Position numbers and translations under genes: made by a program
Virus record (IMG/VR): IMGVR_UViG_3300022871_000010
Length of the DNA stretch: 64,000 bases
Direction: 5' to 3' (one strand)
Source: a virus
Lineage: Duplodnaviria; Heunggongvirae; Uroviricota; Caudoviricetes
Notes under the pieces: model-generated
The model's database searches: none
Told to the model about the DNA's origin: nothing
Seen by the model: the letters and a program-made list of their open reading frames with translations, nothing else
Part shown: positions 1-64,000 of the stretch, one piece after another
Numbering within the stretch: position 1 is the stretch's first letter
Layout: the number at the start of each line of letters is the position of its first letter

Positions 1-302
1 GTGTTCTTACAATTGATATTTCTTTTCGTAATATTCTTGATGTATATCCTTTTAATTGTTGAACTATCCAATGAACTGCTTGTGTTGGACTGGCACTAAT
101 AAACAAATGTATGTGGTCTTTATCAGTTTCCATTTTTTTAATTGTTATATTAATATTTTTTGCTTTTTCTTTTAATAATTGTTTTAATCTAATATCCACA
201 TAATCAACTAATAATTTTTTACGATATTTAACACACCAAATAATATGATAATTAATATTATAAACGGTTGTTTTTGATTTTTTCCATCTTTCTATTGCCA
301 TT
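1..302 (-). mobile_element. tnpA: IS200/IS605-family TnpA (Y1/HUH transposase). The gene runs off the window edge; the ATG is the reverse complement of CAT at 300-302.
   Basis: Minus-strand translation MAIERWKKSKTTVYNINYHIIWCVKYRKKLL...HIHLFISASPTQAVHWIVQQLKGYTSRILRKE matches the TnpA N-terminus and the HxH-hydrophobic HUH motif. Confidence 0.75.
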
Positions 303-349
303 ATGTATACACCATGTATCTAATATATAAATGTTGCGGTCTAAATTCT

Positions 350-393
350 TCCCACCACTAAAGATAGTGGGATTGCTTTAGACATTAATTTTC
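350..393. repeat. 44-46 bp element with the hairpin CCCACTAAAGATAGTGGG, in a candidate IS200/IS605 left-end subterminal position (copy 1). It overlaps the last codons of the 378..4604 gene.
   Basis: An exact copy sits in the same transcriptional orientation at about 33955-34010. An internal 6-7 bp stem-loop is visible. Confidence 0.55.
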
Positions 394-3300
394 ATGCTCA
401 TGATGTTTTTTAATTTATTTTTTAATGATAACGATTTAGTTTTAGATACTTTATTTGCTGTGGACTTTTTTAATCCTGTATTAACTACACTAGGGACTTT
501 GTTAGTCATTGGCATTTTAAACCCTTGATTAACTGCTTTAGGTGTTTGCATTGCCATAGCATTTTTCATTGTTCCCATAATGTTTGGTTTAGCTGTAGTT
601 ATTGGGTTTTTATAAGTATCTCTAAAACTATTTCCTGAAGCAATATTTTTTCCGAACAATCTATCGACTGCATTGTTTGCTTTATCATAACTTGATTGTT
701 GTGGTTTTTTTTCAAAAAAAGTTTTTGCATAATTTTGTATTTTGTTATCTACTAACCAACTATCCATATAATTTCCACCATTACCTCGACCATACTTTTT
801 AGGTAAAGATACTTTCCCATAAGGCAAAATCATCGCACTAGAAAATACTCCAGTCATTGTGTTTGTATTTGCAAGAACATTGGTATATGTGTTTGCCTGT
901 GCTTGTGTTTGTGCTTGTGCTTGTGCTTGTGCCTGAGCTTGTGCTTGAGCTTGTGCTTGTGTTTGTGCCTGAGCTTGTGTATTTGGGTTTGCTTGTGCCT
1001 GAGCTTGTGCTTGAGCTTGGGCTTTTGTTTGTTCCTGAGATTGTGTATTGAGTATTTCTTGAATTTTTGTGTCCATAGCAGTCTCTTGTGATTGTTGAGA
1101 TGCCCCTGTATTAAACATATTAATTAAATTTTTATTTGCCGCAAAAGTTTCTTTTGAAGATATATAAGAATTTGTTTTAGATTTAGCTTGTGTGCTGGTT
1201 TGAATTTGTTCTGCAATACTAGCTGTACGAACCTTTGCTGTTTCGGCTTTCATATAAGTTTTCATTTGTGTTAAAGATTTTACATTCGTTGGGCTTGCAT
1301 CAAACGTTTGTATTCCAGTAAAAGTATTTACTTTAATTTTGTTTCCTTCAATTGAAACATCTTTAACATCTGAAACTTCTATAGTATTTGAATCCGTAGA
1401 CCCACCGACAGTGTTCACAAAAGTAAATACTTTAGGTTTCATTCTCATTGTAACTTTAGAAGCTATCCCGGGAATATATTTTTCCATGGCATCACCAATC
1501 TTATCTCCACCTTTTTCAAACCAATCAGTCCAATACCCTGTTTTTTCCAAAATTTTATTTATCTTACCGCCTGCCCCAGATTTCGTCATAGCCCCACCTA
1601 TTAATCCTGATGTCACTGCACCCCATGTTGCGGCACTTACTAAACCACTAGGTGTAACTTCTTTATGAGCTCTATATCTATTAGTTGCATAAACAGCTAT
1701 ACCTTCTGGAACTCCTGCTTTTGCTATTGTGGTGGCACCAGTCCAAAAAGATTTTTCTGGGGCCCCTGCTAATACTGCTCTGGAATAAGTTCCTCTACCT
1801 ATAATTTCTGACGCTGCATTCGCAGAAAATAATGCTCCTACTTCAGCCAATCTTCCTGTCCATCTATCTTTTACAGTAGCACTTACTGCACTGTCTGCTT
1901 CTGCATCTGAATATCCTAAACTTAAATAATAATCTTTTGTACCTTTTGTAAAATCTTTACCTGATGCTGAAACTCCTGGAATCCATCCAGCTACTGGAAG
2001 GTCTCCTAGGAAACTTCTAGCAACTCCATCCCATCCGCCACCAGTTAATTTTCCTTTATCATCATATTTATCATTATAATCAAACCAACCTTTACTTTGT
2101 TCTAAATCTTCTAAAATATCTCCTGCTTGAAAACCCTTATCAAATTGTTCCGGGTTCATTCTAAAGTCTTTTTCTTTATCAGTACTTATACCATAACTTG
2201 TAACTCTTCCGCCTTCCATCCATAATGGTGCCCCGGTCGCATATTTGGCTGCGAAAGTTAATAATGCTGGTGGGGCTGTTGCTGCTACTAGTAATGCTCC
2301 TCCTGCTACAGTTGTAAATTCTGTGGCTTTACGTAAAGGTGTTTTTCCTAAACCATAAAATTCTGCAGTATCTGCGCGTTCACCATAATCTAATGTATAC
2401 GGGGTTTCTTCAACCACTGCTTGCTTTACAGTTTCTGTCCCAAGTTGTCCTATTCCTTGAACTCCTTTAGTTGCCATGCTACCAAATAATTTAACACCTC
2501 TATCTTTTATTAAATTTCCAACATTTAATAAAACCCTTGCAGCATCTCCTTTCTCACTTAAAACATTTTTTGGAACTTCTTTATCTGCAACAACAATTTT
2601 ATCTGACATTAACTGGTCCCATGCTGAAAATACTTTTTTTTCACTTTCCACAACCTTTGAGGCTGCTACAATATCTCCTTTATTTGTTATATCTGCTTCT
2701 CTAATAATTGGTAATGTATAATCAATAAAATCATCTCTAATTTTAGTTTTTTCTTTTTCTGCTTTATTATATTTATCACTTTCTTCTTTAGTAAAATCTA
2801 AATTTTCTACACTTGTACTAAAATCACTCCAAAACTTATTATCTGCTGCGTCTACTTCTTCACCTATTTTTTTATAATATTTTTCGGCCGCATCTACTCC
2901 TTCTTGAGTTCTATAGACAAATTTATTAGTTTTAGTTCCATCGTCACCTACATATGTTTGCATATAACCATCTGCGGTTTGTTGATATTCTGTTATTTTG
3001 TTTTCAACAATTTCTTTTCCTGTTTCATACCTAGACTCAGAACCCATATTTCCGATAAGCATTGCTCCTACTTTTGCAGGTGTAAGCTTTGAAATATCTA
3101 CATCCGAAGGTTTTATAATTGGAGTTGTTGTATCTGCGTTTGATTCTTCCGCTACAGCTTCTTGATATAATCTAGCCCCTTTATCATATGTTACTGGGTT
3201 ATCAATCATATCTCCAACACGTTCATCACCAATCATTGTATTTAATATTTTTTCTGAATTAATTTTTGTATCTTTATCCTGATTTTTTTTTAAATCAAGT

Positions 3301-4604
3301 TGTATATTTAGAGGGGCTTGTGCTAATTCTATACTTCTTTTATCTAATGCTTTTGCGAACCATGCATTTTCTTTATCATCCCCAAAAAATTTATTGTCTA
3401 TTGCTGCATCATGTTCTATTGCTAATGATTGTAAATCAAGTGAACTTGTTCCTGCATTAATTCTAGTTTGCCAATCTTGTTGGTGTGCATATTCTTTAGT
3501 ATCTTTAGCATCTGTTGGTTTTCCAAATATTTTATCTCTCCAGGACTCGGCTTTTTTATATGGTGATATAAGTGAATTAATAGTATTTGTTGCTTTATCT
3601 TGTCTCAACTCTGCGGCTCTTTGTTCAGAAGCTTTTATATCTATAAAGGTTCTATCATTTGGTATTCTTGGCCCAGGCATTATAGCCCCTGTTGGCGCGT
3701 CAGCTGTTGCTAAACGTTCAATAATTGTGTCAGGGATTGTTCCTGTAGGCGTTTCCACTATAAAAGACCCTGGCATAGAAGTTGTATCTTTAGGGGTTGT
3801 TGGATATAATGTTGTGTTTAAAAAATCTTTAGTTGCCACTTTAGTTTTAATTCCTGAATTTTTATTTGTTGGATAACGGTTACTTAAAAAACTTACTGGT
3901 TCTTTTTGAATATATGAACTAACAACTGAAGATGCTATAGCCTGTCTTTGTTTTTCATTAATTGCATTATTTCTATTAGCAACAATGTTCATTCTATCCT
4001 TAGCGCCTTTAGTGTCTATGATGGACATGCTGTTTATAAAGCTTTGTGAATTTTGTTGTATTCTAGGACCAACTTGTGAGGCCATTTTATTTTGCACTGC
4101 CATAGCTTGTTGTAGTTGTTTATTTGATATTATAGCTGCTTGTTGTTTAGCTTTTATTTGTGCTTCTTTAGCCCGTGCTTTATTTTGTAAAGCCACCAAC
4201 TGATTGTTTGTTACTGCATTATGAATTTCATTAGGTGTTGCAATAGTTCTTCCAGAAGAATCAACATAACCAAACTCTCTACTTGAAGTTCCTGCCACGC
4301 CCATATTTATACTATTACTCGATTGAAGATTATTAAAAAAATTCATTGCAGGGTCAAATGATTGTGGAACTGCATTATTAGAAGAAGTTTTTCCAGAAAT
4401 TTTTTTGGCTTTAGCCTGTGCAGCTGCAATCTTTCTCGCCCTAGTGGCATTGTTGTCTCCAGGGTTAATTGTAGTACTGCTACCACGATTACTTGAAGAA
4501 CCTGAACTACTAGATGAAGAACTTGAAGATGCTTTAGCCGTACTCTGTTGCTGATTACTAGTCATTAAACTTCTAAGATAATCAGCATTATTCATAGCTG
4601 TCAT
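378..4604 (-). CDS. Large (1408 aa) low-complexity, coiled-coil, Gly-rich protein. It is possibly tail tape-measure-like or structural; function uncertain.
   Basis: Long ORF with a Ser-rich N-terminus, a (QA)n/(QT)n repeat, and a Gly/Ala/Trp-rich C-terminal half (GGGWDGVARSFLGDLPVAGWIPG). No catalytic motifs were recognised. Confidence 0.35.
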   Translation of the reverse strand: MTAMNNADYLRSLMTSNQQQSTAKASSSSSSSSSGSSSNRGSSTTINPGDNNATRARKIAAAQAKAKKISGKTSSNNAVPQSFDPAMNFFNNLQSSNSINMGVAGTSSREFGYVDSSGRTIATPNEIHNAVTNNQLVALQNKARAKEAQIKAKQQAAIISNKQLQQAMAVQNKMASQVGPRIQQNSQSFINSMSIIDTKGAKDRMNIVANRNNAINEKQRQAIASSVVSSYIQKEPVSFLSNRYPTNKNSGIKTKVATKDFLNTTLYPTTPKDTTSMPGSFIVETPTGTIPDTIIERLATADAPTGAIMPGPRIPNDRTFIDIKASEQRAAELRQDKATNTINSLISPYKKAESWRDKIFGKPTDAKDTKEYAHQQDWQTRINAGTSSLDLQSLAIEHDAAIDNKFFGDDKENAWFAKALDKRSIELAQAPLNIQLDLKKNQDKDTKINSEKILNTMIGDERVGDMIDNPVTYDKGARLYQEAVAEESNADTTTPIIKPSDVDISKLTPAKVGAMLIGNMGSESRYETGKEIVENKITEYQQTADGYMQTYVGDDGTKTNKFVYRTQEGVDAAEKYYKKIGEEVDAADNKFWSDFSTSVENLDFTKEESDKYNKAEKEKTKIRDDFIDYTLPIIREADITNKGDIVAASKVVESEKKVFSAWDQLMSDKIVVADKEVPKNVLSEKGDAARVLLNVGNLIKDRGVKLFGSMATKGVQGIGQLGTETVKQAVVEETPYTLDYGERADTAEFYGLGKTPLRKATEFTTVAGGALLVAATAPPALLTFAAKYATGAPLWMEGGRVTSYGISTDKEKDFRMNPEQFDKGFQAGDILEDLEQSKGWFDYNDKYDDKGKLTGGGWDGVARSFLGDLPVAGWIPGVSASGKDFTKGTKDYYLSLGYSDAEADSAVSATVKDRWTGRLAEVGALFSANAASEIIGRGTYSRAVLAGAPEKSFWTGATTIAKAGVPEGIAVYATNRYRAHKEVTPSGLVSAATWGAVTSGLIGGAMTKSGAGGKINKILEKTGYWTDWFEKGGDKIGDAMEKYIPGIASKVTMRMKPKVFTFVNTVGGSTDSNTIEVSDVKDVSIEGNKIKVNTFTGIQTFDASPTNVKSLTQMKTYMKAETAKVRTASIAEQIQTSTQAKSKTNSYISSKETFAANKNLINMFNTGASQQSQETAMDTKIQEILNTQSQEQTKAQAQAQAQAQANPNTQAQAQTQAQAQAQAQAQAQAQAQTQAQANTYTNVLANTNTMTGVFSSAMILPYGKVSLPKKYGRGNGGNYMDSWLVDNKIQNYAKTFFEKKPQQSSYDKANNAVDRLFGKNIASGNSFRDTYKNPITTAKPNIMGTMKNAMAMQTPKAVNQGFKMPMTNKVPSVVNTGLKKSTANKVSKTKSLSLKNKLKNIMSMKINV
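893..1045. repeat. In-frame imperfect hexanucleotide tandem repeat (gcttgt/gcctga units) encoding (QA)n/(QT)n in the minus-strand ORF.
   Basis: Direct reading of the sequence. The spurious plus-strand ORFs 857..1051 and 903..1091 (LVLV / CLCL) are artefacts of this repeat. Confidence 0.9.
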
Positions 4605-4606
4605 AT

Positions 4607-6061
4607 TTACCAGAACCTCTCGGAAGTAGTTTTACCAGTATCTGGGTTTAAAAATGAATAACCTCTAACTCCATAGTTGTAACGATAATCATCTTTGTAT
4701 ATAGGTTTAGCATTTGGGTCTAACACCATTTCATAAGATGGTGAACTACCATAAGCATTAGTTGGATGGTCTTCACTCAATGTATTTTTAATGTAAGAAT
4801 CTCTATCAAAATTAACTTTTCTAAAAGTATTTCCTTTAGCTGCGCCATAATCTATTTGGCCAATGTTTTTATCACCGACAAAATATTGTTCTGATTTTAA
4901 CTGAGCCTTTTGGTTTATATCTCTAACAACAGTTCTTCCGCCATCACTATAATTACCTTGTTGGGTTCTTTTATAATTAGTTATGAAAGGTGAATAAGTC
5001 TTAACCACAGATGTTGCGTTGTTTGGAGAGTAAACACTTTCTTTTTTCAAATAAGCTTCTCTACGAGTATTCTCAAAATCACTACTGTTTCCTCTAGCAT
5101 AACGATTTTTTTCATAATTAGATTTTGCATAATCACCATACAAACTTTTTTTAAGTAACCCGCCAGTAGCAGCATATTCACTAACCTTATCTAAACGCAC
5201 AGCTCTTTTTTTATCTCTTTTAGTATCATCATCATCTGAATCTTCACGATAATAACTTTCAAAAGTTGTTCTTCCAAGAATTTTTTTTGTTATTCCAGTC
5301 TTGTAATAATCTTTTTCAGAAGATACATAAGGAGTATATTCTTTATCATATCTTTTATATCTATCATCTTTATCAGTATATTCATACAAGTTATTGTTTA
5401 TTCCTCTTTTAACTATTCTAGAAATTTTATTAGTTTCTGGGTTTATATAAACTTCTGCAGGAACATAAGTTTTATTAGTTATTTCTTTTTTAGTCTCTCC
5501 GCCATCTCTTTTATAATAATGCTTTTTAGCTAAATACTCCTGCGTTGGAGCTTTATACACATTACCTGTTTTAATAAAATTATCAGGAATATCTAACTTC
5601 CATCCCTTATTAATTAATTTAGTAGATGTGGGGGCTAAAGAAAAAGTTCCTTTTTGATAATCACTACGTACTGTCAAATTATCGCCTTTCTTTGAAAACC
5701 CAGAAATAAGTTCTGAACCTTTAAGTTTTGTTAAGAAAGTATTTTGTGCTACTGCTATTTGTTTTTTCCCTGCTATACCTGTTAAAGTATCTGGCATGAA
5801 AGACTTCAGACTAATATTTTTTCCTGAATATAGTGAATAATTTAAATTGTCAAACGGAGTTGCTTTGGATAACGTGTTTGCACTATGTTGCATTCTAGCC
5901 ATTTTTGAACTGAAAGAACCAGATTTTGTTGGAGTGTTAGTTTTATAACTTGGAAGCCTAGAAGACGATTTTGAAGCCGAACTACTCTTTCCTCGTTTAC
6001 CTTGATTTTGCATCATTTTGAATACCTCATTAAACATAGCTACTATTGGGCGGCTACTCAT
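4607..6061 (-). CDS. Hypothetical Y/K/D/N-rich protein (484 aa). Its stop abuts the start of the 1408-aa gene, so the two are probably co-transcribed.
   Basis: Long ORF with a 3-nt gap to the downstream gene. Confidence 0.6.
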   Translation of the reverse strand: MSSRPIVAMFNEVFKMMQNQGKRGKSSSASKSSSRLPSYKTNTPTKSGSFSSKMARMQHSANTLSKATPFDNLNYSLYSGKNISLKSFMPDTLTGIAGKKQIAVAQNTFLTKLKGSELISGFSKKGDNLTVRSDYQKGTFSLAPTSTKLINKGWKLDIPDNFIKTGNVYKAPTQEYLAKKHYYKRDGGETKKEITNKTYVPAEVYINPETNKISRIVKRGINNNLYEYTDKDDRYKRYDKEYTPYVSSEKDYYKTGITKKILGRTTFESYYREDSDDDDTKRDKKRAVRLDKVSEYAATGGLLKKSLYGDYAKSNYEKNRYARGNSSDFENTRREAYLKKESVYSPNNATSVVKTYSPFITNYKRTQQGNYSDGGRTVVRDINQKAQLKSEQYFVGDKNIGQIDYGAAKGNTFRKVNFDRDSYIKNTLSEDHPTNAYGSSPSYEMVLDPNAKPIYKDDYRYNYGVRGYSFLNPDTGKTTSERFW

Positions 6062-6384
6062 TTATATATATATTTTTTATAACGAGTGGTATATAAGAAA
6101 ATGCTTGGGGAGGAAAAAGAAAGAATTGGATAAAACTTAAAAACCTCCCCAAGGCTAAAAGACATTCCGAGGTCGAAACGATTATTGAATACCAGAGACA
6201 CAAATGTTTTCTTTGGAGGAAAATGATGCCCTCTGATAAAAATAATTATAAAGTGCCAGGGAATTAATTAGGGTTAACATCCCTGGCTAGGTTTGATTTT
6301 ATGAAAAGAGTATGATATCATTAATATGATTTCATAAGTTTCTAAAAAGTATTAGGGTATATAAACCTTTCGATTTACAACCAA

Positions 6385-6903
6385 TTAATACATCTTTGAA
6401 TAAGGCACTCGCTCATCAAAATCTTTTTTCCAATCAATATGTGTTAAAATTCCCATCTCTAAAAGTTTGTCTGAAATAGATTGTTCTTTAACAACACCAT
6501 AACCTTCCTTGTAACACTCATCAACTTTCTTCATTGACATTACTTTTGTTTTAAACTGTTTAGACAACCGCTCATCTTTAGGAAAATCCTTCTTGAAATG
6601 CGCAGACAGCTTGTCATACATTTTTAGACTATCTTTATATTCTTCTTCTTCCATCTCTTCAGTCCCACGAATAAATATAGTTTTCCATTCTAGATAAAAA
6701 TGCAAATCCTCACGTTCTCTGTCAGACTGTAAAACAAATTGTAACCGCCCATCAGCATTAGCTTTACGCTTTGCCTTGATAAAACTCTGGGTAATAATTT
6801 GCCAAATGTTTTCTTGAAATGTCATTAAGCCTTTAACCTTTACTGCAGTTCTTCTGAACCAACTTTGGGGAACTCTACGTCCCACTCTAACTACTACTGT
6901 CAT
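6385..6903 (-). CDS. Hypothetical protein (172 aa).
   Basis: ORF with an acidic stretch (EEMEEEEY). No recognisable motif. Confidence 0.5.
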   Translation of the reverse strand: MTVVVRVGRRVPQSWFRRTAVKVKGLMTFQENIWQIITQSFIKAKRKANADGRLQFVLQSDREREDLHFYLEWKTIFIRGTEEMEEEEYKDSLKMYDKLSAHFKKDFPKDERLSKQFKTKVMSMKKVDECYKEGYGVVKEQSISDKLLEMGILTHIDWKKDFDERVPYSKMY

Positions 6904-6918
6904 CTTATCTCCTCCTGG

Positions 6919-7335
6919 TCATTTAAAAAATATTGAAAAATCATCATCTTCTAAATGAAATTTTTTTAATACAAAATTAACTATCATCGGTAAACCGATT
7001 GCATACAATACTATCATCCACAAAGAAAATTGATAAACAATATAATGCGCCCATAAGCGTTTAGTCGAAATGAACACTGCAACAACTAAAGCAATTTTTA
7101 ATATTACTTTACTGGCTGAATTAATAGTTATCTTTTGTGGAATCTTTTTTGGATACTTTAAATCTAAAAACCTTTTCTGGTCCTCAATAGTTTTATGCTC
7201 TTGATTACGCAACATGTTCATTTCTTCACGTTTCACTTTATGTTCTTCACGACTCTTTTTAGAAAACAATCGTTTCACTACATTATACACATAGGACAAA
7301 GTAAAAATTATAAAAAGATTAGTTGCAAGGTTCAC
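6919..7335 (-). CDS. Hypothetical membrane protein (138 aa).
   Basis: Two to three hydrophobic helices (LATNLFIIFTLSYVY; ILKIALVVAVFI; MIVLYAIGLPMIVNFVL). Confidence 0.5.
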   Translation of the reverse strand: MNLATNLFIIFTLSYVYNVVKRLFSKKSREEHKVKREEMNMLRNQEHKTIEDQKRFLDLKYPKKIPQKITINSASKVILKIALVVAVFISTKRLWAHYIVYQFSLWMIVLYAIGLPMIVNFVLKKFHLEDDDFSIFFK

Positions 7336-7337
7336 AA

Positions 7338-7658
7338 TCAGTAAACCTCCATAAGATTATATTTGCTAATAAAATAATCTTTGCATGATGGTTTAATATC
7401 ATACCAAACTCTATATTTTCCAAACGTAAAAACTACTTCAAAAAAATCCTTTTGTTCAAACTCATTTCTTCCTGAAGAAATTTCTATATTATCATGGCAA
7501 GTACATTGTTCCACAACCCAATCAATCGACTTAGGAAAGTCTATTATTGGTTGGCATTTATGTCTATCAATACTATGTGTTTTTATATTATTATGAAAAT
7601 GTTTAATATCTTTCAATACTGCAGTTCCATCATATTTTGTTTTTTTCAGTTCCGTCAT
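7338..7658 (-). CDS. Hypothetical protein (106 aa).
   Basis: ORF in a tight operon-like arrangement with its neighbours. Confidence 0.45.
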   Translation of the reverse strand: MTELKKTKYDGTAVLKDIKHFHNNIKTHSIDRHKCQPIIDFPKSIDWVVEQCTCHDNIEISSGRNEFEQKDFFEVVFTFGKYRVWYDIKPSCKDYFISKYNLMEVY

Positions 7659-7956
7659 CTTTAATCGTCTCTATTAAATAATTTTTAATACTTTCAACAT
7701 CAACCTTAACCAAATCAAAATTTACTGGTTTGGTAAAGTTCGCAACAATTATATCAGGTTGTGCTTTTGGAAAATAATTTTTAACCAAAATACAATACCT
7801 ATTAAACCCGTTGTCTAAGGTGTCTGTAATTTTTTTTGTAACATGAGTTAACATTCTTTTTCTATAATAAATAACTTCCGCATTATACAATGCAATCATA
7901 CGAGCAACATGTGTTGCCCTAACTTCTATTTTTATTTTTATATCCTTCACTCCCAA
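7630..7956 (-). CDS. Hypothetical protein (108 aa).
   Basis: ORF with small overlaps to the flanking genes. Confidence 0.45.
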   Translation of the reverse strand: MGVKDIKIKIEVRATHVARMIALYNAEVIYYRKRMLTHVTKKITDTLDNGFNRYCILVKNYFPKAQPDIIVANFTKPVNFDLVKVDVESIKNYLIETIKDDGTEKNKI

Positions 7957-8228
7957 ATTCTAGCACCCGAATCTCTGATACTATAACTAGGAACTAAAAA
8001 TGGTTCATCACTAAAAACCCACCTAGACCAATTAGGCCCTTGGAGTTCCCAATAATTTTCTAACAAAATACTTCCTTCTTTATTTTTATATTCGTGAGTA
8101 TAAAAAATTCTTATTCCAGTAACATGCCTAATGACAATAATTTTGTAATCTCTATCTGGAGTACAAAACATTGACAACCCAAAACGAGTTCCAGGAATTT
8201 TTAGTTTCCAAATTTTATTTTCTTTCAA
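7947..8228 (-). CDS. Hypothetical protein (93 aa).
   Basis: ORF only. Confidence 0.4.
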   Translation of the reverse strand: MKENKIWKLKIPGTRFGLSMFCTPDRDYKIIVIRHVTGIRIFYTHEYKNKEGSILLENYWELQGPNWSRWVFSDEPFLVPSYSIRDSGARIWE

Positions 8229-8386
8229 AAGACGAGATACTCTTCTACGTAAAATAACTTGTAAAGTTCCCTCATCTTTTAAAAATTGTAAAATACTATT
8301 ATAAGTTTGTGGAGCATTTTTTATTACTGCAGCAATGTCTTCATCATTATGAACTGTCGCTCTTATTACTTCCTCTTTATTGTTAA

Positions 8387-10687
8387 TTATACATCACCCT
8401 GTTCTTCCCTGATTTTCATAATTAATTGTTTTGCATCAGTCATGATTTGTTGCACTTGTTTTTTTGATATAGGAATGTCATACTGGTTCTTTACGTGAAG
8501 AGTAATTCTATTCATAGTCAGTGTCGTGTCATTAACCATAATATCTTGTAATGCAAGTAACAACAAAGACTTGTAAATATCTGTTGAAGAAACTTCACTA
8601 CGAACGACATCTTCATCATACACATTTCTTTCCCTAACCTTCAAGTATTTTGTGTACAACCAATTTGGAACTTTAGGAAATTTTATTATTTTCCAAAAAT
8701 TTGGATGTTTTTTTAGTTTCTTTTCAATCTCAGTTAATGAAGTGAACTCAGTATATGAGCCAACGTTTTTAAAATCTTTAAGTCTCCATGGGTCGTTACT
8801 TGGATTTTTATCTTTAACATAAATTGCGCCAAGACCTCTACCAAATAAATCTATCCAGTAATTTACGAAAGAATTATGAACCAATAGATTATTTGCAACA
8901 TAATTTTTGTTTTTGTTTACATTTAATATATCATAAACATCCACATTTGGTTCTTTATTTATTTGTATTATTGATTCAAACTTATTTGATATTGTAAAAA
9001 TTTTATGATTATGTGTTAATTCATGTAATTGTTTCCATCCATCATTTGTAAAAAAACTATGATTTTTTGTGGCCTTAATTTTATTATTTGTTGTAATAAT
9101 TTCAAAGACTATATCATTTTTTGTTTTTACACAAGCTTCAGCAAATTGATATTCATACTTTTTATTTTTTATATCATAGCTTAATACTTCAATGTTTGAT
9201 TTATTTTCTAAATGTTTTATTTTTTGTAAACCCTGTCTAGTATGTATTAAAGTGTCCCCATGTAAACATTCTAAATAATTTTTTTCTATCTTAACAATTT
9301 TTAATGGAAAACATAAAATAAATAATAAATGTTTTGTTCTAACTTCCGCTAACCGTTTTTTTAATTCTTTAGACTCTTTTTTTGCCCAATCCGCAGAACT
9401 ATTATGTACAACAAAATTATTAGCAATATAATTATTATTATCTTCAACATTAATTATATCATAAACATCTATTTTTTCTTTTTTTGTTATGCTTTTAATT
9501 TTTATAAATTTATTATTAAAACATACTAACATATTTTTATTAATATGTTGCAATTCTTTCCATCCATTATTTGTTAAAAATTTATGTTCTTTAGTGGCTC
9601 TTATAATGTTTTCATTTTCGATTTCTAATTCATATACATAATCTGTTTTTGTTTTAATTATTGTTTTGGCTTTTTTAAATTCTGTTTGTTTATTTTTTAT
9701 ATTATATGATAATACTTTAATATTTTTTTTATTTACTAAAGTGCTTATTTTTTTAGGACCTTCTAAGGTTTGAATAATTGTGTTTCCACAAATACACGCA
9801 AACCTTACCGCTTCATCTGCGATTATTGGTTCGAACGCATTTAATTTATTAATTTTATCCATAACGTCTTTATTGTTATAGGCTAAATGTCTATTGGGGT
9901 CAAATCTTATTCCAATTAATTTACACCATTCTCTAGCTAACATTATTGAGGCAGACGATTTTCCAGTATTTGAAACAACAAACCCGTTAGCTATAAAATT
10001 ATGATTATCTCTAACATTAACTACATCATAAACATTTTGTTTTCCTAAATGTTTTATTGATTTTATTATATTATTTATTATTTTTTTATTATTATCAACT
10101 GTCACAATTTTTTTAGTTTTATCATTTATTTTCAAATCTTTTAATTCTTTATATGTTCCGTCCATTAATAAAAACGGATGGTCTGCAGTGGCCTTTATAA
10201 TTTGACCAGTTATTAATTCTAATTCATATACATCATCATACTTAGCAAACTCTACACCGTCAGAATCTTTTATTTCTAATTTTTTAGTATCCTTATTAAA
10301 TGAATAAACTTTTATTGGACCTTTATTTATTAGTTCTTTTAATGGAACTCCAACCGGATATTTTGTTAAATCTCTAGGCATCATCAATAAAGAATCATCT
10401 GTCAAACATCCTTTCTCAGAAGTCATTAGTACCATACTATCGTAGTTGGCTAAATTTCTATAAAGTAAATGTTTTGCAAACATTCTAAATATGTTGAAAC
10501 CTCTGTTGTTTGGTTTTTCTCCTTCAACATATTTTTTACCTTCTTCATTGTGCATTTCTTGAATTATAAATAGAATATCATTTAACCCAAGCTTGACACT
10601 ACTTGGATTGTCTGTCTTAAAAGATTCTTTAATTATGTTTTCTACTAATCTCCTAGTACCAAAACCTAACTCTTTTGCGTCAGCCAT
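8387..10687 (-). CDS. AAA+/P-loop ATPase interrupted by three mini-inteins. The extein is about 355 aa and is Orc1/Cdc6-like or packaging-ATPase-like.
   Basis: The spliced extein reads SEKG|TGKSSASIML (Walker A), then about 50 aa later EPIIADEAVRFA (Walker B). Three inserts each start with Cys and end in (H/S)N followed by Ser or Thr. Confidence 0.7.
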   Translation of the reverse strand: MADAKELGFGTRRLVENIIKESFKTDNPSSVKLGLNDILFIIQEMHNEEGKKYVEGEKPNNRGFNIFRMFAKHLLYRNLANYDSMVLMTSEKGCLTDDSLLMMPRDLTKYPVGVPLKELINKGPIKVYSFNKDTKKLEIKDSDGVEFAKYDDVYELELITGQIIKATADHPFLLMDGTYKELKDLKINDKTKKIVTVDNNKKIINNIIKSIKHLGKQNVYDVVNVRDNHNFIANGFVVSNTGKSSASIMLAREWCKLIGIRFDPNRHLAYNNKDVMDKINKLNAFEPIIADEAVRFACICGNTIIQTLEGPKKISTLVNKKNIKVLSYNIKNKQTEFKKAKTIIKTKTDYVYELEIENENIIRATKEHKFLTNNGWKELQHINKNMLVCFNNKFIKIKSITKKEKIDVYDIINVEDNNNYIANNFVVHNSSADWAKKESKELKKRLAEVRTKHLLFILCFPLKIVKIEKNYLECLHGDTLIHTRQGLQKIKHLENKSNIEVLSYDIKNKKYEYQFAEACVKTKNDIVFEIITTNNKIKATKNHSFFTNDGWKQLHELTHNHKIFTISNKFESIIQINKEPNVDVYDILNVNKNKNYVANNLLVHNSFVNYWIDLFGRGLGAIYVKDKNPSNDPWRLKDFKNVGSYTEFTSLTEIEKKLKKHPNFWKIIKFPKVPNWLYTKYLKVRERNVYDEDVVRSEVSSTDIYKSLLLLALQDIMVNDTTLTMNRITLHVKNQYDIPISKKQVQQIMTDAKQLIMKIREEQGDV
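8873..9268 (-). mobile_element. Mini-intein 3 (aa 474-605, 132 aa).
   Basis: Starts CLHGDTLIHT. Ends KNYVANNLLVHN|S. It is paralogous to intein 2: both have EVLSY / KATK(E/N)H / VYDI(I/L)NV. Confidence 0.8.
9401..9796 (-). mobile_element. Mini-intein 2 (aa 298-429, 132 aa), inserted just after Walker B.
   Basis: Starts CICGNTIIQT. Ends NNYIANNFVVHN|S. Confidence 0.8.
9968..10408 (-). mobile_element. Mini-intein 1 (aa 94-240, 147 aa), inserted inside the P-loop between G and TGKS.
   Basis: Starts CLTDDSLLMM. Contains the block-B-like TADHPFLL. Ends DNHNFIANGFVVSN|T. Confidence 0.8.
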
Positions 10688-10694
10688 TTAAGGA

Positions 10695-11090
10695 TTATTT
10701 ATTTCCTGGTTTTAATTTTAATAACGCTGTTATTTCATTACTATATTTTGATAGCTCTGCTTGTATTGCATCATTGATTACGTTGGCTTTTGTTTTATCT
10801 GTTATTGCCGCTAGTGCTGATATCTTTTCTTTCATTCCAAGTCTTAAATGAAACCCATAAAATGTTTTTTCTTTAACTTGAACTACTGGTTCTTCAACTG
10901 CAGCCATTATTTTTTCAGCTACTTGTATTTTAATTGGTGGCTCAACTACTTCAAAATCAAAATTTGTTTCTGTTTCGGTAAGAGGTTCTTCGTCTTTATT
11001 TACTTGTTCTACAATAGATTCTTGTTCTAGCTTTAGTTCTTGCATTGGTGTTTCTATTTCTTCAATTTGGTTGTTTTCTTGTTCTGTCAT
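10695..11090 (-). CDS. Acidic protein with a C-terminal ribbon-helix-helix (CopG/ParG/Arc-like) DNA-binding domain.
   Basis: C-terminus KEKTFYGFHLRLGMKEKISALAAITDKTKANVINDAIQAEL fits the RHH beta-alpha-alpha pattern. The N-terminus is E/Q-rich. Confidence 0.45.
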   Translation of the reverse strand: MTEQENNQIEEIETPMQELKLEQESIVEQVNKDEEPLTETETNFDFEVVEPPIKIQVAEKIMAAVEEPVVQVKEKTFYGFHLRLGMKEKISALAAITDKTKANVINDAIQAELSKYSNEITALLKLKPGNK

Positions 11091-11160
11091 TTTTGTACCC
11101 TCTTAGATTAAGATATTGATATATCTTCTTAATTTTTACTCCTTTATATATTTAACCATT

Positions 11161-12393
11161 CTATAAACATTTTAACTCTTTATACTCTTGTGCCATTAAT
11201 TGTAAAAACTTCTTTCTACTGTCTGCGTTTGCTGATTCAATAGTATCCTCACAGTATATTTGATATATACGGCTTACACTATCTTCTTTCTTTCTTAGCG
11301 TTCTTCCCATACGTTGAATGGTTTGTTTCTGTGAAGATTCTCCCGCCATTATTATTGCTAAATCTATTTTTGGTAAATTGTATCCTTCATCTAAAACTTT
11401 ACTAGCCAGCAATATGTTATACTTGTCATTTTTGTAATCCATCAAATTTTTTTCTCTAACTGCATCTGATATTCCACTATGTATGATTCTACAATTAATA
11501 CCCAAATCTAGTAGATGCCAGTATAGTTTTGATGTCTGTGAATTATATTGATTAAACACTATGATTTTTTTATGCTTATATTTATTTATTATCTTTTTTG
11601 CCACTATAAATTTTTTATAGAAATTGTTTACTAACTGTTTTCTTGCATTTAACATTGCTAAATATTTTGGTTTGGTTGGTGTCTTCAACATCATTATTTG
11701 TTTATGACCTCCATGTATTTTCATCAGCGATGATATTTGATGTGTTACTCTGTCATATTCTATTTTTGTTTTATCATCCAGGTTTACTGAAATGCTTGTG
11801 AATATAAATGGATTTAATATGTCATCATCTAATGCTTGCTTTAAATCATATTTAAACACGTTGTAATCAAATATTTTCATAAGGTCATAATGTTTATCAT
11901 CCAAACGCTTTAGAGTGGCTGTGAGTCCTAATTTGTATTTAAACTTATGTTCTAATACTTCCAATAATCTTTCAGATGCAAAATTATGGACCTCGTCCAC
12001 AATTAACATATCAAATATTTCTAAAGGTAACTTGGTTATTGATTGCATATTGGTTAATGTAATTTTTGTTATTTCTTTAATCTTCCCATAAAATACTCCT
12101 ACGTCTTGAATCTTTAATCCTTGGTCTATCAACTCTTTATACCATCCTGTTTCTAGAATAACATTTTTTGGTACCACCACTAAAATTTTAATATCTGGAT
12201 GTTTTTTAATTATTGATTTTATTATATCAACTGCTATCAAGGTTTTACCACTACCTGTGGCTACTTCAAAAATGGCGTTGTTATGTTTTAAAAAATATTT
12301 TTTTGATTCAGTTTGCCATTTATGCAGTTCTTTTTTATTCTTTTTGAGATTTTTTATTTTCTCTTCTAATTCGTCTATGTCTGTATCTTCCAT
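11161..12393 (-). CDS. Superfamily-2 DEAD/DEAH-type helicase (410 aa).
   Basis: Motif I ATGSGKT, motif II IVDEVHNF, motif III LGLTATL, and motifs V/VI LLASKVLDEGYNLP...QRMGRTLR. Confidence 0.8.
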   Translation of the reverse strand: MEDTDIDELEEKIKNLKKNKKELHKWQTESKKYFLKHNNAIFEVATGSGKTLIAVDIIKSIIKKHPDIKILVVVPKNVILETGWYKELIDQGLKIQDVGVFYGKIKEITKITLTNMQSITKLPLEIFDMLIVDEVHNFASERLLEVLEHKFKYKLGLTATLKRLDDKHYDLMKIFDYNVFKYDLKQALDDDILNPFIFTSISVNLDDKTKIEYDRVTHQISSLMKIHGGHKQIMMLKTPTKPKYLAMLNARKQLVNNFYKKFIVAKKIINKYKHKKIIVFNQYNSQTSKLYWHLLDLGINCRIIHSGISDAVREKNLMDYKNDKYNILLASKVLDEGYNLPKIDLAIIMAGESSQKQTIQRMGRTLRKKEDSVSRIYQIYCEDTIESANADSRKKFLQLMAQEYKELKCL

Positions 12394-12462
12394 TTTAGTT
12401 TTAAGAAAAAAGGTTATACCACACGAATGCAGTATAACCCGGTGATAGGTGATAAGTATTGT

Positions 12463-12586
12463 TTTAAATGAACTGTTTGTAGTTTGTTTAAACCTGAAGT
12501 TTAAATGAACTGTTTGTAGTTTGTTTAAACCTGAAGTTTAAATGAACTGTTTGTAGTTTGTTTAAACCTGAAGTTTAAATGAACTC
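12463..12586. repeat. Perfect tandem direct repeat: a 37-bp unit (tttaaatgaactgtttgtagtttgtttaaacctgaag) in about 3.3 copies, in the upstream region of the helicase gene.
   Basis: Units begin at 12463, 12500, 12537 and 12574 and are identical. Confidence 0.9.
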
Positions 12587-12677
12587 TTTAATTTTTATTC
12601 TTACATACCATAGTTTACTTAATTCATCAATGTGGTCTACAGCTTTACTATTAACTAATATATCTCTAATTCTTGCT

Positions 12678-13238
12678 TCAATTTCTCCTACTTGAACTTT
12701 TAGTATTTTTTTGTTTATTTCTATTTTTATTCACCCTCTTTAGTTTTTGTTGTTGTGGTTGTGGTCTTGATATACCTAAAGCTCTTTCTAGTCTATCGTT
12801 ATATACTCCGCCTCTAGATTGATTATTGTTGTTATTGTTTTGATTGTTGTTGTTATTGTTTTGATTGTTATTTGAATTATTGTTTGATACTCCTAACATT
12901 CTATTAATTTTATCTGAAATACTATTCCCGCCATTTTGACCACCATTAGACATTCCACCAAAACTAAAGGCTTTAGCTAACTTTTCTAGTTTGTCGGTTT
13001 TGTCTTGACCTGTCATCTTCTTAATTTCTTGTTCTTTAATATGTTTTACCATTTCAGGTCTTAATTCTAATAATGCTTGTTCTCTTGCTTCCGTCATTAT
13101 CTTATTTTTGAATTCTTTTTCTTTACGTTTTGTTTCTAACCTATTTTTTATTTTTGTTATAAGTTTTGATATTAATCCAGGCTTCTTAACTTCAACCTTT
13201 TCTTCAATTCCATATCTTTCTAATTCTTCCATATTCAT
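12678..13238 (-). CDS. Hypothetical Lys-rich coiled-coil protein with a poly-Asn/Gln low-complexity tract (186 aa).
   Basis: ORF with NNNSNNNQNNNNNNQNNNNNNQ, encoded by imperfect nucleotide repeats at about 12790-12880. Confidence 0.5.
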   Translation of the reverse strand: MNMEELERYGIEEKVEVKKPGLISKLITKIKNRLETKRKEKEFKNKIMTEAREQALLELRPEMVKHIKEQEIKKMTGQDKTDKLEKLAKAFSFGGMSNGGQNGGNSISDKINRMLGVSNNNSNNNQNNNNNNQNNNNNNQSRGGVYNDRLERALGISRPQPQQQKLKRVNKNRNKQKNTKSSSRRN

Positions 13239-13454
13239 TTTATTTCACCTATCATAATTGTTTATATTAATATAATTAATAATGATATATATAAATGTTT
13301 TGTTTTACCATTATCCCTTATCATATTCAAAGTCACCTGACACTGGTTACAGTGACACTCATAATATATTCTTAAAGTCTATATATATAAAATTGTTATA
13401 TATATACACTCTCTGAAGGCTTTTAGAAATGCACAATATTTATTAGAAAAAACA

Positions 13455-13997
13455 TTTGTCAGTGACTGTATATATTTATTACTTTAATATACAATTATAT
13501 TATTATATCATATATACAGTCACTGCGTCAGTATACACATGTGTATACTCGAACGCGTTTTAGGCTTTTTTGAACTGTAAATGGCTGTACTTTTTTATAC
13601 CTAAAAGCCATACTAAAACTTCTTATAATAACAACACAAGGTCTGTATGTATATATATGGTGTATATGGGTTATACTTCTATCTCTATATGTATTATATT
13701 AACTACTCAGAGAGTATATATATTTTTTAATTTTATATTTTCATTATTTATGATATTTTCTTTGGCTTTTTCTTGGCTTTTTTTGGCTAAAATGGCTTTT
13801 TTTGGCTTTCCTTTATAAAAGGATTGGCTATATTGTGGCTTTTTTATAATATTTTTTAGCCATTATGGCTAAAATTTTAGCCAAAATCACTGAAAACCTG
13901 AAAAATAATTAGTGACTGTATATACAGTCACTATTTGTAAATTCAATAAATCACAATAAATTATGTTAAAAGTTCAGTGACTATATATATAGTCACT
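13455..13997. promoter_or_regulatory. Palindrome cluster in the divergent strand-switch intergenic region. It is a candidate operator array and/or replication origin.
   Basis: Inverted repeat CAGTGACTGTATATA (13460-13474) with TATATACAGTCACTG (13511-13525). 20-bp perfect palindrome AGTATACACATGTGTATACT (13530-13549). 22-bp perfect palindromes AGTGACTGTATATACAGTCACT (13911-13932) and AGTGACTATATATATAGTCACT (13976-13997). Confidence 0.6.
13762..13886. repeat. Array of TTGGCT direct repeats ending in the palindromes TAGCCATTATGGCTA and GGCTAAAATTTTAGCC. This is a candidate protein-binding iteron field.
   Basis: At least six copies of TTGGCTTTTT-like units, then a perfect palindrome at 13857-13871 and a 16-bp one at 13867-13882. 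Confidence 0.55.
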
Positions 13998-14152
13998 ATC
14001 TTGTCACATTTTTTCAGTGACACTTTTCCAATATTATGATAGGGTTGTGCAAAATAAAAACATTTATATATATCAAAGAAAATAATAATATTCATATAGA
14101 AAAAAAGGAATTAATTTTTAACAATTCTTTTTTGTAAATAGGTGATATATTT

Positions 14153-14539
14153 ATGACATATGAAAAAAACAATAAACATTTATACTTAGGGATAACAAAA
14201 GACCTACTGGTCAAAATAAAAAAAATTAATCAATTCTTAGAAATACCCCAACATATCATTATTAATTCTGCATTAAAATCTCAATTAAACATTTTATCAA
14301 GTGCTGAAGATGTTATTAATCTTAAACCATATTTTGAACAACATATAAAATTTATAAGATATGATAATAACATTATGACACATATTAGTCAAATTAAAAG
14401 ATTAAGTCAAATGGCTTTTTTATTAGATACCACCAAAGCGCAATGCATATATATTTTAGTTAATAAAGGTTTAGATGAAAAATTAAAGCTAATGAATTTA
14501 AAACAACAATATGTGGTATCTAATAATAGGGGGTACTAA
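14153..14539 (+). CDS. Hypothetical protein (128 aa). First gene of the plus-strand block.
   Basis: ORF preceded by a TATA-like aaaacatttatatata and the SD aggtga. Confidence 0.5.
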   Translation: MTYEKNNKHLYLGITKDLLVKIKKINQFLEIPQHIIINSALKSQLNILSSAEDVINLKPYFEQHIKFIRYDNNIMTHISQIKRLSQMAFLLDTTKAQCIYILVNKGLDEKLKLMNLKQQYVVSNNRGY

Positions 14540-16738
14540 ATGACTCCGACTAATTTTCAGATATTAACTCCCAGTCAAATAAATATATTATCTTCACATG
14601 ATTTAATTAATAAACAAATAGATAAAGTTTTTAATAGAATCTTTAATGCTTCATCAAAAAAATTAGCCAGTATATTATTAACAGGTGATTATATTGATAT
14701 TAACATTTTATCATTCAAACCTAATTATGAAGCATTCATTAAACGAAATTCTGGATTATTTAATTCAATGGAATCAAATGGTACAACAATTTATTTATTA
14801 AATAATGATGTAGCTAAAAATTTACATACAGAATTATTAAAAACTTTACAAAAGATAGGTACAGCCATTGTAGATGCAGATGAAGATGATTCTGAAAAAT
14901 GGACTAAAAAACAAATTAATGGTCAAGAGTTTTATGAAGTTAATGAAGCAACAACTTTTCAAGATATAAGACAAATTCTTGGTAAGGAAGGAAAAAATAT
15001 AAATTTTCGTTATCCATTTAGAAAAGCTGATATGAAAGCAGCAGTGTTTGAGAATAAGAATACTCTACAAATGGTTAATGTACACATTAATAATGATGGT
15101 GAATATTTTGGTTACCCAGTAACTTATACATATATATGTCCTGAGTGTAGAGAAATCTTTACATGCCCGGAATATGAAACGAGTTCTAAGCAGGCTAATA
15201 AGATGGCTTGCACTGGAGAAGTAACTACTATAGATAGTCATAATGTAGAAAAATTAAAGAGATGTAATAATAGTTTAATTCCGGATAATAATAGGACTGA
15301 AACTAAAGACTCATTTATTTATGATGTATCATTCATTAATGAAGATGGTAATAATCAAAAGGCTGAAGCTATATCATTCATTCAATTACCCAAAGGAAAC
15401 ATCCGTGTAGTATTACAAAAGATACCTAGGGCTTTCGGAATACAATTAGTTCACATTGTAGATTATGAAGAAATAGAAAAGAAATCTTTAGAACTACCTC
15501 CAAGAAAATCTAAACATTATATGTTTGATTTAATAAAAGCTATAGATGATTATATTTTAAAAATAACCAATTATAAACATTATGGGTTTTTATCAATGAA
15601 GATGTCTATGCTATTACAATTTTTTGCTAGATATAATAGGGATATAAAAAATAATTATAACATGGCATTATCCGGGACTATGTCTTCAGGTAAATCTCAG
15701 TTCTCTAGATATTGGGGACTAACTTTATATTCACAAAGTTGTTGGAGCAGCAATGCAACAAGTATTAGTATACCAAAACTTCGTGGAACAATGGAATCAT
15801 TTCATTTGTTTGGTAAAGATTATCGTTATCAATATAAAGGTTTATTTGGAGAAAAAGATTTAATCATAATTGATGAAGTTAAAGAAGCCCCTGATGTAAA
15901 AAACAATTTGAAGCAGTATGCTTTAGAACCAACTTATGAATATTCCAAACAAGGAAGTAATAATCAAACTTATGAAAGAACCGCTCAATTAATAATTACG
16001 CAAAACATCGATACAAAACATTTGGATAGATATGCTAAGGCTGTACAGAAAATTTATATGTCCGACTCTTTAGTGGTTGATGATGAAAGCGTTGGGCCTA
16101 AACCAGCCTGGGGGTTTTCTGAAGATTTAACTCTGCCATTGTATGCTTATGCAAATCCTTATTTACAGTATGCAGTTCAAAAGGCCAGAGATGAATATGA
16201 AAGAAGTCAAATCAATTGGATTGATGGTTCTGAACTTGCACTGAAACAAAGGTTTTTCTTTTATTTTTATTTAAGTTCTGAAGAAAGCAATCATGAATTA
16301 AAAACAGTAATCCAGGAAAACAGTGTTAACAAAATTATATCAAACAACACAAACATTGTTAAATTAATGAATTGTGATAAGTTAGTTAAGTATGTTAAAG
16401 ACCAGGAACACTTGTTTGAAAATTATAATGATATAAAATATTTTAACAAAGTTGATGATATTTTAAAAACTTATAAGAAACGAAATGACGCAAGGACCAA
16501 AGAAATGGCTTACATGATAATTAAAATGTTAAGAATGATTGATGGGCGTAAAGAATGTAATGATACAGATTTAGAAATTTTTACTTACATTATAGAAAAC
16601 ATAGATAACAAAATAGAAATTATTAACACAAATAATTTTGTCATTAAAGGAGCGCACTCAGTGGTTTTAAAAGTAGATGAAAGAAACGCTGAAGATGACG
16701 AATGGGAAAACAATAACAATAAAGGAAACTTTTTTTAG
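14540..16738 (+). CDS. AAA+ replicative-helicase candidate (MCM-like or SF3/D5-like) with an N-terminal Cys-cluster zinc module (732 aa).
   Basis: Zn module ICPECREIFTCPEY...MACTGE...KRCNN. Walker A LSGTMSSGKSQF (MCM-type GKSQ). Walker B LFGEKDLIIIDEVKEA about 60 aa later. Sensor-1 / motif-C-like TAQLIITQN. Confidence 0.5.
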   Translation: MTPTNFQILTPSQINILSSHDLINKQIDKVFNRIFNASSKKLASILLTGDYIDINILSFKPNYEAFIKRNSGLFNSMESNGTTIYLLNNDVAKNLHTELLKTLQKIGTAIVDADEDDSEKWTKKQINGQEFYEVNEATTFQDIRQILGKEGKNINFRYPFRKADMKAAVFENKNTLQMVNVHINNDGEYFGYPVTYTYICPECREIFTCPEYETSSKQANKMACTGEVTTIDSHNVEKLKRCNNSLIPDNNRTETKDSFIYDVSFINEDGNNQKAEAISFIQLPKGNIRVVLQKIPRAFGIQLVHIVDYEEIEKKSLELPPRKSKHYMFDLIKAIDDYILKITNYKHYGFLSMKMSMLLQFFARYNRDIKNNYNMALSGTMSSGKSQFSRYWGLTLYSQSCWSSNATSISIPKLRGTMESFHLFGKDYRYQYKGLFGEKDLIIIDEVKEAPDVKNNLKQYALEPTYEYSKQGSNNQTYERTAQLIITQNIDTKHLDRYAKAVQKIYMSDSLVVDDESVGPKPAWGFSEDLTLPLYAYANPYLQYAVQKARDEYERSQINWIDGSELALKQRFFFYFYLSSEESNHELKTVIQENSVNKIISNNTNIVKLMNCDKLVKYVKDQEHLFENYNDIKYFNKVDDILKTYKKRNDARTKEMAYMIIKMLRMIDGRKECNDTDLEIFTYIIENIDNKIEIINTNNFVIKGAHSVVLKVDERNAEDDEWENNNNKGNFF

Positions 16739-16984
16739 GTGAAACAAATGGCATTAAGCGAAATAAAACAAAACATAAATAAATTAGAATCATTGGATAC
16801 AACAACTCTTATTAGATATATCAATGAATTATATTTACAAGAAAGAAAACAAACAAACAAAATTATTGGGTTACAAGGAAAAATTAAAAATTATAAAAGA
16901 AAAATATTAAAGGTTGTAACTTTATTAAACAAAGTGTTTGAAACAGAAGAACCAGTAAAGCTATGGAGAAAACAAAATGATTGA
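16739..16984 (+). CDS. Hypothetical small coiled-coil protein (81 aa).
   Basis: ORF abutting the upstream stop. Confidence 0.4.
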   Translation: MKQMALSEIKQNINKLESLDTTTLIRYINELYLQERKQTNKIIGLQGKIKNYKRKILKVVTLLNKVFETEEPVKLWRKQND

Positions 16985-17612
16985 AACCATTCCAGAACAG
17001 GACTTATCAAATATTAAAATTGTAACTATAGAGGATTTGTTGGTGTATTGTAAAAAAACCCTTACATTTTTTTCAAAAACTTTATTATTAAAACACGGGT
17101 TTACACCTGTAGAAATAAATATTCTTAATGGAATATATGACATGGAGATTAAAATGATTAACGAATTAGTTGAACAAAACTTAAAAAATAAGATTAAAAA
17201 CTTAACACTACAATTAAAAGACTGTAAGATTAAACTGCCACAAGTAGTTAAATCAAAAAATATTTTATCCTTTAATAAAACAAAGATGGGATATCAATGT
17301 ATTGCCTCTAGAGAAGGTAAAGATAAAACAACAAGAATACATAATAATTTTTGTTACATTGAGGACCTAGAATTAATGGAACAAATATTGAAAGAAGGAA
17401 CTACTAAAGAACATCCACAAATGGTATACAGAGACATTGTGGCAAAAATAATTAAGTCATATAACTTAAAATGTTCAGTGGATGCATTCAATGGTGGAAA
17501 AAATAGAAGTATGTATTATTTTGAAATATATTATTATCCACTAAAAGTATTAGAACATTTAAGAAAAGTTAAATTAAATAAGAGAGGAACAACCACGTTA
17601 ATTTACAGATGA
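16977..17612 (+). CDS. Hypothetical protein (211 aa).
   Basis: ORF only. Confidence 0.5.
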   Translation: MIETIPEQDLSNIKIVTIEDLLVYCKKTLTFFSKTLLLKHGFTPVEINILNGIYDMEIKMINELVEQNLKNKIKNLTLQLKDCKIKLPQVVKSKNILSFNKTKMGYQCIASREGKDKTTRIHNNFCYIEDLELMEQILKEGTTKEHPQMVYRDIVAKIIKSYNLKCSVDAFNGGKNRSMYYFEIYYYPLKVLEHLRKVKLNKRGTTTLIYR

Positions 17613-17899
17613 ATAAGACTAAGAGTGTAAAGTTCCAACGACTCGGGAAATATAACTGCAGAGTGCTTTCATTAAATGGGGCAATCTTTGGTTTAATAAA
17701 AAAGAGTAAAGTTGGCATATACTTTTATTGGGTATTCATTCCTGCAAATGTAAAGACCTTCGGGGACTTATGTTTTACAACAAGAAAAATTAGGGAAATC
17801 CACGACAAAGTTGTGGAGTGCCAAAAAAATAATAATGTAGTTATTGACGAACCAAACGAGTATGAATATTATCTTAAAGAAAAAAACGGTGAAATATAA
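17609..17899 (+). CDS. Hypothetical protein (96 aa).
   Basis: ORF with a 4-nt overlap to the upstream gene. Confidence 0.45.
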   Translation: MNKTKSVKFQRLGKYNCRVLSLNGAIFGLIKKSKVGIYFYWVFIPANVKTFGDLCFTTRKIREIHDKVVECQKNNNVVIDEPNEYEYYLKEKNGEI

Positions 17900-17900
17900 A

Positions 17901-19475
17901 ATGAAATGGTATGAATATAATAATATAGAAAGAAAAAAAGAAGTGTATGATAAACATACTACTGCGGACTTCTGGGACTGGTGGTCTGGTGGGGAACCTG
18001 CAGTTATGGAAGTTAGAATTATGAAGGATTATAAAGAAATTAAAAAATTTGCCCAATCAGTTAAATTACCTTTTTCGGCTAGTGGAGTTTATGTTAAGTC
18101 CGCTTATGAATTATCTTTTGTTATTAATAAATTTAAAGACACCCACACTATTTGGTTTGGTGCAAATCCTAAAAGACAAATTATAAGTCCTAGAGGATGG
18201 AAGACTTTTTCCGGGAAAGATATTGGTATAGATAAAATTAAATATTTGTTTATAGATATTGATAGAGTTACAAAAGAAGGTGCTGCATCGACTAAAGATT
18301 TGTTGAGTGCAGATTTTTTGGCTGAAAAGGTATTGGAAGAATTACACAAAAATAAGTTTGCCGAAAAATATTGTAAAATTTGTTCCGCTAACGGATTACA
18401 ATTATTAATAGAACTTGATGAACCAATAGTAATGCCCCCACTAGTATTAAATGATAAAGGAAAATATGAACCATCGCCTATTTTTGAACAGTACAAAAAG
18501 GTAATAAAAAATGGTATAGGTAAAGTGTTATGTAAATTTTCAAAAAAATTCAATGATGAATATAATGTAGAGATTGATTCAACAGGATTTAATATGGGAA
18601 GAGTTATGGCCTTACCTGGAAGCTTTAATTTTAAGCATGGTCTAAAAGTTCCTAGAGGACTTATTGAATTACGTGATGGAAAAAATAAAGGTTTTTCCGA
18701 TTACTTAATGGAGTTATTTAAATCAAAAAAAATTAAAACAAAAGTGCAGGACCAATACAACAATAAATCCGCTGAAGTAATGCTTAAAGAATATAACTTA
18801 GATATAACTAAAGCCAAACAAAACATTATAGTTAATTTAATGATGGATTATGAATTTCCAGACGGAGGAATAAATAATACTTTATGGTATGCACTAAAAA
18901 TATTATTGCACAACCAAGGAATTTGTAGAGACACAGAACACTATAATGAATTGCACAATATATTAAAAATAAAGCACGACAGAGCATTTCCGGATAATGG
19001 TTTAGAAACAGAATACTTAAATAATTATGATGGAACTTTCAAGAAGAACCATATTGATATGGTTCCAACCATAGTAAACAAATATCTTAGGTGCCACAAA
19101 ATAGTTAGGGATTCAGATAAAAAGGAACTATATTTAAAACCAATATTTCCAGTATCCCCTAATGGTAAAAGTAAAGCAAAAATACAAATACCTATAGACC
19201 CTAAATTGTTCAAGTATGATAAGACTGAAGCTTATGAATTAACAGAAGACACTAATGACTTTTTGTTTGATGTAAAAAAGTTAGGTAAAGAATTATTGTA
19301 TAGAGAATTATCAATACAACAAGCATCCACTATAGAAATGATTTTTTCTTCAAACACGGAGAGACAGATTGTTATAAACTTTTTACACAGTTTCAGAAGT
19401 AAGTGGGGGGACCACACAACAATTTATATGATGAAATATTATTTAGATGATTTTATCAATTACAAAAGATGGTGA
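17901..19475 (+). CDS. Archaeo-eukaryotic primase (AEP/PrimPol-like) domain protein. The start is revised to the internal ATG at 17901, which follows the SD ggtga.
   Basis: Motif I YLFIDIDRV (DxD). Motif II SANGLQLLIELDEP (sGnGlHh). Motif III NMGRVMALPGSFNFKHG (R..GS.N.K.G). Confidence 0.55.
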   Translation: MKWYEYNNIERKKEVYDKHTTADFWDWWSGGEPAVMEVRIMKDYKEIKKFAQSVKLPFSASGVYVKSAYELSFVINKFKDTHTIWFGANPKRQIISPRGWKTFSGKDIGIDKIKYLFIDIDRVTKEGAASTKDLLSADFLAEKVLEELHKNKFAEKYCKICSANGLQLLIELDEPIVMPPLVLNDKGKYEPSPIFEQYKKVIKNGIGKVLCKFSKKFNDEYNVEIDSTGFNMGRVMALPGSFNFKHGLKVPRGLIELRDGKNKGFSDYLMELFKSKKIKTKVQDQYNNKSAEVMLKEYNLDITKAKQNIIVNLMMDYEFPDGGINNTLWYALKILLHNQGICRDTEHYNELHNILKIKHDRAFPDNGLETEYLNNYDGTFKKNHIDMVPTIVNKYLRCHKIVRDSDKKELYLKPIFPVSPNGKSKAKIQIPIDPKLFKYDKTEAYELTEDTNDFLFDVKKLGKELLYRELSIQQASTIEMIFSSNTERQIVINFLHSFRSKWGDHTTIYMMKYYLDDFINYKRW

Positions 19476-19479
19476 ACGA

Positions 19480-19962
19480 ATGAGAACAGCAATATTTATT
19501 GATGGGCTAACATTATTTTATATGTTGGATGGTAAAAGAATTAACTTTGTTAATTTCAAGAAGTGGTTATTAGGTGAAGACACTGGAGTATATAATGCTT
19601 ACTTTAATAACATGAAAGAGGTTGATTCAAAAAACAAGTTTTTTTCTCACATAGAAAAATCTGGTTTTACCCTATACATTAATAAAATAGAGTTTGATTC
19701 TAGATTTAACAATAATGAACAAAAAAATATTGATATGAACATAACTATTGAAGCTCTTAAAAGAGTTAATGATTTTGACAAAATAATTATTGTTTCAGGA
19801 AAAAGCAATCTGTTACAATTATGTGAATCTTTAACGCTCCAGGGTAAACAAATACTTATTGTCGCCACACAAAAAAATATTAGTAAATCTTACAATAAAT
19901 ATGAAAAAAAGTATTTATCAGAATACTTTGAAACCCCAGAGGTGCTAATACATGAAATGTGA
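19480..19962 (+). CDS. NYN/LabA-like (PIN-fold) domain protein, a putative nuclease. The start is probably the internal ATG at 19480.
   Basis: N-terminus TAIFIDGLTLFYML. Core IIIVSGKSNLLQLCESLTLQGKQILIVAT (hhhVSGD.D..PL...L...G..V.V). Confidence 0.5.
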   Translation: MRTAIFIDGLTLFYMLDGKRINFVNFKKWLLGEDTGVYNAYFNNMKEVDSKNKFFSHIEKSGFTLYINKIEFDSRFNNNEQKNIDMNITIEALKRVNDFDKIIIVSGKSNLLQLCESLTLQGKQILIVATQKNISKSYNKYEKKYLSEYFETPEVLIHEM

Positions 19963-20431
19963 TACAGTAATACAAATAGTGATTGTACTAAATATAACAT
20001 TTCTTATAGCAGCGTCCGGCATGTATGTGGCTGACAACTATAGCAGTAAATATCCAACACACATAACAATAGTCAATAACGTGACATCAGAAAGAGCGAC
20101 ATTAAATGAGTATTTAGAATATTGTAGTGAAAACCTTAATAACTCTAATGACAAAATACGGTGTATGCAACCACTTATAGAAAAGCATTATAAATATATC
20201 AGTAGAAATGATAGTGATATTATAACACACGAAGAATTATTTGTTGAAGGTGGAGATTGTCAGTTTTGGTCTGAATTATGGGAAGAAATTTTTATTTATA
20301 TGGATATAGATTATGAACGACAATTAATACACGTTGAAGATAATAGATATCATCAGTTCGATATAGCATATTCAAGTTATGGATATTGTCGTGTAGACCA
20401 GATACAAGTTGAATGTTTCGCATATGGATAG
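19952..20431 (+). CDS. Hypothetical membrane-anchored Cys/His protein (159 aa). A transglutaminase-like Cys-His-Asp arrangement is possible but unproven.
   Basis: N-terminal transmembrane helix. Then GGDCQFWSELW...HVED...D. Confidence 0.3.
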   Translation: MKCDTVIQIVIVLNITFLIAASGMYVADNYSSKYPTHITIVNNVTSERATLNEYLEYCSENLNNSNDKIRCMQPLIEKHYKYISRNDSDIITHEELFVEGGDCQFWSELWEEIFIYMDIDYERQLIHVEDNRYHQFDIAYSSYGYCRVDQIQVECFAYG

Positions 20432-20501
20432 GTCTATAAAAAATATATATATAAAGCATTAATGGTTTAGTTTAGGTATTAACATACTACTAGGCCAAAT
20501 A

Positions 20502-23500
20502 ATGTTAGATATAAAAAAATTAATCAAAAATAAAACCAACAGGGTAAACTTTGGTGGTCCTCTTTCTAAAAATTTAAACAAATTTAATCTAAAGGCTTTC
20601 GGTGGAAAGAAAGATTTAGATTTTGATGGAATACTTAACAAGTTTGATTGTAAACCAAAAAACACTATGAGACAAGATTATATTCCTTTCAAGCTGGCTA
20701 GTGCTTCTAAACTACCCCAAGTGCCTAGACATAAACAACATTTTCAAACAAGGTTTGAAAAGAACAAGGCACCTAAAAGAAAAATTTCTAAAACAAAATA
20801 TACACCCCCTGTTTCATTAATTAAAGAATTTTCTATGAATCCAACAGTTAAACGTGGGTCTTTAAATATTGGGCGTTGTGGGGATGCAGCTTCATGCATT
20901 GTTACAGACGCAGTAAATAGTGGAGTTCCAATGTCGGACATTGAAGTGTTTGGTGTAAGAGCACCTAATCTTAATAAAGGCGAAGATATTTATTCTAATC
21001 ATATGATAACTAAAGTTCAAGATAAATATTATGACCCAACCAAAACACAGTTCGGATATAAAGATAATGAACTAATAACTGATTCTATAGATTCAAGATA
21101 TAATACTCCAGTAATACAACCGACAAGTGCATATGTTAAAAAAGGGGCTTCATTAAAAAAACAAGATGAATGGGCTTATATGACAGGAGCACAAAAAGAT
21201 ATAGAACGGGCTGTATATATAGATACTGATGGGGATAGAGTCCCGGATGATTATGATTGTCAAATTAATAATACCATGCGCCAAGATTTCACACCATTCA
21301 AATGGGATGTAAATAAAGCTTCAAAACTTTCTGCAGCTAAAAGATTTGGTGGAAAGAACTTGGCAAAATTACAAAAGATAGGTTCCGGTAGAGATAGAAA
21401 TGTTTATGCTATAGATAAAGATAAAGTATTAAAGGTTGCTAAAAATCCTGGTGGGCTAACTCAAAATACTTCTGAATCAGATTTAGATTGGTTAACAGGC
21501 CAAATCAAACATTATGAAACTGGATTGGATTATGTAGTTATGGAACGAGCACAACCTCCAGGTAAAGCTACGGCTAAAATGATGAGACATTTGAAGAAAG
21601 CAAGAAGCGATACTAATATGATGCAGTCAGTTCATTCACAAAGAGCAGACTTTTTTAATTCTCCACACTTCGAAAAATCAGGTTTAGACGCTTCAGATTT
21701 TTCAAGCCATGATGTAAACCCAATGGAATTTACGGCAAGAAAACAGTGGGGAGAAAAAGATGGTCAGCCAGTACTTGTTGATGGAGGAGCATTAATGGGT
21801 GGTGATGATTTATCAAATCATAGAATTAAAGATTTTAAACAAAACGCTTGGCAACTTAATGAATGGCAAGATACTCAAAATCAACGTAAAGAATTTAAAC
21901 ATAAAGGTAATGTAAAAACCCACTATCCTAAAAGTAATCCAGTAGAAAACTTATCAAACTTCCCATTAAACAATGGTGCTTCTTTAGCTAAACAAAATGA
22001 ATGGAAAGAAATGTCTGGGGAACAAAGAGATGCTCAAAGACAAACCAGCCATGACACAGATGGAGATAGAGTCCCGGATGAATATGATTGTCAACCAGAA
22101 AATACAATGCATCAAGATACTAATATATATTTAAGTAAACGTAAAGATAAGACTAAACATTCTATGTATACATATAGTCCTACAAAAAATCAGATAAAAA
22201 AAAATACTAAAAACATATTTATTGGGTCAGAATATAAGAATGTTGATTTTAACAAACAACAAAATATAAATCAGTTGTCAGCAATATTAGGGCATGAAGA
22301 ACAACACAGTATTTTGGATGTAGAACATAATAGTGATACTTCCGCAAAGTTAGATAATATAGCCATTAAAACACTTTTTGTTGATTATGACGATGAAACA
22401 TTATTGTTAAACACATCTGTGCAACCAAAAGAAATTGTTGGTTATGCAAATAAAAATAAACATTGCGATGATTCAAAAAATGCTTTTAAATTTATCTTTA
22501 ATAAAGGTGCGTCATTACAAAAACAAAACGAGTGGAAAGAAATGTCTGGAGAACAACGAAACATTGTTAGACAATTCAAAGAAGACATAGACGGGGATAG
22601 AGTCCCGGATGATTATGATTGTCAACCAGAAAATACAATGCATCAAGATTTCAGTATATCCCCAGACCAGTATGATTTTGATAAAAAAGAATTTAAGTTT
22701 GATAATAAACGAAAAGTAGTTATGATGCCGGTTGAAGAATTATATCATAAACGTGGTAAATATAATTTAGGTGGAACAACCACGATGCAGGATGATTATA
22801 CCAAACGTAAAACGGTGGGCAAGAATATCACAAAAGCCGCCGGGAGACCTGCAACATATGATGAAGTAACAAAACATATGATTAAAAATCGTAATGAAGA
22901 TTTAAAACAACAAGGATATAAACCTTCACCACACAAATTAAATAAAGATGATAGTGTAACAATTAAGTATCGAAGGTCTCCACAAAAATATAAGTATGAC
23001 ATGGGAATAATAATGAGCCCAACAAATACTGATTCTGAACGGAGTGGAAGTCTTGGGGATTTAAAAATAGCCCAAGGAGCAAGTCGTAAAGAAGCAGGAC
23101 AGGCAGAAGTAATGTTTCACGCTAACAGTATGAGAGATGCAGTGATGAAAGATTCTGCAGAAGTCCCAATGATAACAGTTCATGGTTCAGATTTTAACCC
23201 AGGAGCAACTATAGGGGAAGGGAGACATAGAATCATTGCCGCTAAAGCCGCAGGATTAACAGAGGTCCCAGTGTTTATTGAACCAAATAATAGATTACCT
23301 GAAGGGGCTTTAGATAAGTATAGAGAATTATCTACTGATGAAATACAACAATTTTCTTCAGACCATAGAGTTCCAGGAAAAACCGTTAACACTAATAAAC
23401 CTAAAAACATAGAATATAAAGAATATGATAAGAGTTCTAAATTTAAACCAACTAAAGATTTTGATGTAGGCTATGATGAGTATGTAGATAAACGAACCCC

Positions 23501-23570
23501 TGAAGAAAAAGAAGAAGAAGACGAACTTAGATTAGCAAATTTAACCTATGAAATTTTAGGACACTATTAA
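20502..23570 (+). CDS. Giant multidomain protein (1022 aa). It carries at least four thrombospondin-type-3-like Ca-binding repeats, a eukaryotic-like protein-kinase-like domain, and a C-terminal ParB/Srx-like nuclease domain.
   Basis: Four copies of DTDGDRVPDDYDCQPENTM(H/R)QD. Kinase-like G-loop IGSGRDRNVYAI, VLKVAK lysine, YVVMER hinge, catalytic loop SSHDVNPMEF, VDGGALMG in place of DFG. ParB-like HGSDFNPGATIGEGRHRIIAAKAAGLTEVPVFIEP. Confidence 0.55.
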   Translation: MLDIKKLIKNKTNRVNFGGPLSKNLNKFNLKAFGGKKDLDFDGILNKFDCKPKNTMRQDYIPFKLASASKLPQVPRHKQHFQTRFEKNKAPKRKISKTKYTPPVSLIKEFSMNPTVKRGSLNIGRCGDAASCIVTDAVNSGVPMSDIEVFGVRAPNLNKGEDIYSNHMITKVQDKYYDPTKTQFGYKDNELITDSIDSRYNTPVIQPTSAYVKKGASLKKQDEWAYMTGAQKDIERAVYIDTDGDRVPDDYDCQINNTMRQDFTPFKWDVNKASKLSAAKRFGGKNLAKLQKIGSGRDRNVYAIDKDKVLKVAKNPGGLTQNTSESDLDWLTGQIKHYETGLDYVVMERAQPPGKATAKMMRHLKKARSDTNMMQSVHSQRADFFNSPHFEKSGLDASDFSSHDVNPMEFTARKQWGEKDGQPVLVDGGALMGGDDLSNHRIKDFKQNAWQLNEWQDTQNQRKEFKHKGNVKTHYPKSNPVENLSNFPLNNGASLAKQNEWKEMSGEQRDAQRQTSHDTDGDRVPDEYDCQPENTMHQDTNIYLSKRKDKTKHSMYTYSPTKNQIKKNTKNIFIGSEYKNVDFNKQQNINQLSAILGHEEQHSILDVEHNSDTSAKLDNIAIKTLFVDYDDETLLLNTSVQPKEIVGYANKNKHCDDSKNAFKFIFNKGASLQKQNEWKEMSGEQRNIVRQFKEDIDGDRVPDDYDCQPENTMHQDFSISPDQYDFDKKEFKFDNKRKVVMMPVEELYHKRGKYNLGGTTTMQDDYTKRKTVGKNITKAAGRPATYDEVTKHMIKNRNEDLKQQGYKPSPHKLNKDDSVTIKYRRSPQKYKYDMGIIMSPTNTDSERSGSLGDLKIAQGASRKEAGQAEVMFHANSMRDAVMKDSAEVPMITVHGSDFNPGATIGEGRHRIIAAKAAGLTEVPVFIEPNNRLPEGALDKYRELSTDEIQQFSSDHRVPGKTVNTNKPKNIEYKEYDKSSKFKPTKDFDVGYDEYVDKRTPEEKEEEDELRLANLTYEILGHY

Positions 23571-23586
23571 TTAATGAGGAATAAAA

Positions 23587-24456
23587 ATGTTTGATATAAA
23601 TAAAATGTTAGGAAAAAAGAAAAATAAGATGCCATCTTTTGGTAGTATGAATATGTCTAATACTTTTGGAAAGAATCCTTTATCAAAAATGATTGGCGGA
23701 ATAACTAAGAATCCATTAAAAACTTTTGGGGCTTCACCTAAACTACAGAATCAATGGAAAAATTTCTCGGTTAAAACCAAAAATAATTTGCGAAAACAAT
23801 TCAAAGATACTGATGGTGATAGAATTCCAAACAAATGGGATTGCCAACCTAAAAACCCTATGAGACAAGATACTGTATATCATGGCACCACTCCTTTAGC
23901 CGCTATGAGAATTAAAAAAACTGGTATATTAACCAGTAACGAATTAAAAAATAAAGGTAATCCTGAATTTGTTCAGAGTGATAAAACTCGTCCTGATAAA
24001 ACTTATTTTTTTAAAGATAAAGCAAGAGCTGAAAGTTGGGCGAATGTGGTTACGGCAGGGTCTATGTTTCCAGACGCAAATCCTACAGTGGTGGTTGCAG
24101 ATGTTCCAGGGGATGAATTATTTCCAGATGGAGAAATGGAAACCGGTGGAGCGTTTTATAAAGAAGGTTCTGTTCCAGCTTCACAAATAAAAAAATCTTA
24201 TGAAATTAAACCAAAATATTCAGCAAAAGATATTGCGGCAGCGGATGCGATAATGAATCCTAAACAAACCCAAACATTAGCAGTTTCTTCTGATGGAAGA
24301 AAACAAAAAACTATGAATGGAAGTTTAATGAAAAAAGTTATAAAAGACTCTAATGGGAATATGATAATAAATGAAAAAACTGGAAGCCCATTAACTACTC
24401 CAATATTTGAAGGAGACCCTTACACTGTTAATAAATATGGAAGAAAAATATATTAG
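23587..24456 (+). CDS. Protein with one TSP3-like repeat plus a possible H-Y-E ADP-ribosyltransferase-like (PARP/Tpt1-like) core (289 aa).
   Basis: KDTDGDRIPNKWDCQPKNPMRQD. Then VYHGTTPLAAMRIKKTGIL, TYFFKDKARAESWA and GEMETG / AFYKEG, which resemble the HG(S/T)...Y(F)...E triad. Confidence 0.3.
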   Translation: MFDINKMLGKKKNKMPSFGSMNMSNTFGKNPLSKMIGGITKNPLKTFGASPKLQNQWKNFSVKTKNNLRKQFKDTDGDRIPNKWDCQPKNPMRQDTVYHGTTPLAAMRIKKTGILTSNELKNKGNPEFVQSDKTRPDKTYFFKDKARAESWANVVTAGSMFPDANPTVVVADVPGDELFPDGEMETGGAFYKEGSVPASQIKKSYEIKPKYSAKDIAAADAIMNPKQTQTLAVSSDGRKQKTMNGSLMKKVIKDSNGNMIINEKTGSPLTTPIFEGDPYTVNKYGRKIY

Positions 24457-24465
24457 AGGATAACA

Positions 24466-24921
24466 ATGAGTGATTGGCGTGGACATTTAAAGTTTGGATA
24501 TTCTATTCAGTTACCAGTATTTATTATTTTATTTCTAACAGCATATTTTGTCGATAATCCTTATTTAGTTTTTTCTTTAGCAGAAGTTGTTGCAGGAATA
24601 ACACTATTTATTATAGCGCCATTGATTCCTGACTTGGACCATCGTAGTTCTAAAATAACTAATACCAGTACAGTACTATTATTATTAACTGTATGGGTTT
24701 CTATATATTTTGAGAGTGTAATGTTTATGTATTCTTTAGTAGCTTTAACTCTTGTGGTTCTTATTTCTACATTTACTAAACATCGAGGAATAACTCATCG
24801 TGTTTGGTTATATTTTCTTTTAGGGTTAATATTGTTTTTAACTACAGGATTAGTTGTGGCTGCAGTAATATTAATTGTGGGTGCCTGGTCCCACATTTGG
24901 TTAGACAATAGACATCATTAA
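24466..24921 (+). CDS. Integral membrane protein with His-rich motifs (151 aa). A DUF457/YdjM-like membrane hydrolase is possible.
   Basis: Four hydrophobic helices. Motifs PDLDHRSSK, KHRGITHR and SHIWLDNRHH. Confidence 0.35.
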   Translation: MSDWRGHLKFGYSIQLPVFIILFLTAYFVDNPYLVFSLAEVVAGITLFIIAPLIPDLDHRSSKITNTSTVLLLLTVWVSIYFESVMFMYSLVALTLVVLISTFTKHRGITHRVWLYFLLGLILFLTTGLVVAAVILIVGAWSHIWLDNRHH

Positions 24922-25541
24922 AAATAAACAAATTTTAATATTGTCACAACAGTTGTTAGTATTAGTAATATTATTGCAATCATCCAAAGCCAAGTATATG
25001 AATTATTTGTGTCTACTATTATTGGAGTAACCACTTTATCTACAGGAGCAGGCGTGGGGATGTTATCATTAATGCCTTCGTGTTCACTTTCATTTAATAC
25101 AACTGGAACGGTTTCTAGTTCAGGAATTATTACAAGCATTGGTTCAGTAGCGTTTATAGAATTATTAAAGTTAACTACTGGTTGTTGATAATAAGACCTA
25201 CTTCGGCTTCCACTGCTTCCACCACTGCTTGTTGCAGTTATTGTTTCACCTTTGTAAAAAGAAGTCATTACCATAGTGTAATTATTTTGTGTTAATAAAT
25301 CAGTTTTTAGTGTCAGATTGTAATTATTGTAACAGTCACAAAACCAAGAATTATTAAATATTTCTGTGCATCCTTCAAAAGAATATTCTCCAGCATCAAT
25401 AGTGTAAAGCCCAGTTACTGTAACTTTTAAAGTTTCACACTTATCAAAAGTATGTATTGTTTCAGTGCTTCCAGCAGTTACGGCTCCAACAATATTTATT
25501 GTTAGTAGAATCATTAGTATCATTAAAATAGTTTTTTTCAT
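24918..25541 (-). CDS. Secreted, C-terminally anchored Cys-motif protein (207 aa). Paralog of 46388..46894.
   Basis: Signal peptide, C-x7-W-x-C-x-C motif (GCTEIFNNSWFCDC), Ser/Gly linker, and a C-terminal transmembrane helix. Confidence 0.55.
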   Translation of the reverse strand: MKKTILMILMILLTINIVGAVTAGSTETIHTFDKCETLKVTVTGLYTIDAGEYSFEGCTEIFNNSWFCDCYNNYNLTLKTDLLTQNNYTMVMTSFYKGETITATSSGGSSGSRSRSYYQQPVVNFNNSINATEPMLVIIPELETVPVVLNESEHEGINDNIPTPAPVDKVVTPIIVDTNNSYTWLWMIAIILLILTTVVTILKFVYF

Positions 25542-25606
25542 TTCGTATACCTCATATTATAGTTTAATCAAAAAAAAATAAAAAAAAATAATAATTAAGT
25601 GTTAAC

Positions 25607-26254
25607 TTAATTATTTAAAACTGCGCTAACTACATAAGTAGATGGTGCTACATTACCAAAGGACATAGTTACTGGATATTTATTAACATCTCCAGGAGCT
25701 AAAGAATTGATTGGTACTGCAAAATCTATTGTGCCATCAACATTTTCTGTACATAACCCTATACCAGTTAGTTCTTGAACTACATGATAATATGCTGAAG
25801 TTGAAGAAACACCTACATCAATAAAAGTTAGGCTAGTTAAATCTGCACAAGTTACATCATTAAGGTCGTTGGATAGACTCACTAATAATATTTTATTAGT
25901 AATGTCTTCATCAATAGTATCAGATACTTCTACACTTAGTCCTAAGTCTAAAGTACTTAATCCAGTTATTGCACCAGCAGTTAATGTTGGGCTCCAAGTT
26001 ACGGAACCATCTCTGGTATTTACAATTGCTGAAGTTACTGTTTCTCCATGGTCTACTTCTGCGAAACCTATAACAATAGGACTTTCTACATCAACAGACA
26101 TGGTTGCTGTGTTTGATAAGTAACCAACTATAACGGCACTTACCCCTCCAATAATCATTAAACCCATTAATAAGGCAACTATTGGTATTCCAAAAATTTT
26201 TTTAGTATTCATATTAAAGATATATTTATTTAGGTGACTTATAAATGTTTTCAT
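25607..26254 (-). CDS. Secreted or membrane-anchored Thr/Val/Ser-rich protein (215 aa).
   Basis: N-terminal transmembrane/signal segment FGIPIVALLMGLMIIGGVSAVIVG followed by beta-rich low-charge sequence. Confidence 0.5.
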   Translation of the reverse strand: MKTFISHLNKYIFNMNTKKIFGIPIVALLMGLMIIGGVSAVIVGYLSNTATMSVDVESPIVIGFAEVDHGETVTSAIVNTRDGSVTWSPTLTAGAITGLSTLDLGLSVEVSDTIDEDITNKILLVSLSNDLNDVTCADLTSLTFIDVGVSSTSAYYHVVQELTGIGLCTENVDGTIDFAVPINSLAPGDVNKYPVTMSFGNVAPSTYVVSAVLNN

Positions 26255-26327
26255 TTTATATACATTATATATTTTTTAACGTTATAATTCGGAACATTTA
26301 AATACTAGTTAAGGTTTTTACTTTACT

Positions 26328-26969
26328 ATGCTTAATAAAGTATTGAGCACTAAACGAAAAGGTATATACACCATGACAGAAAACGAATTTGATAAATTAT
26401 ACAAACAGGATGACTCCGCGGAGACATCAAACAACACAGCTAATTCTGAAGTAAAAGAAGAAATTGTAGTAAGTGGAGACGCTGGTTTAGAGTACGATTT
26501 TAACAAAGCTTCAAAAACTACTAAAGGTCCAGAACGAGAAAACTTGGATGGTAAAACTGTAACTATTACAGATATGAAAATAATTTTACCAAAACCTGAA
26601 AAACCTTGGGACTTATCTAGAGATAAAAAAACTAAATACAAAAGTTGTGTGTTTATATTATTTTATGATAATGAAGGACAGAGAGAATATTATTCTGGAG
26701 TAAAAGTTTTTGAAAGAGAAGTTAATGGAGTATTCTCATATTCAGACCCTAACATTCAAAATAGTGGAAAAACACAAATCACTGGTTTGAAAACACTTTA
26801 TGCTGCATACAAAAATAAAAAGCCTGAAGAAGTTAGCATGTTCGAATTTTTATCGTTCCTTAAAAGTCAACCAAAAGTTGAACTTAAATGGACACCTATA
26901 GAATGGAACAACTCTGAAACTGGTAAAGACGAAATTTCACATAAGAATTTTGTTGCTAAGTTTATTTAA
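26328..26969 (+). CDS. Hypothetical protein (213 aa). The start may be the internal ATG at 26373.
   Basis: ORF only. Confidence 0.5.
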   Translation: MLNKVLSTKRKGIYTMTENEFDKLYKQDDSAETSNNTANSEVKEEIVVSGDAGLEYDFNKASKTTKGPERENLDGKTVTITDMKIILPKPEKPWDLSRDKKTKYKSCVFILFYDNEGQREYYSGVKVFEREVNGVFSYSDPNIQNSGKTQITGLKTLYAAYKNKKPEEVSMFEFLSFLKSQPKVELKWTPIEWNNSETGKDEISHKNFVAKFI

Positions 26970-27149
26970 ATATTTTTTTTATTTTTTTAATAATTATTAT
27001 CAAGCATTATTACACAGGGCTATTTGATATATTCAATTGATTTTTTCGTTGTGTAATAATATTAATATTTACGTGCGGTTGGTTGGAGTTATTCAGCAGA
27101 ACTATGGTTTTTGTATATGAATAAAAAGACCCATACATCCGCATTACTA

Positions 27150-27222
27150 GGGCTCGTAGCATAACGGCTAATGCAGTCGCCTTGCAAGCGAAAGACTTTG
27201 GGTTCAAATCCCAACGGGTCCA
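27150..27222 (+). tRNA. tRNA-Ala (anticodon TGC).
   Basis: Cloverleaf read by hand: acceptor GGGCTCG/CGGGTCC with the G3:U70 Ala identity pair, D-arm GCAT/ATGC, anticodon loop CTTGCAA, T-arm TTGGG-TTCAAAT-CCCAA. No encoded CCA. Confidence 0.8.
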
Positions 27223-27509
27223 TTCATACCAGAAACAAAGACAGAACAATATAGCTAACATACGATGTTGTAAGGAAAACCAGGTACTCTGGCAACCTAT
27301 ATCTGTAGTCGCAACAGACTATCCTGCCAGGGGTAAATGAAATACAAGTAACGATGAGATTAGTAAATAATGAAAACTTTAAATGAACCTTTTTGGAATG
27401 TTTAATGTTGAGTAATTGTTTAAAATTGTTTGAGTCACTCAACTGGTTTCAAGGTTTATTGCTCTTTGCTGGATAAAGGTAGTTTCCGCCTAAAAGGGAA
27501 CATTCAATT

Positions 27510-27598
27510 TGGGGCATAGCTCAGTATGGTAGAGCAGGTTAATGGGATAATTTAATTATTCAATCTATCAGTCGGGGGTTCGAATCCCTCTGCCCTTA
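27510..27598 (+). tRNA. tRNA-like gene with about 14-20 extra nucleotides in the anticodon arm (possible archaeal intron) and a mismatched 1:72 pair. The anticodon could not be assigned.
   Basis: Acceptor and D-arm (T)GGGGCA-TA-GCTC-AGTATGGTA-GAGC. T-arm GGGGG-TTCGAAT-CCCTC. 3' acceptor TGCCCTT-A. The middle region AGGTT...AATCT can pair around a 21-nt insert. Confidence 0.5.
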
Positions 27599-27599
27599 T

Positions 27600-27870
27600 T
27601 CAATAATCACACTTAACCATACTCCGTAGCTGATGAAAAGGTTATCTAGGTTTGGACGAACGAAAGCGGAGATAATTGTCGTCTCTCAATTGTGCACGAG
27701 TAGAGTGGAAAGGGTGTTAGACAACATAAATTCAAGCAGCACATAAAGCATGAACATGTCAAGAAGGTGTGAATCCTTCAAATATTTCCATAATCGGGCT
27801 TCGCTCGAGAAGATATATACCGGGAAGATGTTCTTTAAAAAGGGGCACGCCCGCCGGTATTTAATTATTG
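27600..27870 (+). ncRNA. Candidate structured noncoding RNA: a GC-enriched island next to the tRNAs.
   Basis: Local GC is far above the 30% background. Codon content (CGA, ACG, GCG) is atypical for this genome. GC-rich helices are possible (GGGCTTCGCTCGAG..., GGGGCACGCCCGCCGG). No confident family assignment. Confidence 0.3.
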
Positions 27871-27894
27871 CACATAAATATTTAGGTAAAAAAA

Positions 27895-28008
27895 ATGAAA
27901 ATAGATATAATTTGTAATGATTGTTTAAAGATAATCAGGACTGAAGAAAAAGACACATTTGATTATCATCATAAAGATTATTGCAAAGAGTGTGAGGAAA
28001 ACAAATGA
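27895..28008 (+). CDS. Zinc-ribbon mini-protein (37 aa). Not in the ORF track.
   Basis: MKIDIICNDCLKIIRTEEKDTFDYHHKDYCKECEENK with two CxxC pairs, preceded by an A-rich RBS. Confidence 0.45.
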   Translation: MKIDIICNDCLKIIRTEEKDTFDYHHKDYCKECEENK

Positions 28009-28028
28009 ATTAATAGAAGGGATAAATA

Positions 28029-28559
28029 ATGACAATACTAAATTATACAACAAAAATTTCTGTTGATAAAACAATTATGGAAATAGAAAAAATGTTAGCA
28101 CAAAGTGGCGCATCAAAGATATTAAAAGATTATGATATTAATGGCGATGTAGAAACAATATCTTTTAAGATAGTAACCGAAAAAGGAGAGTTACCTTTTA
28201 GATTACCAATGAATGGCAAAGCCGTACTGCAATCTTTAAAAAATCAATCAGAACAATTTAATAAAACAAAATATGGTTCAAAGCGTTTAGTTCCTAAAAG
28301 TATGGTTAATAAAGAACAGGCCGATAGGGTTGGGTGGAGAATAATAAAGGATTGGTTAGAAGCTCAATTAGCATTATTCTTTTTACAAATGGTTAAGATG
28401 GAAGAAATATTTTTACCTTACATGTATAATGAAGTAACTGGGCAAAACGTATTCAGTATGTTAGAATCAGAGAATTTTAATTTTCAGTTAGAAAATGAAT
28501 CTAAACCTAAAGTAGCGTATAGAAAAATATTGCAAAACCAACAGGAGTTTGAACAATGA
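28029..28559 (+). CDS. Hypothetical protein (176 aa).
   Basis: ORF preceded by GAAGGGA. Confidence 0.5.
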   Translation: MTILNYTTKISVDKTIMEIEKMLAQSGASKILKDYDINGDVETISFKIVTEKGELPFRLPMNGKAVLQSLKNQSEQFNKTKYGSKRLVPKSMVNKEQADRVGWRIIKDWLEAQLALFFLQMVKMEEIFLPYMYNEVTGQNVFSMLESENFNFQLENESKPKVAYRKILQNQQEFEQ

Positions 28560-28771
28560 AAAAAAATTATAAATACATGCACATATTAAATGGCAGACCT
28601 GCGCATTACGTAAATAATAGACAAATAGTTTTTTCTTGTGGGGTTGTAGAAAATCTTTGTGATACACTAAAACAACTCAAAAAACAACAATTATTAAGTG
28701 AAGCCTGGAGATTAAGCAAAGGGTGGATAGAAACAAAAGATTACGGGCATCTTAGAGTTGTGGTGGATTAA
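28556..28771 (+). CDS. Hypothetical protein (71 aa).
   Basis: ORF with a 4-nt overlap, so translationally coupled. Confidence 0.45.
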   Translation: MKKNYKYMHILNGRPAHYVNNRQIVFSCGVVENLCDTLKQLKKQQLLSEAWRLSKGWIETKDYGHLRVVVD

Positions 28772-28774
28772 ATA

Positions 28775-30943
28775 ATGGTTAGACAAATATCTTTTTCTCA
28801 AATGAATTTATTCTGGACTTGTCCTAAAACTTGGTACTTAAAATATATACAGAAAGTTCCAACCAAAGATAATTTAGTTTATGCTTTTAGAGGCAGTGTG
28901 GTTCATCATTGTTTAGAAACTTATTTTCCAAAAAAAACAATGACGATGGAAGAACTTAGACAGTTCTTTGATGATGAATGGAAAAAATATAAATTGTATG
29001 ATAGTAAATTACGTAATGCTAAAGAAGAAACTTGGCAGATGGTAATGAGAGGAGTAGATATTGGTTTAAATATTACAGATGTAGAATTAGCGGTTAGCTT
29101 TGATGATATCCGGGGCTTTATTGATGTTGTGGATAAAGAGAATTTAGAGATATGGGATTGGAAAACTAGCACTAGAAGTCAACATAATGAATTAGAATAT
29201 ATGGCCCAAGTAAAATTGTATGCATACTTGTATCACAGAAAGTTCGGAGTACTACCAAAATATACTGGAGTTAAGTATCTAAAGTATTCAGGTAAAGATG
29301 CATCGTTAGGTTGCGTTCCAACAATGGAAGATATAAAAATAGTTGGTCAATGGTTACAAAAAACCCAGGACAAAATGGAGTTCTATAAAAACAATGTTCA
29401 TAAGCTTCCAAGGTTTAATAAAGATTATTTCTTTTGTCCATACAAGCATCTGTGGGTTTTAAGTGATGAAGACACAATGGATTTTACTATAGAAGTTTAC
29501 GGTAATTTTATTAATGTTTCAGGAACTGACGAGTATCTTAATAATTATTTATATGATAAATATACTTATGAATTAGATGATGCAGTCGTTAAAGAAAAAA
29601 TGATTAAACGAAAGGCGGCAAGAAACAATAAAACCGTTAATATTAATTTAAGTAATACTAAAGTGCATTTGTGGGATAAATATAAAAAGCAAACATACAT
29701 AGGATTTTTGAATGCTGTAAAACAAACCTTAAATGATTATGCAGTAATAAAGAAAAAGAGCCCAATGATTCAAATTAAAGATATGAGAATATTTGATGAG
29801 ACTGTAGCGAAGATGCCAGAGAAACTTTTAACTGGAAAAATATTAATGGAACATCAAGATGCAGGAATTACATCATTCGTTAAAGAAGAACGAGGGTGTG
29901 TTGAAGCGGCAACTGGCGGCGGAAAGAGTTTAATTATTGCAGATTTTATTAGACGAAAACCTTTCAAGACATTAATAGTTATTCACACTAAAGAATTATT
30001 GTATCAGTTAAAGGACACTATAGAAGAAGAGCTTGGAGTAAAGTGCGGAGTAGTTGGTGATGGGGTTATAGATATACAACATATTACTGTGGCAACTATT
30101 CAAACACTTAATAGAAACTTAGGAGAATTTGCTGATTGGTTACAGTCAATAAGAAACATAATAATTGATGAAGCACATCATGCCGCCAGCGATAGTTATT
30201 TTAATTTGTTTACTAAACTAAAAAATGTTCAGTATCGTTTAGGAACCACAGCCACGTTTGATAGAGATGATGGCCACGAAATGAAACTTAAAGCCATTAT
30301 AGGAACTGAGGTATATTCTATAAAGAGTCAAGCATTAATTAAAAAAGATTTATTGATGAACCCAGATATTATGTTTATTAAGTATGAAGTACCTAAAGAA
30401 CAAAAAGAACTAATGGAACAAAAAGCTTTAGGGCAAAATATTAATCCAATACCAGAATACTTACCTTTCTATAAAACTAAAGTTATAGAGAATAATTTCC
30501 GTAACGCCCAGATACAAAAGATTGTAAATAAGCACGAGGACCAGTCAGTATTAATTTTAATAAAAAATATAGCCCACGGAGAACTATTAAATGAATTGAT
30601 TGAGGGGAGCGAATATATTAATGGAACTTCACCAAAAAAGTTCAGGGAAACAACCCTGGATAATTTTAAGAGTAAAAAACTTAGGGTTCTAGTATCTTCA
30701 GTAGGAATACTTAGTGAAGGGTTTAACATGCCGTCACTATCTATAATAGTTAATGCATCCGCCAACGTGGGGGATATTAAAACAGTTCAGATAATTGGGC
30801 GTATTTTGCGAAAACACAAGGATAAAACTATGGCAATATACTATGACTTTATGGACGAGGGGACATTCTTAGCTAGAGCTTCACTGGATAGAATGAAAAA
30901 ATTCAAGTCTGAAGGATATAAAATTAACTTAAACACATTGTAA
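28775..30943 (+). CDS. Nuclease-helicase fusion: an N-terminal PD-(D/E)xK (Cas4/RecB-like) nuclease joined to a C-terminal SF2 DEAH helicase (722 aa).
   Basis: Nuclease part has GFIDVVDKE...LEIWDWKTS (D...ExK-like) plus Cys residues (WTCPKT, FFCPYKH). Helicase motif I AATGGGKSL, motif II IIIDEAHHAAS, motif III LGTTATF, motifs V/VI VSSVGILSEGFNMP...QIIGRILR. Confidence 0.7.
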   Translation: MVRQISFSQMNLFWTCPKTWYLKYIQKVPTKDNLVYAFRGSVVHHCLETYFPKKTMTMEELRQFFDDEWKKYKLYDSKLRNAKEETWQMVMRGVDIGLNITDVELAVSFDDIRGFIDVVDKENLEIWDWKTSTRSQHNELEYMAQVKLYAYLYHRKFGVLPKYTGVKYLKYSGKDASLGCVPTMEDIKIVGQWLQKTQDKMEFYKNNVHKLPRFNKDYFFCPYKHLWVLSDEDTMDFTIEVYGNFINVSGTDEYLNNYLYDKYTYELDDAVVKEKMIKRKAARNNKTVNINLSNTKVHLWDKYKKQTYIGFLNAVKQTLNDYAVIKKKSPMIQIKDMRIFDETVAKMPEKLLTGKILMEHQDAGITSFVKEERGCVEAATGGGKSLIIADFIRRKPFKTLIVIHTKELLYQLKDTIEEELGVKCGVVGDGVIDIQHITVATIQTLNRNLGEFADWLQSIRNIIIDEAHHAASDSYFNLFTKLKNVQYRLGTTATFDRDDGHEMKLKAIIGTEVYSIKSQALIKKDLLMNPDIMFIKYEVPKEQKELMEQKALGQNINPIPEYLPFYKTKVIENNFRNAQIQKIVNKHEDQSVLILIKNIAHGELLNELIEGSEYINGTSPKKFRETTLDNFKSKKLRVLVSSVGILSEGFNMPSLSIIVNASANVGDIKTVQIIGRILRKHKDKTMAIYYDFMDEGTFLARASLDRMKKFKSEGYKINLNTL

Positions 30944-30947
30944 AATA

Positions 30948-30986
30948 CAAACATTTATATAGTTAAAGAATATATAGATATATACA
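30948..30986 (+). promoter_or_regulatory. Archaeal BRE/TATA promoter element, 39 bp, identical to 34203..34241.
   Basis: aaacatttatatagttaaagaatatatagatatatacaa occurs upstream of both 31008 and 34255. Confidence 0.55.
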
Positions 30987-31007
30987 ATTAACATTTCGAG
31001 GCAAAAA

Positions 31008-31250
31008 ATGGTAAAAAAATCTAAATTATTAAAGAAACAAATTAGGTCTGAAGTATTTAACACATTAAGACAAATATTATTAACTGTAATATTTTTAATT
31101 GCTTATGTGGTTGTAATGGCATTAATTCTTAAAAAAATTGTTTCCGGGACTATAACAACATACGATGAAGCAATAGGAATAGTGGCCTCAATATTAGCAA
31201 GTATATTTATTTTAGTTGGGCTTTTAGCATGGGCCTGGACAGAGGTATAA
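31008..31250 (+). CDS. Small membrane protein (80 aa).
   Basis: Two transmembrane helices (ILLTVIFLIAYVVVMALIL; IVASILASIFILVGLLAWAW). Confidence 0.5.
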   Translation: MVKKSKLLKKQIRSEVFNTLRQILLTVIFLIAYVVVMALILKKIVSGTITTYDEAIGIVASILASIFILVGLLAWAWTEV

Positions 31251-31255
31251 AAAGA

Positions 31256-31543
31256 ATGACAAAAAAGAAAAATAAACAATTTATAACAACCGAACAGATG
31301 GTTGGGGTGCTATTGGCAGTAGCTTTTTTAACTTTAGCACTACCCACAATAACAAGTGCTTTATGTGAGGACAACACAAGAACCTTATTAAAAGATACAA
31401 CACTTTCAATAAAGTTTAATGACTGCATTGAAAATTACCATAACATTGTAGCTGAAAGTCCATATAATTATGAATTAAGTAAAAGTGTTTACGAACCATT
31501 ATGCGTGGATATCATTACAATAAATAAATTAAAATTAGAATAA
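31256..31543 (+). CDS. Hypothetical secreted or membrane protein. The start is revised to the internal ATG at 31256.
   Basis: MTKKKNKQFITTEQMVGVLLAVAFLTLALPTITSALCED. Signal-peptide-like. Confidence 0.45.
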   Translation: MTKKKNKQFITTEQMVGVLLAVAFLTLALPTITSALCEDNTRTLLKDTTLSIKFNDCIENYHNIVAESPYNYELSKSVYEPLCVDIITINKLKLE

Positions 31544-31565
31544 ACATATAGGAGAATATAGAAAA

Positions 31566-32465
31566 ATGAAATACAAAAAAGGAAGCGGAGAAATCGCAGC
31601 AATATTTGGAGTAGTAATATTCATAATTATTGCAGTAGCAGCAACAGTAGGATTTGACTCAGTTGACGCAAGTCATAAAGGAGTCAAAGTTAGACTAGGA
31701 AAAATTACAGGAACAATGGAACCAGGAATGCAATGGACTGGATTATTAACAGATGTATATCAATACGATTTAAGAGTTAGAAAAATGACTGTAGATATGA
31801 CTGGGATTCAAGGGGCAGTTGATAAAGATGGACAAAGTGTTTATGCCACTATAGAAATCAATTATAAACTAAACCCATTGAATGTAGATAGAGCATATGC
31901 AGAAATTGGTACAGACGCATATTTAGCAGATACTTTAAGACTTGAAGGAATAGTTAAGGAAGGATTTAAAACTGTAACAAGTAAGTACAGCAGTATTGAA
32001 ATATTCCAAAAACGTCAAGAAGTTAAAGAAGCCGCTATTGAACAAATTCAAAGTAAATTTCCTCAAGAGTTTTTTAATATAGAAAACGTAATCTTATCAA
32101 ACATAGATTTCAACCCAGCATTTAAAGCAGCTATCGAGCAAAAAAAAGTAGCTGAAGAAATGGCTAAAGCGGCAGAACAAGAAGTACAAGTTAATAAGTT
32201 CGAGGCCAATAAACAGATTGAAACAGCTAGAGGATTAGCAGAAAGTAAAAAACTACAAGCAGAAGCAGACGCATATTTAATTGAAGTAATGGCATCAGCA
32301 GAAGCTAGAGCATTAGAATTAAAAGCTAAAGAATTAACTCCAATGATGATTCAAAACAACTGGATTGATGCATGGGGTAACGGCGCTAAAGTTCCAATGT
32401 ATGTAGCTGGAAGTGGTGGAGATAACTTTTTAATGGAAATGCCAGCAATGGTAGGGGCCCAATAA
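31566..32465 (+). CDS. SPFH/band-7 (stomatin/prohibitin-like) membrane protein (299 aa).
   Basis: N-terminal transmembrane helix, PHB-like core, and the characteristic A/E/K-rich coiled coil AIEQKKVAEEMAKAAEQEVQV...AEADAYLIEVMASAEARALELKA. Confidence 0.7.
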   Translation: MKYKKGSGEIAAIFGVVIFIIIAVAATVGFDSVDASHKGVKVRLGKITGTMEPGMQWTGLLTDVYQYDLRVRKMTVDMTGIQGAVDKDGQSVYATIEINYKLNPLNVDRAYAEIGTDAYLADTLRLEGIVKEGFKTVTSKYSSIEIFQKRQEVKEAAIEQIQSKFPQEFFNIENVILSNIDFNPAFKAAIEQKKVAEEMAKAAEQEVQVNKFEANKQIETARGLAESKKLQAEADAYLIEVMASAEARALELKAKELTPMMIQNNWIDAWGNGAKVPMYVAGSGGDNFLMEMPAMVGAQ

Positions 32466-32466
32466 A

Positions 32467-32742
32467 ATGGTTAGAATGCTTTTGTTTATTATATTATTTT
32501 CAATACCATTAGCATTTTTTGTTAAATGGCTTGTGGCTTTTTTAAAGCCCGCCTATGACAAAGAAGAAAAAGCGTTTGAAAAGAATATAATGAACGCATC
32601 ATTTGAAAAAAAACGATGCACCACAAATATAAACACCCATGAATTTATTGTAAAAAATAAAGTTAAAACATGCAAGTGGTGTGGAAAAACAGTTAACGAT
32701 ATAGCTGAAGAAGCTAAAAAAGAAATCATTGCTAAATCATAA
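32467..32742 (+). CDS. Small membrane protein with a C-terminal CxxC (91 aa).
   Basis: N-terminal transmembrane helix. KTCKWCGK. Confidence 0.45.
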   Translation: MVRMLLFIILFSIPLAFFVKWLVAFLKPAYDKEEKAFEKNIMNASFEKKRCTTNINTHEFIVKNKVKTCKWCGKTVNDIAEEAKKEIIAKS

Positions 32743-32744
32743 CA

Positions 32745-33218
32745 ATGGAATTTAATGTATTAATTGGTATGGGTAGTGCTGGGATAGCGCTAAGTATATT
32801 ATTTTTTTATTTATATAAAAACTATAAGAATGCAACAAAACAAAACGCAGGATTAGCAAAAGATAGAATAACCACAGAAATAACTATATTTAAGAGCGCC
32901 TGGAAAAAATTAAAACACGATGGTGGAATAACTTTAACTAAACCAGAAGAAACTAGAGTATGGATAGGAGCAATAACCATAGTGTTGGCAAGTATCGGTT
33001 TATTAATTATATTTATTATGGGTGCGTATTCACTTGCAGAAACCGCGTTTTCAGATACAGGTGATTCAGGAACAATTAACGCAACCGGAATGACAGACGA
33101 TGATATAGTGGATTCTATTGCATCTCTTGTTACGTGGGGAGTATTTTTAACTGTGGGCGCATCAGTGGTTGGCACCATTATACAATTTGCTAAAATTATG
33201 AAAAAAGATGAGGACTAA
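32745..33218 (+). CDS. Membrane protein (157 aa).
   Basis: Three hydrophobic helices. Confidence 0.5.
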   Translation: MEFNVLIGMGSAGIALSILFFYLYKNYKNATKQNAGLAKDRITTEITIFKSAWKKLKHDGGITLTKPEETRVWIGAITIVLASIGLLIIFIMGAYSLAETAFSDTGDSGTINATGMTDDDIVDSIASLVTWGVFLTVGASVVGTIIQFAKIMKKDED

Positions 33219-33221
33219 AAA

Positions 33222-33653
33222 ATGAAATTAAATATATTAGTGAGCATGATAAGTGGTTTAGTAATACTTTTAATTTTAGGTTTTTATTTATTTAAAAACC
33301 ATAAATCAACAATAACAAATAAAATTAAGGGTATAACTGGCGGATATAGTCAATCAATAATATCACGGGTGCTTATAATAATTATTATTATGGTTGCAAC
33401 TATAACAATTATTATTAATATAGTAACCCCAAATGAAATTGTAGACGGGTCTATAGAAGATATAATAACACCAGAAACAGTATCAACAAATGAAACTAAT
33501 ATCAATAATGTAACAACCATACAAGATTTTTTAGAAGGAGATGATATTATAGCAAATATAGCATACGGGCTATCAAATAATACATTTTTGATAATAATGT
33601 TATTAACCCCAGTATTTTGGTTGAGTAGAAGATTTATTCGTGATTTAATGTGA
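33222..33653 (+). CDS. Membrane protein (143 aa).
   Basis: Three hydrophobic helices. N-terminus resembles the preceding gene (MKLNILVSMISGLVILLILGFYLFKN versus MEFNVLIGMGSAGIALSILFFYLYKN), so probably a tandem paralog. Confidence 0.5.
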   Translation: MKLNILVSMISGLVILLILGFYLFKNHKSTITNKIKGITGGYSQSIISRVLIIIIIMVATITIIINIVTPNEIVDGSIEDIITPETVSTNETNINNVTTIQDFLEGDDIIANIAYGLSNNTFLIIMLLTPVFWLSRRFIRDLM

Positions 33654-33663
33654 GGACTAAAAA

Positions 33664-33834
33664 ATGAGCACAAAACGTTCAATAAAATATGTAGATACAA
33701 AAAAGTTCGAGTTGCATTTATATGATGATTGTTGTGGGCCTTCAGCAATAACAATAAGAATAAACGACAATGAAACAACACTAGAATTGACACAAGCAGA
33801 AGTCAAAGATATAAAAAAACAATTAGAGGCCTAA
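33664..33834 (+). CDS. Small protein with a CC pair (56 aa). Not in the ORF track.
   Basis: aggactaaaaaATG start, the same RBS context as the two upstream genes. Confidence 0.4.
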   Translation: MSTKRSIKYVDTKKFELHLYDDCCGPSAITIRINDNETTLELTQAEVKDIKKQLEA

Positions 33835-33954
33835 AAAAATGGTTAAAAAAATTATTAAAACAAAAAAAGATATAGAATTAGAAAAGATTACAGAGTTTTT
33901 ATTAGACATGTCATAAGTGGTGATAAACAATGATAAAAAAACAAAGCTATAAAA

Positions 33955-34010
33955 AAGCAGCATATGATGAAAATTAATGTCTAAAGCAATCCCACTATCT
34001 TTAGTGGTGG
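33955..34010. repeat. Copy 2 of the 46-bp IS-end-like element (atgaaaattaatgtctaaagcaatcccactatctttagtggtggga).
   Basis: Exact match to the reverse complement of about 350-398, including the codons MKINV*. Confidence 0.6.
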
Positions 34011-34106
34011 GAGTATCAAATATCTAAGAAGAAATTAGAATTAATAGAAGACAAATATAAAGAGCTTTACACTTCAGGATTTTTTAGACGAATTACAAGG
34101 GTTATA

Positions 34107-34193
34107 ATGAAAAATGGATGGTACAAATACAAAAAGCGTGTACCCTTTAAGTTATATTCTAATAACTTATCAATGGTTAATACCACAGAATAA
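34107..34193 (+). pseudogene. Possible decayed tnpA-like remnant downstream of element copy 2.
   Basis: MKNGWYKYKKRVPFKLYSNN... is only weakly like the TnpA N-terminus (W.K.K...Y). It is short, and the inference rests on position. Confidence 0.2.
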
Positions 34194-34202
34194 CTACAAA
34201 AA

Positions 34203-34241
34203 CAAAACATTTATATAGTTAAAGAATATATAGATATATAC
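34203..34241 (+). promoter_or_regulatory. Second copy of the 39-bp BRE/TATA promoter element.
   Basis: Identical to 30948..30986. Confidence 0.55.
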
Positions 34242-34254
34242 AAGGGTGTCTTAA

Positions 34255-34956
34255 ATGAAAATTAAACAAAACTTACTAAACAATTTTTTAAATATAATGC
34301 AACTAGATACAGTGTACTCTACCAAATTAACATTTGGGTCTGAAGGATTGTATTCTAGAACTATGTGTGAAGCAGAAACACACTTCGCCGAAGGACTATT
34401 AAAAAAAGAATCCTTTGAAGATTATGAAGAAATAGGAGTTATAGCCATAGATGATTTACCGCAATTAGTTAAAGCGCTGAAACGCCTAGGAAATAAAACT
34501 GAAGTAACCATAAAAACTCTGAAGAATGAATTAATCTTTGAAACTTCAAAAAAGCATTTAAATGTTAAATTGACTGAAGAAAAATTTATTAAAGATATAA
34601 GAGAGTTCCCGGACATTAAATATGAAGAAAGTTTTATTATAGATTGTAAAGATATTAAAGAGTTTATTACAGATGTTAAAATAAACAAAGACTTCACAAT
34701 AATAATAAAAACTGACAAGAATAAAGCAGAACTTACCAATACTGGGGACTACAAGTTTTCACACATAATTATAGATGAAAACATTAAAGGCGGGCAACTA
34801 ATAAAGTTTGGGTCCCCACTAATTGCAGCACTGCAGAATTTTAAAGACGGTAGTATTACAGTTACAGTAGAAACAGATGAACCATTAACGGCAAATCATA
34901 CTACAGAACATTATAGTATATCTCTGTTAGTAGCCCCTTACGTATCAAACTCCTGA
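34255..34956 (+). CDS. PCNA-like sliding clamp (233 aa).
   Basis: Size and pattern F..Y......GVIAIDDLPQLVKALKRL resemble PCNA domain 1. The C-terminal LLVAPYVSNS resembles the PCNA YYLAPK tail. It lies directly upstream of the clamp loader. Confidence 0.55.
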   Translation: MKIKQNLLNNFLNIMQLDTVYSTKLTFGSEGLYSRTMCEAETHFAEGLLKKESFEDYEEIGVIAIDDLPQLVKALKRLGNKTEVTIKTLKNELIFETSKKHLNVKLTEEKFIKDIREFPDIKYEESFIIDCKDIKEFITDVKINKDFTIIIKTDKNKAELTNTGDYKFSHIIIDENIKGGQLIKFGSPLIAALQNFKDGSITVTVETDEPLTANHTTEHYSISLLVAPYVSNS

Positions 34957-35210
34957 ATAAGGAATAGCTGTAGAAGTTTTAAGACACCTCTTTTCTCTTC
35001 TACAGCAACTTTAAATATAAAATAAAAAGGTGAAACTTATGAAACTAAAAATTATAGAAACCAAAAATAGTATTAAAAAACATGAAACTAAAATTAACGA
35101 GTATTTAGATAAACTAGATAGCGATATGGAATTAACATCTAATAAAATATTACACTTTGAAGATGATATATATTATACTACATTTTTATATCACCAATAG
35201 GTAAAATAAG

Positions 35211-36107
35211 ATGAATGACATAAATAAAGTATGGACGGAAAAGTATAGACCAAAACAAATGAGCGATATAGTTGGTGGGTTTAAAGATGAAATAAACAAC
35301 ATGCTTAAAGAACCACAATTAATGCAGCACTTACTATTTCATTCAAGAAGCCCTGGAGTGGGTAAAACAACTTTAGCTAGAATAATATCAAAACAGTTAG
35401 AAGCAGATGTCCTGGAAATAAATTCTTCAGATGACAGAAGCATAGAGACTGTTAGAACTAAAATAATAGCTTTTGCGAGGACTAAATCATCAAACCCTAA
35501 TACGAGAAGGATAGTTATCTTAGATGAAGCAGATGGCCTTACAGGGATATCACAGAAAGCATTGATTAATCCAATGGAATCATATGTTCACAATGTATTA
35601 TTCATATTAACTTGCAATGATATAACAAAAATTATAGATACATTACAATCAAGATGCAATATCATAAATTTTGATAATCCCGATAGAGGAGACATATATG
35701 AATATTTAGTTAAAGTATGTAAACAAGAGAAAATAACATTTACAGAAAAAGGGTTATTTAGTATAATAAAATATAATTATCCAAGTATAAGAAATTGTAT
35801 TATAGCAATACAAAAGACAGTTATGAAAAAAGGAGTTGTCACAGAAGACTCTTATGAAATATTCAATGAACAACATGAACACATATGGAATTTAGTAACT
35901 AAAGAAAAAAATTATGAAGTTGTTAAAGATTTCATATTATCAATAGATATTAATATTAAACAATTAAACAATTATTTATGGGATAAAGCCGTAAAGACTT
36001 CAAACCCTAAATTAATAAAAATAACTTGTATGAACGAGATACTAATGTCCCGGGGAGCGGATGATAAAATAGTTTTTATTACATCGTTGTTGGAGATGGT
36101 TAAGTGA
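35211..36107 (+). CDS. rfc: Replication factor C small-subunit-like clamp loader (AAA+) (298 aa).
   Basis: RFC box II WTEKYRP. Walker A SPGVGKTTLA. Walker B ILDEADGLT. SRC motif LQSRCNIINF. Confidence 0.85.
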   Translation: MNDINKVWTEKYRPKQMSDIVGGFKDEINNMLKEPQLMQHLLFHSRSPGVGKTTLARIISKQLEADVLEINSSDDRSIETVRTKIIAFARTKSSNPNTRRIVILDEADGLTGISQKALINPMESYVHNVLFILTCNDITKIIDTLQSRCNIINFDNPDRGDIYEYLVKVCKQEKITFTEKGLFSIIKYNYPSIRNCIIAIQKTVMKKGVVTEDSYEIFNEQHEHIWNLVTKEKNYEVVKDFILSIDINIKQLNNYLWDKAVKTSNPKLIKITCMNEILMSRGADDKIVFITSLLEMVK

Positions 36108-36487
36108 TTTTGTTTAAACAAATAGGAAAATTGTTTTCTAGTGAATCCAGTGAATGGATATCAAAGCTAGAAAATAAACAAATTAGTCCTGTTGTTATTC
36201 AGAAGTATCTAAGCCAGTATCAAAAGTCAGAACATGTAGCTAGAGCTTTAAACGAGCATGTATATACATTACAGCCAAAACAGTATTTAAGTTTAGCCTG
36301 GAGCATGCTTTTTTGGAATGGAAAAAAATTAGCTAAAGCACCATTCATCAAATATAAAAAAGTAGAAACTCCACACACAGTTTCGCCAATGCAGAAACAA
36401 TTACATATGGCAACAAACGATTATTGTTTGCTGGACGGGCTATTAGATTATCAAGCACCACAAATTTTAGAGGTTAAAACAAAATGA
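36104..36487 (+). CDS. Hypothetical protein (127 aa).
   Basis: ORF with a 4-nt overlap to rfc. Confidence 0.45.
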   Translation: MILFKQIGKLFSSESSEWISKLENKQISPVVIQKYLSQYQKSEHVARALNEHVYTLQPKQYLSLAWSMLFWNGKKLAKAPFIKYKKVETPHTVSPMQKQLHMATNDYCLLDGLLDYQAPQILEVKTK

Positions 36488-36795
36488 CAGAAAGATGGTG
36501 GAATAGATACATTTTTGAGAATTTTATTTTTTACATAATTGCGGCAATTACAGTAGGGTTTGTTTTTTTAATGTCATGGGTTGCAGCAACATCAACATAC
36601 ACTGAATTTTTATGTAAAGATGCAGACAATATAGAAAATTTAAATGTAGTAAGCTTTAATGACGATGGAGAATTAGTATGTTTAAACACAACATATAGCA
36701 ATACGACTAAATCAAACATTATAGCAGGAGTAGGAATTTTACTATTTTTTACTATTATATTTACAGGGAGTGGGTATATACCAATATGGTGCTGA
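36484..36795 (+). CDS. Small membrane protein (103 aa).
   Basis: Two transmembrane helices. Confidence 0.45.
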   Translation: MTERWWNRYIFENFIFYIIAAITVGFVFLMSWVAATSTYTEFLCKDADNIENLNVVSFNDDGELVCLNTTYSNTTKSNIIAGVGILLFFTIIFTGSGYIPIWC

Positions 36796-36807
36796 GGAGA
36801 AAACAAA

Positions 36808-37410
36808 ATGAAAGTCATATCAACTAAAGAGGAATTTTTAAGACACACATATATAGGAAAGAAAGTTTTCATTATAGAAGTAGGGAAGACAGGATACACT
36901 GCTAAGTTTGAAGAACTAAAGCAAACAGCATTATTGTATGACACATTAATGATTAAAGGAAACGATGTATTCGAGCAAGGAAAAGATATTAGCGATTTCC
37001 TTAAAGAAATAAAACAAGACAATCCTTTAATACAAATATTAATTCAAACAAAACCGCTATCAACACCAGTATATATGGGAGCTATAACGGATGTTACATA
37101 TATAGTTATGATAGAATCATGCAGAGTTGAAGGAAACAAAAATAAAATATATTCAGAAAAAGCTTTAGATTGGCACATTAATACTGGGGCAAGATTCATA
37201 TTTAATGTAAAAGACGAAGATGATTATGACAACATGGTTGTTCTCGCAGGAAAAAATAATATGAAAAAATACAATATGTATATTCATGTTATCAGCGAAG
37301 ATTTTTATCAATATAGTAACTGGGCTAATGCTCACGATTATAACTTGTTTATAGAATTTACAGGTTCATGGCTTGGAGAAAACGATGGCGAAGAAGAAAC
37401 AACTGAGTGA
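36808..37410 (+). CDS. Hypothetical protein (200 aa).
   Basis: ORF with the SD gaggag. Confidence 0.5.
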   Translation: MKVISTKEEFLRHTYIGKKVFIIEVGKTGYTAKFEELKQTALLYDTLMIKGNDVFEQGKDISDFLKEIKQDNPLIQILIQTKPLSTPVYMGAITDVTYIVMIESCRVEGNKNKIYSEKALDWHINTGARFIFNVKDEDDYDNMVVLAGKNNMKKYNMYIHVISEDFYQYSNWANAHDYNLFIEFTGSWLGENDGEEETTE

Positions 37411-37900
37411 ACTAGACGAATTAGTCTACCATAGACAGGAGTTATATAAAACTTTAGATAATGAGAAAGATGATTATGACAAAAAGCGTAAAATTATTGA
37501 TGAAATAAATAGAGATATAATAAAATTATCAAGACTTAAAGCTGCAGAAATGGCTGAAGAAGTTGATGAAAAAACTAAGAAAATAATAAAAAAGCGTGAA
37601 GCCATAACCCAAGAGCTTAAAGATATTAAAGCAAAAAACATAGTGGTTAAAGAAACAATCACAGACTCACAAACTGAAAAACTTATAGTTATATTATTAT
37701 CACATAGAAAATATGACACTATAGAAAAAGTAGTTAAAGTATTAAAAAATCACACTGACGAACAACCAGAAGCATTACAAATAACGGTTGAACGATTTAT
37801 TAAAAAAGTTATAGCACAAAAAGCAATAAAGTATAATAAGTATGAATGGAACGATGTGAAATATTTATTAACAATGGAGGTAACAAAAAATGAAAAATAA
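37385..37900 (+). CDS. Coiled-coil K/E-rich protein. The start is probably the ATG at 37385.
   Basis: ORF only. Confidence 0.45.
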   Translation: MAKKKQLSELDELVYHRQELYKTLDNEKDDYDKKRKIIDEINRDIIKLSRLKAAEMAEEVDEKTKKIIKKREAITQELKDIKAKNIVVKETITDSQTEKLIVILLSHRKYDTIEKVVKVLKNHTDEQPEALQITVERFIKKVIAQKAIKYNKYEWNDVKYLLTMEVTKNEK

Positions 37901-38037
37901 ATTAAATAAAGAAACAGTTATATATATGACAATAGGAATAGCACTAGGAATCATAATTGCGAACATAATTACTTGGGTAATAAAACACTTATTAAATACA
38001 TTAATATAAAATGAATTAACTATGGCGGTGAAACAAA

Positions 38038-38295
38038 ATGAAAAATAATTTAACAAATAATGCATTGGTGTTTGCAAGCGTGATATTCGGGGTTTTAACA
38101 ATACTTATATTATGTATAGGAGTACTAAAACTTGGAAATTTTATTGTTGACACTTCAATATCACAACGCGCAGAAGTTGAGTGCAAAAATATATGTGATG
38201 TTCACGGGTTATATTTTACAGGGGATATACAACAAAATGTTTGTGTATGCAGTATAAATAACCCAGATTTAAAACCAATAATAATAGAGGAATAA
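38038..38295 (+). CDS. Small membrane protein with four Cys (85 aa).
   Basis: N-terminal transmembrane helix. CKNICDVHG...CVCS. Confidence 0.45.
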   Translation: MKNNLTNNALVFASVIFGVLTILILCIGVLKLGNFIVDTSISQRAEVECKNICDVHGLYFTGDIQQNVCVCSINNPDLKPIIIEE

Positions 38296-38298
38296 AAA

Positions 38299-38505
38299 AT
38301 GAATGAAGAAATGTTAAGTGAAGGTGGGTATTCAAACTTGAACCCAATACTAATTATTGGTATAGTATTAATGGTTATACCAACAATAACAACGATAGCG
38401 CATTACACTATGCCAGGATGGGCGAGTGGAGCGTGTAGAATAATAGGATTAATAGGAATATTAGTTGGCGCAGTTATGTCAATAATGAGTGCATCACAAA
38501 ACTAA
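38299..38505 (+). CDS. Small membrane protein (68 aa).
   Basis: Two transmembrane helices. Confidence 0.45.
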   Translation: MNEEMLSEGGYSNLNPILIIGIVLMVIPTITTIAHYTMPGWASGACRIIGLIGILVGAVMSIMSASQN

Positions 38506-38514
38506 GAGGACAAA

Positions 38515-38757
38515 ATGGCTAAAGAAAGAATACAAATAATTAAAGTAGTAACAAAACATTTTTTAGCAGACTTTTGGTCTGGATTACAAAACATTGTTGG
38601 CGCAAATTTAAGTCAGTACGAACAAATGGTCCAACAAGGGATAGACCAGATAGAATTAGAACTTAAAGAAAAAAAGATTAAGCTAAAATGGTATCGTTAC
38701 GAAATGACACAATTAACTAACGGCGCTTTAGCAATAATGCTTTACGGGGAGAAATAA
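38515..38757 (+). CDS. Hypothetical protein (80 aa).
   Basis: ORF with the SD gaggac. Confidence 0.45.
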   Translation: MAKERIQIIKVVTKHFLADFWSGLQNIVGANLSQYEQMVQQGIDQIELELKEKKIKLKWYRYEMTQLTNGALAIMLYGEK

Positions 38758-38759
38758 GT

Positions 38760-39212
38760 ATGAGCCCTTTAAGATTATTGTTTTTTATGGTGTGCACGAG
38801 TTTATTCATGCTTGGTGGAATAGCAGGCACAGGAATAAATATACAAAACCAAGCATGCTTAGATGCTGGTGAAACCGTAGAAACTTGCGGAATGCAAGAA
38901 GTAGAAACACTATATACTTTAAGCGGTCTCGCAGAATATATGACTTTAGAAAAATATGGATATAGTGACCCAACAACTTTTGTGGAATTGATTGTGATTA
39001 TAGCATTGGTTGGAATTATTTTAACATTAAAGATTGTAGTATATGTCACGCTTTATGGGATACATTTTTCTATAGCCCAAGGGTATACAAGTATGTTAGC
39101 ATGGACTATATTAGCATACACAACAATTGGTTTAATGATAGCAATAGTTTTTAGAGACTTAATAATATTAGCAGGATATACAATATATAAAAAAATAAAA
39201 AAATTGGTGTAA
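38760..39212 (+). CDS. Membrane protein (150 aa).
   Basis: Four hydrophobic helices. Confidence 0.5.
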   Translation: MSPLRLLFFMVCTSLFMLGGIAGTGINIQNQACLDAGETVETCGMQEVETLYTLSGLAEYMTLEKYGYSDPTTFVELIVIIALVGIILTLKIVVYVTLYGIHFSIAQGYTSMLAWTILAYTTIGLMIAIVFRDLIILAGYTIYKKIKKLV

Positions 39213-39220
39213 TATAAAAA

Positions 39221-42200
39221 ATGATTAGAGAAAAAGAATATGTTTGTCCTCCAAATTTTGAGGATGTATTAATATACGATATAGAGACAGCGGCATTCGG
39301 GGATTCGCCTAATGCACAAAAAAATGATTTAAGAGTATTTGGGTATTATTCATTTAATACAGATACTCTAGGAACATTACCGTATTATGATAAAGAAGGT
39401 ATTCAGAAACTTATTGATGAACATAAATTCTTAGTAGGTTATAATAATATAGAATATGATAATCCAATATTAGAGAGAGAAGGAATTTCTTTAGAGTATA
39501 AACGAATGGTTGATTTGATGAAAATATTATTAAATAGGGCCGGCGGAATGAAAACAAATAAAGGAATGGTTGGGCAAGAACTATTAAGATATTCGTTAGA
39601 CGCAGTGACAAGATTCTTTGACTTAGTAAATGATGAAACAGCAAAAGGAGATTTAGATTATTCAATATTGAAAAAAACTAAATGGACTAAAGAAGAAAAA
39701 GATGATATAATAAAATATACTAAAAGAGATATTGAAATAACTAAAAAGCTTTATTTATTTATGGAAAAATATTTTGAAGGATTTAAAGACTTCGTTCCAG
39801 AAAAAGATATTAAAGGAAAATATTATTTAACTGACAGTATGGCAAAAGTTGTATACAAAGCAATATGTCACGCCCTTAAATGGGAACCAGAATATGATAA
39901 AGACTTCACTCCAGAACTTGCGAAAGATAGAATTGACGGCGGATATGTATCATACCCGGCTGGAGAAAAGTTTGTAGGAAATATTTATTGCCTGGATTAT
40001 AACAGCCTTTATCCATCAATTATGATGATGTGTAACCTTTACGGAAGAAACAAGACTACATTCAAAGGATGGAATGGTGATAACTATTTTGATGTAAAAG
40101 GGTTTTATGATAGTGAAAACCAAAGTGAAACTTCAGTACTATTACAAAACTTATATTTATTAAGAATGATGTATAAACGAAAACTATTATTAGAAGACGG
40201 ACACATCATTAAAATGATAGACAAAAAGAATGGGAAAAGTGTTTATGATTATATAGGACAAAAATATCATCACGTAAGTAAACACGCAGGTGGGCAGATT
40301 TGTTCCTCTTTAGAATTATTAACCAAAGCGCAAGCAGACCATTTCTATAAAATAACTTTAGAAGGAATGGACCCAAGAGAGTACACTATTAAAATAATTA
40401 TTAATTGCTTTGATGAGACAGGACAAGTAATGACCCCCGAAGGAATTAAGTATATCAAAGATTGCAAAGTCGGTGATATGGTTTATTCTATTAATCCAAA
40501 AAATTCATTATTAGAAGTAAAACCAATAATCGATGTAACTAAAAGAGAATACACTGGGAGTTTTCACAATTACAGAAGCAACGGATATAATTTTAGAATA
40601 ACCCCGAATCATAAGTTATTATTAAATAACAAACATCAAAAACAAGGCGACAGTGTATTTTTAAAATCTGTAAGTTTAAGAGACCAAAGAATTATTCCAT
40701 CCGCCAAACCTAATTTTCCGGAACAACCAGAATTTATTTATTTAGACGATGTATACCATGAAAATTTTATGGTAGCTATAAGACCTAAAGACAATGAACA
40801 ATTGTTTTTCACAGATAATAATTTAGATATTAATGATTTCAGGTACAGTACAGTATTGAAGGCATACATAATTAAATACAGTGAAATAAAAAAAACTTTA
40901 AGAACATTAGAAAATTGTGATATAAAATGTTATCACGAAGACACAATCATTAGAGATTGCAATGCAATGGATTATAAAATGGATAGAAAAACTTTTATGG
41001 AATTGATTGGATGGTTAATATTCAGAGGAAATATTCATAAAGTTAAAACATACACTACAATAAATCCTAGAACACTAAAAGTAAAAAAAGTTGCGGAAAG
41101 ACAGTTCATGACAATTAAAGGAACACATAGTTGGTCTGAAACAATAACAGTTAAAGCAATATTTGATTTGTGTAAATCTCTGGGGTTGCATCCAGTAAAA
41201 CAAGGAAAAATAATATTATGTCATAATCAGATTTTAGTAAATATGATGTTACCATATAAAGTTGACGACACCCTAATGAATTTAGAAGGGTTCCTAAAAT
41301 ATTTAGATGCTGAAACCGCGCACTTAATAATTAAAACGATGATAAAATTTTCTCAAGAAAATTCATCAACAGACATATGTGTTTGGGATGAAGGAGCAAA
41401 AATAGCAGTATGCAAACTTATAACTTTAGCTGGAGGAACTTTTGTTTTAACACCAAAAAAGAATTTTACTAGAATAAGAACATCTTTTGTTCCAACGCTA
41501 ATAGGACCAAAAAATAAAAAATCATATCAACACAGTGGACCAATATATAACATTCATGTAAAAGATAACCATACTATACTTGCGGGGAGCTATGGGAAAT
41601 TTAATTGGATAGGGCAAACATCCTACGGGATTTTAGATAAGAAGTACTACAAATTAGTATATGATAAAGTTGCCGCAGGAGATTGTACCAGATTAGCCAG
41701 ACAATGGGTTAAGTTAGCAAGAAAAAGGTTTAAGGCCGAAGGATACAAAATCATATATACAGATAGTGTAACTAAAGATATGAAAGTAACTTTACAGAAT
41801 GACGAACAAATAACGGTTGAAGAATACTGGAATAAGTATGCGGCAAATAAAGAGTTAGTTGCAGAAACAAAATTTAGACATGAAGACAAAGAATATGGTG
41901 ATTGTATCAAACCAATACTAACATGCAACGATTTATACAAGAACGAGTTTCAAACACCAGTACAAATAATAAGGCACAAGAAAGCTGATAGAATTTATGA
42001 ATTTCATACAGAATCAGGTAAAGTATTAAAATGTACAGCAGACCATTCAATAATAACATTAGACTTAGACACCATGCAATATAAGACAATAACACCAGAA
42101 GAAGCAAAAGAAGTAGGGTTTTTATTAATTGACGTTAGAACGCACGGAATGGCTCCTGATGATATGACTTTAGAGGAAGCAGATTTCACAATGGATGCAA

Positions 42201-43021
42201 TAGTTAAAACAGAAGAATATTTCGAGAATGATTATGTTTATGACTTTTCAATAGATGATTACGAAAAGTTCTATGCCAACGATGTATTAGTACATAATAC
42301 TGATTCATGGTATTTTGAAGATGTGTACGACGACCCACAAAGATTCCTGGAATTAAAGGACAAATTAATTGAGGAAATAAAAACACACACACCATTCCCA
42401 TCGGCAACATTTGATGCAGGAGTAGATGATGAAATTAAAGCAATGTTCTTTTTTCAAGCAAGAAAAGGTAAAGCTGCTAAAGAAGAAGATGAAAGCGAAT
42501 TAGATGATGATGACCGAATGTATAAACCTTTAGGCCTAATGAAAAAGAATTACATTTATGTAACCCAGAAAGACAAATTAGTATTAAAGAATTTAGGGAT
42601 AAAGAAAAAAAGTATCAGTGCATTATCTAAAAAGATATTTTGGGAATACATGGTTCCAATAATAAAGAAAGACTTTGTAGTAAAGTTTTCTAAAGTAAAG
42701 ATAGATAACTTAATGATTGAATATTTATCTGAAAATATAGAGTTAGCCTATATGAGAAAGAAAGTTAAATCATATGGGGCGTATAAGAAATCAAACACAA
42801 TAATTCAAGCACAGATAGCTAAGAAGTATGGCCCAGGAATACATTTTTTAATACCAAACAAAAGACATATTGGTGTTGGAAAAGGAGTAACTTATTGTTC
42901 AGACAAAGAATTCAAAGAGACAGGAATGAGCATAGCAGATATAGATTTAGAATATTATCGTAAAGAATTAGCTTATTTTGCAGTAGATAACAGACAACAA
43001 AAGTTGTTTGATATGTTTTAG
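39221..43021 (+). CDS. polB: Family-B DNA polymerase with a 3'-5' exonuclease domain, interrupted by two inteins. The extein is about 694 aa, or about 740 aa if intein 2 takes the shorter Cys-start boundary.
   Basis: Exo I IYDIETAA, Exo II YNNIEYDNPIL, Exo III YTKRDIEIT. Motif A LDYNSLYPSI. Motif B KIIIN-[intein]-SYGKF. Motif C GYKIIYTD-[intein]-TDSWYFE. KxY motif KKNYIYV. Confidence 0.85.
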   Translation: MIREKEYVCPPNFEDVLIYDIETAAFGDSPNAQKNDLRVFGYYSFNTDTLGTLPYYDKEGIQKLIDEHKFLVGYNNIEYDNPILEREGISLEYKRMVDLMKILLNRAGGMKTNKGMVGQELLRYSLDAVTRFFDLVNDETAKGDLDYSILKKTKWTKEEKDDIIKYTKRDIEITKKLYLFMEKYFEGFKDFVPEKDIKGKYYLTDSMAKVVYKAICHALKWEPEYDKDFTPELAKDRIDGGYVSYPAGEKFVGNIYCLDYNSLYPSIMMMCNLYGRNKTTFKGWNGDNYFDVKGFYDSENQSETSVLLQNLYLLRMMYKRKLLLEDGHIIKMIDKKNGKSVYDYIGQKYHHVSKHAGGQICSSLELLTKAQADHFYKITLEGMDPREYTIKIIINCFDETGQVMTPEGIKYIKDCKVGDMVYSINPKNSLLEVKPIIDVTKREYTGSFHNYRSNGYNFRITPNHKLLLNNKHQKQGDSVFLKSVSLRDQRIIPSAKPNFPEQPEFIYLDDVYHENFMVAIRPKDNEQLFFTDNNLDINDFRYSTVLKAYIIKYSEIKKTLRTLENCDIKCYHEDTIIRDCNAMDYKMDRKTFMELIGWLIFRGNIHKVKTYTTINPRTLKVKKVAERQFMTIKGTHSWSETITVKAIFDLCKSLGLHPVKQGKIILCHNQILVNMMLPYKVDDTLMNLEGFLKYLDAETAHLIIKTMIKFSQENSSTDICVWDEGAKIAVCKLITLAGGTFVLTPKKNFTRIRTSFVPTLIGPKNKKSYQHSGPIYNIHVKDNHTILAGSYGKFNWIGQTSYGILDKKYYKLVYDKVAAGDCTRLARQWVKLARKRFKAEGYKIIYTDSVTKDMKVTLQNDEQITVEEYWNKYAANKELVAETKFRHEDKEYGDCIKPILTCNDLYKNEFQTPVQIIRHKKADRIYEFHTESGKVLKCTADHSIITLDLDTMQYKTITPEEAKEVGFLLIDVRTHGMAPDDMTLEEADFTMDAIVKTEEYFENDYVYDFSIDDYEKFYANDVLVHNTDSWYFEDVYDDPQRFLELKDKLIEEIKTHTPFPSATFDAGVDDEIKAMFFFQARKGKAAKEEDESELDDDDRMYKPLGLMKKNYIYVTQKDKLVLKNLGIKKKSISALSKKIFWEYMVPIIKKDFVVKFSKVKIDNLMIEYLSENIELAYMRKKVKSYGAYKKSNTIIQAQIAKKYGPGIHFLIPNKRHIGVGKGVTYCSDKEFKETGMSIADIDLEYYRKELAYFAVDNRQQKLFDMF
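40406..41587 (+). mobile_element. PolB intein 1 (about aa 396-789), carrying a LAGLIDADG-type endonuclease, at the motif-B (pol-b) site. The C-terminal junction is non-canonical.
   Basis: Starts CFDETGQVMTPEGIKYIKDCKVGDMVYSI. LAGLIDADG-like LIGWLIFRGN and LITLAGGTF. Block F-like IYNIHVKDNHTILAG. No His-Asn immediately before the SYGKF that restores motif B. Confidence 0.6.
41765..42298 (+). mobile_element. PolB mini-intein 2 at the motif-C (pol-c) site. The preferred boundary is a Ser-1 start (aa 849-1026), giving the spliced motif YTDTDS. The alternative is a Cys start at 41903 after EYGD.
   Basis: Block A SVTKDMKVTLQNDEQITVEEY. Block B VLKCTADHSIITLD. C-terminus ANDVLVHN|TDS. Confidence 0.65.
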
Positions 43022-43032
43022 GTGATAAAAAA

Positions 43033-43323
43033 ATGGAGATAAAAAAAATGAATTTTAAATATATGAGTTTTGTAATAGTTTTAATAATAATAGCAATGTT
43101 TGGCACGAATTTAATTATGGGTTCAGCGGACGATTACACATATTGTGAAGTTGGAAACATGATAAATGGCACAAACGGAGAACCTTCATATTGTGACATT
43201 GGAGAATATGGAACAACAGAGGTTTCTTATCATGATGATAACATTAAAATACTTATGTTATTACCAATGTTTATGATTATATTGGCGGCATTTTTAATGG
43301 CTAATGTAGTTGTTGGAGAGTGA
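43033..43323 (+). CDS. Small membrane or secreted Cys protein (96 aa).
   Basis: Hydrophobic helices at both the N- and C-termini. CEVG...YCDIGEY. Confidence 0.45.
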   Translation: MEIKKMNFKYMSFVIVLIIIAMFGTNLIMGSADDYTYCEVGNMINGTNGEPSYCDIGEYGTTEVSYHDDNIKILMLLPMFMIILAAFLMANVVVGE

Positions 43324-43826
43324 AAAATACAATGGTAAACACAATAGGAATAGATGGTGGAGTTAATGGTGGGATTGTAGTATTAGATGAAAACAAACAA
43401 ATAATATTTAAAACAATAATGCCTGCGATTGGAAAAACAAGAAAAGAATTTGATATTAAAGCACTATATATAATATTAAGAGGATTCTTTGATGCAGACT
43501 TAATTATAGAAAAAGCACAACCAAGATATAGAGATGGAAGTAAATCAGCATTCAAAACAGGATTCGGTTATGCAGTACTTCAGTCTTTAGCCATAGCATT
43601 ACATATGCCTTACAGAATAGTACCTGCTAAAGAATGGCAGCAACATATTTTTAAAAGTAAAAAAGTAGAAAATACAAAAACATCAAGTATAGTATTTTGT
43701 AAAAAAAAGTGGAAAGACGAAAAATGGCTTAGAACACCAAGATGCCAAAATGAACACGATGGAATGACAGATGCAGCATGCATAGCATATTATGGGATGA
43801 TAACTAAAGAGGTAGACAAAAAATGA
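43320..43826 (+). CDS. RuvC-like Holliday-junction resolvase (RNase H fold) (168 aa).
   Basis: N-terminus TIGIDGGVNGGIVVLDEN and C-terminus HDGMTDAACIAYYG match the RuvC/A22 catalytic D...E...D(A) pattern. Confidence 0.55.
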   Translation: MKNTMVNTIGIDGGVNGGIVVLDENKQIIFKTIMPAIGKTRKEFDIKALYIILRGFFDADLIIEKAQPRYRDGSKSAFKTGFGYAVLQSLAIALHMPYRIVPAKEWQQHIFKSKKVENTKTSSIVFCKKKWKDEKWLRTPRCQNEHDGMTDAACIAYYGMITKEVDKK

Positions 43827-44110
43827 TTAATGATAAAGTTATAAGTACGTTATATGTAATAGTAGTTTTTGCAATAGTCTGGGGGGTAATATATTCTTTA
43901 AAATATTTTAAACTATTAGATAATACACAACATAAAGAGCCAGTGATAAAACTTGAACCCATAAATAGGTTTGAAGTAATAAACTATACGGGAAGAATTA
44001 TGGTAATGAATGGTACGATGCATTATGATATTCAAGATAACAGAAACACTTTAAAAGTTTTTTTAGGAGATAAAAAACTTACATTAGTAGAGGATGAACA
44101 AAATGTATGA
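43823..44110 (+). CDS. Small membrane protein (95 aa).
   Basis: N-terminal transmembrane helix. Confidence 0.45.
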   Translation: MINDKVISTLYVIVVFAIVWGVIYSLKYFKLLDNTQHKEPVIKLEPINRFEVINYTGRIMVMNGTMHYDIQDNRNTLKVFLGDKKLTLVEDEQNV

Positions 44111-44414
44111 TGATGAAGGCATTGGGACAATTGGGAAGTCGATAATAGGAGTAGTAGTAACAATAGCAGTTTTTGGGCTACTAGTGTTTTTAATGTCACT
44201 AGTATTAAAAGGAACCGTTGAAGCGAGAAAAACATGGTTTACAGAAAAAGAATGGATTACTTTAGAACAAGCATATTGCGCAGACTTTGGAATGACTACA
44301 GAACACTATATTGATGACAGTTATAAAGGAATACCATTAACAAAAACAAAATGTGTAGGGTCACAAGGCGAAAGAACAATAGATTATAACCACGAACTAT
44401 TTTATAAAAGGTGA
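44094..44414 (+). CDS. Small membrane protein (106 aa).
   Basis: Transmembrane helix IIGVVVTIAVFGLLVFLMSLVL. Confidence 0.45.
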   Translation: MNKMYDDEGIGTIGKSIIGVVVTIAVFGLLVFLMSLVLKGTVEARKTWFTEKEWITLEQAYCADFGMTTEHYIDDSYKGIPLTKTKCVGSQGERTIDYNHELFYKR

Positions 44415-44420
44415 TTAACC

Positions 44421-44588
44421 ATGGGTTTTAAACAATTAATCAGAAATTTGAGAAACAATAGTTGCGCAGTGTGTGGTAAATTTATGCCCAATTATTGTGT
44501 TGAACATAAAACCATTGGAAACGTTACAGTCCCGTGTCATAAGGAATGTGAGTTAAGAAATGAACATTTGAAAAAAGGTGATGAATGA
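44421..44588 (+). CDS. Zinc-ribbon mini-protein (55 aa). Not in the ORF track.
   Basis: MGFKQLIRNLRNNSCAVCGKF...VPCHKEC. The stop overlaps the next start. Confidence 0.5.
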   Translation: MGFKQLIRNLRNNSCAVCGKFMPNYCVEHKTIGNVTVPCHKECELRNEHLKKGDE

Positions 44589-44591
44589 ATG

Positions 44592-44747
44592 ATGGAAACA
44601 ATAGAAACTAAATGTCAACAATGTGGGAAAACAGTTACAATAGAAGCCAATGGAGTATATTTCGGAATATTATGTTCTGAATGTATAAAAGGAACAAAGT
44701 TTATTAAAACAAGAAATGATTTTTTATGCAAGGAGACAAAAAAATGA
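44592..44747 (+). CDS. Zinc-ribbon mini-protein (51 aa).
   Basis: CQQCGK...CSEC. Confidence 0.5.
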   Translation: METIETKCQQCGKTVTIEANGVYFGILCSECIKGTKFIKTRNDFLCKETKK

Positions 44748-44800
44748 AATATCTTATATTTATTGCAGAAATTATTGATAAAAAATGTTAATATAAAATT

Positions 44801-44968
44801 ATGAACAACGAGCGAGAACATTTAGGAAGAATAGAAAAATTAAGAGTCGGGCAATGGATGTCATGGTGTTTGTTTTTAAATATGGATTGTTACATGTCTG
44901 CATCATGTATTGATGAAGTAAGAGAAAAAATAAGGAAATTGAACTCTAATAAGGTGATGTATAAATGA
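44801..44968 (+). CDS. Small Cys-containing protein (55 aa).
   Basis: ORF whose stop overlaps the next ATG (TAAATGA). Confidence 0.4.
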   Translation: MNNEREHLGRIEKLRVGQWMSWCLFLNMDCYMSASCIDEVREKIRKLNSNKVMYK

Positions 44969-45129
44969 ATAAACTTATTTGCGGTATCTGCAAAAAAGAA
45001 GTAAAAGGTTTAGCAGTGCTTAGTCCAACACTTAATGAATCTGAAAGATGTATGTGCCCAAGTTGTTTTAAAAAGAAATATCCCGTTAATAAAAAAGAAT
45101 TAGCCAAAATGATAGGTGATGACGAATGA
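44965..45129 (+). CDS. Zinc-ribbon mini-protein (54 aa).
   Basis: CGICKK...CMCPSC. ATGA overlap with the upstream stop. Confidence 0.5.
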   Translation: MNKLICGICKKEVKGLAVLSPTLNESERCMCPSCFKKKYPVNKKELAKMIGDDE

Positions 45130-45302
45130 ATGAGTTTTTTGAAAAAAGAATGTTAATAGAAACAAAGAAAGAAATAACAATAGAACTAGAAAATGAAATT
45201 ACTGCGGCCTTAAAGAAAGTATTTAAAAAACACAAAAATGAGTTTAGATACATTGTAGATTTTGAGTACGGAATATGGGTTACAGACGGGGGCATAGAAT
45301 GA
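45126..45302 (+). CDS. Small protein (58 aa).
   Basis: ORF with ATGA coupling at both ends. Confidence 0.4.
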   Translation: MNEFFEKRMLIETKKEITIELENEITAALKKVFKKHKNEFRYIVDFEYGIWVTDGGIE

Positions 45303-45421
45303 AAATAAAGTGTAAATGCTGTGGTTTAGATATTGACGATAAATGGATTTATTACGAATATGGTAATTTGATAATATGTCATTTTTGTTATAAAATGTTA
45401 GAAAGAAAAGGTGAGGAATAA
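45299..45421 (+). CDS. Zinc-ribbon mini-protein (40 aa).
   Basis: CKCCGL...CHFC. Its stop at 45419-45421 abuts the ATG of the next gene at 45422 (TAAATG). Confidence 0.5.
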   Translation: MKIKCKCCGLDIDDKWIYYEYGNLIICHFCYKMLERKGEE

Positions 45422-45628
45422 ATGAAAACAACAAAAGAAATATTATATGACAATTACGATATAAATATTACTAATGAACCAATAGCAGATTGCCCTAATA
45501 CTAAATGGTATTCTGAAGAAGAAATAATGAAAGCCATAAAAAATACTAAATATAGTCAAACACAATTACCTTACAAAATAGATTTATTTGAAGATTTTTT
45601 AAACAGATTATTAGGTGATAAGAAATGA
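45422..45628 (+). CDS. Hypothetical protein (68 aa).
   Basis: ORF only. Confidence 0.45.
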   Translation: MKTTKEILYDNYDINITNEPIADCPNTKWYSEEEIMKAIKNTKYSQTQLPYKIDLFEDFLNRLLGDKK

Positions 45629-46029
45629 ATAAAAAATATTTAAAATATATGAGATGTGAATTATGTAAGGGTAATAATTTTAAATGTTTTGAATTTGAAG
45701 ATATTGTTACAATTTTTTGTTGTAAAGATTGTGGTGGGCATGAATTTAGTAGAAAAACCAATAAATTAATAATGCCTTATACTTCTCCTGGAAAAGCTGT
45801 TTGTTTTCGTGATTATTATTCAGACTATCCTAGATTTGAAGGAACCAAAACAGGAGACATAATTCAAATAAATGGGACAAGCTTTTGGACAAAAAATAAA
45901 ATGGCAAAGAAAAAAGTTTATGATATGCCAAAAGGGGTAGTTATAAAACAATATAAGTTCATGATTAAAAACCTTAAAAAAGACCTTGAAGTTACTGAAA
46001 AAAGATTAAACAAACTAAAGCTGAAATAA
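45625..46029 (+). CDS. Zinc-ribbon domain protein (134 aa).
   Basis: CELCKGNNFKC...CCKDCGGHEF. Confidence 0.5.
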   Translation: MNKKYLKYMRCELCKGNNFKCFEFEDIVTIFCCKDCGGHEFSRKTNKLIMPYTSPGKAVCFRDYYSDYPRFEGTKTGDIIQINGTSFWTKNKMAKKKVYDMPKGVVIKQYKFMIKNLKKDLEVTEKRLNKLKLK

Positions 46030-46061
46030 ATGAAATTTGTAGTTATAGGGAGAAATAAACA

Positions 46062-46385
46062 ATGACTGAAAAAAAACAATTAGAAGAAATAATAATATAC
46101 ACAACGCCTTCGTGCCATAAGTGTTTAGACGTAAAGAATCAAATGAACGCAAAGAACATGGTTTATACTACAGTAATGATTGGAATAAACATTAAAATTC
46201 AAGAGTTTGCTAATAAATTTCATGTTCAGTATGTGCCAGTATTAGAAGTAGACGGAGTAGTATATAAATATTATGCAGACATAAAAAAGTTTGTAAACGA
46301 TTTCAATGTTGAGTCTGGAGATAATAATCAAAAGTATTCACAGCGTGAAGAAGCTAATAGAATAATGCAAAAGCGTGGGGAATAA
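46062..46385 (+). CDS. Glutaredoxin/NrdH-like thioredoxin-fold redoxin (107 aa).
   Basis: IIIYTTPSCHKCLDVK has the CxxC motif after beta-1. VPVLEVDGVVY is the cis-Pro/GG-like motif. Confidence 0.55.
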   Translation: MTEKKQLEEIIIYTTPSCHKCLDVKNQMNAKNMVYTTVMIGINIKIQEFANKFHVQYVPVLEVDGVVYKYYADIKKFVNDFNVESGDNNQKYSQREEANRIMQKRGE

Positions 46386-46387
46386 TA

Positions 46388-46894
46388 ATGAATAAATATA
46401 TCCTGTTGATAGTTGTATTATTATTGTGTATTAACATAGCTTCAGCAATGGATATAGTTTCTGGAGAAATAAACACAATAACTTCCATCAATCAATGCCA
46501 AGGCCCATTAATTATAAAATTAACGTCAGAAAGTGGAATAACCCCAGGGGAAGTAATGATTGATAAGTGTAGTACGGCTGACGATAGATTATGGCGCTGC
46601 AAATGCCGTAATGGGTTTGAAGTAAAAATGAAACCAATAGAGAAGGCTTTAAACATATATGATATGACAATACAGTATTATATCAATTATGATAGTTCGT
46701 ATGACGCGATTAACATAACTGAAGATGCAGCACTATTAAAAGAGCAAAACCAGAGGACAAAAAAAGTTATTGACATATTCACACAAGAGCCTAAAACAAT
46801 AAAATCATACTTTCGTATAGATATGCAAATGAAAAATGTTATAATGTCAATTATAGGGTTAGTATTATTATTAACAATAGTAGTGTTTAAGTAG
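46388..46894 (+). CDS. Secreted, C-terminally anchored Cys-motif protein. Paralog of 24918..25541.
   Basis: Signal peptide, then KCSTADDRLWRCKC (C-x7-W-x-C-x-C), then a C-terminal transmembrane helix. Confidence 0.55.
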   Translation: MNKYILLIVVLLLCINIASAMDIVSGEINTITSINQCQGPLIIKLTSESGITPGEVMIDKCSTADDRLWRCKCRNGFEVKMKPIEKALNIYDMTIQYYINYDSSYDAINITEDAALLKEQNQRTKKVIDIFTQEPKTIKSYFRIDMQMKNVIMSIIGLVLLLTIVVFK

Positions 46895-47042
46895 ACAAAA
46901 AATAAATTATTAGATGGAGAATACGCAGAAAAAGATTCACTCAATTATGCAGTTACAGAAGAAGAATTCAATAAACTATTTAATAAATAATTAAAAAATA
47001 AAAACATTTATAAACATTAAGAATAAATATAATAGTGATATA

Positions 47043-47396
47043 ATGGGTAAGAAGATAAACGTCTTAATTGACGGGTTGGATATGAACAGTTTTGAATCAA
47101 TGGCCAGAACATTTGTGGAGCTAAGGGATATTAGTAAAGAAATGGCAACACAGATGGAAGCCATTGAGGACCGTATAAAATATATGCTTAAAGAAAAAAA
47201 ATGGGAAGACTATAAGACCCCATCAAACATTCATTTAAAGCGTTTTACAGTAAAGAAAGAAAGAATTAATAAAAACTTATTATCAATGTTACTTCCACAG
47301 GAAAAATTGCAAAAAGTATTAACGACTACACATGTAGAAACATTGAGTATACTATCTCCAAAGGATAGAGTGAGGCTAAAAAAATATGTCAATTAA
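47043..47396 (+). CDS. Hypothetical protein (117 aa).
   Basis: ORF preceded by the TATA-like aaacatttataaa. Confidence 0.5.
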   Translation: MGKKINVLIDGLDMNSFESMARTFVELRDISKEMATQMEAIEDRIKYMLKEKKWEDYKTPSNIHLKRFTVKKERINKNLLSMLLPQEKLQKVLTTTHVETLSILSPKDRVRLKKYVN

Positions 47397-48417
47397 AAAT
47401 ATATTTTCAAAAATGCTTGGACCAGAAGCTACATTGAAAAAGGAACTAAAAAAGTATAAAAAACTTAAAGCAACGCATGATAAATTAGATAAGGAATTAT
47501 CTACAGGAAAGATAAGCAACAAAGCTCTAAAAAAATTAACATTATTACAAGAGGAACTAGAGAAAATGGGAAAAAAATTTAAATTAGAAAAAGGCAATTT
47601 AGTATTAAATACGCCTTCCAATGCTACTACTGCAGCAACTCCGCAGGAAACCATACAAAACAAAGATGACTTTTTAAAATCTTACAAAAATAAGATGCAA
47701 GATAAAGATGATGCGTTTAATGATAAACAAAAGACTGAAGAAATAGAATACATGGAAAGAATGAATCAGCAGTATGAAGAAGAAGTTTATAAACAGGCAC
47801 AATTAAAAGACGCACAAATAAGTCAACAACGAAATTTAGAATTAAAAGCACGCCAAGAACAACAATATCAGGCGCAACAAATACAGGCAGAACAAATGCA
47901 AGCACAACAACAATCACAACAACATCAAGCACTTCAACAACAAGCACAGCAAGATGCTTATAGAGCAGAGTTAGCACAACGACAACACGCACTTCAACAA
48001 CAAGCATATGAAACAGAAGTTGCTAGACAAGTTCAGGAGCAAGCTATTGATGAACAAACAATGCAGCAAGTAGCTGCAGAACAACAATTATACGCAATTC
48101 GGCAAGAACAAAAACACGCAGTACAACAAGGTCAAGCACCATATAGAGATGAACGAGCTGAAGAATTAGAACAACAAATTAGGCAACAACAGGCCCAGGT
48201 AGAACAACCACAACAGCAACGTGCATTGTCTAAAGTTACGGCATTATTACCAGATGGTATTGAATTACCTATAATGATGTCACCTCAAGACATAGCAGAG
48301 TTTATGGTAGAAATCCATAAAAGTATGAAAACAAATGAGTTCTTTAATATTAACGGATTGTTAGTTAATCCAAATCAAATACTGACAATACACATTGAAG
48401 AGCCTCAAAATATATAA
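47386..48417 (+). CDS. Gln-rich coiled-coil protein (343 aa). Scaffold-like; function unknown.
   Basis: Long Q/A/E low-complexity core with LQQQAQQD repeats. Confidence 0.5.
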   Translation: MSIKNIFSKMLGPEATLKKELKKYKKLKATHDKLDKELSTGKISNKALKKLTLLQEELEKMGKKFKLEKGNLVLNTPSNATTAATPQETIQNKDDFLKSYKNKMQDKDDAFNDKQKTEEIEYMERMNQQYEEEVYKQAQLKDAQISQQRNLELKARQEQQYQAQQIQAEQMQAQQQSQQHQALQQQAQQDAYRAELAQRQHALQQQAYETEVARQVQEQAIDEQTMQQVAAEQQLYAIRQEQKHAVQQGQAPYRDERAEELEQQIRQQQAQVEQPQQQRALSKVTALLPDGIELPIMMSPQDIAEFMVEIHKSMKTNEFFNINGLLVNPNQILTIHIEEPQNI

Positions 48418-48428
48418 AGGTGAAAAAT

Positions 48429-48563
48429 ATGGTAAACTTTAAAGAATATATGACAGACAAAAATTTAGTATCAAGAAGTAAAGTATTAGTTATTGGTTTA
48501 ACTGGTGCATTATTTGGTGCAATATTAATGTATATATTTATGCTAGCTGGTCTAGTAATGTAA
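48429..48563 (+). CDS. Tiny single-TM membrane protein (44 aa). Not in the ORF track.
   Basis: VLVIGLTGALFGAILMYIFMLAGLVM after the SD aaggtga. Confidence 0.4.
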   Translation: MVNFKEYMTDKNLVSRSKVLVIGLTGALFGAILMYIFMLAGLVM

Positions 48564-48565
48564 AT

Positions 48566-48700
48566 ATGAACAACACAACTAGATTGGTAGTAGAAGCCGG
48601 CATGAACAACATAGGGTCTGCTATCAATTATGTTTTTTTATTTTTAATCATAGGAGTAATATTGGGTGGAATAATAATAGCATATTATTCTGATAACTAA
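48566..48700 (+). CDS. Tiny single-TM membrane protein (44 aa).
   Basis: IGSAINYVFLFLIIGVILGGIIIAYY. Immediately follows the previous one. Confidence 0.4.
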   Translation: MNNTTRLVVEAGMNNIGSAINYVFLFLIIGVILGGIIIAYYSDN

Positions 48701-48704
48701 TACC

Positions 48705-49124
48705 ATGGTCACTATTTCTTTTTTTTTAATTTTTCAAATTTTAATGATGCTAGCCATAGTAATACTTGGAGGGTATGTTTTAATTAAAGCAGCAAAGTAT
48801 GCAGACGAACAACAAAAGCTTAAACCTGCTAGAGTAAAGAAACCGATAACAATTACACAAAAAGTGCTTATTATAGGGTTTTTATTGATGGTATTATGTA
48901 TAGCTGCATACATGTATCATAAAATAAGCTTTTATCAAATAGACTATACAATATCAGGAACATTAATATGTTCAGAAAATTATTCATTTTTTAATTTAGT
49001 ATCAACACCTTGTCCAGTTAAGGCAATACAGGAGAGTCCAAGATTATGTTACATGATACATCAAGCAAAACAAGACGGAATGGAAATAAGCGAGAAGATA
49101 TTAGGAAACATCTCTCTATGCTGA
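48705..49124 (+). CDS. Membrane protein (139 aa).
   Basis: Two transmembrane helices. C-terminal Cys residues. Confidence 0.5.
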   Translation: MVTISFFLIFQILMMLAIVILGGYVLIKAAKYADEQQKLKPARVKKPITITQKVLIIGFLLMVLCIAAYMYHKISFYQIDYTISGTLICSENYSFFNLVSTPCPVKAIQESPRLCYMIHQAKQDGMEISEKILGNISLC

Positions 49125-49309
49125 ATATACCTCCAGATTCTGACGTGGGTCAAATGCTCATTAAGTTAGATGAAGCTTATTCTTTAGTGGTAACTAAAAA
49201 GAATATGTTACGGAAGTCTAAACTTGAAATTTCAAACCTAGAAGAACAAATAGAATTAATGGAACTAGCAATAATGCACAGGGTCAATAAGAATGCAAGG
49301 GGTGTATAA
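49118..49309 (+). CDS. Small protein (63 aa). The start is revised to the ATG at 49118, which is ATGCTGA-coupled to the upstream stop.
   Basis: ORF only. Confidence 0.4.
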   Translation: MLNIPPDSDVGQMLIKLDEAYSLVVTKKNMLRKSKLEISNLEEQIELMELAIMHRVNKNARGV

Positions 49310-49483
49310 ATGTCAATAAGAGTTATTGCGGGAGTATTAATGATTCTAATGACCATGCTCATGACGTGGCGTGAAGGTATGATTAAATTTATAGCAATAG
49401 GTATAGGCATTGTAATATGTCTATATATTATCAGAAAGATTGCGGACCTATATTGGTATGGCAAAGACAAGAACGAGTGGTAA
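49310..49483 (+). CDS. Small membrane protein (57 aa). Not in the ORF track.
   Basis: MSIRVIAGVLMILMTMLMTW...IAIGIGIVICLYII. Confidence 0.4.
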   Translation: MSIRVIAGVLMILMTMLMTWREGMIKFIAIGIGIVICLYIIRKIADLYWYGKDKNEW

Positions 49484-49494
49484 TATTTCTAAAT

Positions 49495-50320
49495 TAATTA
49501 AATTATAGCACTGACTTAATTGTCGCACTCTTTTATAAAGTAGTCAGGGCTATATATAAATGAACTGACTTAATTGTTTCACATCTATATTCTCTAAACT
49601 ATATGTTGTAAACTATATGTTGTAAACTATATGTTCTAACCTATATGTTGTAACCTATATGTTCTAAACTATATGTTCTAAACTATATGTTGTAACCTAT
49701 ATGTTGTAAACTATATGTTCTAAACTATATGTTCTAAACTATATGTTCTAAACTATACTTCATTCTTGTTATTTACTTGACTGACAAAAATGTCTCACTC
49801 CTTTTATAAAGAAACACAGTTCATATATAAAGGACTGACTTAATTGTCTCACATCTATATTCTCTAACCTATATGTTGTAACCTATATGTTGTAACCTAT
49901 ATGTTGTAACCTATATGTTGTAAACTATATGTTGTAACCTATATGTTGTAGACTATATGTTTCCAACAAGTTACTTTTATCGGGACTGACAAAAATGTCT
50001 CACTCCTTTATAAAAGAAGTTACTATATATATAAATGGACTGACTTTTTTGTCTCACATCTATATTCTCTAACCTATAGGTTGTAACCTATATGTTGTAA
50101 CCTATATGTTGTAACCTATATGTTGTAACCTATATGTTGTAACCTATATGTTGTAACCTATATGTTGTAGACTATATGTTTCCAACAAGTTACTTTTATC
50201 GGGACTGACAAAAATGTCTCACTCCTTTATAAAAGAAGTTACTATATATATAAATGGACTGACTTTTTTGTCTCACATCTATATTCTCTAACCTATAGGT
50301 TGCAGACTATACCTTTTATA
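49495..50320. repeat. Higher-order repeat locus. Four roughly 110-bp leaders, each with two TATA-like boxes and duplicated GACTGAC...GTCTCAC elements, are each followed by an array of 14-bp direct repeats (CTATATGTTGTAAC or CTATATGTTCTAAA).
   Basis: Arrays span about 49597-49757 (11 or more units), 49867-49958 (about 6.5), 50071-50178 (about 7.5) and 50291-50312 (truncated). The leaders at 49981-50070 and 50181-50290 are identical. There are no spacers, so this is not a CRISPR. Confidence 0.9.
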
Positions 50321-51975
50321 AAGGATACTATAAAATGTTGTATAAAATTGATAAAATATCAAAAAATGAGATTTTTGGATTTACAATTTTGAAAGGCTAA
50401 AAAATTTTTTAGCTTCGTGAAAAAACCAATTCGTTTCTCGGTAAAACTCATATGAAACTTTTTTCTCTATATACAAATACGCATAATATTTTATTTGCTT
50501 AAAGTAACATTATGTTTAATTGTTTAACTAATCTAACACGCAGACACCCCCAATTAGGGTAGTGTTTTTGGAAGAATCGGACCATCTAGAATACTTAGCA
50601 TCTTAAACATACTATCCCTTTATAAAGGAAATATATATTTCTGAAAAAAAATTATATATTTATTCTGAGAATTATATATTTCTTTTATATACTTTATAAA
50701 CAAATCTAAATTAATTAACAACAGGTATATACATTTCAGTAATTCATATACATCTATATGTTTTTTATTAATTCATATACATTTGGGGTTAACAGAACAT
50801 GCCAGATGATACAGGTATTCTCTGATGGTATCTTTTAGATACTAAGTATACAAAAGATACTATGGTTTTATTTTTATAATTATATATTTCTTTTATATCC
50901 CAAAAAGTATGCAGTGCATTACATACATTGTATACATTGTATGCATTGTATACATGTAACACTTAGGAACTTAAACGCGGGTAATAAATGATACAGACCG
51001 GCACAATATATAACAGATGTGTTGCGTGTAACACATGGGGTCTAAAAGATACTAGGGATATTTCTGGTAACACACTGGACTTCAATTTTGAATTTTGAAA
51101 TTTGAATATATAAAAGAATAAAAATTAAACAGGTAATAAAAATATAGGTCATGCCACATTGCGCACAGTTCAACCACCCGATGTGTTACCACCCAAATTT
51201 CAAATCAGGTAACACGGAACAGCATATTTGAAATTTTATATATGATATTTGGATAATTTCAATTTTTAAGAATTTAAAGCGTAATATTTGAAATTTTTAA
51301 ACTAGTTGAAAATCCCTATATTTCAAAATTCAAATATAGCTTTAAATTCAAATTTCAAAATTCAAATATAGCTTTAAATTAAATATTTCAAATATTGTTT
51401 ATATATAGGCGTAAATTTCAAATATTCAATTTTTAAACAGGATAATTTTAAATATTCAATTAGAACATATTTAAATTTTAAAATTAACGTGGTTTATTTG
51501 AATTTTAAGAACTTATTTGAATTAGTATATAGATATATTTGAAATTATTTTAAAGTTCTTTAAAACGCTTAATATTTGAAATTCTTTTATAAAGGACTTT
51601 TGGTTTTTAAAAAATTGAATTTTCTTTATATACTAATTGAATACAACCTGTTTATTAGTAGAATTTAAGGGGGTAATATTTAGGGGGTATATAGGTTTTA
51701 AAAAAAATACATTATTTCATTTAAAAGGAAATAGGGTACAGCCTCTCTACTATCCGAATTAAAGCATATTAACTTTTTTACTATTTATAAAGGTTTCTAT
51801 CTGTTTAAAAGGTTATTTTTTTACTTTATAAATAAAATTTTTAGTCTTTATAAAGGGTTTCGGTTTATATGTTTAATAGAGGTTTCAGGGTATTTACTAC
51901 TAAAAAATTACAAAGAAAGTTTATATACATTTTTTACTTTCTTACATCATAAGGTAAATAAAAACCTTAAAAAAA
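50321..51975. promoter_or_regulatory. 1.65-kb AT-rich noncoding region dense in ATTTGAAAT/ATTTCAAAT motifs and short direct repeats. Candidate replication origin or unwinding region.
   Basis: No ORF of 60 aa or more. More than 15 copies of the 9-mer in both orientations at 51060-51620. A roughly 31-bp tandem duplication at 51330-51390. CATTGTATAC x3 at 50920-50955. GTGTTAC/GTAACAC operator half-sites at about 51020-51216. Confidence 0.5.
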
Positions 51976-52206
51976 ATGGAGTTAAAAAAAATGGAAAACC
52001 AAGAAAATTTAAAAATAATTTATAAAACAATTACAGACAATTTTGAAGGCGATATAAAAAACTTTATTACTGAAAAAATTATTAAACCACAGGATTTAAG
52101 CGAGTGGATAAAAAATTTAAATAATAATAGTGACGGCGAAATGGCTCACGAAATTTTATATATTGTTGATAGTAAAACAGGCGAAATATTACCAATCATT
52201 TTTTAA
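51976..52206 (+). CDS. Hypothetical small acidic protein (76 aa). An alternative start is at 51991.
   Basis: First ORF after the noncoding region. Followed by a T-run. Confidence 0.45.
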   Translation: MELKKMENQENLKIIYKTITDNFEGDIKNFITEKIIKPQDLSEWIKNLNNNSDGEMAHEILYIVDSKTGEILPIIF

Positions 52207-52221
52207 ATTTTAAATTTTAAT

Positions 52222-52368
52222 TTTTTTTTATTGTTTAGGTGTGTTACTTTAATAGATACTACAAAGTAACACGCAAGAGCCATTTTACAAAACCGAAAGG
52301 TTTATATATAAGCTATGCTTTTAGTAATTATAAGGAATTAAACCTTAAAAAAATTAATAGAGGAAAAA
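52222..52368 (+). promoter_or_regulatory. Promoter cassette copy 1: oligo-T terminator, 10-bp perfect inverted repeat GTGTTACTTT-N12-AAAGTAACAC (52241-52272), BRE/TATA AAAGGTTTATATATA (about 52296-52312), conserved leader TTATAAGGAATTAAACCTTAA, then SD GAGG.
   Basis: Almost identical cassettes at 53606, 55798 and 58705. Confidence 0.75.
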
Positions 52369-52806
52369 ATGAAAGAACTAAAATCTGGAACTTATTTAAT
52401 AAAAAATAATAAAGCAGAATTAACAACATTAGAACCTAAAGGGTGCGTTAGATTTGTAACAAAAGATGAAACTAAAATTAATCTTAATAAATTTGATAAT
52501 TGTATAATGTATATATCTAATACTCCATTGAATCAAGATATTTCTATTTATCAACTCGAAGACAAAGGGGGTATAAAAATTAATATAAATACAATAAAAG
52601 AAATAAAAAAAGATTTAAAAATAAAAAATAGATGGGTATATGAAACATATTTTTTTAATGGCGAAATTTACGAAACTAAAAGGTATAACAATTGGTTTCA
52701 GATTTTCAGAAATGCAAAAACTAAAATTAATATTCCTTTTGCACATTTTGAAACCCAAAAAGCAGTAATAAACAATTTATTACAATATGCAAAAGAGGGG
52801 TTTTAA
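52369..52806 (+). CDS. Hypothetical protein (145 aa).
   Basis: ORF driven by cassette 1. Confidence 0.55.
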   Translation: MKELKSGTYLIKNNKAELTTLEPKGCVRFVTKDETKINLNKFDNCIMYISNTPLNQDISIYQLEDKGGIKININTIKEIKKDLKIKNRWVYETYFFNGEIYETKRYNNWFQIFRNAKTKINIPFAHFETQKAVINNLLQYAKEGF

Positions 52807-52807
52807 A

Positions 52808-53041
52808 ATGATATCAAAACAATATATAAAAGATTTAGAATTTAGCACTATTGAAGATATTTATACTTATATTGTAGATAGTGAAATAAACGGGGCGATT
52901 AATCAATTTAAGGAACTGATAAATAAATTATCGGGGCAACAATTTTTAAACTTTTTAAAGTTTTTAAATAACCAAGATTATGGGAATGCAGAAGAAACAG
53001 AACTTTTTAAAATTAAAGTTTTAAATGCAAGGGGGGTATAA
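52808..53041 (+). CDS. Hypothetical protein. The start is revised to the ATG at 52808 after the SD agagggg.
   Basis: ORF only. Confidence 0.45.
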   Translation: MISKQYIKDLEFSTIEDIYTYIVDSEINGAINQFKELINKLSGQQFLNFLKFLNNQDYGNAEETELFKIKVLNARGV

Positions 53042-53043
53042 AA

Positions 53044-53280
53044 ATGGTTATACCACAAAGTAAAACTAAAAAAGTTGTAGTTATGTTTAATAAAAAATTT
53101 GAAAGAATAACCATAAAAAACAATGAATCAATTTTTAAATTATTACGACAAGCCGAACAATTAAGAAAACAAGCAAACAAATATCAAAATAAAAAATTTT
53201 GGGTTTTGCACGAAGTTAGAAAACAACAAAAACAAATTGCAATAGAACAATTAAAAAAATTAGAGAAAAAAAATGGATAA
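53044..53280 (+). CDS. Hypothetical basic protein (78 aa).
   Basis: SD aggggggta. Confidence 0.45.
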   Translation: MVIPQSKTKKVVVMFNKKFERITIKNNESIFKLLRQAEQLRKQANKYQNKKFWVLHEVRKQQKQIAIEQLKKLEKKNG

Positions 53281-53408
53281 TAAAACAGGATTAAAAAAAG
53301 GGGATTATATAGAAAATTATAAAGAAACCAAAGAAAACGAAGTATTTATATTTATGTATATTAACGGAGTTGAATATAAAGGATTATTAAACGCAGAGGA
53401 ATATTAAA
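53274..53408 (+). CDS. Mini-protein (44 aa). Not in the ORF track.
   Basis: ATG overlaps the upstream stop. Confidence 0.3.
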
Positions 53409-53409
53409 A

Positions 53410-53601
53410 ATGAATTTTAAAATAGATATTAACGAAATTAAAACACAGGGCGAAGCTAGAAGTTTAGGAATGGAGTTTCAAGAGTGGAGTAGCAAACAAA
53501 GTTTAAGTTATGGAGAATTAATAAATTATCAAAATGATTTAATGACAATAGCAGAAAAATTTGATTTAATCGAAGAATTTAAAGAGAATGGAATAATTTA
53601 A
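53410..53601 (+). CDS. Hypothetical acidic protein (63 aa).
   Basis: ORF followed by a T-run. Confidence 0.45.
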   Translation: MNFKIDINEIKTQGEARSLGMEFQEWSSKQSLSYGELINYQNDLMTIAEKFDLIEEFKENGII

Positions 53602-53605
53602 TTAT

Positions 53606-53752
53606 TTTTTTTTATTCTTTACGTGTTACTTTAATAGATACTACAAAGTAACACATAAGAACTATTTTACAAAAACGAAAGGTTTATATATAAGCTATAC
53701 TTTTAGTAATTATAAGGAATTAAATCTTAAATAAATAAATACAGGTGGAAAA
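53606..53752 (+). promoter_or_regulatory. Promoter cassette copy 2. Inverted repeat at 53623-53654; TATA at about 53678-53692.
   Basis: Same architecture as copy 1. Confidence 0.75.
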
Positions 53753-54652
53753 ATGGAATTTAAAACACAAATATATAAGGAAGCACAGCAGACACAAACA
53801 AAAGTTTATGATTTGCAGAAAGTAGAAAGCAAAAGACACAGCGAAAAGAAAAACGAAATTTATTTTAAATATTCTAATTTAGAAAGAGAATTAAACAGCA
53901 AAAAATACGCAGAAGAAAGAGAAGCAGAAGCACAGCACGACAAAGAAAAAGAAGCTTTAAAAAATCAAAGAGCAGACGCAGACACACAACAAAAAACATT
54001 TAAAAAAATTATTGCTTATATGGATATCCTTAAAGCAGAAGCAGACTTTAAAAAAGATGATTTTGGGGCGTATATTTATGATTACCCAAAGGACAAACAA
54101 GGCGAAATTTTAAGAGTTATGAAAGATAATTGTTCTTGTTATCCTGAAAAAGAAAAAGTTTTCTTAAAACCTATTGATACATTACACGAAGATAAAAATT
54201 TAATTCTAAAAGTTTATATTGGCGACAATACCAAACCAAAAAACAAAAAAAGTTTATTTGTTCTTGGAAAAAGTGTTTTAAATTTAAATCATTATGAAAG
54301 CAAAGTTTTAACATTGCCCCACGATTACGGCATAAATTCCAATGAAGAAAACGCAAGTATTAGAAGCATATTAAAGGACTTTCCGACTGAAAAAGAAGCA
54401 AAGGCGTATTATGAGAAGAATAAAACAAAAGTGCTTAAAAGCTTCTTAATAGAGCATAAAAACGCAGTTGCAGAACTGGAAGAAGTGCGAAAAAATACAA
54501 CTTCTTACGATTGGAAACTTTTATATTTAGAATCTAAAAGAGATTATTACATAAATTCTTATAGTGGATACGAAGAAAACGAAGACTATAACAAAGTTTT
54601 AAAAGAACTTGAAGAATTAAAAAAAAGAGGTTTAATAAATGATAGAAAATAA
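53753..54652 (+). CDS. Hypothetical K/E-rich protein (299 aa).
   Basis: SD aggtgg. Confidence 0.55.
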   Translation: MEFKTQIYKEAQQTQTKVYDLQKVESKRHSEKKNEIYFKYSNLERELNSKKYAEEREAEAQHDKEKEALKNQRADADTQQKTFKKIIAYMDILKAEADFKKDDFGAYIYDYPKDKQGEILRVMKDNCSCYPEKEKVFLKPIDTLHEDKNLILKVYIGDNTKPKNKKSLFVLGKSVLNLNHYESKVLTLPHDYGINSNEENASIRSILKDFPTEKEAKAYYEKNKTKVLKSFLIEHKNAVAELEEVRKNTTSYDWKLLYLESKRDYYINSYSGYEENEDYNKVLKELEELKKRGLINDRK

Positions 54653-54995
54653 AGAGCCAATAACAAGAATACAATTAGGAAATATTTTAAGAAAATTAAG
54701 TAAACAATATAACTATAAATATTATAGTAGTTTTGAATGTTGTAATAATTGTTTTACGAGTGGATTACCGGACGGCGAAGACTATGTTTATTTAAAATAT
54801 TGCAATAAAGGAATGAATCGCGAACCATTAGAAAGTTTTAAATATTCTAAAAGGTGGTGGTTAGTTTATGGTTTAAAATTTGAAACAAATGAGTTTTTTA
54901 AAATTTTAAAAACAGAAATTCAAAAAATTTCAAGTTCAATAATGGAAATACCAAAAGATAAAACAAAATGTATTATTATAATAAGGGAGATTTAA
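54639..54995 (+). CDS. Hypothetical Cys-containing protein (118 aa).
   Basis: ECCNNCF...YLKYCNKG. Confidence 0.45.
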   Translation: MIENKEPITRIQLGNILRKLSKQYNYKYYSSFECCNNCFTSGLPDGEDYVYLKYCNKGMNREPLESFKYSKRWWLVYGLKFETNEFFKILKTEIQKISSSIMEIPKDKTKCIIIIREI

Positions 54996-54998
54996 AAA

Positions 54999-55217
54999 AT
55001 GGGTGCTAATACATTCAGAAAAATAATAGAACAGACCGATTTGATTTATGATGATGTAGATTTGAATATTTTTTTAACAAACCACTATCTGAATATTTTA
55101 AGTTATGTAGAAAACAAGAAAAACTTTTTAAATTATATAGAAGATAACGAAAATATAGAAGAATTATGCACAGATAAAGACGGATTTGACAACCCGTTTA
55201 TAATTGGGGAAAAATAA
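54999..55217 (+). CDS. Hypothetical acidic protein (72 aa).
   Basis: ORF only. Confidence 0.45.
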   Translation: MGANTFRKIIEQTDLIYDDVDLNIFLTNHYLNILSYVENKKNFLNYIEDNENIEELCTDKDGFDNPFIIGEK

Positions 55218-55218
55218 A

Positions 55219-55404
55219 ATGGAATTAAACGAAAAACAACAGGAAAAATTACAAAAATTATTAATGGAATTTATGACAGAAAAAAATATTAAAATTCCAG
55301 ATGAAACTGATTTTGTTTTAGATACTATTTATTATGAAATGGTTAGTAGTATAGAGGAATATTTAAAAAGAATAAACAATATAGAGGTGCAACAAAATGA
55401 ATAA
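55219..55404 (+). CDS. Hypothetical protein. The start is revised to the ATG at 55219 after the SD gggga.
   Basis: ORF only. Confidence 0.4.
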   Translation: MELNEKQQEKLQKLLMEFMTEKNIKIPDETDFVLDTIYYEMVSSIEEYLKRINNIEVQQNE

Positions 55405-55792
55405 GAAAGATTTAATAACTAAAAATTTAAATAAGGTGTTTTCATATAAAACAGAATCAGAAGCAATAGGAGAAATTAAAGAAGAAAATTTAAAAGGATT
55501 TATGGACGAAAGCAACGCTTTTATGATTATTCCAAAATATGAAACACTTAAAACATATATTGTAAATACTTTTAATGTGCAAGAAACAAAAATTCCCGAA
55601 TTGAGTTATAACCACGACCACCCGACAAAATCAAGTTTTTCAAGAGAATATTTAAACGTGTTGTTTAGTATAGCAAAAAATACTAAAGGAGAAAAATTTA
55701 AAATTTCAGTTGGAAACACTTATCCTTTGAAAATTGAAACCAAAGAGTTTATATTTATTTTAGCCCCAGTTGTTGATAACGAACTAAATTAA
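55397..55792 (+). CDS. Hypothetical protein (131 aa).
   Basis: ORF followed by a T-run. Confidence 0.5.
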   Translation: MNKKDLITKNLNKVFSYKTESEAIGEIKEENLKGFMDESNAFMIIPKYETLKTYIVNTFNVQETKIPELSYNHDHPTKSSFSREYLNVLFSIAKNTKGEKFKISVGNTYPLKIETKEFIFILAPVVDNELN

Positions 55793-55797
55793 TTTTT

Positions 55798-55941
55798 TTT
55801 TATTCTTTATGTGTTACTTTAATAGATACTACAAAGTAACACACAAGAACTATTTTACAAAAACGAAAGGTTTATATATAAGCTATGCTTTACTATATTT
55901 ATAAGGAATTAAACCTTAACAAAAATTTAATGAGGAAAAAA
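55798..55941 (+). promoter_or_regulatory. Promoter cassette copy 3. Inverted repeat at 55811-55842; TATA at about 55866-55880.
   Basis: Same architecture as copy 1. Confidence 0.75.
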
Positions 55942-56784
55942 ATGACTACTAAAAAAATACAACCAAAACAACAAGAACAGATTAATAAAAAACTTAACGA
56001 ATTTATAGAAAAAGAATATAAAACATATTTTAAAGAAGTTTCTTCTGATTATGTAGAGCTATTTAAAAATGTTGATTTTAAAGAGTTTTCTGAAAGAGTT
56101 TCTGAATTGATTTTAGAGGGTTTTGAGTTTGAGCAACCTTTTATATCACGAAACGATTATTATAGTTGTAGTGGATTTTATGACGATTTAACAAGGTTTG
56201 ATGAAGAATTAAGTGATAAAGATACAACTGATTTAATAGATTATAGTTTAGAAAAAATAGAACTAAAAAGTTATGAATATAGCGAGGATTTTTTATCTGA
56301 ACAAATTAAGGAATGTTTTTCAACACTTTTTAATGGCGTAGATATTTTTAAAATAATTAAAATAAGCAGAGATGACGCTTATATTGTTATTAGTGATGAA
56401 GATGTAAAGATAAACATTCCCGAAGAAATTAATAATTATGATAAGTTTGAAGACTTTTTAGACGAGTTAGAAGACAGATTAGAGGATATAAATAAAGACA
56501 ATTTAATAATGGGATATTTTGCAAATTTCCACAGAGAAGTATTTAAATGGTTTTGTGATACAACAGAATTAGATAAAAATATTAAAGATTTAGATTTACA
56601 AATTCAAATAAATATAAAAGAAGAATTAAAAAATAGAAAACTTAATTTAATGATAACAAAACACAACGAACACGAAATTTTAAAAATTTTAAAACAGGAA
56701 TTTAAAAATGCTTTAAAATATAAAGAAGATTATATTAAAATAATTGATGAAGAAATTAAATCAATTAAAAACGAGGGAAAATAA
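55942..56784 (+). CDS. Hypothetical acidic protein. The start is revised to the ATG at 55942; the track's start at 55885 lies inside the promoter cassette.
   Basis: GAGGAAAAAAATG context identical to the other cassette-driven genes. Confidence 0.55.
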   Translation: MTTKKIQPKQQEQINKKLNEFIEKEYKTYFKEVSSDYVELFKNVDFKEFSERVSELILEGFEFEQPFISRNDYYSCSGFYDDLTRFDEELSDKDTTDLIDYSLEKIELKSYEYSEDFLSEQIKECFSTLFNGVDIFKIIKISRDDAYIVISDEDVKINIPEEINNYDKFEDFLDELEDRLEDINKDNLIMGYFANFHREVFKWFCDTTELDKNIKDLDLQIQINIKEELKNRKLNLMITKHNEHEILKILKQEFKNALKYKEDYIKIIDEEIKSIKNEGK

Positions 56785-56785
56785 A

Positions 56786-56944
56786 ATGATAGTAAAAATA
56801 GTAGAAGATACAAGAAATAATTTATATGAAGTATTTGTTTCAGAAATAAATCATAATTATAACGCTTATAATAATTATTTAGGAATATTTGATATAACAG
56901 AATTAAAGCGAGAAATTAAAAATAATAATTGGGTGGTGGATTAA
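56786..56944 (+). CDS. Small protein. The start is revised to 56786 after the SD gaggga.
   Basis: ORF only. Confidence 0.4.
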   Translation: MIVKIVEDTRNNLYEVFVSEINHNYNAYNNYLGIFDITELKREIKNNNWVVD

Positions 56945-56945
56945 A

Positions 56946-57155
56946 ATGGAAAACGAAGAATTAAGAGATTTTGTATTAAATTATAGAGATGAATTTAGTA
57001 TAACACTAAAAGCAAAAAATAAAAATGAAGCTATAAGTTTAGCGAATAAAAATAAAGGTCATATAGAATGTATTGGGGATTTATGGGAAGAATTTTTTAC
57101 TATTGAAGAAGAAGGAATCGATTTTGAAATTGAAAAAGGTGTCAATAATGCATAG
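56946..57155 (+). CDS. Hypothetical protein (69 aa).
   Basis: ORF only. Confidence 0.4.
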   Translation: MENEELRDFVLNYRDEFSITLKAKNKNEAISLANKNKGHIECIGDLWEEFFTIEEEGIDFEIEKGVNNA

Positions 57156-57285
57156 AATTATAATAGAAGTTGAAGACGATATTACTTTACAGGCAGGTAT
57201 CGAAAAAGAAAAATTAAAAGAATTAATATCATCTTTTAATTATAGTGTTAAAAATATAATTTATTCAACAGAAGAAGTAGTTTGA
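57148..57285 (+). CDS. Small protein. The start is revised to 57148 after the SD aaggtg.
   Basis: ORF only. Confidence 0.35.
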   Translation: MHRIIIEVEDDITLQAGIEKEKLKELISSFNYSVKNIIYSTEEVV

Positions 57286-57308
57286 AACAATAAACGAGGA
57301 AAAATAAA

Positions 57309-57497
57309 ATGATAAAAATGATTAAAGGAACAAATGTTAAAGGATTAATCGCAGAACTAGAAAAATTACCAAAACTATTACCTGTTTTGATAGCTAGTGA
57401 TGAAGAACAAAATCAAGTTTTCAAAGGGTTTTTTTTAGAAACGTATAATGACGGGGTAATAATCGCAGGGTTAAGTGGTTGCGAATTAGAGGACTAA
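57309..57497 (+). CDS. Hypothetical protein (62 aa).
   Basis: SD gagg. Confidence 0.4.
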   Translation: MIKMIKGTNVKGLIAELEKLPKLLPVLIASDEEQNQVFKGFFLETYNDGVIIAGLSGCELED

Positions 57498-57501
57498 TAA
57501 A

Positions 57502-57627
57502 ATGGTTCAATTAGAAAATGTTAGTGATGAATTTATGGAGTGGTTAGATACTTGTCCTGTTAAATGGTTTTTAGTAGGTCAAGATAGCGAAAGTGTAGAT
57601 TACAGCTTTACCAAACAGGTGGAATAA
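57502..57627 (+). CDS. Mini-protein (41 aa). Not in the ORF track.
   Basis: Its stop abuts the next ATG (TAAATG). Confidence 0.3.
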   Translation: MVQLENVSDEFMEWLDTCPVKWFLVGQDSESVDYSFTKQVE

Positions 57628-57879
57628 ATGACAGAAAAAATACAGGAAACTTTATTTGAAAATTTTTTAATGTATTGTGCAGAAGATAACGAACCATTAA
57701 AAATAGAAATACAAACGTGGTTAGCAGATTATTTTGATTTATCAAATAGAACCATTAAAATAGAAGAATATGAAAAAAAATGGATTACAGAAAATTTAAC
57801 TCCAAAAACTCAAATATTACTTTTTGGTTATACATTAGAGCAATGGGAAAAAGAATATAATAATAGGGTAGATAAATAA
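57628..57879 (+). CDS. Hypothetical protein (83 aa).
   Basis: ORF only. Confidence 0.45.
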   Translation: MTEKIQETLFENFLMYCAEDNEPLKIEIQTWLADYFDLSNRTIKIEEYEKKWITENLTPKTQILLFGYTLEQWEKEYNNRVDK

Positions 57880-57880
57880 A

Positions 57881-58018
57881 ATGGAATCTGGAACAGAACA
57901 TAAAACAGCAAGATGTGAAGATAAAAATTGTCAAAGATACGGGGAAAAACTACAATACTCAAAAAAATATAAGAGTTTTGTTTGCCCCGATAGTTTAGTT
58001 GCAAATGGAGAAATGTAA
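57881..58018 (+). CDS. Cys-cluster mini-protein (45 aa). Not in the ORF track.
   Basis: ARCEDKNCQRY...FVCPDS. Confidence 0.35.
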   Translation: MESGTEHKTARCEDKNCQRYGEKLQYSKKYKSFVCPDSLVANGEM

Positions 58019-58020
58019 AA

Positions 58021-58305
58021 ATGGCTAAAGGAACATTAAAACATAATAAATTTTTTGGAACAATGGAACAAAAAAGATTTAAGGATTTGGAAGATATTAA
58101 AGCATTTTTGCAAAAAGAATTTATAGGTGCGACAATTAGTGCAGAATTTAAATCTTACGAAGACACCGATTATTTTTGTAGTGATTATGAAATAATTTGC
58201 ACAATACAGAAAGGTTTTGATTATTTAATAGATTTAGATTTATATTTTTTATATGATAGAAGAAATATGCTATTAATTACAGAATTTGGATTTGAGGAAG
58301 AATAA
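58021..58305 (+). CDS. Hypothetical protein (94 aa).
   Basis: ORF only. Confidence 0.45.
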   Translation: MAKGTLKHNKFFGTMEQKRFKDLEDIKAFLQKEFIGATISAEFKSYEDTDYFCSDYEIICTIQKGFDYLIDLDLYFLYDRRNMLLITEFGFEEE

Positions 58306-58306
58306 A

Positions 58307-58705
58307 ATGGGAATGAACCAAGATGAATTAAACGCTTTATCAGACGAAGAAATAGAAAGGCAGGGATTTAATCGTTGCGATAAATGTAATGCCGTAGAAC
58401 GCACCAATACGCTTATATGGATAACATCAGAAGACTTTGAACCAAAAGAAAACGAGATTATTCCCGAAGACTTATATTCAAAGTATGATTGCTTATGTGA
58501 AAGTTGTTATTTGGAAGAAATTACAATAAAAACTAAGGGGTTTAATTCAAATAAATTAGCAAATGCTTTTTATGATGAAGATTATACTTATATAGAATTT
58601 ATCACAAAAGAAAGACCTACTAATCAAGTAGAAGCAGAAAAAATCATTAATAATTATATAGATAATTATTATGAAAATAAAAAAGAAGACCAAAAAAGCG
58701 AATAA
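58307..58705 (+). CDS. Hypothetical Cys-containing acidic protein. The start is revised to 58307 after the SD gaggaag.
   Basis: CDKCNAVER...CLCESC. Confidence 0.45.
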   Translation: MGMNQDELNALSDEEIERQGFNRCDKCNAVERTNTLIWITSEDFEPKENEIIPEDLYSKYDCLCESCYLEEITIKTKGFNSNKLANAFYDEDYTYIEFITKERPTNQVEAEKIINNYIDNYYENKKEDQKSE

Positions 58706-58786
58706 AAACGATACATTTATATATAAGCTATACTTTACTATATTTATAAGGAATTTAAACCTTAATAAAAATTTAATGAGGAAAAA
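58705..58786 (+). promoter_or_regulatory. Promoter cassette copy 4: TATA plus conserved leader only, without the inverted-repeat operator.
   Basis: atacatttatatataagctata...ttataaggaatttaaaccttaa...gaggaaaaaATG. Confidence 0.65.
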
Positions 58787-59248
58787 ATGGAATTAACCAA
58801 AGCAAAAAAATTAGCAGAAGAACTACTAGAAAAACATAATCCCGATTATACATTACGTTTTGATAATGCAAAAATAAGACTGGGGTGTTGTAATGTTTCT
58901 AAAAAATATATTTCTTTATCAAGACCTTTTATTTTGTTGAATAATGAAGAAGCCATAAAAGACACTATATTACACGAAATTGCACATTCTTTAACACCAC
59001 AACATAATCATAATAATATTTGGAGAGCAAAAGCCATCAAAATAGGGTGTAATGGAAATAGAATTTGTAATGATGAAAATGTTATTATCCCAAAAGGAAA
59101 ATATGTTTTTCAATGCCCAAAATGTAAAAAAAAAGTTTTTGCACATAGAAAACAACGTATAGAAAAGTCTTGTGGAAAATGTTGCAAAGCATATAATAAT
59201 AATAAATTTTCAAAAGATTACGTATTAGAATTAATAGAGGTGCAATAA
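58787..59248 (+). CDS. SprT-like zinc metallopeptidase with a C-terminal zinc ribbon (153 aa).
   Basis: HExxH: ILHEIAHSLTPQH. Ribbon FQCPKCKK...CGKCC. Confidence 0.5.
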   Translation: MELTKAKKLAEELLEKHNPDYTLRFDNAKIRLGCCNVSKKYISLSRPFILLNNEEAIKDTILHEIAHSLTPQHNHNNIWRAKAIKIGCNGNRICNDENVIIPKGKYVFQCPKCKKKVFAHRKQRIEKSCGKCCKAYNNNKFSKDYVLELIEVQ

Positions 59249-59440
59249 ATGATGAAAGATACAAAAATGGTTTATGGTTATGGATTATTTTATAATGGCG
59301 AACAAATAGACCAAACAGAAATAGACGAATTAAACGAAAATTTGGCGTGGGATATTATGATTGAAGACCACGAAAACAAAGATAAAAATTTAATGACAAT
59401 ACAATTAAATTACGAAAAAGAAGACCTAGAGGAAAAATAA
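59249..59440 (+). CDS. Hypothetical acidic protein (63 aa).
   Basis: ORF only. Confidence 0.4.
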   Translation: MMKDTKMVYGYGLFYNGEQIDQTEIDELNENLAWDIMIEDHENKDKNLMTIQLNYEKEDLEEK

Positions 59441-59441
59441 A

Positions 59442-60563
59442 ATGAATACAGATAAAAAAACAAGTGTAAAATTTAAAGATAAAAATAATAATTTATGTTC
59501 AGTAGATATTGAAATAACCCACAGAAACGGATATCCCGAATTTTCAATGACAGGAGAAATGGGTAGTAGTGGAGGGCAATGTTATGATAGTATAGTTACG
59601 GCAGATAGCAAACAAAAAAAATTAATTGAATTTTGGAAAACTTACCATTTAAACGGAACAAACACAGGGAACAAAAAACAAACAGCCCAAATTAAATTAA
59701 TGGAAGAAAAAACAACCTATGATTATGATAAAGCAAAAAGCTATTTAAATAGTTTAGATACAGACGGAAAACCATTAAGCACATTTGAAGTTGAAGAAAT
59801 AGATGCAGAGAGAAAAAATATTAAAGCAAAAATTACTGAAATGCAGAAAGAAATACAAATTTTAGCAGACACAAAAGCAAAAAATAATGTTTTATTTAAT
59901 AGTAATGCATATAGAATTAATATTAAAGAATTAAACATTATTAATAAAATTTTTAATACAGACAAACAAATGAAAAACTTTTTTACACAAGAAACTACCA
60001 ATAGAACAACCAAACTTGATGATTTAAAAAAAATTTTAGAAATAGCAAACGAAAAAACAATGCTTTTCGGTAGAGATAACGAGGGAGTGTTATATAGTTA
60101 TGGGGCAACGTGGTTTAGAGAAGATTTACCTAGTGATTTATGGGAACAGGTAGAAACATTAGTTAAAGATATTAATGCAATAGAAGACCTTAAAAAAGCT
60201 AATGGTGGAGATTGGGAAGACATTGATGATTACAAAATTAGAGCGTTAGGCAAATTTTTAAAAATTGAACCAAACGAAGCAAAAGAAGATATTACAGAAC
60301 AAGAAAGTGATATGTTTTCTTATTGTGGAACAGACTATTTAGTAATGACTTGTTCAGAAGCAGATGACAGAATGGACAACTATTTTGAAGAAACAGGTAA
60401 AGACTACTGGAAAGCACAGGTTGAAAACAACCAAACAGAAGAAAGTTTTAAAGAATGGAAAAAAGCACAAATTTATCACGCAAAATATGGAGAATGCTTA
60501 AATGGTTATGACGGAACAGAATATCACGACAGCGAAGCAAATTTATACATAATGAGAGGATAG
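59442..60563 (+). CDS. Hypothetical protein (373 aa).
   Basis: Long ORF with no recognised motif. Confidence 0.55.
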   Translation: MNTDKKTSVKFKDKNNNLCSVDIEITHRNGYPEFSMTGEMGSSGGQCYDSIVTADSKQKKLIEFWKTYHLNGTNTGNKKQTAQIKLMEEKTTYDYDKAKSYLNSLDTDGKPLSTFEVEEIDAERKNIKAKITEMQKEIQILADTKAKNNVLFNSNAYRINIKELNIINKIFNTDKQMKNFFTQETTNRTTKLDDLKKILEIANEKTMLFGRDNEGVLYSYGATWFREDLPSDLWEQVETLVKDINAIEDLKKANGGDWEDIDDYKIRALGKFLKIEPNEAKEDITEQESDMFSYCGTDYLVMTCSEADDRMDNYFEETGKDYWKAQVENNQTEESFKEWKKAQIYHAKYGECLNGYDGTEYHDSEANLYIMRG

Positions 60564-60566
60564 AAA

Positions 60567-60863
60567 ATGAAAGACCACAGAAAAAGACCACTAAAACCTT
60601 TATTAGAAATTACTGCAAAACATCAAGTAAATAAAAAAACGGCAGTAGTGTTTTTTAAAAGTATAGCACAAGCAGAATTTTATAATCCCGAACTTACAGA
60701 TTTTAGAATTGTAGGGGTTGCTGACGAAAAAATACAACCACATAACATAATAAATTGTTGTGTAGAATGCTATGAAGACTGCAAATTTGAAGTTAAAATT
60801 GGCGATACTATAAATATTGTTGATGTAGAACAATGCGAAATGTCTAACAAGGGGAAAAAATGA
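60567..60863 (+). CDS. Hypothetical Cys-containing protein (98 aa).
   Basis: NCCVECYEDC. Confidence 0.45.
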   Translation: MKDHRKRPLKPLLEITAKHQVNKKTAVVFFKSIAQAEFYNPELTDFRIVGVADEKIQPHNIINCCVECYEDCKFEVKIGDTINIVDVEQCEMSNKGKK

Positions 60864-61039
60864 CTGAAAAACAATTTACATTTAGTGTTAAAAAATTAAT
60901 TGAGGAACTGCAAAAAATAGAAGACAAAACAAAAAGCATTTATATTTATGTTCCAAATATAGAAGAAATAAACTGCGAAATTATGCCCATTGTATTAGTA
61001 GATGATAGCATAACAGACAGAGTAGATATAAATATTTAG
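60860..61039 (+). CDS. Small protein with N-terminus MTEKQ (59 aa). Not in the ORF track.
   Basis: Shares its first 15 nt (atgactgaaaaacaa) with the next gene. Confidence 0.35.
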   Translation: MTEKQFTFSVKKLIEELQKIEDKTKSIYIYVPNIEEINCEIMPIVLVDDSITDRVDINI

Positions 61040-61047
61040 AGGAAAAA

Positions 61048-61206
61048 ATGACTGAAAAACAAGCAGGAGAATGCAAAATTTGTGGAAAAAAATTTACACA
61101 AAAAGATTATGACAATGCTTCAAAGGGAGTGTGTGGAGATGAATGTTTAGTTGGAGATTATGACGATATTTGTTATCCTTGTCAATTTAAACAAATGGAA
61201 AAATAA
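61048..61206 (+). CDS. Zinc-ribbon mini-protein with N-terminus MTEKQ (52 aa).
   Basis: ECKICGKK...CGDEC...CYPC. Confidence 0.4.
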   Translation: MTEKQAGECKICGKKFTQKDYDNASKGVCGDECLVGDYDDICYPCQFKQMEK

Positions 61207-61207
61207 A

Positions 61208-61486
61208 ATGAATAAAGAAATGATAACAATCAGTAAAGACAAATTAGTATTATTAAGTCAATTACTTAAAGAAGTAAAAAATCAATGTAGCGAAATACAA
61301 GGTAAAGAATTAACAACTTATGCTTACAAATCACAACGAGCAATTGTTGAAACAATTTTAAATGATGCAGTAGATAAAACTATTGATACACTAAAAAGAT
61401 TTCAAGCAAAAGAACAATTAAAAGCATTAGCAAAAGAAGATATACGAGGGAAAAAAGCCGAAGAGGAGAGAGAAAATGGAGAATAA
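61208..61486 (+). CDS. Hypothetical coiled-coil protein. The start is revised to 61208.
   Basis: ORF only. Confidence 0.4.
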   Translation: MNKEMITISKDKLVLLSQLLKEVKNQCSEIQGKELTTYAYKSQRAIVETILNDAVDKTIDTLKRFQAKEQLKALAKEDIRGKKAEEERENGE

Positions 61487-61622
61487 AAAAGTTGAAGTAA
61501 ATTTTGAAAAAGAAGCAGAAAAATACAAAAAAGGATTTGATATATTGATGGACTATTTTGATAGTATTCCAGATGAAGAACAGATTATTGTTGATGAACA
61601 ATTAGAAGAACTGGGGCTATAA
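61476..61622 (+). CDS. Mini-protein (48 aa). Not in the ORF track.
   Basis: ORF only. Confidence 0.3.
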   Translation: MENKKVEVNFEKEAEKYKKGFDILMDYFDSIPDEEQIIVDEQLEELGL

Positions 61623-61624
61623 CA

Positions 61625-61918
61625 ATGAAATCAATTAAAGAAATTAAAAAAATGAAGTTTCAAGAAGCCTATGCTTATTTACAAGAAGAAGATAAGGGCG
61701 ACTGGGATAATGTAAATTCAGAAGGAATTGTAAAACAATATTGCAAAGAAATGATAGATGCAGATATTAATATAAGCCACATTTTAGAAGCTTTAGAACA
61801 AAACCAATCTAGTGAGGGGTTATATTGTATATGGCTAGGAAATAGTATGGAAACGCCAACACCAATAAACAATGTTGAAGAATTATTACAAGCTTTAGGC
61901 TTAGAAGACGAGGAATAA
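61625..61918 (+). CDS. Hypothetical acidic protein (97 aa).
   Basis: ORF only. Confidence 0.45.
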   Translation: MKSIKEIKKMKFQEAYAYLQEEDKGDWDNVNSEGIVKQYCKEMIDADINISHILEALEQNQSSEGLYCIWLGNSMETPTPINNVEELLQALGLEDEE

Positions 61919-61920
61919 AA

Positions 61921-62100
61921 ATGACAAAATATGTAGTTAATTTTGAAAAAGTATTTACTTTAAGTATATCTATTGAAGCAAAAGATAAAGATGAAGCTTT
62001 AGAAAAAGCCCACGCTAAAATGGAAACACAAACAAAGAGAGATTTAGTAAACAAATGTCAAGAAGGATATTTTGAATACACATACACAGACGAGGAATAA
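61921..62100 (+). CDS. Mini-protein (59 aa). Not in the ORF track.
   Basis: ORF only. Confidence 0.35.
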   Translation: MTKYVVNFEKVFTLSISIEAKDKDEALEKAHAKMETQTKRDLVNKCQEGYFEYTYTDEE

Positions 62101-62106
62101 AATAAG

Positions 62107-62256
62107 ATGAATGAAGAAGACTTTATGGAAGAACACGGAGTAAAACCAACAATAAACATTTATTATTATGCAGATGATGACGGAAATGTTGTAATAGACG
62201 AAGAAAGAATATTAGAAGAATTAGAACAACTAAAATTAAATTGTGAAATGGCATAA
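62107..62256 (+). CDS. Acidic mini-protein (49 aa).
   Basis: ORF only. Confidence 0.3.
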   Translation: MNEEDFMEEHGVKPTINIYYYADDDGNVVIDEERILEELEQLKLNCEMA

Positions 62257-62277
62257 AAAAAATGGAGATAAAAGAAA

Positions 62278-62550
62278 ATGATTGACGAAATACAAACACC
62301 AAAAACATTCAGAACAACAAAAACTGATAACACTAAAAAAGATTTTGAAGCAAGAAAAGAATACGCAATACAACAAATTAAAAATAAAACTTTTACAGCA
62401 ACAAAAAATACGCAATATTATTTTACAGAAAAACAATTAAGAGAAGAATTTGAGTATGACGATTTACACCAGTTATACGATAAATTTGACAATGTATTTA
62501 CAGACGCAAACTTTATTTTATATCCACAAAGTAAAGTTATAGAGGTATAA
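62278..62550 (+). CDS. Hypothetical protein (90 aa).
   Basis: ORF only. Confidence 0.45.
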   Translation: MIDEIQTPKTFRTTKTDNTKKDFEARKEYAIQQIKNKTFTATKNTQYYFTEKQLREEFEYDDLHQLYDKFDNVFTDANFILYPQSKVIEV

Positions 62551-62552
62551 AA

Positions 62553-62876
62553 ATGGGTTGGTCAGTTATAGCATTCGGAGAAATAGAAGTAGAAAAACAA
62601 TACAACGCAGTAGTAATGGTAAAACTTAAAGAATTGGTAAAACAATCTGATAGCGTTTTTACAAAAGTCAGTTATGAAGATTTAAACTTTGAAATGCAAG
62701 GAAATAAAGGCGTGGATTATACACAATTAAAAAAATTAAGTGATTGGTCAATAAAAATGGATATACCAATGACAATATCAACATCAGAATATTCTGAAAG
62801 TGATGGTGGATTTTATTTTGATACAGAGGAAAACAAAGCCGAATTAGAACAAGACGAAAAAAGAATGAGTGATTAA
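62553..62876 (+). CDS. Hypothetical protein (107 aa).
   Basis: ORF only. Confidence 0.45.
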   Translation: MGWSVIAFGEIEVEKQYNAVVMVKLKELVKQSDSVFTKVSYEDLNFEMQGNKGVDYTQLKKLSDWSIKMDIPMTISTSEYSESDGGFYFDTEENKAELEQDEKRMSD

Positions 62877-62877
62877 A

Positions 62878-63009
62878 ATGATTAATGAAATTAGTGTGGC
62901 AATAATTTTTATAACTTTTGCGTGGGTTTTAAAGAAAACCCCAAGTGCAGAGGAGAAAAAAAATGCAAATCAAATATCAATAAATACAATAAGACAGGTG
63001 CAAAAATGA
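62878..63009 (+). CDS. Mini membrane protein (43 aa). Not in the ORF track.
   Basis: VAIIFITFAWVL. Confidence 0.3.
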   Translation: MINEISVAIIFITFAWVLKKTPSAEEKKNANQISINTIRQVQK

Positions 63010-63365
63010 ATATAGAAAAGTGTGATAGAATAGCAAACACCATAATGGATAACGGATTTAATGATTTAAGTGTTGAGGATTTAAATTTAGTTATTAATCA
63101 TTGTAAAGAAATATTAAATAATCGAGAAGCAGGATATACAATACCATCAATGATTATAACAAAAGACGACCTTAAAACAAGATTTGAGGGTAAAGTTGAT
63201 GAAAAAGAAACTAGCACAGACATTGATTTAATACCATCAGAAGATATGAAATGGATGGCTTATAGAATGTCAGACAAAATGATGGAAACCTACTGGGACG
63301 CTTTAGAAGAAGCATACGAAGACCTTAAAGAACATAAAATACACGAGGAACAAAAAAATGGTTAA
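63006..63365 (+). CDS. Hypothetical acidic protein. The start is revised to 63006 after the SD aggtg.
   Basis: ORF only. Confidence 0.45.
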   Translation: MNIEKCDRIANTIMDNGFNDLSVEDLNLVINHCKEILNNREAGYTIPSMIITKDDLKTRFEGKVDEKETSTDIDLIPSEDMKWMAYRMSDKMMETYWDALEEAYEDLKEHKIHEEQKNG

Positions 63366-63786
63366 AAAAGAATTATTGGAAAAACTTAAAACGCCAAAAT
63401 CTAAAAACTTTGAACTTACAATTTTACCAAAAAAATTTACAAAGTTTAAGCCACTTTTAAGATTTGGGAAAGATATATTTAATGATGAAAAATTAATAGA
63501 ACTTAAATTTTCAAACAAAATATATTTAGGAAAGTGTTTTATAGACACAACTAAACGTGGTATGGATTGGAATCCGATGCACCAATGTTATGTATTTATA
63601 TCAGAACTGGATAGTGCATTTTCATATGATTTATTACGTCAAAAAAAAATTAAATTAGTAGCCACAGACATTGAACTTAAAAAAGTTGTTGATAAAAGAA
63701 TTAATATGCTGATTAAAAAAGGACAATATCATTTTAAAGAAATTGTAGAAACACACAATAAACTTAAAGAGATGCAAAATGGTTAA
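63358..63786 (+). CDS. Hypothetical protein with N-terminus MVKKELLEKLKT (142 aa).
   Basis: ORF only. Confidence 0.5.
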   Translation: MVKKELLEKLKTPKSKNFELTILPKKFTKFKPLLRFGKDIFNDEKLIELKFSNKIYLGKCFIDTTKRGMDWNPMHQCYVFISELDSAFSYDLLRQKKIKLVATDIELKKVVDKRINMLIKKGQYHFKEIVETHNKLKEMQNG

Positions 63787-64000
63787 AAAAGAATTATTGG
63801 AAAAACTTAAAACATCAAAAGTATCAAAAGACAGAAAATGGATATATACGCTTATAACTTGGGCGTTAGAAAATCAAACAAAAGATGTTGCAACATTTCA
63901 ACGAAGAATACAATCATCAGTTCATTATGCTAAAGGAAAATATCAAGAATATTGGGATAACCCACGAACACAAGCACAACATAAAAAAGCACACGCAAAA
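63780..64000 (+). CDS. Hypothetical protein. Partial: it runs off the window. Its N-terminus is identical to the previous gene's.
   Basis: atggttaaaaaagaattattggaaaaacttaaaac is repeated at 63358 and 63780. Confidence 0.45.

Follow-up and report, generated by a model that had tools for sequence, protein, structure and literature searches.

Replication and recombination genes of archaeo-eukaryotic type on an AT-rich element that is probably a large virus of an uncultivated archaeon

What kind of genetic element would carry an almost complete archaeal- or eukaryotic-type set of replication genes is the question raised by the 64,000-nucleotide stretch of DNA analysed here (the window). The original prediction described a self-contained replication and recombination module of archaeo-eukaryotic type on an AT-rich mobile element, and this description is supported: the element has 29% GC, and the genes listed were all real according to family, motif and fold searches, eight of the ten lying where they had been placed (Table 1). 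The element could be read over ~88 kb, comprising the window and the contigs L006, L010 and L024, and its genome would measure at least about 100 kb. The identical element was found again in several metagenome assemblies, the sources being cold saline-lake, marine and sediment metagenomes. A chromosomal origin fails as an explanation, because ~88 kb contain no core cellular gene and the replication proteins diverge far too much for copies of host genes. The window is instead probably the replication and recombination half of a large dsDNA virus genome with an uncultivated archaeal host.

Table 1. Features of the window and the basis on which each was assigned
Feature	Position	Strand	Basis
Conserved 484-aa and 1408-aa gene pair, far end of minus-strand block	378..6061	-	shared with L020/L021
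Initiator-like P-loop ATPase, 355-aa extein, three mini-inteins	8387..10687	-	intein and PHROG searches
SF2 helicase, XPB/UvsW-like, 410 aa	11161..12393	-	domain matches
Divergent intergenic region, 914 bp, candidate origin/control region	13239..14152	.	motifs, repeats, skew
Divergent MCM-family replicative helicase, 732 aa	14540..16738	+	AlphaFold and Foldseek, conserved residues
AEP-superfamily primase or primase-polymerase, 537 aa, helical C-terminal domain	17862..19475	+	motifs, AlphaFold fold
NYN-domain nuclease	19447..19962	+	Pfam PF01936, 9.8e-14
tRNA-Ala(UGC)	27150..27222	+	ARAGORN; Rfam 63.5 bits
Cas4-like PD-(D/E)XK nuclease fused to SF2 (ResIII/Helicase_C) helicase	28775..30943	+	Pfam, PHROG
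PCNA-family sliding clamp, 233 aa	34255..34956	+	two-sequence profile vs PDB
RFC-small-subunit-type clamp loader ATPase, 298 aa	35211..36107	+	motifs, PDB, PHROG
Conserved 127-aa ORF, start overlapping loader gene stop	36104..36487	+	conserved position
Family B DNA polymerase with 3'-5' exonuclease, 684-aa extein	39221..43021	+	motifs, Intein_splicing, profile
RuvC-like Holliday junction resolvase	43320..43826	+	phrog_1770 3e-22
Glutaredoxin-like redoxin	46062..46385	+	Pfam Glutaredoxin 3e-07

The replicative helicase had been proposed to be MCM-like or SF3-like with a zinc module. An OB domain with a zinc module of four Cys forms the N-terminal part of the protein, and an AAA+ core (Walker A GTMSSGKS, Walker B IIIDEV) follows; Pfam returned no MCM family match and weak P-loop matches. 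Its AlphaFold model (pLDDT 82) was compared with the PDB by Foldseek, and all of the best 50 matches were MCM2-7 subunits (E 1e-19 to 1e-17), aligned over about 580-800 columns. Thus, the MCM-like identity was retained and the SF3 identity was excluded. C200, C203, C224 and C242, invariant together with the P-loop residues across 26 homologues, could form the zinc module. The predicted AEP primase had no sequence match in Pfam, PHROG or PDB, and was established by its conserved motifs (FIDID, SGNGVQL and D...RVxALPFTxNxK) and by its fold: the best 50 PDB matches of the model (pLDDT 87) were without exception AEP-superfamily proteins or complexes containing them, including the LigD polymerase domain, RepB', PriS and PrimPol. 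Homologues of this primase form just 103 clusters in 1.84 billion representatives.

An Orc1/Cdc6-like ATPase had been expected on the opposite strand. A minus-strand initiator-like ATPase does exist, but it lies outside the predicted range and is the sole one found; two minus-strand ORFs inside that range (24918-26254) have the look of secreted or membrane proteins, and an ATPase identity was rejected for them. The initiator-like ATPase is interrupted by mini-inteins at residues 94-240, 298-429 and 474-605 (Intein_splicing 1.7e-33, four stretches), with the splice junctions C...N|T, C...HN|S and C...HN|S, and its spliced form weakly matches the DnaA-like initiator family phrog_5484 (4.8e-5). 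The intergenic region separating the two gene blocks holds outward-facing BRE/TATA motifs, 22-bp palindromes and TGGCTTTTTTTGGCT repeats, and is a candidate replication origin and control region. The GC skew changes sign there, but so does the coding strand.

The prediction of a PCNA-like clamp immediately ahead of an RFC small-subunit loader was confirmed. A two-sequence profile of the clamp matched Archaeoglobus fulgidus PCNA (1rwz, 5.1e-7) over nearly its full length (residues 20-231), and 30 of 31 other matches were PCNA or sliding-clamp chains; the protein ends in LVAPYV, and a BRE/TATA motif precedes its gene at 34205-34217. The loader contains the motifs EKYRP, with its KYRP box, GVGKTT, DEAD and SRC, and its PDB matches were led by yeast RFC4 (4e-37), with archaeal RFCS at 1.6e-35 and T4 gp44 at 2e-26; it also matches phrog_168 (6e-54). 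The short ORF that follows, kept at the same position in L015, L034, L035 and L046 and lacking a family match in Pfam and PHROG searches, is possibly a second clamp-loader subunit.

The polymerase retains Exo I-III and motifs A-C, read directly as DIE, NNIEYD, YTKRD, DYNSLYPS, KIIIN|TSYG and YTD|TDS. It was correctly predicted to be a proofreading, intein-containing PolB, but it has two inteins rather than one (Intein_splicing 1.3e-15), the first in motif B (residues 396-799, last residue Gln) and the second in motif C (residues 849-1026), bringing the total in this protein and the initiator-like ATPase to five. Its family profile scored best against Thermococcales PolB (1.6e-22) and Pol alpha, and T4/RB69 PolB was absent among the 60 matches listed. 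A BLAST search of 50,697 phage genomes with the spliced protein gave nothing at E 0.1; this database includes haloarchaeal tailed viruses.

The recombination part of the prediction was equally sound for the NYN nuclease, the Cas4-like nuclease fused to a helicase and the RuvC-like resolvase. The fusion protein shows PDDEXK_1 (1.9e-21), ResIII (5.5e-19) and Helicase_C (2.9e-10) domains and matches phrog_16 (1.3e-73), and its placement relative to the clamp and loader is unchanged in L015 and L034. The resolvase has acidic residues where expected, in IGIDGG, IEKA and HDGMTDA, and lies directly 3' of PolB in L013, L015 and L022. The predicted redoxin gene was found, although outside the range given for it. 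A separate SF2 helicase on the minus strand matches Helicase_C (1.8e-20), ResIII (5.7e-19) and ERCC3_RAD25_C (5e-11). An odd second tRNA yielded no clean archaeal-type intron, and an IS200/IS605 element is present.

A scheme for replication can be proposed from knowledge of these protein families. The initiator-like ATPase would act at the repeat-rich intergenic region at 13.2-14.2 kb, where the viral MCM hexamer would then be loaded and the DNA unwound, with primers supplied by the AEP primase. The RFC-like loader, perhaps assisted by the small downstream ORF, would open the PCNA trimer and set it on primer ends, and PCNA would tether the proofreading PolB. End processing and the resolution of branched concatemers, both ahead of packaging, may fall to the Cas4-like nuclease-helicase together with the SF2 helicase, the NYN nuclease and the RuvC-like resolvase. 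The five inteins would have to be spliced from PolB and the initiator-like ATPase before either becomes active.

As for the host, a Shine-Dalgarno core (scored as GGAG, GAGG, AGGT, GGTG or GTGA at -16 to -5) was found at 69 of 106 gene starts (65%) and at 8% of internal ATGs, and genes are tightly packed, with a median gap of 2 nt between same-strand neighbours; the host is therefore a prokaryote. The archaeal promoters that had been proposed are supported by a BRE/TATA-like motif, AAANNTTTATATA, its boxes denoted TTTATATA, which occurs nine times where 1.3 copies are expected, eight of them upstream of genes in the correct orientation. This motif and the archaeal best matches of MCM, PCNA and PolB suggest that the host is most likely an archaeon. 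This evidence includes neither a CRISPR spacer nor an integration site or a tRNA intron. Nothing supported the methanogen host that had been suggested, and the organism labels on homologues are only 'Candidatus Pacearchaeota archaeon' and 'archaeon'.

The ~88 kb of the element yielded no gene identifiable as capsid, portal or terminase, and the evidence for tail sheath and capsid comes from relatives rather than from its own genome. PolB homologues number more than 250, on contigs up to 183 kb; 38 of the contigs are from IMG/VR, and one is a closed circle of 95.6 kb that VirSorter classed as viral. One relative contig was binned in a giant-virus MAG (GVMAG). The relative L046/L150, whose PolB is 49% identical, has the same order of nuclease-helicase, PCNA, RFC and PolB genes, and carries a gene for a myovirus tail sheath (162 records matched, those listed being annotated as tail sheath; best E 7e-8). 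In L042, a more distant PolB relative, a portal was found along with a capsid protein of HK97 type; among 50,697 phage records, Haloarcula hispanica tailed virus 2 alone matched this capsid protein (2e-11). Left of the window, a 2568-aa Laminin_G_3 protein matches virion structural proteins, best a Nitrosopumilaceae spindle-shaped virus protein (2e-14). The 484-aa and 1408-aa proteins, which like a 767-aa protein had no family match, are putative virion or tail proteins: the pair recurs in L020/L021, and in the tail-sheath relative an analogous 515-aa and 1458-aa pair follows the tail genes. No sequence similarity was detected between the two pairs, or between the minus-strand genes of the window and the tail genes of relatives. 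The element is probably a contractile-tailed virus.

Three other readings were weighed. The first, which is unlikely, is a large phage infecting an AT-rich bacterium, for example of candidate-phyla or Firmicutes type, with a T4-style replisome in which an MCM-like enzyme and a primase of the AEP superfamily have replaced DnaB and DnaG. The T4 gene order is 45-44-62-43, and the succession of clamp, loader, small ORF and PolB mirrors it (gp45, gp44/62, gp43); the loader, at 30-34% identity to its gp44 counterparts in T4-like phages, has KYRP and SRC motifs in common with them, and these phages also have many small early-type ORFs, tRNAs, a redoxin and, typically, RuvC-type resolvases together with this gene order. 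The strong Shine-Dalgarno motifs, the match of the relative's tail sheath to bacterial myophages and the IS200/IS605 element point the same way. However, T4 itself uses DnaB-like gp41, DnaG-like gp61 and endonuclease VII, and it is PCNA rather than gp45 that the clamp profile retrieves. PCNA and RFC score higher against archaeal or eukaryotic proteins than against those of T4, the PolB profile favours archaeal and eukaryotic enzymes, BLAST at E 0.1 found no counterpart of PolB in the phage genomes, the recurrent upstream motif is BRE/TATA-like, the distant relatives' capsid protein matches only a haloarchaeal virus, and the labelled homologues are archaeal.

A non-viral autonomous archaeal extrachromosomal element, either a megaplasmid or a small Borg-like element, is quite improbable. 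That ~88 kb yielded no recognisable capsid, portal or terminase gene would fit it, and divergent single-strand gene blocks with intergenic tandem-repeat arrays, both present here, are reminiscent of Borgs. Against it stand the tail sheath of syntenic relatives, the portal and capsid protein of more distant ones, the adjacent virion-like giant protein, and the virus-typical many tiny ORFs, tRNA genes and polyvalent-protein-like genes. Moreover, no system for metabolism, conjugation or partition was found, and the contigs of ~80-130 kb, the 95.6-kb circle and a genome of ~100 kb, far under Borg size, speak against both forms; among the three options originally offered, a large virus fits best. 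The remaining reading takes the element for a piece of a eukaryotic giant virus (Nucleocytoviricota): low GC and the GVMAG bin would suit it, and giant viruses also carry PolB inteins, PCNA, RFC, RuvC and glutaredoxin. The frequency of Shine-Dalgarno cores, the 2-nt gaps and long co-directional arrays, and the lack of any hallmark gene found contradict this origin, which is highly improbable and nearly refuted by the translation signals.

An archaeal virus has close parallels. Magroviruses (Magrovirales, e.g., Aoguangviridae) are putative viruses of Poseidoniales/Marine Group II archaea with genomes of ~90-100 kb and ~31% GC, in which the genes for replication and those for morphogenesis form two oppositely transcribed blocks. 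They have their own PolB, AEP primase, MCM, PCNA and RFC, and most of their replicative proteins have diverged beyond the reach of ordinary searches (PMC10768690, PMC5434244). By these published descriptions, they resemble the element in size, GC, two-block layout, replisome set and the divergence of the replicative proteins. In contrast, the window yielded no ATP-dependent ligase, RadA-like ATPase, SSB, chaperonin or DnaQ exonuclease, the element has a RuvC-like resolvase, and one of its relatives has a tail sheath, a structure that aoguangvirids lack. One gene, interrupted by two inteins, encodes the PolB of the element, whereas that of some magroviruses is split. The PolB of the element has no BLAST similarity to the phage database, whereas magrovirus PolB clusters with halovirus and T4-like PolB (PMC7544198). 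Large haloarchaeal tailed viruses (HGTV-1 type; 109-kb DHTV-1/-2) have near-complete replisomes, those of at least about 100 kb encoding MCM, primase, PolB, PCNA, RFC and tRNAs (bioRxiv 10.1101/2025.02.15.638363). They share this gene set, the tRNAs and the ~100-kb scale with the element, but they are GC-rich and infect halophiles, and no PolB similarity is detectable.

Near-complete archaeal replisomes on ~100-kb tailed viruses have thus already been described, and the element is therefore an instance of a known concept rather than a Borg or megaplasmid. The suggestion that it was undescribed holds for the lineage, which is new, widespread and deeply divergent, but not for the concept. The gene set of the element covers nearly all the machinery for copying its genome, a known habit of big archaeal viruses seen here in an undescribed lineage.

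Standard profile searches confirmed only part of the gene list of the original prediction, which had placed, among other replication genes, an MCM-like or SF3-like helicase and an AEP primase in the window. The helicase has 35 homologues at 40–57% identity, plus one near-identical copy. No Pfam MCM domain was detected in it, with only sub-threshold AAA_14 and DUF5906 signals being obtained, and its family profile found no match among PDB sequences. When an AlphaFold model built on 26 homologues (pLDDT 82) was compared with the PDB by Foldseek, all 50 top matches were MCM2-7 subunits (E 1.6e-19 to 1e-17), with fold alignments spanning approximately 580–800 aligned columns. Across the 26 homologues, Cys 200, 203, 224 and 242 are invariant and fit the MCM N-terminal zinc module, and the Walker A motif GTMSSGKS (G379–S386) and the Walker B residues D445/E446 are conserved or invariant. 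By its modelled fold alone, the protein would belong to the MCM family, and the SF3/D5-type reading was dropped, as the fold search gave MCM only. For the primase, no sequence-level match was found in Pfam, PHROG or PDB searches, and its family is small (103 clusters among 1.84 billion representatives), keeping the motifs FIDID, SGNGVQL and D...RVxALPFTxNxK. AEP motifs I and III are present: across 32 sequences, D132 (FIDID) never varies, and D239, P252, N256 and K258 vary little or not at all. Motif II reads SANGLQ in the window protein and SGNGVQL in the family consensus, with a family-wide Gln in place of the usual His (sGxGxH). The top 50 PDB fold matches of the primase model (pLDDT 87; best E 6e-5) were all AEP-superfamily proteins or complexes containing them, including the LigD polymerase domain, RepB', eukaryotic and archaeal PriS and PrimPols; motifs I and III and the fold bear out the predicted AEP assignment.

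The sliding clamp and its loader, an RFC small subunit with a KYRP box, were likewise upheld. A PCNA profile made of two sequences, the window protein and its homologue from a syntenic relative, matched Archaeoglobus fulgidus PCNA nearly over its full length (5.1e-7, residues 20–231 of 233), and 31 of 32 matches were PCNA or sliding-clamp chains. The translated loader contains RFC box II (EKYRP), Walker A (GVGKTT), a DEAD Walker B and the SRC arginine finger, and in the PDB it matched yeast RFC4 (4e-37) and archaeal RFCS (1.6e-35) better than T4 gp44 (2e-26). It also falls into the AAA+ phrog_168 (6e-54), with 30–34% identity to gp44 of many T4-like phages. A single RFC-like gene is present, and a conserved 127-aa ORF without family match overlaps its 3' end. 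In the 1266-aa PolB ORF, profile searches gave intein and weak PolB signals, and Exo I–III and motifs A (DxxSLYPS), B (KxxxNSxYG) and C (YxDTDS) were all found after in-silico intein removal, with D20, E22, D80, D170, D259, D444 and D446 invariant in 34 homologues. The proofreading polymerase thus agrees with what had been predicted, but it carries two inteins rather than one. The first (404 residues, 396–799) lies within motif B, starts with Cys and restores KIIIN/TSYG on excision, although its C-terminal end (…NWIGQ/TSYG) has Gln and not the usual His-Asn; the second (178 residues) lies within motif C (YTD/TDS), with an S...HN/T junction. The best match of the PolB family profile was a Thermococcales PolB (1.6e-22), Pol alpha was also matched, and T4/RB69 were absent among the 60 matches listed. 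Additionally, no record of a phage database that includes haloarchaeal tailed viruses was matched by the spliced PolB in BLAST, even at E 0.1.

The remaining predicted genes were mostly found as described: the RuvC-like resolvase matched a Holliday junction resolvase family (phrog_1770, 3e-22) and has acidic residues at the expected positions (IGIDGG, IEKA, HDGMTDA), apparently in keeping with an RNase H-like fold and its catalytic acidic tetrad; the NYN nuclease was recovered by profile (9.8e-14); and the PD-(D/E)XK nuclease is fused to a helicase that profile searches assign to ResIII/Helicase_C. The glutaredoxin gene exists, but at 46062–46385, outside the 14540–43826 region in which it had been placed, and no Orc1/Cdc6-like ATPase, which had been expected on the other strand, occurs within that region. 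The likely candidate for the latter is a 355-aa P-loop protein with three mini-inteins at 8387–10687, whose spliced form weakly matches a DnaA-like initiator PHROG (4.8e-5). The intein rule (Cys/Ser start, His-Asn end, Cys/Ser/Thr at +1, motif restored) fits PolB intein 2 and two of the ATPase mini-inteins (C...HN/S), and the first ATPase mini-intein ends in SN/T.

Two minus-strand ORFs lying within the plus-strand block (24918–26254) have a secreted or membrane-anchored appearance; in one of them (215 aa), the N-terminal segment recalls signal peptides of the SipW type, and a contig from a giant-virus MAG bin carries a homologue of it (51% identity). The C-terminus of the 1022-aa protein carries a ParB-like nuclease motif (GEGRHRIIAAKAAG) shared by the next ORF (289 aa), a combination reminiscent of the injected phage proteins called "polyvalent".

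Positions and main characteristics of features in the window
Feature	Position	Size	Characteristics
Divergent intergenic region	13239–14152	914 bp	Several 22-bp palindromes (AGTGACTGTATATACAGTCACT) and TGGCTTTTTTTGGCT repeats; flanked by outward-facing BRE/TATA-like motifs
MCM-like helicase	14540–16738		OB-fold and zinc module, AAA+ core; from fold search and conserved residues
AEP-superfamily primase	17862–19475		Conserved motifs and fold match
1022-aa protein	20502–24456 (with the next ORF, 289 aa)	1022 aa	In the 1022-aa protein, a kinase-like stretch and a calcium-binding-like motif present four times (as variants of DTDGDRVPDDYDCQPENTM[RH]QD)
tRNA-like gene	27509–27599 (1008–1096 in the 19-kb element L032)	91 nt	Rfam tRNA, 39.7 bits
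PCNA clamp	34255–34956	233 aa	Profile match to A. fulgidus PCNA
Non-coding repeat block	49484–51975	2.5 kb	About 25% GC; a 14-bp unit (CTATATGTTGTAAC-like) forms three arrays of 12.4, 6.9 and 7.9 copies
Three near-identical cassettes	52207–52368, 53602–53752, 55793–55884	90–160 bp	Each upstream of an unannotated gene

The window has a GC content of 29% and is divided into two transcriptional blocks, with minus-strand genes running from 13238 down to 378 and plus-strand genes from 14153 to the window end; the GC skew changes sign at approximately 14 kb, and two tRNA-type genes are found at 27.1–27.6 kb. Gene packing is dense: same-strand neighbours are separated by a median of 2 nt, and 69 of 102 pairs overlap or lie at most 10 nt apart. 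Of the starts, 65% have a Shine-Dalgarno core between –16 and –5, compared with 8% of internal ATGs. Therefore, the host translates like a prokaryote. The motif AAANNTTTATATA occurs nine times versus 1.3 expected, a count reached in none of 100 shuffles, and eight copies precede genes in the proper orientation, among them copies ahead of the PCNA gene and on either side of the divergent region. This motif, with its TTTATATA boxes, resembles the BRE and TATA box of archaea, a reading that follows the usual form of archaeal promoters and is suggestive rather than proof.

Tandem repeats are limited to a few intergenic regions of the window. A 37-bp unit is repeated 3.4 times at 12463–12589, within the minus-strand block, and the non-coding block of the table also holds a 219-bp duplication and further A/T-rich repeats; this block could be an origin, a packaging site or a regulatory region. 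In each of the three cassettes, a T-run precedes an inverted repeat (GTGTTACTTTAATAGATACTACAAAGTAACAC), with ACGAAAGGTTTATATATAAGC after it; the cassettes look like terminator-plus-strong-promoter units.

The same element recurs in several independent assemblies as contigs of 50–88 kb, which extend the window on both sides. On the left are an IS200/IS605 element and genes for two proteins, one of 767 aa and a Laminin_G_3 protein of 2568 aa. The N-terminal part of the latter is similar to structural virion proteins from several viruses, with the best match in a Nitrosopumilaceae spindle-shaped virus (2e-14). Positions 1–377 of the window lie inside the insertion sequence, whose TnpA and TnpB continue leftward (contig L010) and at which several assemblies break. 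A 27-nt hairpin (GCAATCCCACTATCTTTAGTGGTGGGA) at the IS end beside the 1408-aa gene has an inverted copy at 33986–34012, in the intergenic region at 33.8–34.25 kb, that may be a solo IS end or an insertion scar. When TnpB was searched against 185,579 species genomes, the sole close match was a 1.7-kb mis-binned contig; therefore, the insertion sequence gives no host clue. On the right, up to approximately 77 kb (contigs L006 and L024), only small unannotated ORFs follow. The 1408-, 484- and 767-aa products and the smaller minus-strand ORFs gave nothing by Pfam, PHROGs, PDB sequence search or tblastn, and the 484-aa protein has three homologues only.

More than 250 homologues of the spliced PolB were found in metagenomes (35–57% identity among the 120 listed), on contigs of up to 183 kb that include 38 IMG/VR contigs of up to 116 kb and a closed, VirSorter-flagged circle of 95.6 kb. 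Among the relatives sampled, whose PolB is at least 27% identical, GC content ranges from 24 to 42% and is mostly near 30%. In four close relatives (L015, L034, L035 and L046), the order nuclease-helicase, PCNA, RFC, small ORF, PolB, RuvC is kept. The last of these (L046/L150, PolB 49% identical) carries a gene for a 466-aa protein on the converging strand. This protein matched 162 phage records, of which the ones listed bear a tail sheath annotation (best E-value 7e-8). This gene is followed by small ORFs and then by a 515-aa plus 1458-aa pair that resembles the 484-aa plus 1408-aa pair of the window in size and position, with no detectable sequence similarity between the two pairs. A distant subgroup including L042 (PolB approximately 32% identical) encodes a portal protein and a capsid protein, and the sole match of the latter among 50,697 phage and archaeal-virus records was Haloarcula hispanica tailed virus 2. 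No link was found between the portal of this distant subgroup and the large contigs of nearer relatives: the 80 portal loci retained included none of those checked. Because of the sheath, the portal and the capsid protein with its haloarchaeal-virus match, the lineage is best read as tailed viruses with archaeal affinities. Three other distant relatives (L013, L022 and L023) encode PTPS (QueD) and a GTP cyclohydrolase, which belongs to the GCHY-1 family in L013 and is of type I in the other two, with a TGT-like protein adjoining PolB in L013 and L023 and an ATP-dependent ligase in L022. None of these genes occurs in the window; in the relatives, they suggest 7-deazaguanine DNA modification.

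Taken as a whole, the window is probably part of an archaeal virus. This reading draws on the MCM, the PCNA with its archaeal best match, the RFC that is nearer to archaeal and eukaryotic proteins than to T4 gp44, the profile preference of PolB and its lack of phage matches in BLAST, and the BRE/TATA-like motif; the organism labels on homologues, which are "Candidatus Pacearchaeota archaeon" and "archaeon" only, were also counted in its favor. A bacteriophage of a bacterial host would account for the T4-like gene order, the RuvC-type resolvase and the resemblance of the relative's sheath to those of bacterial myophages, and, set against the archaeal affinities of the replication proteins, we regard it as unlikely. 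A plasmid-like element is less probable still: it is favored by the finding of no capsid, portal or terminase genes in the approximately 88 kb of the element that were read, and the virion genes of the relatives speak for a virus. A fragment of a giant virus, to which one relative's bin label would point, is hardly credible, since prokaryote-like Shine-Dalgarno signals and gene packing leave a eukaryotic giant virus next to no room.

Within the archaeal-virus reading, nothing points to the methanogen-type host originally suggested. A bin label other than the giant-virus one provides a weak lead to a DPANN host, and the similarity in one structural protein an equally weak hint of a possible Nitrosopumilaceae host. 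It is conceivable, though rather doubtful as a whole, that the lineage constitutes an undescribed family- or order-level clade of large (approximately 100–180 kb) contractile-tailed archaeal viruses, widespread in metagenomes of marine, Antarctic-lake and saline-sediment origin, with their own deeply divergent MCM, AEP, PCNA, RFC and PolB and an AT-rich uncultivated host (e.g., DPANN or Nitrosopumilaceae). The JGI sample numbers resemble a series that we take to be that of Ace Lake (Antarctica).

The original prediction had considered such an element likely undescribed and possibly Borg-like. Borgs are linear elements of 0.6–1 Mb that end in long inverted repeats, carry metabolic genes derived from Methanoperedens and have tandem repeats throughout. 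In contrast, the contigs here measure 80–130 kb, one PolB-family relative is a closed circle, tandem repeats keep to a few intergenic regions and no metabolic genes were found, so that the Borg-like option is not supported. The design itself is known already from magroviruses and large haloarchaeal tailed viruses. The magroviruses (Magrovirales, Aoguangviridae) have genomes of 90–100 kb with approximately 31.5% GC and oppositely transcribed replication and morphogenesis clusters, and encode PolB, AEP primase, PCNA, RFC-S, MCM and ligase (PMC10768690, PMC5434244); large haloarchaeal tailed viruses likewise carry near-complete replisomes (bioRxiv 10.1101/2025.02.15.638363). Magrovirales are also characterized by a capsid protein akin to those of haloviruses and by a link to Poseidoniales. 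However, no ligase, RadA-like ATPase, SSB or chaperonin was found in the window, and the element has a RuvC-like resolvase and five inteins. Additionally, magrovirus PolB groups with halovirus and T4-like PolBs (PMC7544198), whereas the window PolB has no BLAST-level similarity to these, and a relative of the window carries a contractile-tail marker, unlike the sheathless aoguangvirids. The element is filed as a new, deeply divergent "large archaeal tailed virus with near-complete replisome"; a place within Magrovirales is possible, the comparison having been made with descriptions of magroviruses.

The tRNA-like gene links the virus to a separate element from its sample, L032 (JGI Ga0222694_1000134; 18,995 bp, 30.6% GC), which encodes a protein-primed PolB (PF03175, 6.7e-68), a HerA/DUF87-type ATPase, a BppL_N-like protein and a transglutaminase. 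As determined by ARAGORN, the 91-nt gene has a 6-nt anticodon loop (GG) and a 21-nt variable arm, and no clean archaeal bulge-helix-bulge intron was found in it, any removal of 5–25 nt giving at best a 4-bp anticodon stem. Its anticodon and variable arms are identical in the L032 copy and its D and T arms near-identical, and the acceptor stems differ, with full compensation (TGGGGCA/TGCCCTT in the window, GCAAGTA/TACTTGC in L032); therefore, the gene appears to encode a functional structured RNA. A 130-aa gene is also 85–90% identical between L032 and the large virus (18861–19265 of L006). L032 may be a small pPolB virus or a satellite of the same host, and, if so, this sharing of a gene and a tRNA would hint at virus–virus interaction or co-infection of one host.

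From the established roles of these protein families, a replication cycle can be proposed, whose origin we infer, as we do the host domain and the virion type. The initiator-like ATPase would act at the divergent region at 13.2–14.2 kb, with its palindromes and TGGCT repeats, the block at 49.5–52.0 kb being an alternative origin or a packaging site. MCM would then be loaded and unwind the DNA, the AEP primase would provide primers, and RFC would load PCNA, which would tether PolB. The two helicases, the Cas4-like and NYN nucleases and RuvC may process and resolve recombination-dependent replication intermediates before packaging.

As the general design has already been described, the finding will not surprise specialists. 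The MCM and the primase are invisible to standard annotation; therefore, similar elements are probably under-counted or mis-binned, and the labels found on relatives are Pacearchaeota, Rhodobacter and giant virus. The five inteins in two replication genes, one of them ending in Gln (PolB intein 1), and the Gln that replaces His in motif II of the primase are biochemical oddities that can be tested. Metagenomes contain hundreds of relatives of this lineage, and none of its members has been cultured or named. Large archaeal viruses with their own replisomes, of which few lineages are known, bear on the movement of MCM, PCNA, RFC and PolB between viruses and cells.

Follow-up and report, generated by a model that had tools for sequence, protein, structure and literature searches.

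Two tRNA-type genes in a cassette-swapping non-coding island of a large, probably archaeal, dsDNA virus

What purpose might a tRNA-shaped gene that probably cannot decode serve in a virus? The question is raised by a non-coding island of about 1 kb in the window analyzed here, a stretch of 64,000 nucleotides of viral DNA, in which a normal tRNA-Ala gene is accompanied by a misshapen tRNA-Pro look-alike and by strain-variable filler. The tRNAs that viruses encode are commonly attributed to codon supplementation or to the evasion of defences that target tRNAs, and the island is a modest variation on this known habit of viruses of carrying tRNA genes. We tentatively regard it as a co-oriented RNA-gene locus of a large, probably archaeal, dsDNA virus. 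Its features, in positions of the window, are the following:

27110-27117, plus strand: TATA-like box TTTGTATA, putative archaeal-type promoter resembling a recurrent motif, aaaNNTTTATATA
27150-27222, plus strand: canonical tRNA-Ala(UGC), from ARAGORN and Rfam RF00005
27221-27226, no strand: left copy of the 6-nt direct repeat CATTCA, from the alignment with contigs L144, L145 and L147
27227-27506, plus strand: 280-nt strain-specific cassette, an indel relative to haplotypes B and C
27510-27598, plus strand: tRNA-like gene, apparently derived from tRNA-Pro(UGG), from ARAGORN and Rfam (39.7 bits, threshold 29)
27545-27561, plus strand: AU-rich hairpin GGAUAAU-UUA-AUUAUUC within the tRNA-like gene, from the minimum-free-energy structure
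27599-27781, plus strand: candidate structured RNA of about 180 nt, directly 3' of the tRNA-like gene and common to all haplotypes
27714-27727, plus strand: hairpin GUGUU-AGAC-AACAU, which is CUGAU-AGAC-AUCAG in sister strains
27763-27779, plus strand: T-arm-like hairpin closing the shared segment at its 3' end, GAAGG-UGUGAAU-CCUUC, with the loop UGCGAAU in sister strains
27782-27894, no strand: strain-specific spacer, whose place in haplotypes B and C is taken by some 330 nt of mostly unrelated sequence

Two tRNA-type genes form the unchanging core of a hypervariable region

The "element" in which the initial annotation had placed the island is the window in its entirety, which represents a large virus genome whose replisome and promoters are of archaeal type. 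It encodes a clamp loader of the RFC small-subunit type and a PCNA-type clamp, the BRE/TATA-like motif mentioned above recurs upstream of many of its genes, and relatives carry genes of the PriS/PriL, ArnR1 and proteasome types. From the promoters and the replisome genes, the host is probably archaeal. The TATA-like box of the island lies about 36 nt upstream of the tRNA-Ala gene, and haplotype C keeps TTTGTAT at the same distance, with the remaining leader largely rewritten.

ARAGORN and Rfam agree on the tRNA-Ala(UGC) with a G3:U70 pair that had been recognized from the sequence, the Rfam score being 63.5 bits (E = 1.9e-11) against a gathering score of 29. The acceptor stem GGGCUCG/CGGGUCC contains G3·U70, the alanine identity pair, the anticodon loop CUUGCAA has 7 nt with U33, a purine at position 37 and the anticodon UGC, and no CCA is encoded. 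The codon that this anticodon reads, GCA, accounts for 52% of the Ala codons counted in 19 viral ORFs, and the codon compensation proposed earlier is therefore plausible for this gene. It is also the only one to match the mascRNA-menRNA model of Rfam, weakly (19 bits).

Three haplotypes of the island were found in metagenomes: that of the window itself, B and C. The closely related strains that carry it come from Antarctic-lake and marine metagenomes. JGI 3300022864 and 3300025736 and the runs SRR7527650 and SRR7529099 are among the Antarctic-lake samples with this virus. The two tRNA-type genes are the unchanging core of an otherwise hypervariable, cassette-swapping intergenic region. The tRNA-Ala gene is identical in haplotype B and has a single D-loop substitution in haplotype C; the tRNA-like gene shows no substitution in 89 positions across the three haplotypes. 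Only TTCAATT separates tRNA-Ala from the tRNA-like gene in haplotypes B and C, a gap of 7 nt that recalls the tight spacing of polycistronic tRNA clusters. In every haplotype, cassettes have been lost or swapped around the tRNA-like gene, never within it. At the synonymous rate of the flanking genes (pS 0.064), the absence of change in 89 nt has a probability of about 0.003, but divergence along the genome is mosaic (pS 0.01-0.10), so that it would not be significant if the local rate were about 1%. The conservation of the tRNA-like gene could stem simply from linkage to tRNA-Ala.

Beyond these strains the island disappears. It is absent altogether from viruses with helicases 45-49% identical, and the relatives reached through the helicase (45-49% identity) or through a 176-aa protein (64-79% identity) have neither tRNAs nor a homologous spacer, the position of the island being occupied by unrelated DNA. 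Scans of IMG/VR with the tRNA-like gene, the tRNA-Ala D-arm and a D-arm/T-arm pattern gave no matches, a single distant helicase relative being found there, and a phage GenBank collection returned generic tRNA-Ala matches only.

Form and ancestry of the tRNA-like gene

The second cloverleaf at 27510-27598, with good D- and T-arms and a mismatch at 1:72, was likewise recovered by ARAGORN and Rfam, with boundaries at 27509/27510 and 27598/27599 depending on the tool. ARAGORN labels it "tRNA-???", and the suspicion of a degenerate tRNA was borne out as far as its non-canonical form is concerned. The acceptor stem begins with U1·U72 and G2·U71, continues with five Watson-Crick pairs and is followed by A73. 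The elements of the core are kept: U8, A14, G15:C48, G18G19, U54U55C56 and A58. The departure is in the anticodon arm, which has 29 nt where the Rfam model expects 13, i.e., 16 extra. ARAGORN draws a 6-nt loop, AUGGGA, on a 5-bp stem, GGUUA/UAAUU, without any G-C pair, followed by an unstructured variable region of 21 nt with no class-II stem; the normal layout, in which a 5-bp anticodon stem closes a loop of 7 nt and the variable loop has 4-5 nt, is not found. The stem halves AGGTT and AATCT, separated by 21 nt, on which the initial annotation relied do exist, but represent just one of three competing pairings. In the minimum-free-energy fold (-24.6 kcal/mol), the AU-rich hairpin has pair probabilities of 0.6-0.8, the long hairpin being given a probability of about 80%, whereas that of the classical anticodon stem is 0.001. 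This hairpin, which originates from a tandem UAAUU-UAAUU duplication, pairs the UGGG remnant of the anticodon. Since the long AU hairpin buries this remnant, the best alternative being a loop of 6 nt, the folding predictions indicate that the RNA probably cannot decode.

An archaeal intron had been suggested to account for the extra nucleotides. The gene does resemble archaeal intron-containing pre-tRNAs: its extra nucleotides are located in or close to the anticodon arm, the context is probably archaeal, and short archaeal introns typically have the length of this insert, 14-16 nt. It differs from them in that both the defining bulge-helix-bulge motif and a canonical excision product are missing. 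A scan of all positions for a 3-nt bulge, 4-bp helix and 3-nt bulge gave no candidate that splices to a cloverleaf, the few geometric matches cutting into the T-arm or yielding products that are not tRNAs. Enumeration of all contiguous deletions of 15-16 nt produced no canonical cloverleaf (the best model had 4 of the 5 anticodon stem pairs), and ARAGORN in intron mode made the same call as without it. Because no bulge-helix-bulge motif is present and no single deletion restores a canonical tRNA, the intron reading is unsupported.

Several comparisons indicate that the gene derives from tRNA-Pro(UGG). Of the 118 tRNAs from GTDB with the same T-arm and 3' acceptor strand, 68 are Pro(UGG), and the best matches to its 5' half are also Pro(UGG). 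Its D-arm and acceptor agree with Pro(UGG) at 23 of 26 positions, the variable loop ends in AGUC, and its loop xAUGGGA compares with the bacterial-type YUUGGGA of tRNA-Pro(UGG). A 22-nt segment at the 3' end is common to many bacterial tRNA-Pro, tRNA-Trp and tRNA-Gln genes and to one tRNA-Trp of Thalassarchaeaceae. The nearest tRNA-Pro sequences retrieved are bacterial, which counts against the archaeal host that is otherwise probable. Presumably a tRNA-Pro of bacterial-like type thus stands beside a tRNA-Ala of archaeal-like type, an assignment based partly on what is typical of tRNA sequences. The resemblance between 27541-27560 and 53587-53606 is a chance match at a gene end.

The segments around the two genes

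The remainder of the island had been read as GC-rich, with a codon content alien to the rest of the genome that would argue for structured RNAs. The stretches are GC-rich only relative to the window: 27265-27345 has 43% GC and 27600-27870 has 41%, about the 95th to 99th percentile of a window that averages 29% (sd 6.5%, 80-nt windows). The argument from codon content does not hold in general, 27782-27894 being simply replaced in other strains. Rfam at gathering thresholds found two matches in the entire window, both tRNAs. The Rfam scan that had been recommended returned no family for the spacers, and at E ≤ 10 on 26900-28000 and on haplotype B it gave no credible ncRNA family in 27223-27508 or 27599-27895. 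ARAGORN in intron mode, in tmRNA mode and with lowered thresholds found nothing credible besides the two tRNA-type genes, and the GC-richer patches held no further decayed tRNAs at E ≤ 10.

The 280-nt cassette is bounded by the CATTCA repeat, the second copy of which (27501-27506) forms its end, and at least 7 independent contigs, belonging to haplotypes B and C, lack it. Its start lies 4 nt before the motif AGAAACAAAGACAGA (27231-27245), and it includes a T5 run at 27390-27394 and, at 27451-27462, a promoter-like AAGGTTTATTGC. The CTGGCA (27289-27294) and TGCCAG (27325-27330) helix noticed earlier is present within it, but 27265-27345 as a structured RNA is not supported, lying inside an insertion that sister strains entirely lack. 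The fold of 27223-27508 (z = -1.31) is no better than that of shuffled sequence. The first 24 nt of the cassette match the start of a different cassette elsewhere in haplotype B at 20 of 24 positions; a hairpin common to the two cassettes, UNUGU-ARYCGCA-ACARN, was not significant (BLAST E = 5.7), and AGAAACAAAGACAGA was ruled out as a dispersed repeat within the window. It is conceivable, and we favour it with reserve, that 27227-27506 and 27782-27894 are dispensable, strain-specific insertions.

The structured RNA proposed for 27600-27870 fared better in one part: 27599-27781 has some comparative support, whereas 27782-27894 is strain-specific. The former differs between haplotypes by 14-15 substitutions in 183 nt, close to the synonymous 0.064 and thus approximately neutral. 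RNAalifold predicts 48 pairs, in which 6 of 6 stem substitutions retain pairing, although only two distinct sequences of the segment exist and with two sequences the program never reports broken pairs. The G·U pairs of this fold are compatible with the plus strand only. The hairpin at 27714-27727 carries two compensatory changes, G·U to C-G and U-A to A-U. In 1500 simulations of random substitution, two double changes in one helix occurred in 2 runs (0.13%), a statistic picked after the data had been seen, and at least two "compensatory" pairs anywhere occurred in 57 runs (3.8%). As a single sequence, 27600-27880 folds no better than shuffles (z = -0.14). At the end of the shared segment, haplotype B has AGAAACAAAGACAGA 16 nt after the T-arm-like hairpin, which is the spacing found in the window between the tRNA-Ala T-stem and this motif.

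Further readings of this part were not retained. A covariance model of 27608-27786 (R1), run on the window and on 188 kb of related loci, gave no second copy. A hammerhead-like CUGAUGA...GAAA at 27629-27665 was rejected because stem II is missing, and a C/D-box reading fails for want of a D box. No protein match and no conserved ORF were found in 27599-27781. For an ORF at about 27750-27917, whose 3' part lacks conservation, 1.84 billion representative proteins contained no homologue. The long open frame of the minus strand was rejected as coding because it is interrupted in the window and because 14 substitutions change about 11 amino acids.

Possible roles of the tRNA-like gene

Our working proposal, held with caution, is that the tRNA-like unit acts as a non-decoding handle for RNase P and tRNase Z within a co-transcribed RNA locus. 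A single transcript would start from the TATA-type promoter upstream of tRNA-Ala, and host RNase P and tRNase Z would cleave it at both tRNA-shaped units. The released tRNA-Ala would read GCA, the commonest Ala codon of the virus, while the tRNA-like unit would be kept as a processing handle and not as a decoder; a 3' cut at its A73 (27598) would make the 5' end of the adjacent candidate RNA. Precedents exist in the tRNA-miRNA units of murid herpesvirus 68 and in MALAT1-mascRNA, in the 5S rRNA of haloarchaea, which has at its 5' side a tRNA-like element cut by tRNase Z, and in the tRNA-C/D sRNA dicistrons of Nanoarchaeum. As in these systems, a tRNA-shaped, probably non-decoding unit abuts another RNA that is predicted to be structured, so that RNase P and tRNase Z would define the ends of that RNA. 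The difference is that the candidate RNA downstream belongs to no Rfam family.

A strong rival, although on balance somewhat unlikely, is a decaying pseudogene: a tRNA-Pro(UGG) that lost its function through slippage duplication, insertion and mutation of the acceptor end, with spacers that are recombination debris in an insertion hotspot and a conservation due to short divergence time and linkage to tRNA-Ala. The lesions are several and independent (U1·U72, G2·U71, the 6-nt loop, the UAAUU-UAAUU duplication and the 16-nt insert), and no deletion gives back a canonical anticodon arm. The island is a mosaic of swapped cassettes with unrelated DNA at the site of the relatives, the spacers fold no better than shuffles, 27599-27781 evolves at a nearly neutral rate, and the two-sequence covariation statistic is weak. 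However, the tRNA-like gene stays the same in three haplotypes while the sequence directly beside it differs by at least 8% or is replaced, cassettes change around it and never inside, and every lesion spares the elbow and the tertiary core. The hairpin at 27714-27727, too, was kept by two paired transversions.

Another proposal, unlikely in our estimation, makes the unit a non-decoding mimic derived from tRNA-Pro. It would be either a tRNase Z/RNase P "punctuation mark" that launches the RNA of about 180 nt, for which the herpesvirus tRNA-miRNA units are the analogue, or a decoy that would engage the CCA-adding enzyme, the modification enzymes or the tRNA-targeting defence nucleases of the host.

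Quite improbable is a decoding tRNA-Pro, class-II-like with an anticodon loop of 6-8 nt or spliced from a precursor with a relaxed motif by a tolerant archaeal splicing endonuclease, which would supplement CCA and CCU. These codons are 55% and 34% of the Pro codons, the Rfam score exceeds the gathering threshold, ARAGORN does draw a 5-bp stem, the host is probably archaeal and the sequence is conserved. But the stem drawn lacks G-C pairs and has a probability of 0.001, the variable region has no class-II stem, neither a strict bulge-helix-bulge with a sensible product nor a deletion yielding a normal arm and variable loop was found, and the U·U at 1:72 is unlike the C1:G72 of bacterial or the G1:C72 of archaeal tRNA-Pro.

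An att relic, left by site-specific recombination into a tRNA gene, is very improbable. In its favour are the recombinogenic island, with the 6-nt CATTCA repeat at the 280-nt indel, a perfect T-arm that stands alone with part of a 3' acceptor in haplotype B (L144 2112-2128) and, in some distant relatives (L017/L018), an integrase and a DDE transposase close to their homologue of the 176-aa gene. Against it, the gene is full-length with its 5' half, att copies being normally partial tRNAs (the 3' part), and no integrase was found; moreover, the indel junctions lie outside the gene, and tRNA-Ala adjoins it in every haplotype, 7 nt away in sister strains. In agreement with the initial annotation, no integrase or recombinase family was detected in about 40 ORFs of the 64-kb window scanned against Pfam, PHROGs or NCBIfam, the small ORFs in part.

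How does the locus compare with the tRNA genes of other viruses? Among archaeal viruses, group B magroviruses encode tRNA-Leu and tRNA-Arg (PMC5434244). With the tRNA genes of tailed phages and archaeal tailed viruses, the island shares a short co-oriented cluster in a large AT-rich genome, anticodons that fit the A-ending codons preferred by the virus, and a non-canonical member of the "undetermined" type next to a good one. It differs from them in that the aberrant member is invariant between haplotypes amid changing surroundings, and in that its lesions are confined to the anticodon/variable region.

Beside a canonical tRNA, a remodelled one is held constant while the surrounding DNA turns over. 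If the tRNA-like unit were only a pseudogene, the locus would still be a record of a recombination hotspot, where closely related strains gain and lose cassettes of the size of a tRNA. If it were a punctuation mark, archaeal viruses would have their first described case of small-RNA expression from a tRNA-linked unit. Returning to the processing handle that we tentatively propose, a unit that is processed yet uncharged would mean that the tRNA shape has been put to a second use in archaeal viruses, as a module for RNA processing or as a decoy, and it would give a handle on a new viral small RNA.

The tRNA pair

ARAGORN and Rfam concurred on the first gene of the island, a tRNA-Ala(UGC) with the G3·U70 pair already recognized in the initial annotation (63.5 bits; Rfam gathering score 29). 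Its start (GGGCUCGUAG...) is of a type which we take to be archaeal rather than bacterial, and GCA, the codon it reads, makes up 52% of Ala codons. The two genes and the segments discussed with them are the following.

27150-27222 (+), tRNA-Ala(UGC)
27227-27506, 280-nt cassette of the window strain
27390-27394, T5 run brought by this cassette
27451-27462, promoter-like AAGGTTTATTGC brought by this cassette
27510-27598 (+), tRNA-like gene
27599-27781, candidate structured RNA

The second cloverleaf, proposed with good D- and T-arms and a 1:72 mismatch, was also found by both programs (39.7 bits, gathering score 29). Its D-arm (GCUC/GAGC, G18G19) and T-arm (GGGGG-UUCGAAU-CCCUC) are textbook, G15:C48 and A73 are present, and the departures from a normal tRNA are U1·U72, G2·U71 and a stretch of 29 nt versus the 13 expected by the model. 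Scanning GTDB genomes with its T-arm and 3' acceptor strand gave at least 120 loci; among the 118 typed of the matches listed, 68 were tRNA-Pro(UGG), 38 tRNA-Trp, 11 tRNA-Gln and 1 tRNA-Leu. The 5' half, outside the query, also had its best counterparts among the matches listed in tRNA-Pro(UGG). The alignment, U1(C)GGGGCAUAGCUCAGU..UGGUAGAGCA-GGUUA-AUGGGA-UAAUU-[16 nt]-(C)AGUC-T-arm-UGCCCUU(CG)A, and the ARAGORN drawing give the same structure. By its sequence the gene is thus an altered tRNA-Pro(UGG), in which positions 1, 71 and 72 are changed, the anticodon loop is 1 nt short (AUGGGA versus YUUGGGA), UAAUU is tandemly duplicated (UAAUU-UAAUU) and a 16-nt insert precedes the variable loop.

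The predicted fold of the remodelled anticodon arm differs from that of ARAGORN: a hairpin GGAUAAU-UUA-AUUAUUC (27545-27561, pair probabilities 0.6-0.8) is favoured and would pair up the UGGG, while the classical anticodon stem has a predicted probability of 0.001. The anticodon-stem halves AGGTT and AATCT of the initial annotation can pair, but with a predicted probability of only about 0.1, and the other hairpin wins. The archaeal intron suggested for this arm is not supported: when all contiguous 15-16-nt deletions were enumerated, none combined a 5-bp stem with a loop of 7 nt and a variable loop of 4-5 nt (the best gave 4/5 stem pairs and cut within the stem), matches to a 3-nt bulge/4-bp helix/3-nt bulge geometry, scanned at all positions, cut into the T-arm or left 8-nt-loop products, and ARAGORN in intron mode did not alter its call.

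Haplotypes of the island

Close copies retrieved through the neighbouring 176-aa gene were 100% identical and therefore uninformative. Neither tRNAs nor a homologous spacer occurred in viruses related through the helicase at 45-49% identity or through the 176-aa protein at 64-79%. Two further haplotypes, B and C, were found on at least 7 contigs by a degenerate-pattern metagenome scan, then look-ups of variant 213-aa proteins.

Haplotype B (L144, L145/L149, L155), tRNA-Ala, then UUCAAUU only, then the tRNA-like gene
Haplotype C (L147/L148, L150, L151), as B, except that upstream of tRNA-Ala the leader is rewritten and about 220 nt are added
One lineage of the more distant viruses, L012 2286-3357, L013 3929-5000 and L014 2084-3155, block of about 1.07 kb upstream of a 171-aa protein gene

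In this last lineage (73% identity between its 171-aa protein and the 176-aa protein of the window), the same position holds an unrelated, GC-richer non-coding block with no called genes, tRNA or Rfam match; the position upstream of the conserved 176-aa gene is therefore a recurrent insertion hotspot.

The 280-nt cassette, bounded by CATTCA copies (27221-27226 and 27501-27506), is missing from haplotypes B and C and is thus dispensable. It includes the CTGGCA (27289-27294) and TGCCAG (27325-27330) arms, for which the proposal of a structured RNA is not supported. The flagged stretches are GC-rich in relative terms (41-43% versus a mean of 29%). Neither spacer folded more stably than its shuffled versions (z = -1.31 and -0.14), and Rfam at E <= 10 returned the two tRNA genes and nothing further. 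The first 24 nt of the cassette are identical at 20/24 positions to the start of a different cassette of about 330 nt, downstream in haplotypes B and C. The latter carries an isolated perfect T-arm (L144 2112-2128, AUCGG-UUCGAUU-CCGGU) and then a 3' acceptor-like strand, with no recognisable 5' half, resembling the tRNA 3'-fragments left by tRNA-targeted recombination.

Other segments also vary between strains. A module of about 50 nt with an internal hairpin (AAAATTAATGTCTAAAGCAATCCCACTAnCTTTAGTGGTGGGAGTATCAA) occupies two places in the sister islands, directly before a small CxxC ORF and upstream of tRNA-Ala (L144 ~2365-2415; L147, minus strand, ~3715-3665), and may be a mobile mini-element or a small-ORF start. 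After the island, a 37-aa ORF (27896-28009) has two zinc-ribbon-like CxxC pairs; haplotypes B and C have other sequence in place of its ATG and carry an additional 88-aa ORF between it and the 176-aa gene (L144 2530-2776). Upstream of the 213-aa gene in one contig of haplotype C, L148 2531-3325 has gene fragments matching LAGLIDADG (weakly) and N6/N4 DNA methyltransferase families where the window has a 215-aa ORF, a further case of strain-level cassette turnover.

Across all haplotypes, the tRNA-like gene shows 0 substitutions and tRNA-Ala 0 or 1, against variable flanks, so that the pair forms the constant core of the island. In six flanking genes, the window and L144 differ at synonymous sites by 0.064 (range 0.01-0.10); at 0.064 the probability of zero changes in 89 nt is about 0.003, while at the lowest local rate such an absence of changes is not significant. 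This constancy favours function, short of proof, and the main rival to the processing model proposed below, a pseudogene of recent origin at a recombination hotspot, remains a serious though less probable reading. A decoding tRNA-Pro is unlikely given the predicted loss of the anticodon stem, and less likely than a pseudogene. An att relic is very improbable and again less likely than a pseudogene: scanning of about 40 ORFs found no integrase in the window, as had been noted before.

The virus and its probable host

The 64-kb window has about 30% GC, with genes in long co-oriented runs, and a GenBank phage search gave nothing except generic tRNA-Ala matches. It encodes the following.

39221-43021, family-B DNA polymerase with inteins (ORF of 1266 aa, intein splicing domains)
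8387-10687, helicase-related ORF of 766 aa with intein splicing domains
RFC small-subunit-type clamp loader (best solved relatives eukaryotic RFC4 and archaeal RFCS, ahead of T4 gp44)
PCNA-type sliding clamp
PD-(D/E)XK-helicase fusion
SPFH protein
NYN nuclease

Helicase homologues in relatives carry inteins with a LAGLIDADG homing endonuclease. Many genes of the window are preceded by boxes (aaaNNTTTATATA or cgaaAGGTTTATATA) which look like archaeal BRE/TATA promoters, not sigma-70. The replisome genes, these boxes and relatives' matches (partly weak) to PriS/PriL, ArnR1-type wHTH and proteasome families together make a large dsDNA virus infecting an archaeon the probable identity of the element. 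Near-identical promoter blocks (cgaaAGGTTTATATATAAGCTAT...) precede several 52-59 kb genes (~52294-52313, 53676-53695, ~55860-55884, ~58710-58730), and simpler aaaCATTTATATA boxes occur elsewhere, e.g., upstream of 31008, 34255 and 13238 (minus strand); this recurring pattern also seems archaeal BRE/TATA-like. The largest non-coding gap (49411-51975, 2.6 kb, 25% GC) contains arrays of 14-nt units at 49585-49757, 49865-49961 and 50070-50180, with CTATATGTTCTAAA repeated 12 times and TAACCTATATGTTG 7-8 times, twice, within a 219-nt duplication, and resembles either a replication origin of the iteron type or a genome terminus. Identical or near-identical contigs were present in several JGI, ENA and Logan metagenome samples and in one NCBI marine metagenome assembly.

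The candidate RNA and a proposed processing model

Structured RNA had been proposed for 27600-27870. The proposal is not supported for the distal part, 27782-27894, which is replaced in haplotypes B and C, but 27599-27781 is common to all haplotypes (14-15/183 positions differ) and its predicted stems are kept. RNAalifold on the two haplotypes predicted 48 pairs; of 14 substitutions in the homologous 174 nt, 8 are unpaired and the 6 in stems all keep the pair. Two changes, G·U to C-G and U-A to A-U, fall in one 5-bp hairpin (27714-27727), and three G·U pairs allow the fold on the + strand only, that of the tRNAs. Because two-sequence RNAalifold is biased to compensatory results, substitutions were placed at random in 1500 simulations that preserved the numbers of transitions and transversions: 3.8% of the simulations gave at least 2 "compensatory" pairs, and 0.13% gave two such pairs within one uninterrupted helix, the latter statistic having been picked after seeing the data. 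The segment closes with a T-arm-like hairpin (GAAGG-UGYGAAU-CCUUC, 27763-27779), followed 16 nt later in haplotype B by a AGAAACAAAGACAGA motif, at a spacing equal to that after the tRNA-Ala T-stem in the window. It showed no conserved ORF, no Rfam match and no second copy in a covariance-model search of the window and 188 kb of related loci. Support for it as a candidate structured RNA is moderate.

In the model that we propose, a TATA-like box at 27110-27117, which haplotype C retains, would drive transcription of a polycistronic RNA, and RNase P and tRNase Z would free tRNA-Ala from this RNA for GCA reading. The tRNA-like unit, its anticodon probably no longer presentable, would be kept as a handle for processing, and cleavage on its 3' side would generate the 5' terminus of the 180-nt RNA. 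The T5 run and AAGGTTTATTGC of the cassette could end and then restart transcription in the strain of the window. Virus-borne tRNA clusters in which a good member sits beside an aberrant one are of a known kind, which the island fits; its only unusual points would be the tRNA-Pro mimic, constant and selectively remodelled, and the unclassified candidate RNA that adjoins it.

Follow-up and report, generated by a model that had tools for sequence, protein, structure and literature searches.

A strain-variable block of 14-bp repeats and two-box leaders in the control region of a large, probably archaeal virus genome

We found that a large uncultivated virus-like genome, which probably belongs to an archaeal virus, harbors in its control region a block in which four leaders, each containing two TATA-like elements bracketed by two copies of a 19-nt box, alternate with head-to-tail arrays of a 14-bp repeat. 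The block occurs once in the window (the 64-kb stretch of DNA analyzed here), lies at a syntenic position shared with distant relatives, carries arrays that are restricted to one lineage, and differs between strains. Our best explanation, which we put forward tentatively, is that the block is a lineage-specific, fast-expanding array of putative protein-binding sites that flanks weak promoters bracketed by operators; protein binding, the kind of binder and the regulatory consequence are what we infer from the pattern of the sites.

Results

Four two-box leaders alternate with arrays of a 14-bp repeat

The original prediction described a repeat block of four promoter-like leaders, each followed by 14-bp repeats, and we found the sequence to be as described (Table 1). 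The four leaders are 73 nt each and lie within positions 49510-50311 of the window. Each leader consists, in order, of box A, 3 nt, TTTATAAA, 13 nt, TATATAAA, 3 nt, box A' and AT. Box A is a 19-nt element, ACTGAC-N5-TGTNNCAC, and equates to the duplicated GACTGAC-N6-GTCTCAC element noted originally; it has eight exact matches in the window, all at the locus. Box A', the second copy, lies exactly 54 nt downstream of box A in all four units, and in every unit each of the two TATA-like boxes is exactly 25 nt away from the far box. The core of the box is GAC-(A/T)6-GTC, in which the arms are conserved and the 6-nt A/T spacer is variable (AAAAAT, TTAATT or TTTTTT). Conserved arms, a variable spacer and a fixed 54-bp spacing are together the pattern to be expected of protein sites and not of RNA structure. 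(Note that a hairpin between box A and box A' was considered and rejected because the boxes are complementary in units 3 and 4 only.) The two leaders that had been predicted to be 100% identical are leaders 3 and 4.

Counted in register, 31 full 14-mers follow the leaders. The expectation of 7 to 11 or more units per leader held for leaders 1-3, which are followed by 12, 8 and 9 units, but not for leader 4, which is followed by only 2 units and a stub. The units abut head-to-tail with zero spacers, in agreement with the earlier view that this is not a CRISPR array. They are near-perfect, as had been claimed, but not perfect, in that they are 92-96% identical and come in several variants. TRF reported 14-bp arrays at 49585-49757 (12.4 copies, 92% matches), 49865-49961 (95%) and 50070-50180 (96%), and a higher-order period of 219 bp with 2.0 copies. 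When up to two mismatches are allowed, the 14-mer has 24 matches, all of them inside the locus, compared with 1.1 expected, and none of 100 shuffles reached this number. We rejected the possibility that the arrays are coding because their period is not a multiple of three and because TAA or TAG occurs within three units in every frame on both strands.

In the 14-mer, a T-rich unit with 6 T and 4 A, CTATA is invariant, the core CTATATGTT is conserved, and a 5-nt linker is variable. Of the 31 units, 27 have an unchanged 9-nt core, and variation is concentrated in the linker, as would be expected of a recognition core. The unit also makes a 12-bp quasi-palindrome, AACCTATATGTT, the symmetry of which is lost, with no compensatory change, in the common CTAAA variant. 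All arrays run in the same orientation and in the same register with respect to box A', all four begin with the fixed variant CTATATTCTCTAA(C/A), and partial units flank them. The near-identity of the 219-bp duplication, which takes in both array and leader, points to a very recent origin and bears out the recent expansion that had been proposed.

Table 1 Coordinates of the repeat block and of neighboring features in the window
Feature	Coordinates	Strand	Description
57-aa membrane-protein gene	49310..49483	+	Directly upstream of locus; anchor for synteny in relatives
ORF-free control region	49484..51975		2.5 kb, 25% GC, holds locus; TTTATAAA occurs 11 times vs 1.05 expected
Leader 1	49510..49584	+	Box A 49510-49528, TTTATAAA 49532-49539, TATATAAA 49553-49560, box A' 49564-49582, AT
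Array 1	49585..49757	+	12 full 14-mers and CTATA stub; GTAAC, GTAAA, CTAAA and CTAAC variants mixed
Leader 2	49780..49854	+	Box A 49780-49798, TTTATAAA 49803-49810, TATATAAA 49824-49831, box A' 49834-49852
Array 2	49855..49966	+	8 units including fixed first variant and degenerate last unit
219-bp tandem duplication (array + leader)	49865..50302	+	99% identical, 159-nt exact run at offset 219
Leader 3	49985..50059	+	Box A 49985-50003, TTTATAAA 50007-50014, TATATAAA 50028-50035, box A' 50039-50057
Array 3	50060..50185	+	9 units
Leader 4	50204..50278	+	Box A 50204-50222, TTTATAAA 50226-50233, TATATAAA 50247-50254, box A' 50258-50276
Array 4 remnant	50279..50311	+	2 units and CTATA stub; abuts palindrome CTTTTATAAAGGA (50313-50325)
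GTAACAC / GTGTTAC box cluster	50956..51215		Motif conserved across family; also in L025 (19992-20248) and L054
AT-rich TTTCAAAT / ATTTGAAA repeat cluster	51080..51600		Both orientations; family-conserved; also in L025, L031, L033 and L054

The block lies at the edge of a control region that is conserved in relatives

The genome that carries the locus is at least 88 kb long and has a GC content of 25-33%. Its control region separates the replication genes from small, same-strand ORFs of unknown function that together span more than 30 kb, and the repeat block is situated at the upstream edge of this region. The palindrome CTTTATAAAG is enriched in the control region. The clamp-loader protein has a sole close match, on a 7.6-kb contig binned as Thermotogaceae, a bin that is probably wrong; the other matches are cellular archaeal RFC subunits with 24-37% identity. 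We also noted an odd tRNA-like gene of 89-91 nt.

In distant relatives (~50% identity in PolB), the syntenic position is likewise taken up by a noncoding, cis-acting region whose elements follow in the same order, and this region shares with ours the TTTCAAAT clusters, the GTAACAC boxes and tandem promoter copies. Homologs of the 57-aa protein with the C-terminal motif IAD(L/I)(Y/F)W(Y/W)G(K/R)D are present in L025, L030, L031, L054 and L055. The 14-mer arrays are confined to one lineage: none was found in any relative beyond the 95-100% identity level, and exact and degenerate 14-mer dimers had no match in IMG/VR. In isolate phage genomes, the 2.7-kb region had no blastn match and the N-terminal extein of PolB no tblastn match. 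When the collection was scanned with the two-box pattern, the only match elsewhere was a coding repeat, L015, and a version of the pattern with N6 before TGT matched only an unrelated coding repeat, L014. Because the arrays are missing in relatives, whatever conserved function the region has cannot depend on them, and they could be neutral.

At the syntenic site, L025 has three canonical promoter copies leading to a small-RNA candidate (a hairpin followed by T5), two tRNAs and a leaderless ORF, whereas L030 has three tandem double-TATA units. Together, these contents suggest that in this family the syntenic position is occupied by a cluster of small transcripts.

The leaders lack an element found in the promoters of the genome

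According to the original prediction, the leaders are promoter-like and feed the arrays. Gene promoters in this genome fit AAANNTTTATATA, and every convincing one has an A-rich upstream AAA-NN element, which the TATA-like boxes of the leaders do not have. Scored with a weight matrix that we built from 11 real promoters of the genome, the leaders reach 7.4-9.6, on the minus strand only and pointing away from the downstream array, whereas the real promoters score 12-33. In addition, the boxes contain T6 in units 3 and 4 (plus strand) and T5 in units 2-4 (minus strand), just past the predicted starts and within ~10-15 nt of them. Runs of this kind are archaeal termination signals. The missing AAA-NN element, the low scores and the T5/T6 runs argue against simple strong promoters that drive the arrays. 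Thus, the TATA-like boxes exist as described, but, since the leaders lack AAA-NN, their proposed role in feeding the arrays is supported only in part.

Transcription signals of the archaeal type are plausible in this genome, in which many ribosome-binding sites read GGTGAT. In scans of the sequence, σ70 promoter sites were no commoner than in shuffles, and no intrinsic terminator was found. (Note that the AAAC variant of the 14-mer reads TTTACA-17-TATAGT on the minus strand; we treat this as chance because the majority variant does not.) Palindromic operators adjoining TATA boxes are demonstrably in use in this virus family, in that GTGTTACTTT-N12-AAAGTAACAC is found 35 nt ahead of three promoters in this genome and ahead of four in L054.

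The TATA-like boxes might instead be non-canonical, perhaps activator-dependent promoters of transcribed repeat RNAs, a reading that we regard as unlikely. Here TTTATAAA would fire rightwards, with a start ~25 nt on at the first base of box A', and TTTATATA on the minus strand would drive transcription leftwards from the end of box A. The arrays would be transcribed, possibly from both sides, into (CUAUAUGUUGUAAC)n RNAs that form long imperfect hairpins or dsRNA and serve as a decoy or sponge. In its favor are the exact 25-nt spacing in every unit, the lack of a T5 run within any array on either strand, and the small-transcript cluster with promoter copies at this site in L025 and L030; the promoter scores, the lack of AAA-NN and the T-runs close to the predicted starts all weigh against it. 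The arrays do fold far better than shuffles (z = -4.3 and -3.8 for the two strands), but any tandem quasi-palindrome folds well, so that these z-scores are no evidence of selected structure. Moreover, Rfam at relaxed thresholds gave only a hairpin-driven miRNA artifact, and at the gathering score only tRNAs. We consider quite improbable a more specific version, in which crossed, oppositely firing non-canonical promoters with starts at the boxes would transcribe the arrays convergently, and the resulting sense and antisense repeat RNAs or long hairpins would be used by the virus as a decoy or sponge that counters a host factor binding RNA or DNA.

Unit and cassette numbers vary among close strains

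Whether the locus might be an assembly artifact had been raised together with the original prediction. We found it in assemblies made separately from two or more sources (ENA assemblies and several JGI metagenomes) and, in another record (FUWD013217116), in a 95.7%-identical strain, which indicates that its existence is not an artifact of assembly, although the copy numbers are uncertain. Indeed, the 159-nt exact duplicate exceeds the typical length of short reads, so that short reads cannot fix the number of cassettes, and part of the variation in copy number may reflect assembly collapse. Comparison of copy number across related genomes, which had been proposed as a check, showed that array 1 has 12 units here, 7 in L006 and L009 and 15 in L027, and that the number of cassettes is 3 or 4 across strains and assemblies, one 219-bp copy being missing in L002, L005, L006 and L009. 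The order of variants within arrays also differs between close strains. Varying numbers of units and cassettes are expected of an array prone to slippage and recombination. What is kept, both in all four cassettes and in the 95.7%-identical strain, is the fixed first unit and the junctions.

These observations also bear on the possibility that the arrays do nothing specific and constitute a neutral, hypermutable minisatellite, in which an AT-rich quasi-palindrome beside a duplicated promoter/operator cassette expanded by slippage and was then duplicated in blocks by unequal recombination. The confinement of the arrays to one lineage, with the rest of the region retained in relatives, would be explained in this way, as would the variation in unit number, variant order and cassette number, the partial units beside the arrays and the very recent duplication. 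Relatives, furthermore, have small tandem arrays of their own in this region that are unrelated to ours (11 bp x4 in L054, 20 bp x3 in L025, and a 110-bp unit x1-2 in L028/L029). Nevertheless, we think it unlikely that the arrays are neutral, given a core that stays invariant while the linker varies, a first unit and junctions that are the same in every cassette and in the 95.7%-identical strain, and an orientation and register relative to box A' that all arrays share.

A replication origin or a genome end at the block is improbable

The locus is found where the replication gene module ends, and its direct repeats adjoin a very AT-rich stretch of repeats (24% GC) that carries inverted motif clusters and is conserved in relatives. 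This raises the possibility of an iteron-type or transcription-primed origin, at which an initiator bound to the boxes or 14-mers would melt an AT-rich core or the downstream TTTCAAAT region. Classical iterons, however, are 17-22 bp long and come in groups of 3-7 beside an initiator gene, whereas the 14-bp units here form contiguous runs of 8-12 with no adjacent initiator gene, the gene for a D5-like helicase being 33 kb away. Neither the 14-mers nor the boxes are conserved in relatives. Across 49-52 kb the cumulative GC skew climbs smoothly, and its minimum and the strand switch are at ~13 kb (a weak indication, as viral skew also tracks transcription). The skew-minimum region is beside the D5-like helicase gene and contains long palindromes and a perfect 37-nt repeat; 12.4-14.15 kb is a better candidate, and an origin at the repeat block appears distinctly improbable.

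The noncoding block could also mark the ends of a linear genome with terminal repeats, or a packaging region, with early promoters reading into a host-takeover module. In phage T7, short repeat arrays occur at the left end next to promoters A1-A3; here small ORFs on the same strand occupy more than 30 kb after the region, and several contigs end in or near the locus. Repeats break assemblies, however, and the contig ends are scattered over differing positions, as expected from repeat-induced breaks. Long contigs read through, and in L025 the region lies in the middle of a 109.6-kb contig. No terminase was identified, and we therefore draw no link to packaging; a genome end seems very improbable.

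Candidate binding proteins

Two proteins of the window, an RHH protein at 10695-11090 and a protein with a ParB-like domain, had been named as potential binders of the arrays. The first shows a faint RHH-type hint (PSK_trans_fac, E=0.065), and its model, of low confidence (mean pLDDT 59.6), has a two-helix C terminus; it has only three close homologs and is encoded 39 kb from the locus, to which nothing links it. The second was not found: a Pfam scan of ~60 ORFs detected no ParB-like domain, and no ParA, ParM, Rep or integrase either, including near the locus. The ORFs that flank the locus (the 57-aa membrane protein and small ORFs) had no Pfam match.

Discussion

The explanation that we tentatively favor, that of an expanding array of protein-binding sites, treats each leader as a regulatory cassette in which two 19-bp boxes bracket two TATA-like elements. 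The boxes would be operators of a dimeric DNA-binding protein; their spacing of 54 bp corresponds to ~five helical turns, which would place them on the same face of the DNA. The 14-bp units would be sites at which the same protein, or a second small one, oligomerizes head-to-tail, and the resulting nucleoprotein array may silence or insulate the weak, oppositely oriented promoters of the cassettes. The outcome would be control of transcription, and possibly handling of DNA, at the boundary with the small-ORF module. The block would have grown by slippage of 14-mers and by unequal recombination of the 219-bp array-plus-leader unit. We count against this explanation that no binding protein was identified, that the arrays are missing in relatives, that the CTAAA variant has lost its symmetry, and that contiguous 14-bp sites are shorter and more numerous than classical iterons.

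If the arrays are bound by protein or transcribed, the locus would provide a compact and tractable example of how an early-gene module is controlled in a large, essentially unannotated and probably archaeal virus. If the convergent repeat-RNA reading were true, the locus would be a noncoding repeat RNA locus of a type new to viruses; if the arrays are neutral, it is an ordinary minisatellite. The repeat block evolves on the timescale of strains, and virus populations might be followed with it as a natural marker. More useful than the arrays themselves may be the wider result: the promoter/operator grammar of the family (AAANNTTTATATA; GTGTTACTTT-N12-AAAGTAACAC) was recovered and, together with the conserved TTTCAAAT noncoding region, offers handles for host assignment and for studies of regulation.

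Repeats of this kind had been taken as a hallmark of Borg-like archaeal elements. Like the repeats of Borgs, those described here are intergenic and head-to-tail, have partial-unit flanks, evolve fast, vary in unit number within populations and have a unit length indivisible by three (PMC9879509). Borg repeats, however, are perfect, A-rich and scattered genome-wide, including inside ORFs (PMC9879509), whereas ours are 92-96% identical and T-rich, sit at one locus in higher-order cassettes, and belong to a genome with a virus-like replication module. With imperfect, T-rich units and only two or three high-identity repeat loci in the window, the locus does not fit the Borg definition (PMC9879509). 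It does have the features of a variable-number tandem repeat, with tandem units in the range of ~10-60 bp and a copy number that varies among close strains.

CRISPR arrays likewise have a leader-like sequence followed by repeats, but the present units are 14 bp and lack spacers, whereas CRISPR repeats are ~23-50 bp with unique spacers of comparable length between them, and the window has no cas genes. With the classical iteron origins (lambda ori, the P1 and F plasmids and oriE of phage T4) the locus has in common direct repeats that lie close to promoters and to an AT-rich region and are in part quasi-palindromic; it differs from them in its shorter, abutting and far more numerous units, in the lack of an adjacent initiator gene, in repeats that are not conserved in relatives, and in a skew minimum that lies elsewhere.

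The promoter-enhancer repeats of SV40, BK and JC viruses adjoin the origin, and oriP of EBV has a family of repeats. Those viruses have eukaryotic hosts, and their unit sequences and binding proteins are unrelated; alike are the tandemly duplicated regulatory blocks in a conserved noncoding control region, the strain-variable copy number and the arrays of quasi-palindromic sites.

Finally, parC of plasmid R1 consists of two sets of five 11-bp iterons that flank the parMR promoter, and pSM19035 has arrays of omega-binding heptads; both are bound by RHH proteins. The locus differs from these in its 14-bp unit, in arrays that are interleaved with a two-box cassette, and in belonging to a large virus-like replicon and not a plasmid. 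An adjacent operon for a ParA/ParM NTPase and an RHH adaptor, as in type Ib and type II partition systems, was not found among the ~60 ORFs scanned, and the weak RHH candidate is remote. In its repeats, however, the locus does resemble a type Ib/II partition centromere, with arrays of 8-12 units on both sides of TATA-containing cassettes. As in R1 parC and the pSM19035 omega arrays, short contiguous repeats in runs of ~7-12 abut promoter-like cores and are present several times per replicon.

Anatomy of the repeat block

The higher-order repeat predicted at 49495-50320 is present as described, with four units. Each begins with a 73-nt leader that runs from box A (ACTGAC-N5-TGTNNCAC, the GACTGAC-N6-GTCTCAC element of the original prediction) through 3 nt, TTTATAAA, 13 nt, TATATAAA and a further 3 nt to box A′, whose start is exactly 54 nt downstream of the start of box A in 4 of 4 units; an AT dinucleotide joins box A′ to the 14-mers. 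Tandem Repeats Finder returned 14-bp arrays of 12.4, 6.9 and 7.9 copies, together with a higher-order period of 219 bp (99%). With 92–96% matches, the arrays are near-perfect rather than perfect, and the expectation of 7 to 11 or more units behind each leader fails at the fourth, which retains only a 2-unit remnant of the 31 full 14-mers in register (12 + 8 + 9 + 2). The first unit of every array is the fixed variant CTATATTCTCTAA(C/A), the last a partial one. Leader 3 is identical to leader 4, and at an offset of 219 the sequence repeats exactly over 159 nt. A perfect AT-rich palindrome, GGCTAAAAAATTTTTTAGCT, flanked by T5/T6 runs on both strands, lies at 50395-50416, 85 nt past the last cassette, and may be a bidirectional terminator closing the block.

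In searches of the window, all 24 matches to the 14-mer (≤2 mismatches; 1.1 expected by chance) and all 8 boxes fell within the locus, and neither element was found in a further ~35 kb of the same genome covered by overlapping contigs. The locus was rightly said not to be a CRISPR array. The proposed likeness to Borg elements is not supported, since the repeats of Borgs are perfect, rich in A and spread over the whole genome (PMC9879509), whereas these are near-perfect and confined to one locus.

The box arms are conserved around a variable A/T spacer (GAC-AAAAAT-GTC, GAC-TTAATT-GTC or GAC-TTTTTT-GTC), and the spacing from box to box is fixed; in sequence terms, this pattern is characteristic of a protein site. 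Only in units 3 and 4 is box A complementary to box A′, which makes a conserved hairpin unlikely. Within the 14-mer, CTATA is invariant and the core CTATATGTT nearly so, and most of the variation falls in the linker, [G/C]TAA[C/A]. Read in one register, the unit is a 10-of-12 palindrome (AACCTATATGTT), whose symmetry the common CTAAA variant breaks without compensation. Because the 14-mer is quasi-palindromic, either strand of the arrays folds into long, imperfect hairpins (z = −4.3 and −3.8), as would any such repeat.

The leaders differ from the promoters of the genome

Convincing promoters genome-wide consist of AAA-NN followed by TTTATATA, 37–62 nt before start codons and always co-oriented with the gene; class 1 is AAAACAAAACATTTATATA and class 2 is AAAAACGAAAGGTTTATATATAAGC. 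A weight matrix trained on 11 such sites also matched untrained sites upstream of other genes. The motif matches the AAANNTTTATATA box of methanogen promoters. This likeness, the GGTGAT sequence in many ribosome-binding sites and a clamp loader whose nearest cellular homologues are archaeal RFC small subunits make an archaeal host likely, though not proven. Some promoters belong to a conserved module in which the inverted repeat GTGTTACTTT-N12-AAAGTAACAC precedes a TTTATATA promoter, by 35 nt in the window (three genes) and by 11 nt in L054, a relative with ~50% PolB identity (four genes). The arrangement suggests that these small-ORF genes may form a regulon.

Each of the two TATA-like boxes in a leader is 25 nt away from the far box. 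With an archaeal-type start, rightward transcription from TTTATAAA would therefore begin on the first base of box A′, and leftward transcription from minus-strand TTTATATA on the last base of box A. However, the leaders lack AAA-NN, and score 7.4–9.6, on the minus strand only, against 12–33 for real promoters; moreover, T runs within the boxes come directly after the predicted starts, T6 on the plus strand of units 3 and 4 and T5 on the minus strand of units 2–4. T5 runs are absent from the arrays. The missing AAA-NN, low scores and T runs count against strong leader promoters. Thus, the TATA-like boxes of the original prediction are there, but promoters feeding the arrays are a possible rather than the best-supported reading, and we regard repeat RNAs as an unlikely product of the locus. 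If the leaders are promoters, they probably form a separate, factor-dependent class of ambiguous direction.

Relatives and strains

The syntenic region was recovered in several distant relatives through PolB homologues and alignment of a 57-aa membrane protein, whose gene stops 26 nt short of leader 1's box A. L025, taken from a 109.6-kb contig, shares the window's two upstream genes. In place of the locus (L025 18110-18560) it has three identical canonical promoter copies (AAACAAAACATTTATATATTAGTTA) that drive a small-RNA candidate (hairpin+T5), the tRNAs tRNA-Gln and tRNA-Pro, and a leaderless ORF with its ATG 28 nt after the TATA box. There follow ACTTATAA(A/T)TTATAAGT palindromes, GTGTTAC/GTAACAC boxes and TTTCAAAT repeats, an order matched in the window by cassettes, CTTTATAAAG palindromes, GTAACAC boxes and TTTCAAAT/ATTTGAAA clusters. 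TTTATAAA occurs 11 times in the window's noncoding region (1.05 expected). In every relative examined the clusters are conserved at this syntenic position; they are a family-wide cis-element, possibly an unwinding or initiator-binding region. L030 contains three tandem double-TATA units, and L054, L031, L033 and L028/29 combine GTAAC-type boxes and TTTCAAAT repeats with small unrelated tandem repeats of their own. The two-box cassette and 14-mer array are absent from all of these and from L025; they occur only in the window's lineage, that is, identical or near-identical contigs and the 95.7%-identical strain L027. GTGAGAC (the box arm, minus strand) and CTCACATCTAT reappear in the L025 and L055 control regions, with weak statistics.

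This lineage restriction weakens the case for a replication origin at the locus, which we consider improbable. So does the existence of a better candidate, the divergent intergenic region at 12400-14150, which combines a strand switch with the cumulative GC-skew minimum, adjoins the D5-like ATPase gene, and contains long CAGTGACTGTATATA palindromes, a perfect 37-nt tandem repeat, GGCTTTTT repeats and one CCTTTATAAAAGG.

The number of units in array 1 is 12 in the window, L002-L005 and L003, 7 in L006 and L009, and 15 in L027, where the variant order differs and a type-3 leader follows directly. One 219-bp copy is missing from L002, L005, L006 and L009. Since the exact repeat is 159 nt, distinguishing three from four or more cassettes is beyond short-read assemblers, and the 7-unit array could be an assembly collapse. 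What sets L027 apart is genuine variation between strains. That the locus is a neutral minisatellite within a duplicated cassette we regard as unlikely, slightly less so than repeat RNAs.

Genomic setting

Table. Positions of features in the window and in related contigs
Feature	Position	Remarks
ORF-free stretch	49484-51975	2.5 kb; 25% GC; locus at its start
GTAACAC boxes	50956-51215
TTTCAAAT/ATTTGAAA clusters	51080-51600; L025 20290-20600; L031 4600-4730; L033 3245-3275; L054 11680-11900	both orientations
Promoters (+)	14063, 30954, 34210, 47007, 37917, 26297, 51920, 52301, 53683, 55871, 58716	47007, 37917, 26297 untrained
Promoters (−)	13295, 6365, 331
Operator-promoter module, window	52241-52308, 53623-53690, 55811-55878
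Operator-promoter module, L054	12320-12370, 12767-12817, 14376-14425, 15022-15071
Tandem repeat	12463-12589	perfect; 37-nt x3.4
Long palindromes CAGTGACTGTATATA...TATATACAGTCACTG	13459-13527, 13911-13934, 13975-13998
GGCTTTTT repeats	13756-13810
Family B polymerase	39221-43021	1266 aa; two intein/Hint insertions
Second intein-containing protein	8387-10687	766 aa; family unassigned
gp44/RFC-type clamp loader	window
Two SF2 helicases	window	one fused to PD-(D/E)XK nuclease
D5-like ATPase	window
SPFH, NYN and SprT domains	window
Glutaredoxin		weak match; precomputed Pfam hits of contig gene calls
tRNA genes	window	n=2

The window has 25–33% GC, and most of its ORFs have no family. Left of the ORF-free stretch lies the replication module (+), and right of it more than 30 kb of small ORFs (+) of lower GC. 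Overlapping contigs extend the genome past the window on both sides, with identical proteins on contigs of up to 87.6 kb. A genome-end or packaging region at the locus seems to us very improbable. Thousands of clamp-loader relatives at 45–50% identity lie, in conserved gene order, on metagenomic contigs that reach 183 kb. From these and one IMG/VR relative we only infer that the element is a virus, as neither a capsid nor a terminase gene could be recognised. Isolate phages offered nothing similar beyond a clamp-loader identity of about 31–34%.

Polymerases of relatives have 845–1065 aa and differing intein content. A tRNA-like gene of 89–91 nt (27510-27598; 39.7 bits against Rfam tRNA), with ~20 extra nt after the anticodon arm and no anticodon assignable by ARAGORN, could be an intron-bearing or degenerate tRNA. 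Just left of window position 1, another contig of the same genome (L021 15761-17366) carries an IS200/IS605-type pair (Y1 transposase and OrfB/TnpB) directly beyond a 1408-aa gene, and then a 767-aa gene and a gene for a 2568-aa Laminin_G_3 protein. An N-terminal peptide motif of about 25–30 aa, 45–70% identical among 1022-aa and 289-aa proteins (20502-24456) and several small ORFs of a relative (L016 800-2260), suggests a repeated module or paralogous family.

A putative protein-binding block

The higher-order repeat is real and unusual, evolves fast and lies within a conserved viral control region. What it does we can only infer, and our tentative preference is for a putative cis-acting protein-binding block, in which operator-like boxes would bracket weak, oppositely oriented TATA elements and the flanking 14-mer arrays would serve as oligomerisation platforms. 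Such a block would have grown by slippage and unequal recombination of the 219-bp unit. Of the binders put forward originally, a ParB-like domain protein was not found among the window ORFs scanned. The RHH candidate (10695-11090) bears faint signs of that fold, namely a strand-helix-helix resemblance in its C-terminal 45 residues, a faint Rv0623-like match (E=0.065), two helices (pLDDT 74–89) in a low-confidence model and one homologue labelled "predicted DNA-binding protein", but nothing links it to the locus.

The locus is not a member of the families that it most resembles, as neither par genes nor an initiator nor a binder turned up. Its closest working analogies are R1 parC and the omega sites, where small dimeric proteins bind repeat arrays embedded in promoters, and, in eukaryotic DNA viruses, control regions that rearrange; to such known repeat-array cis-elements the locus adds a variant.
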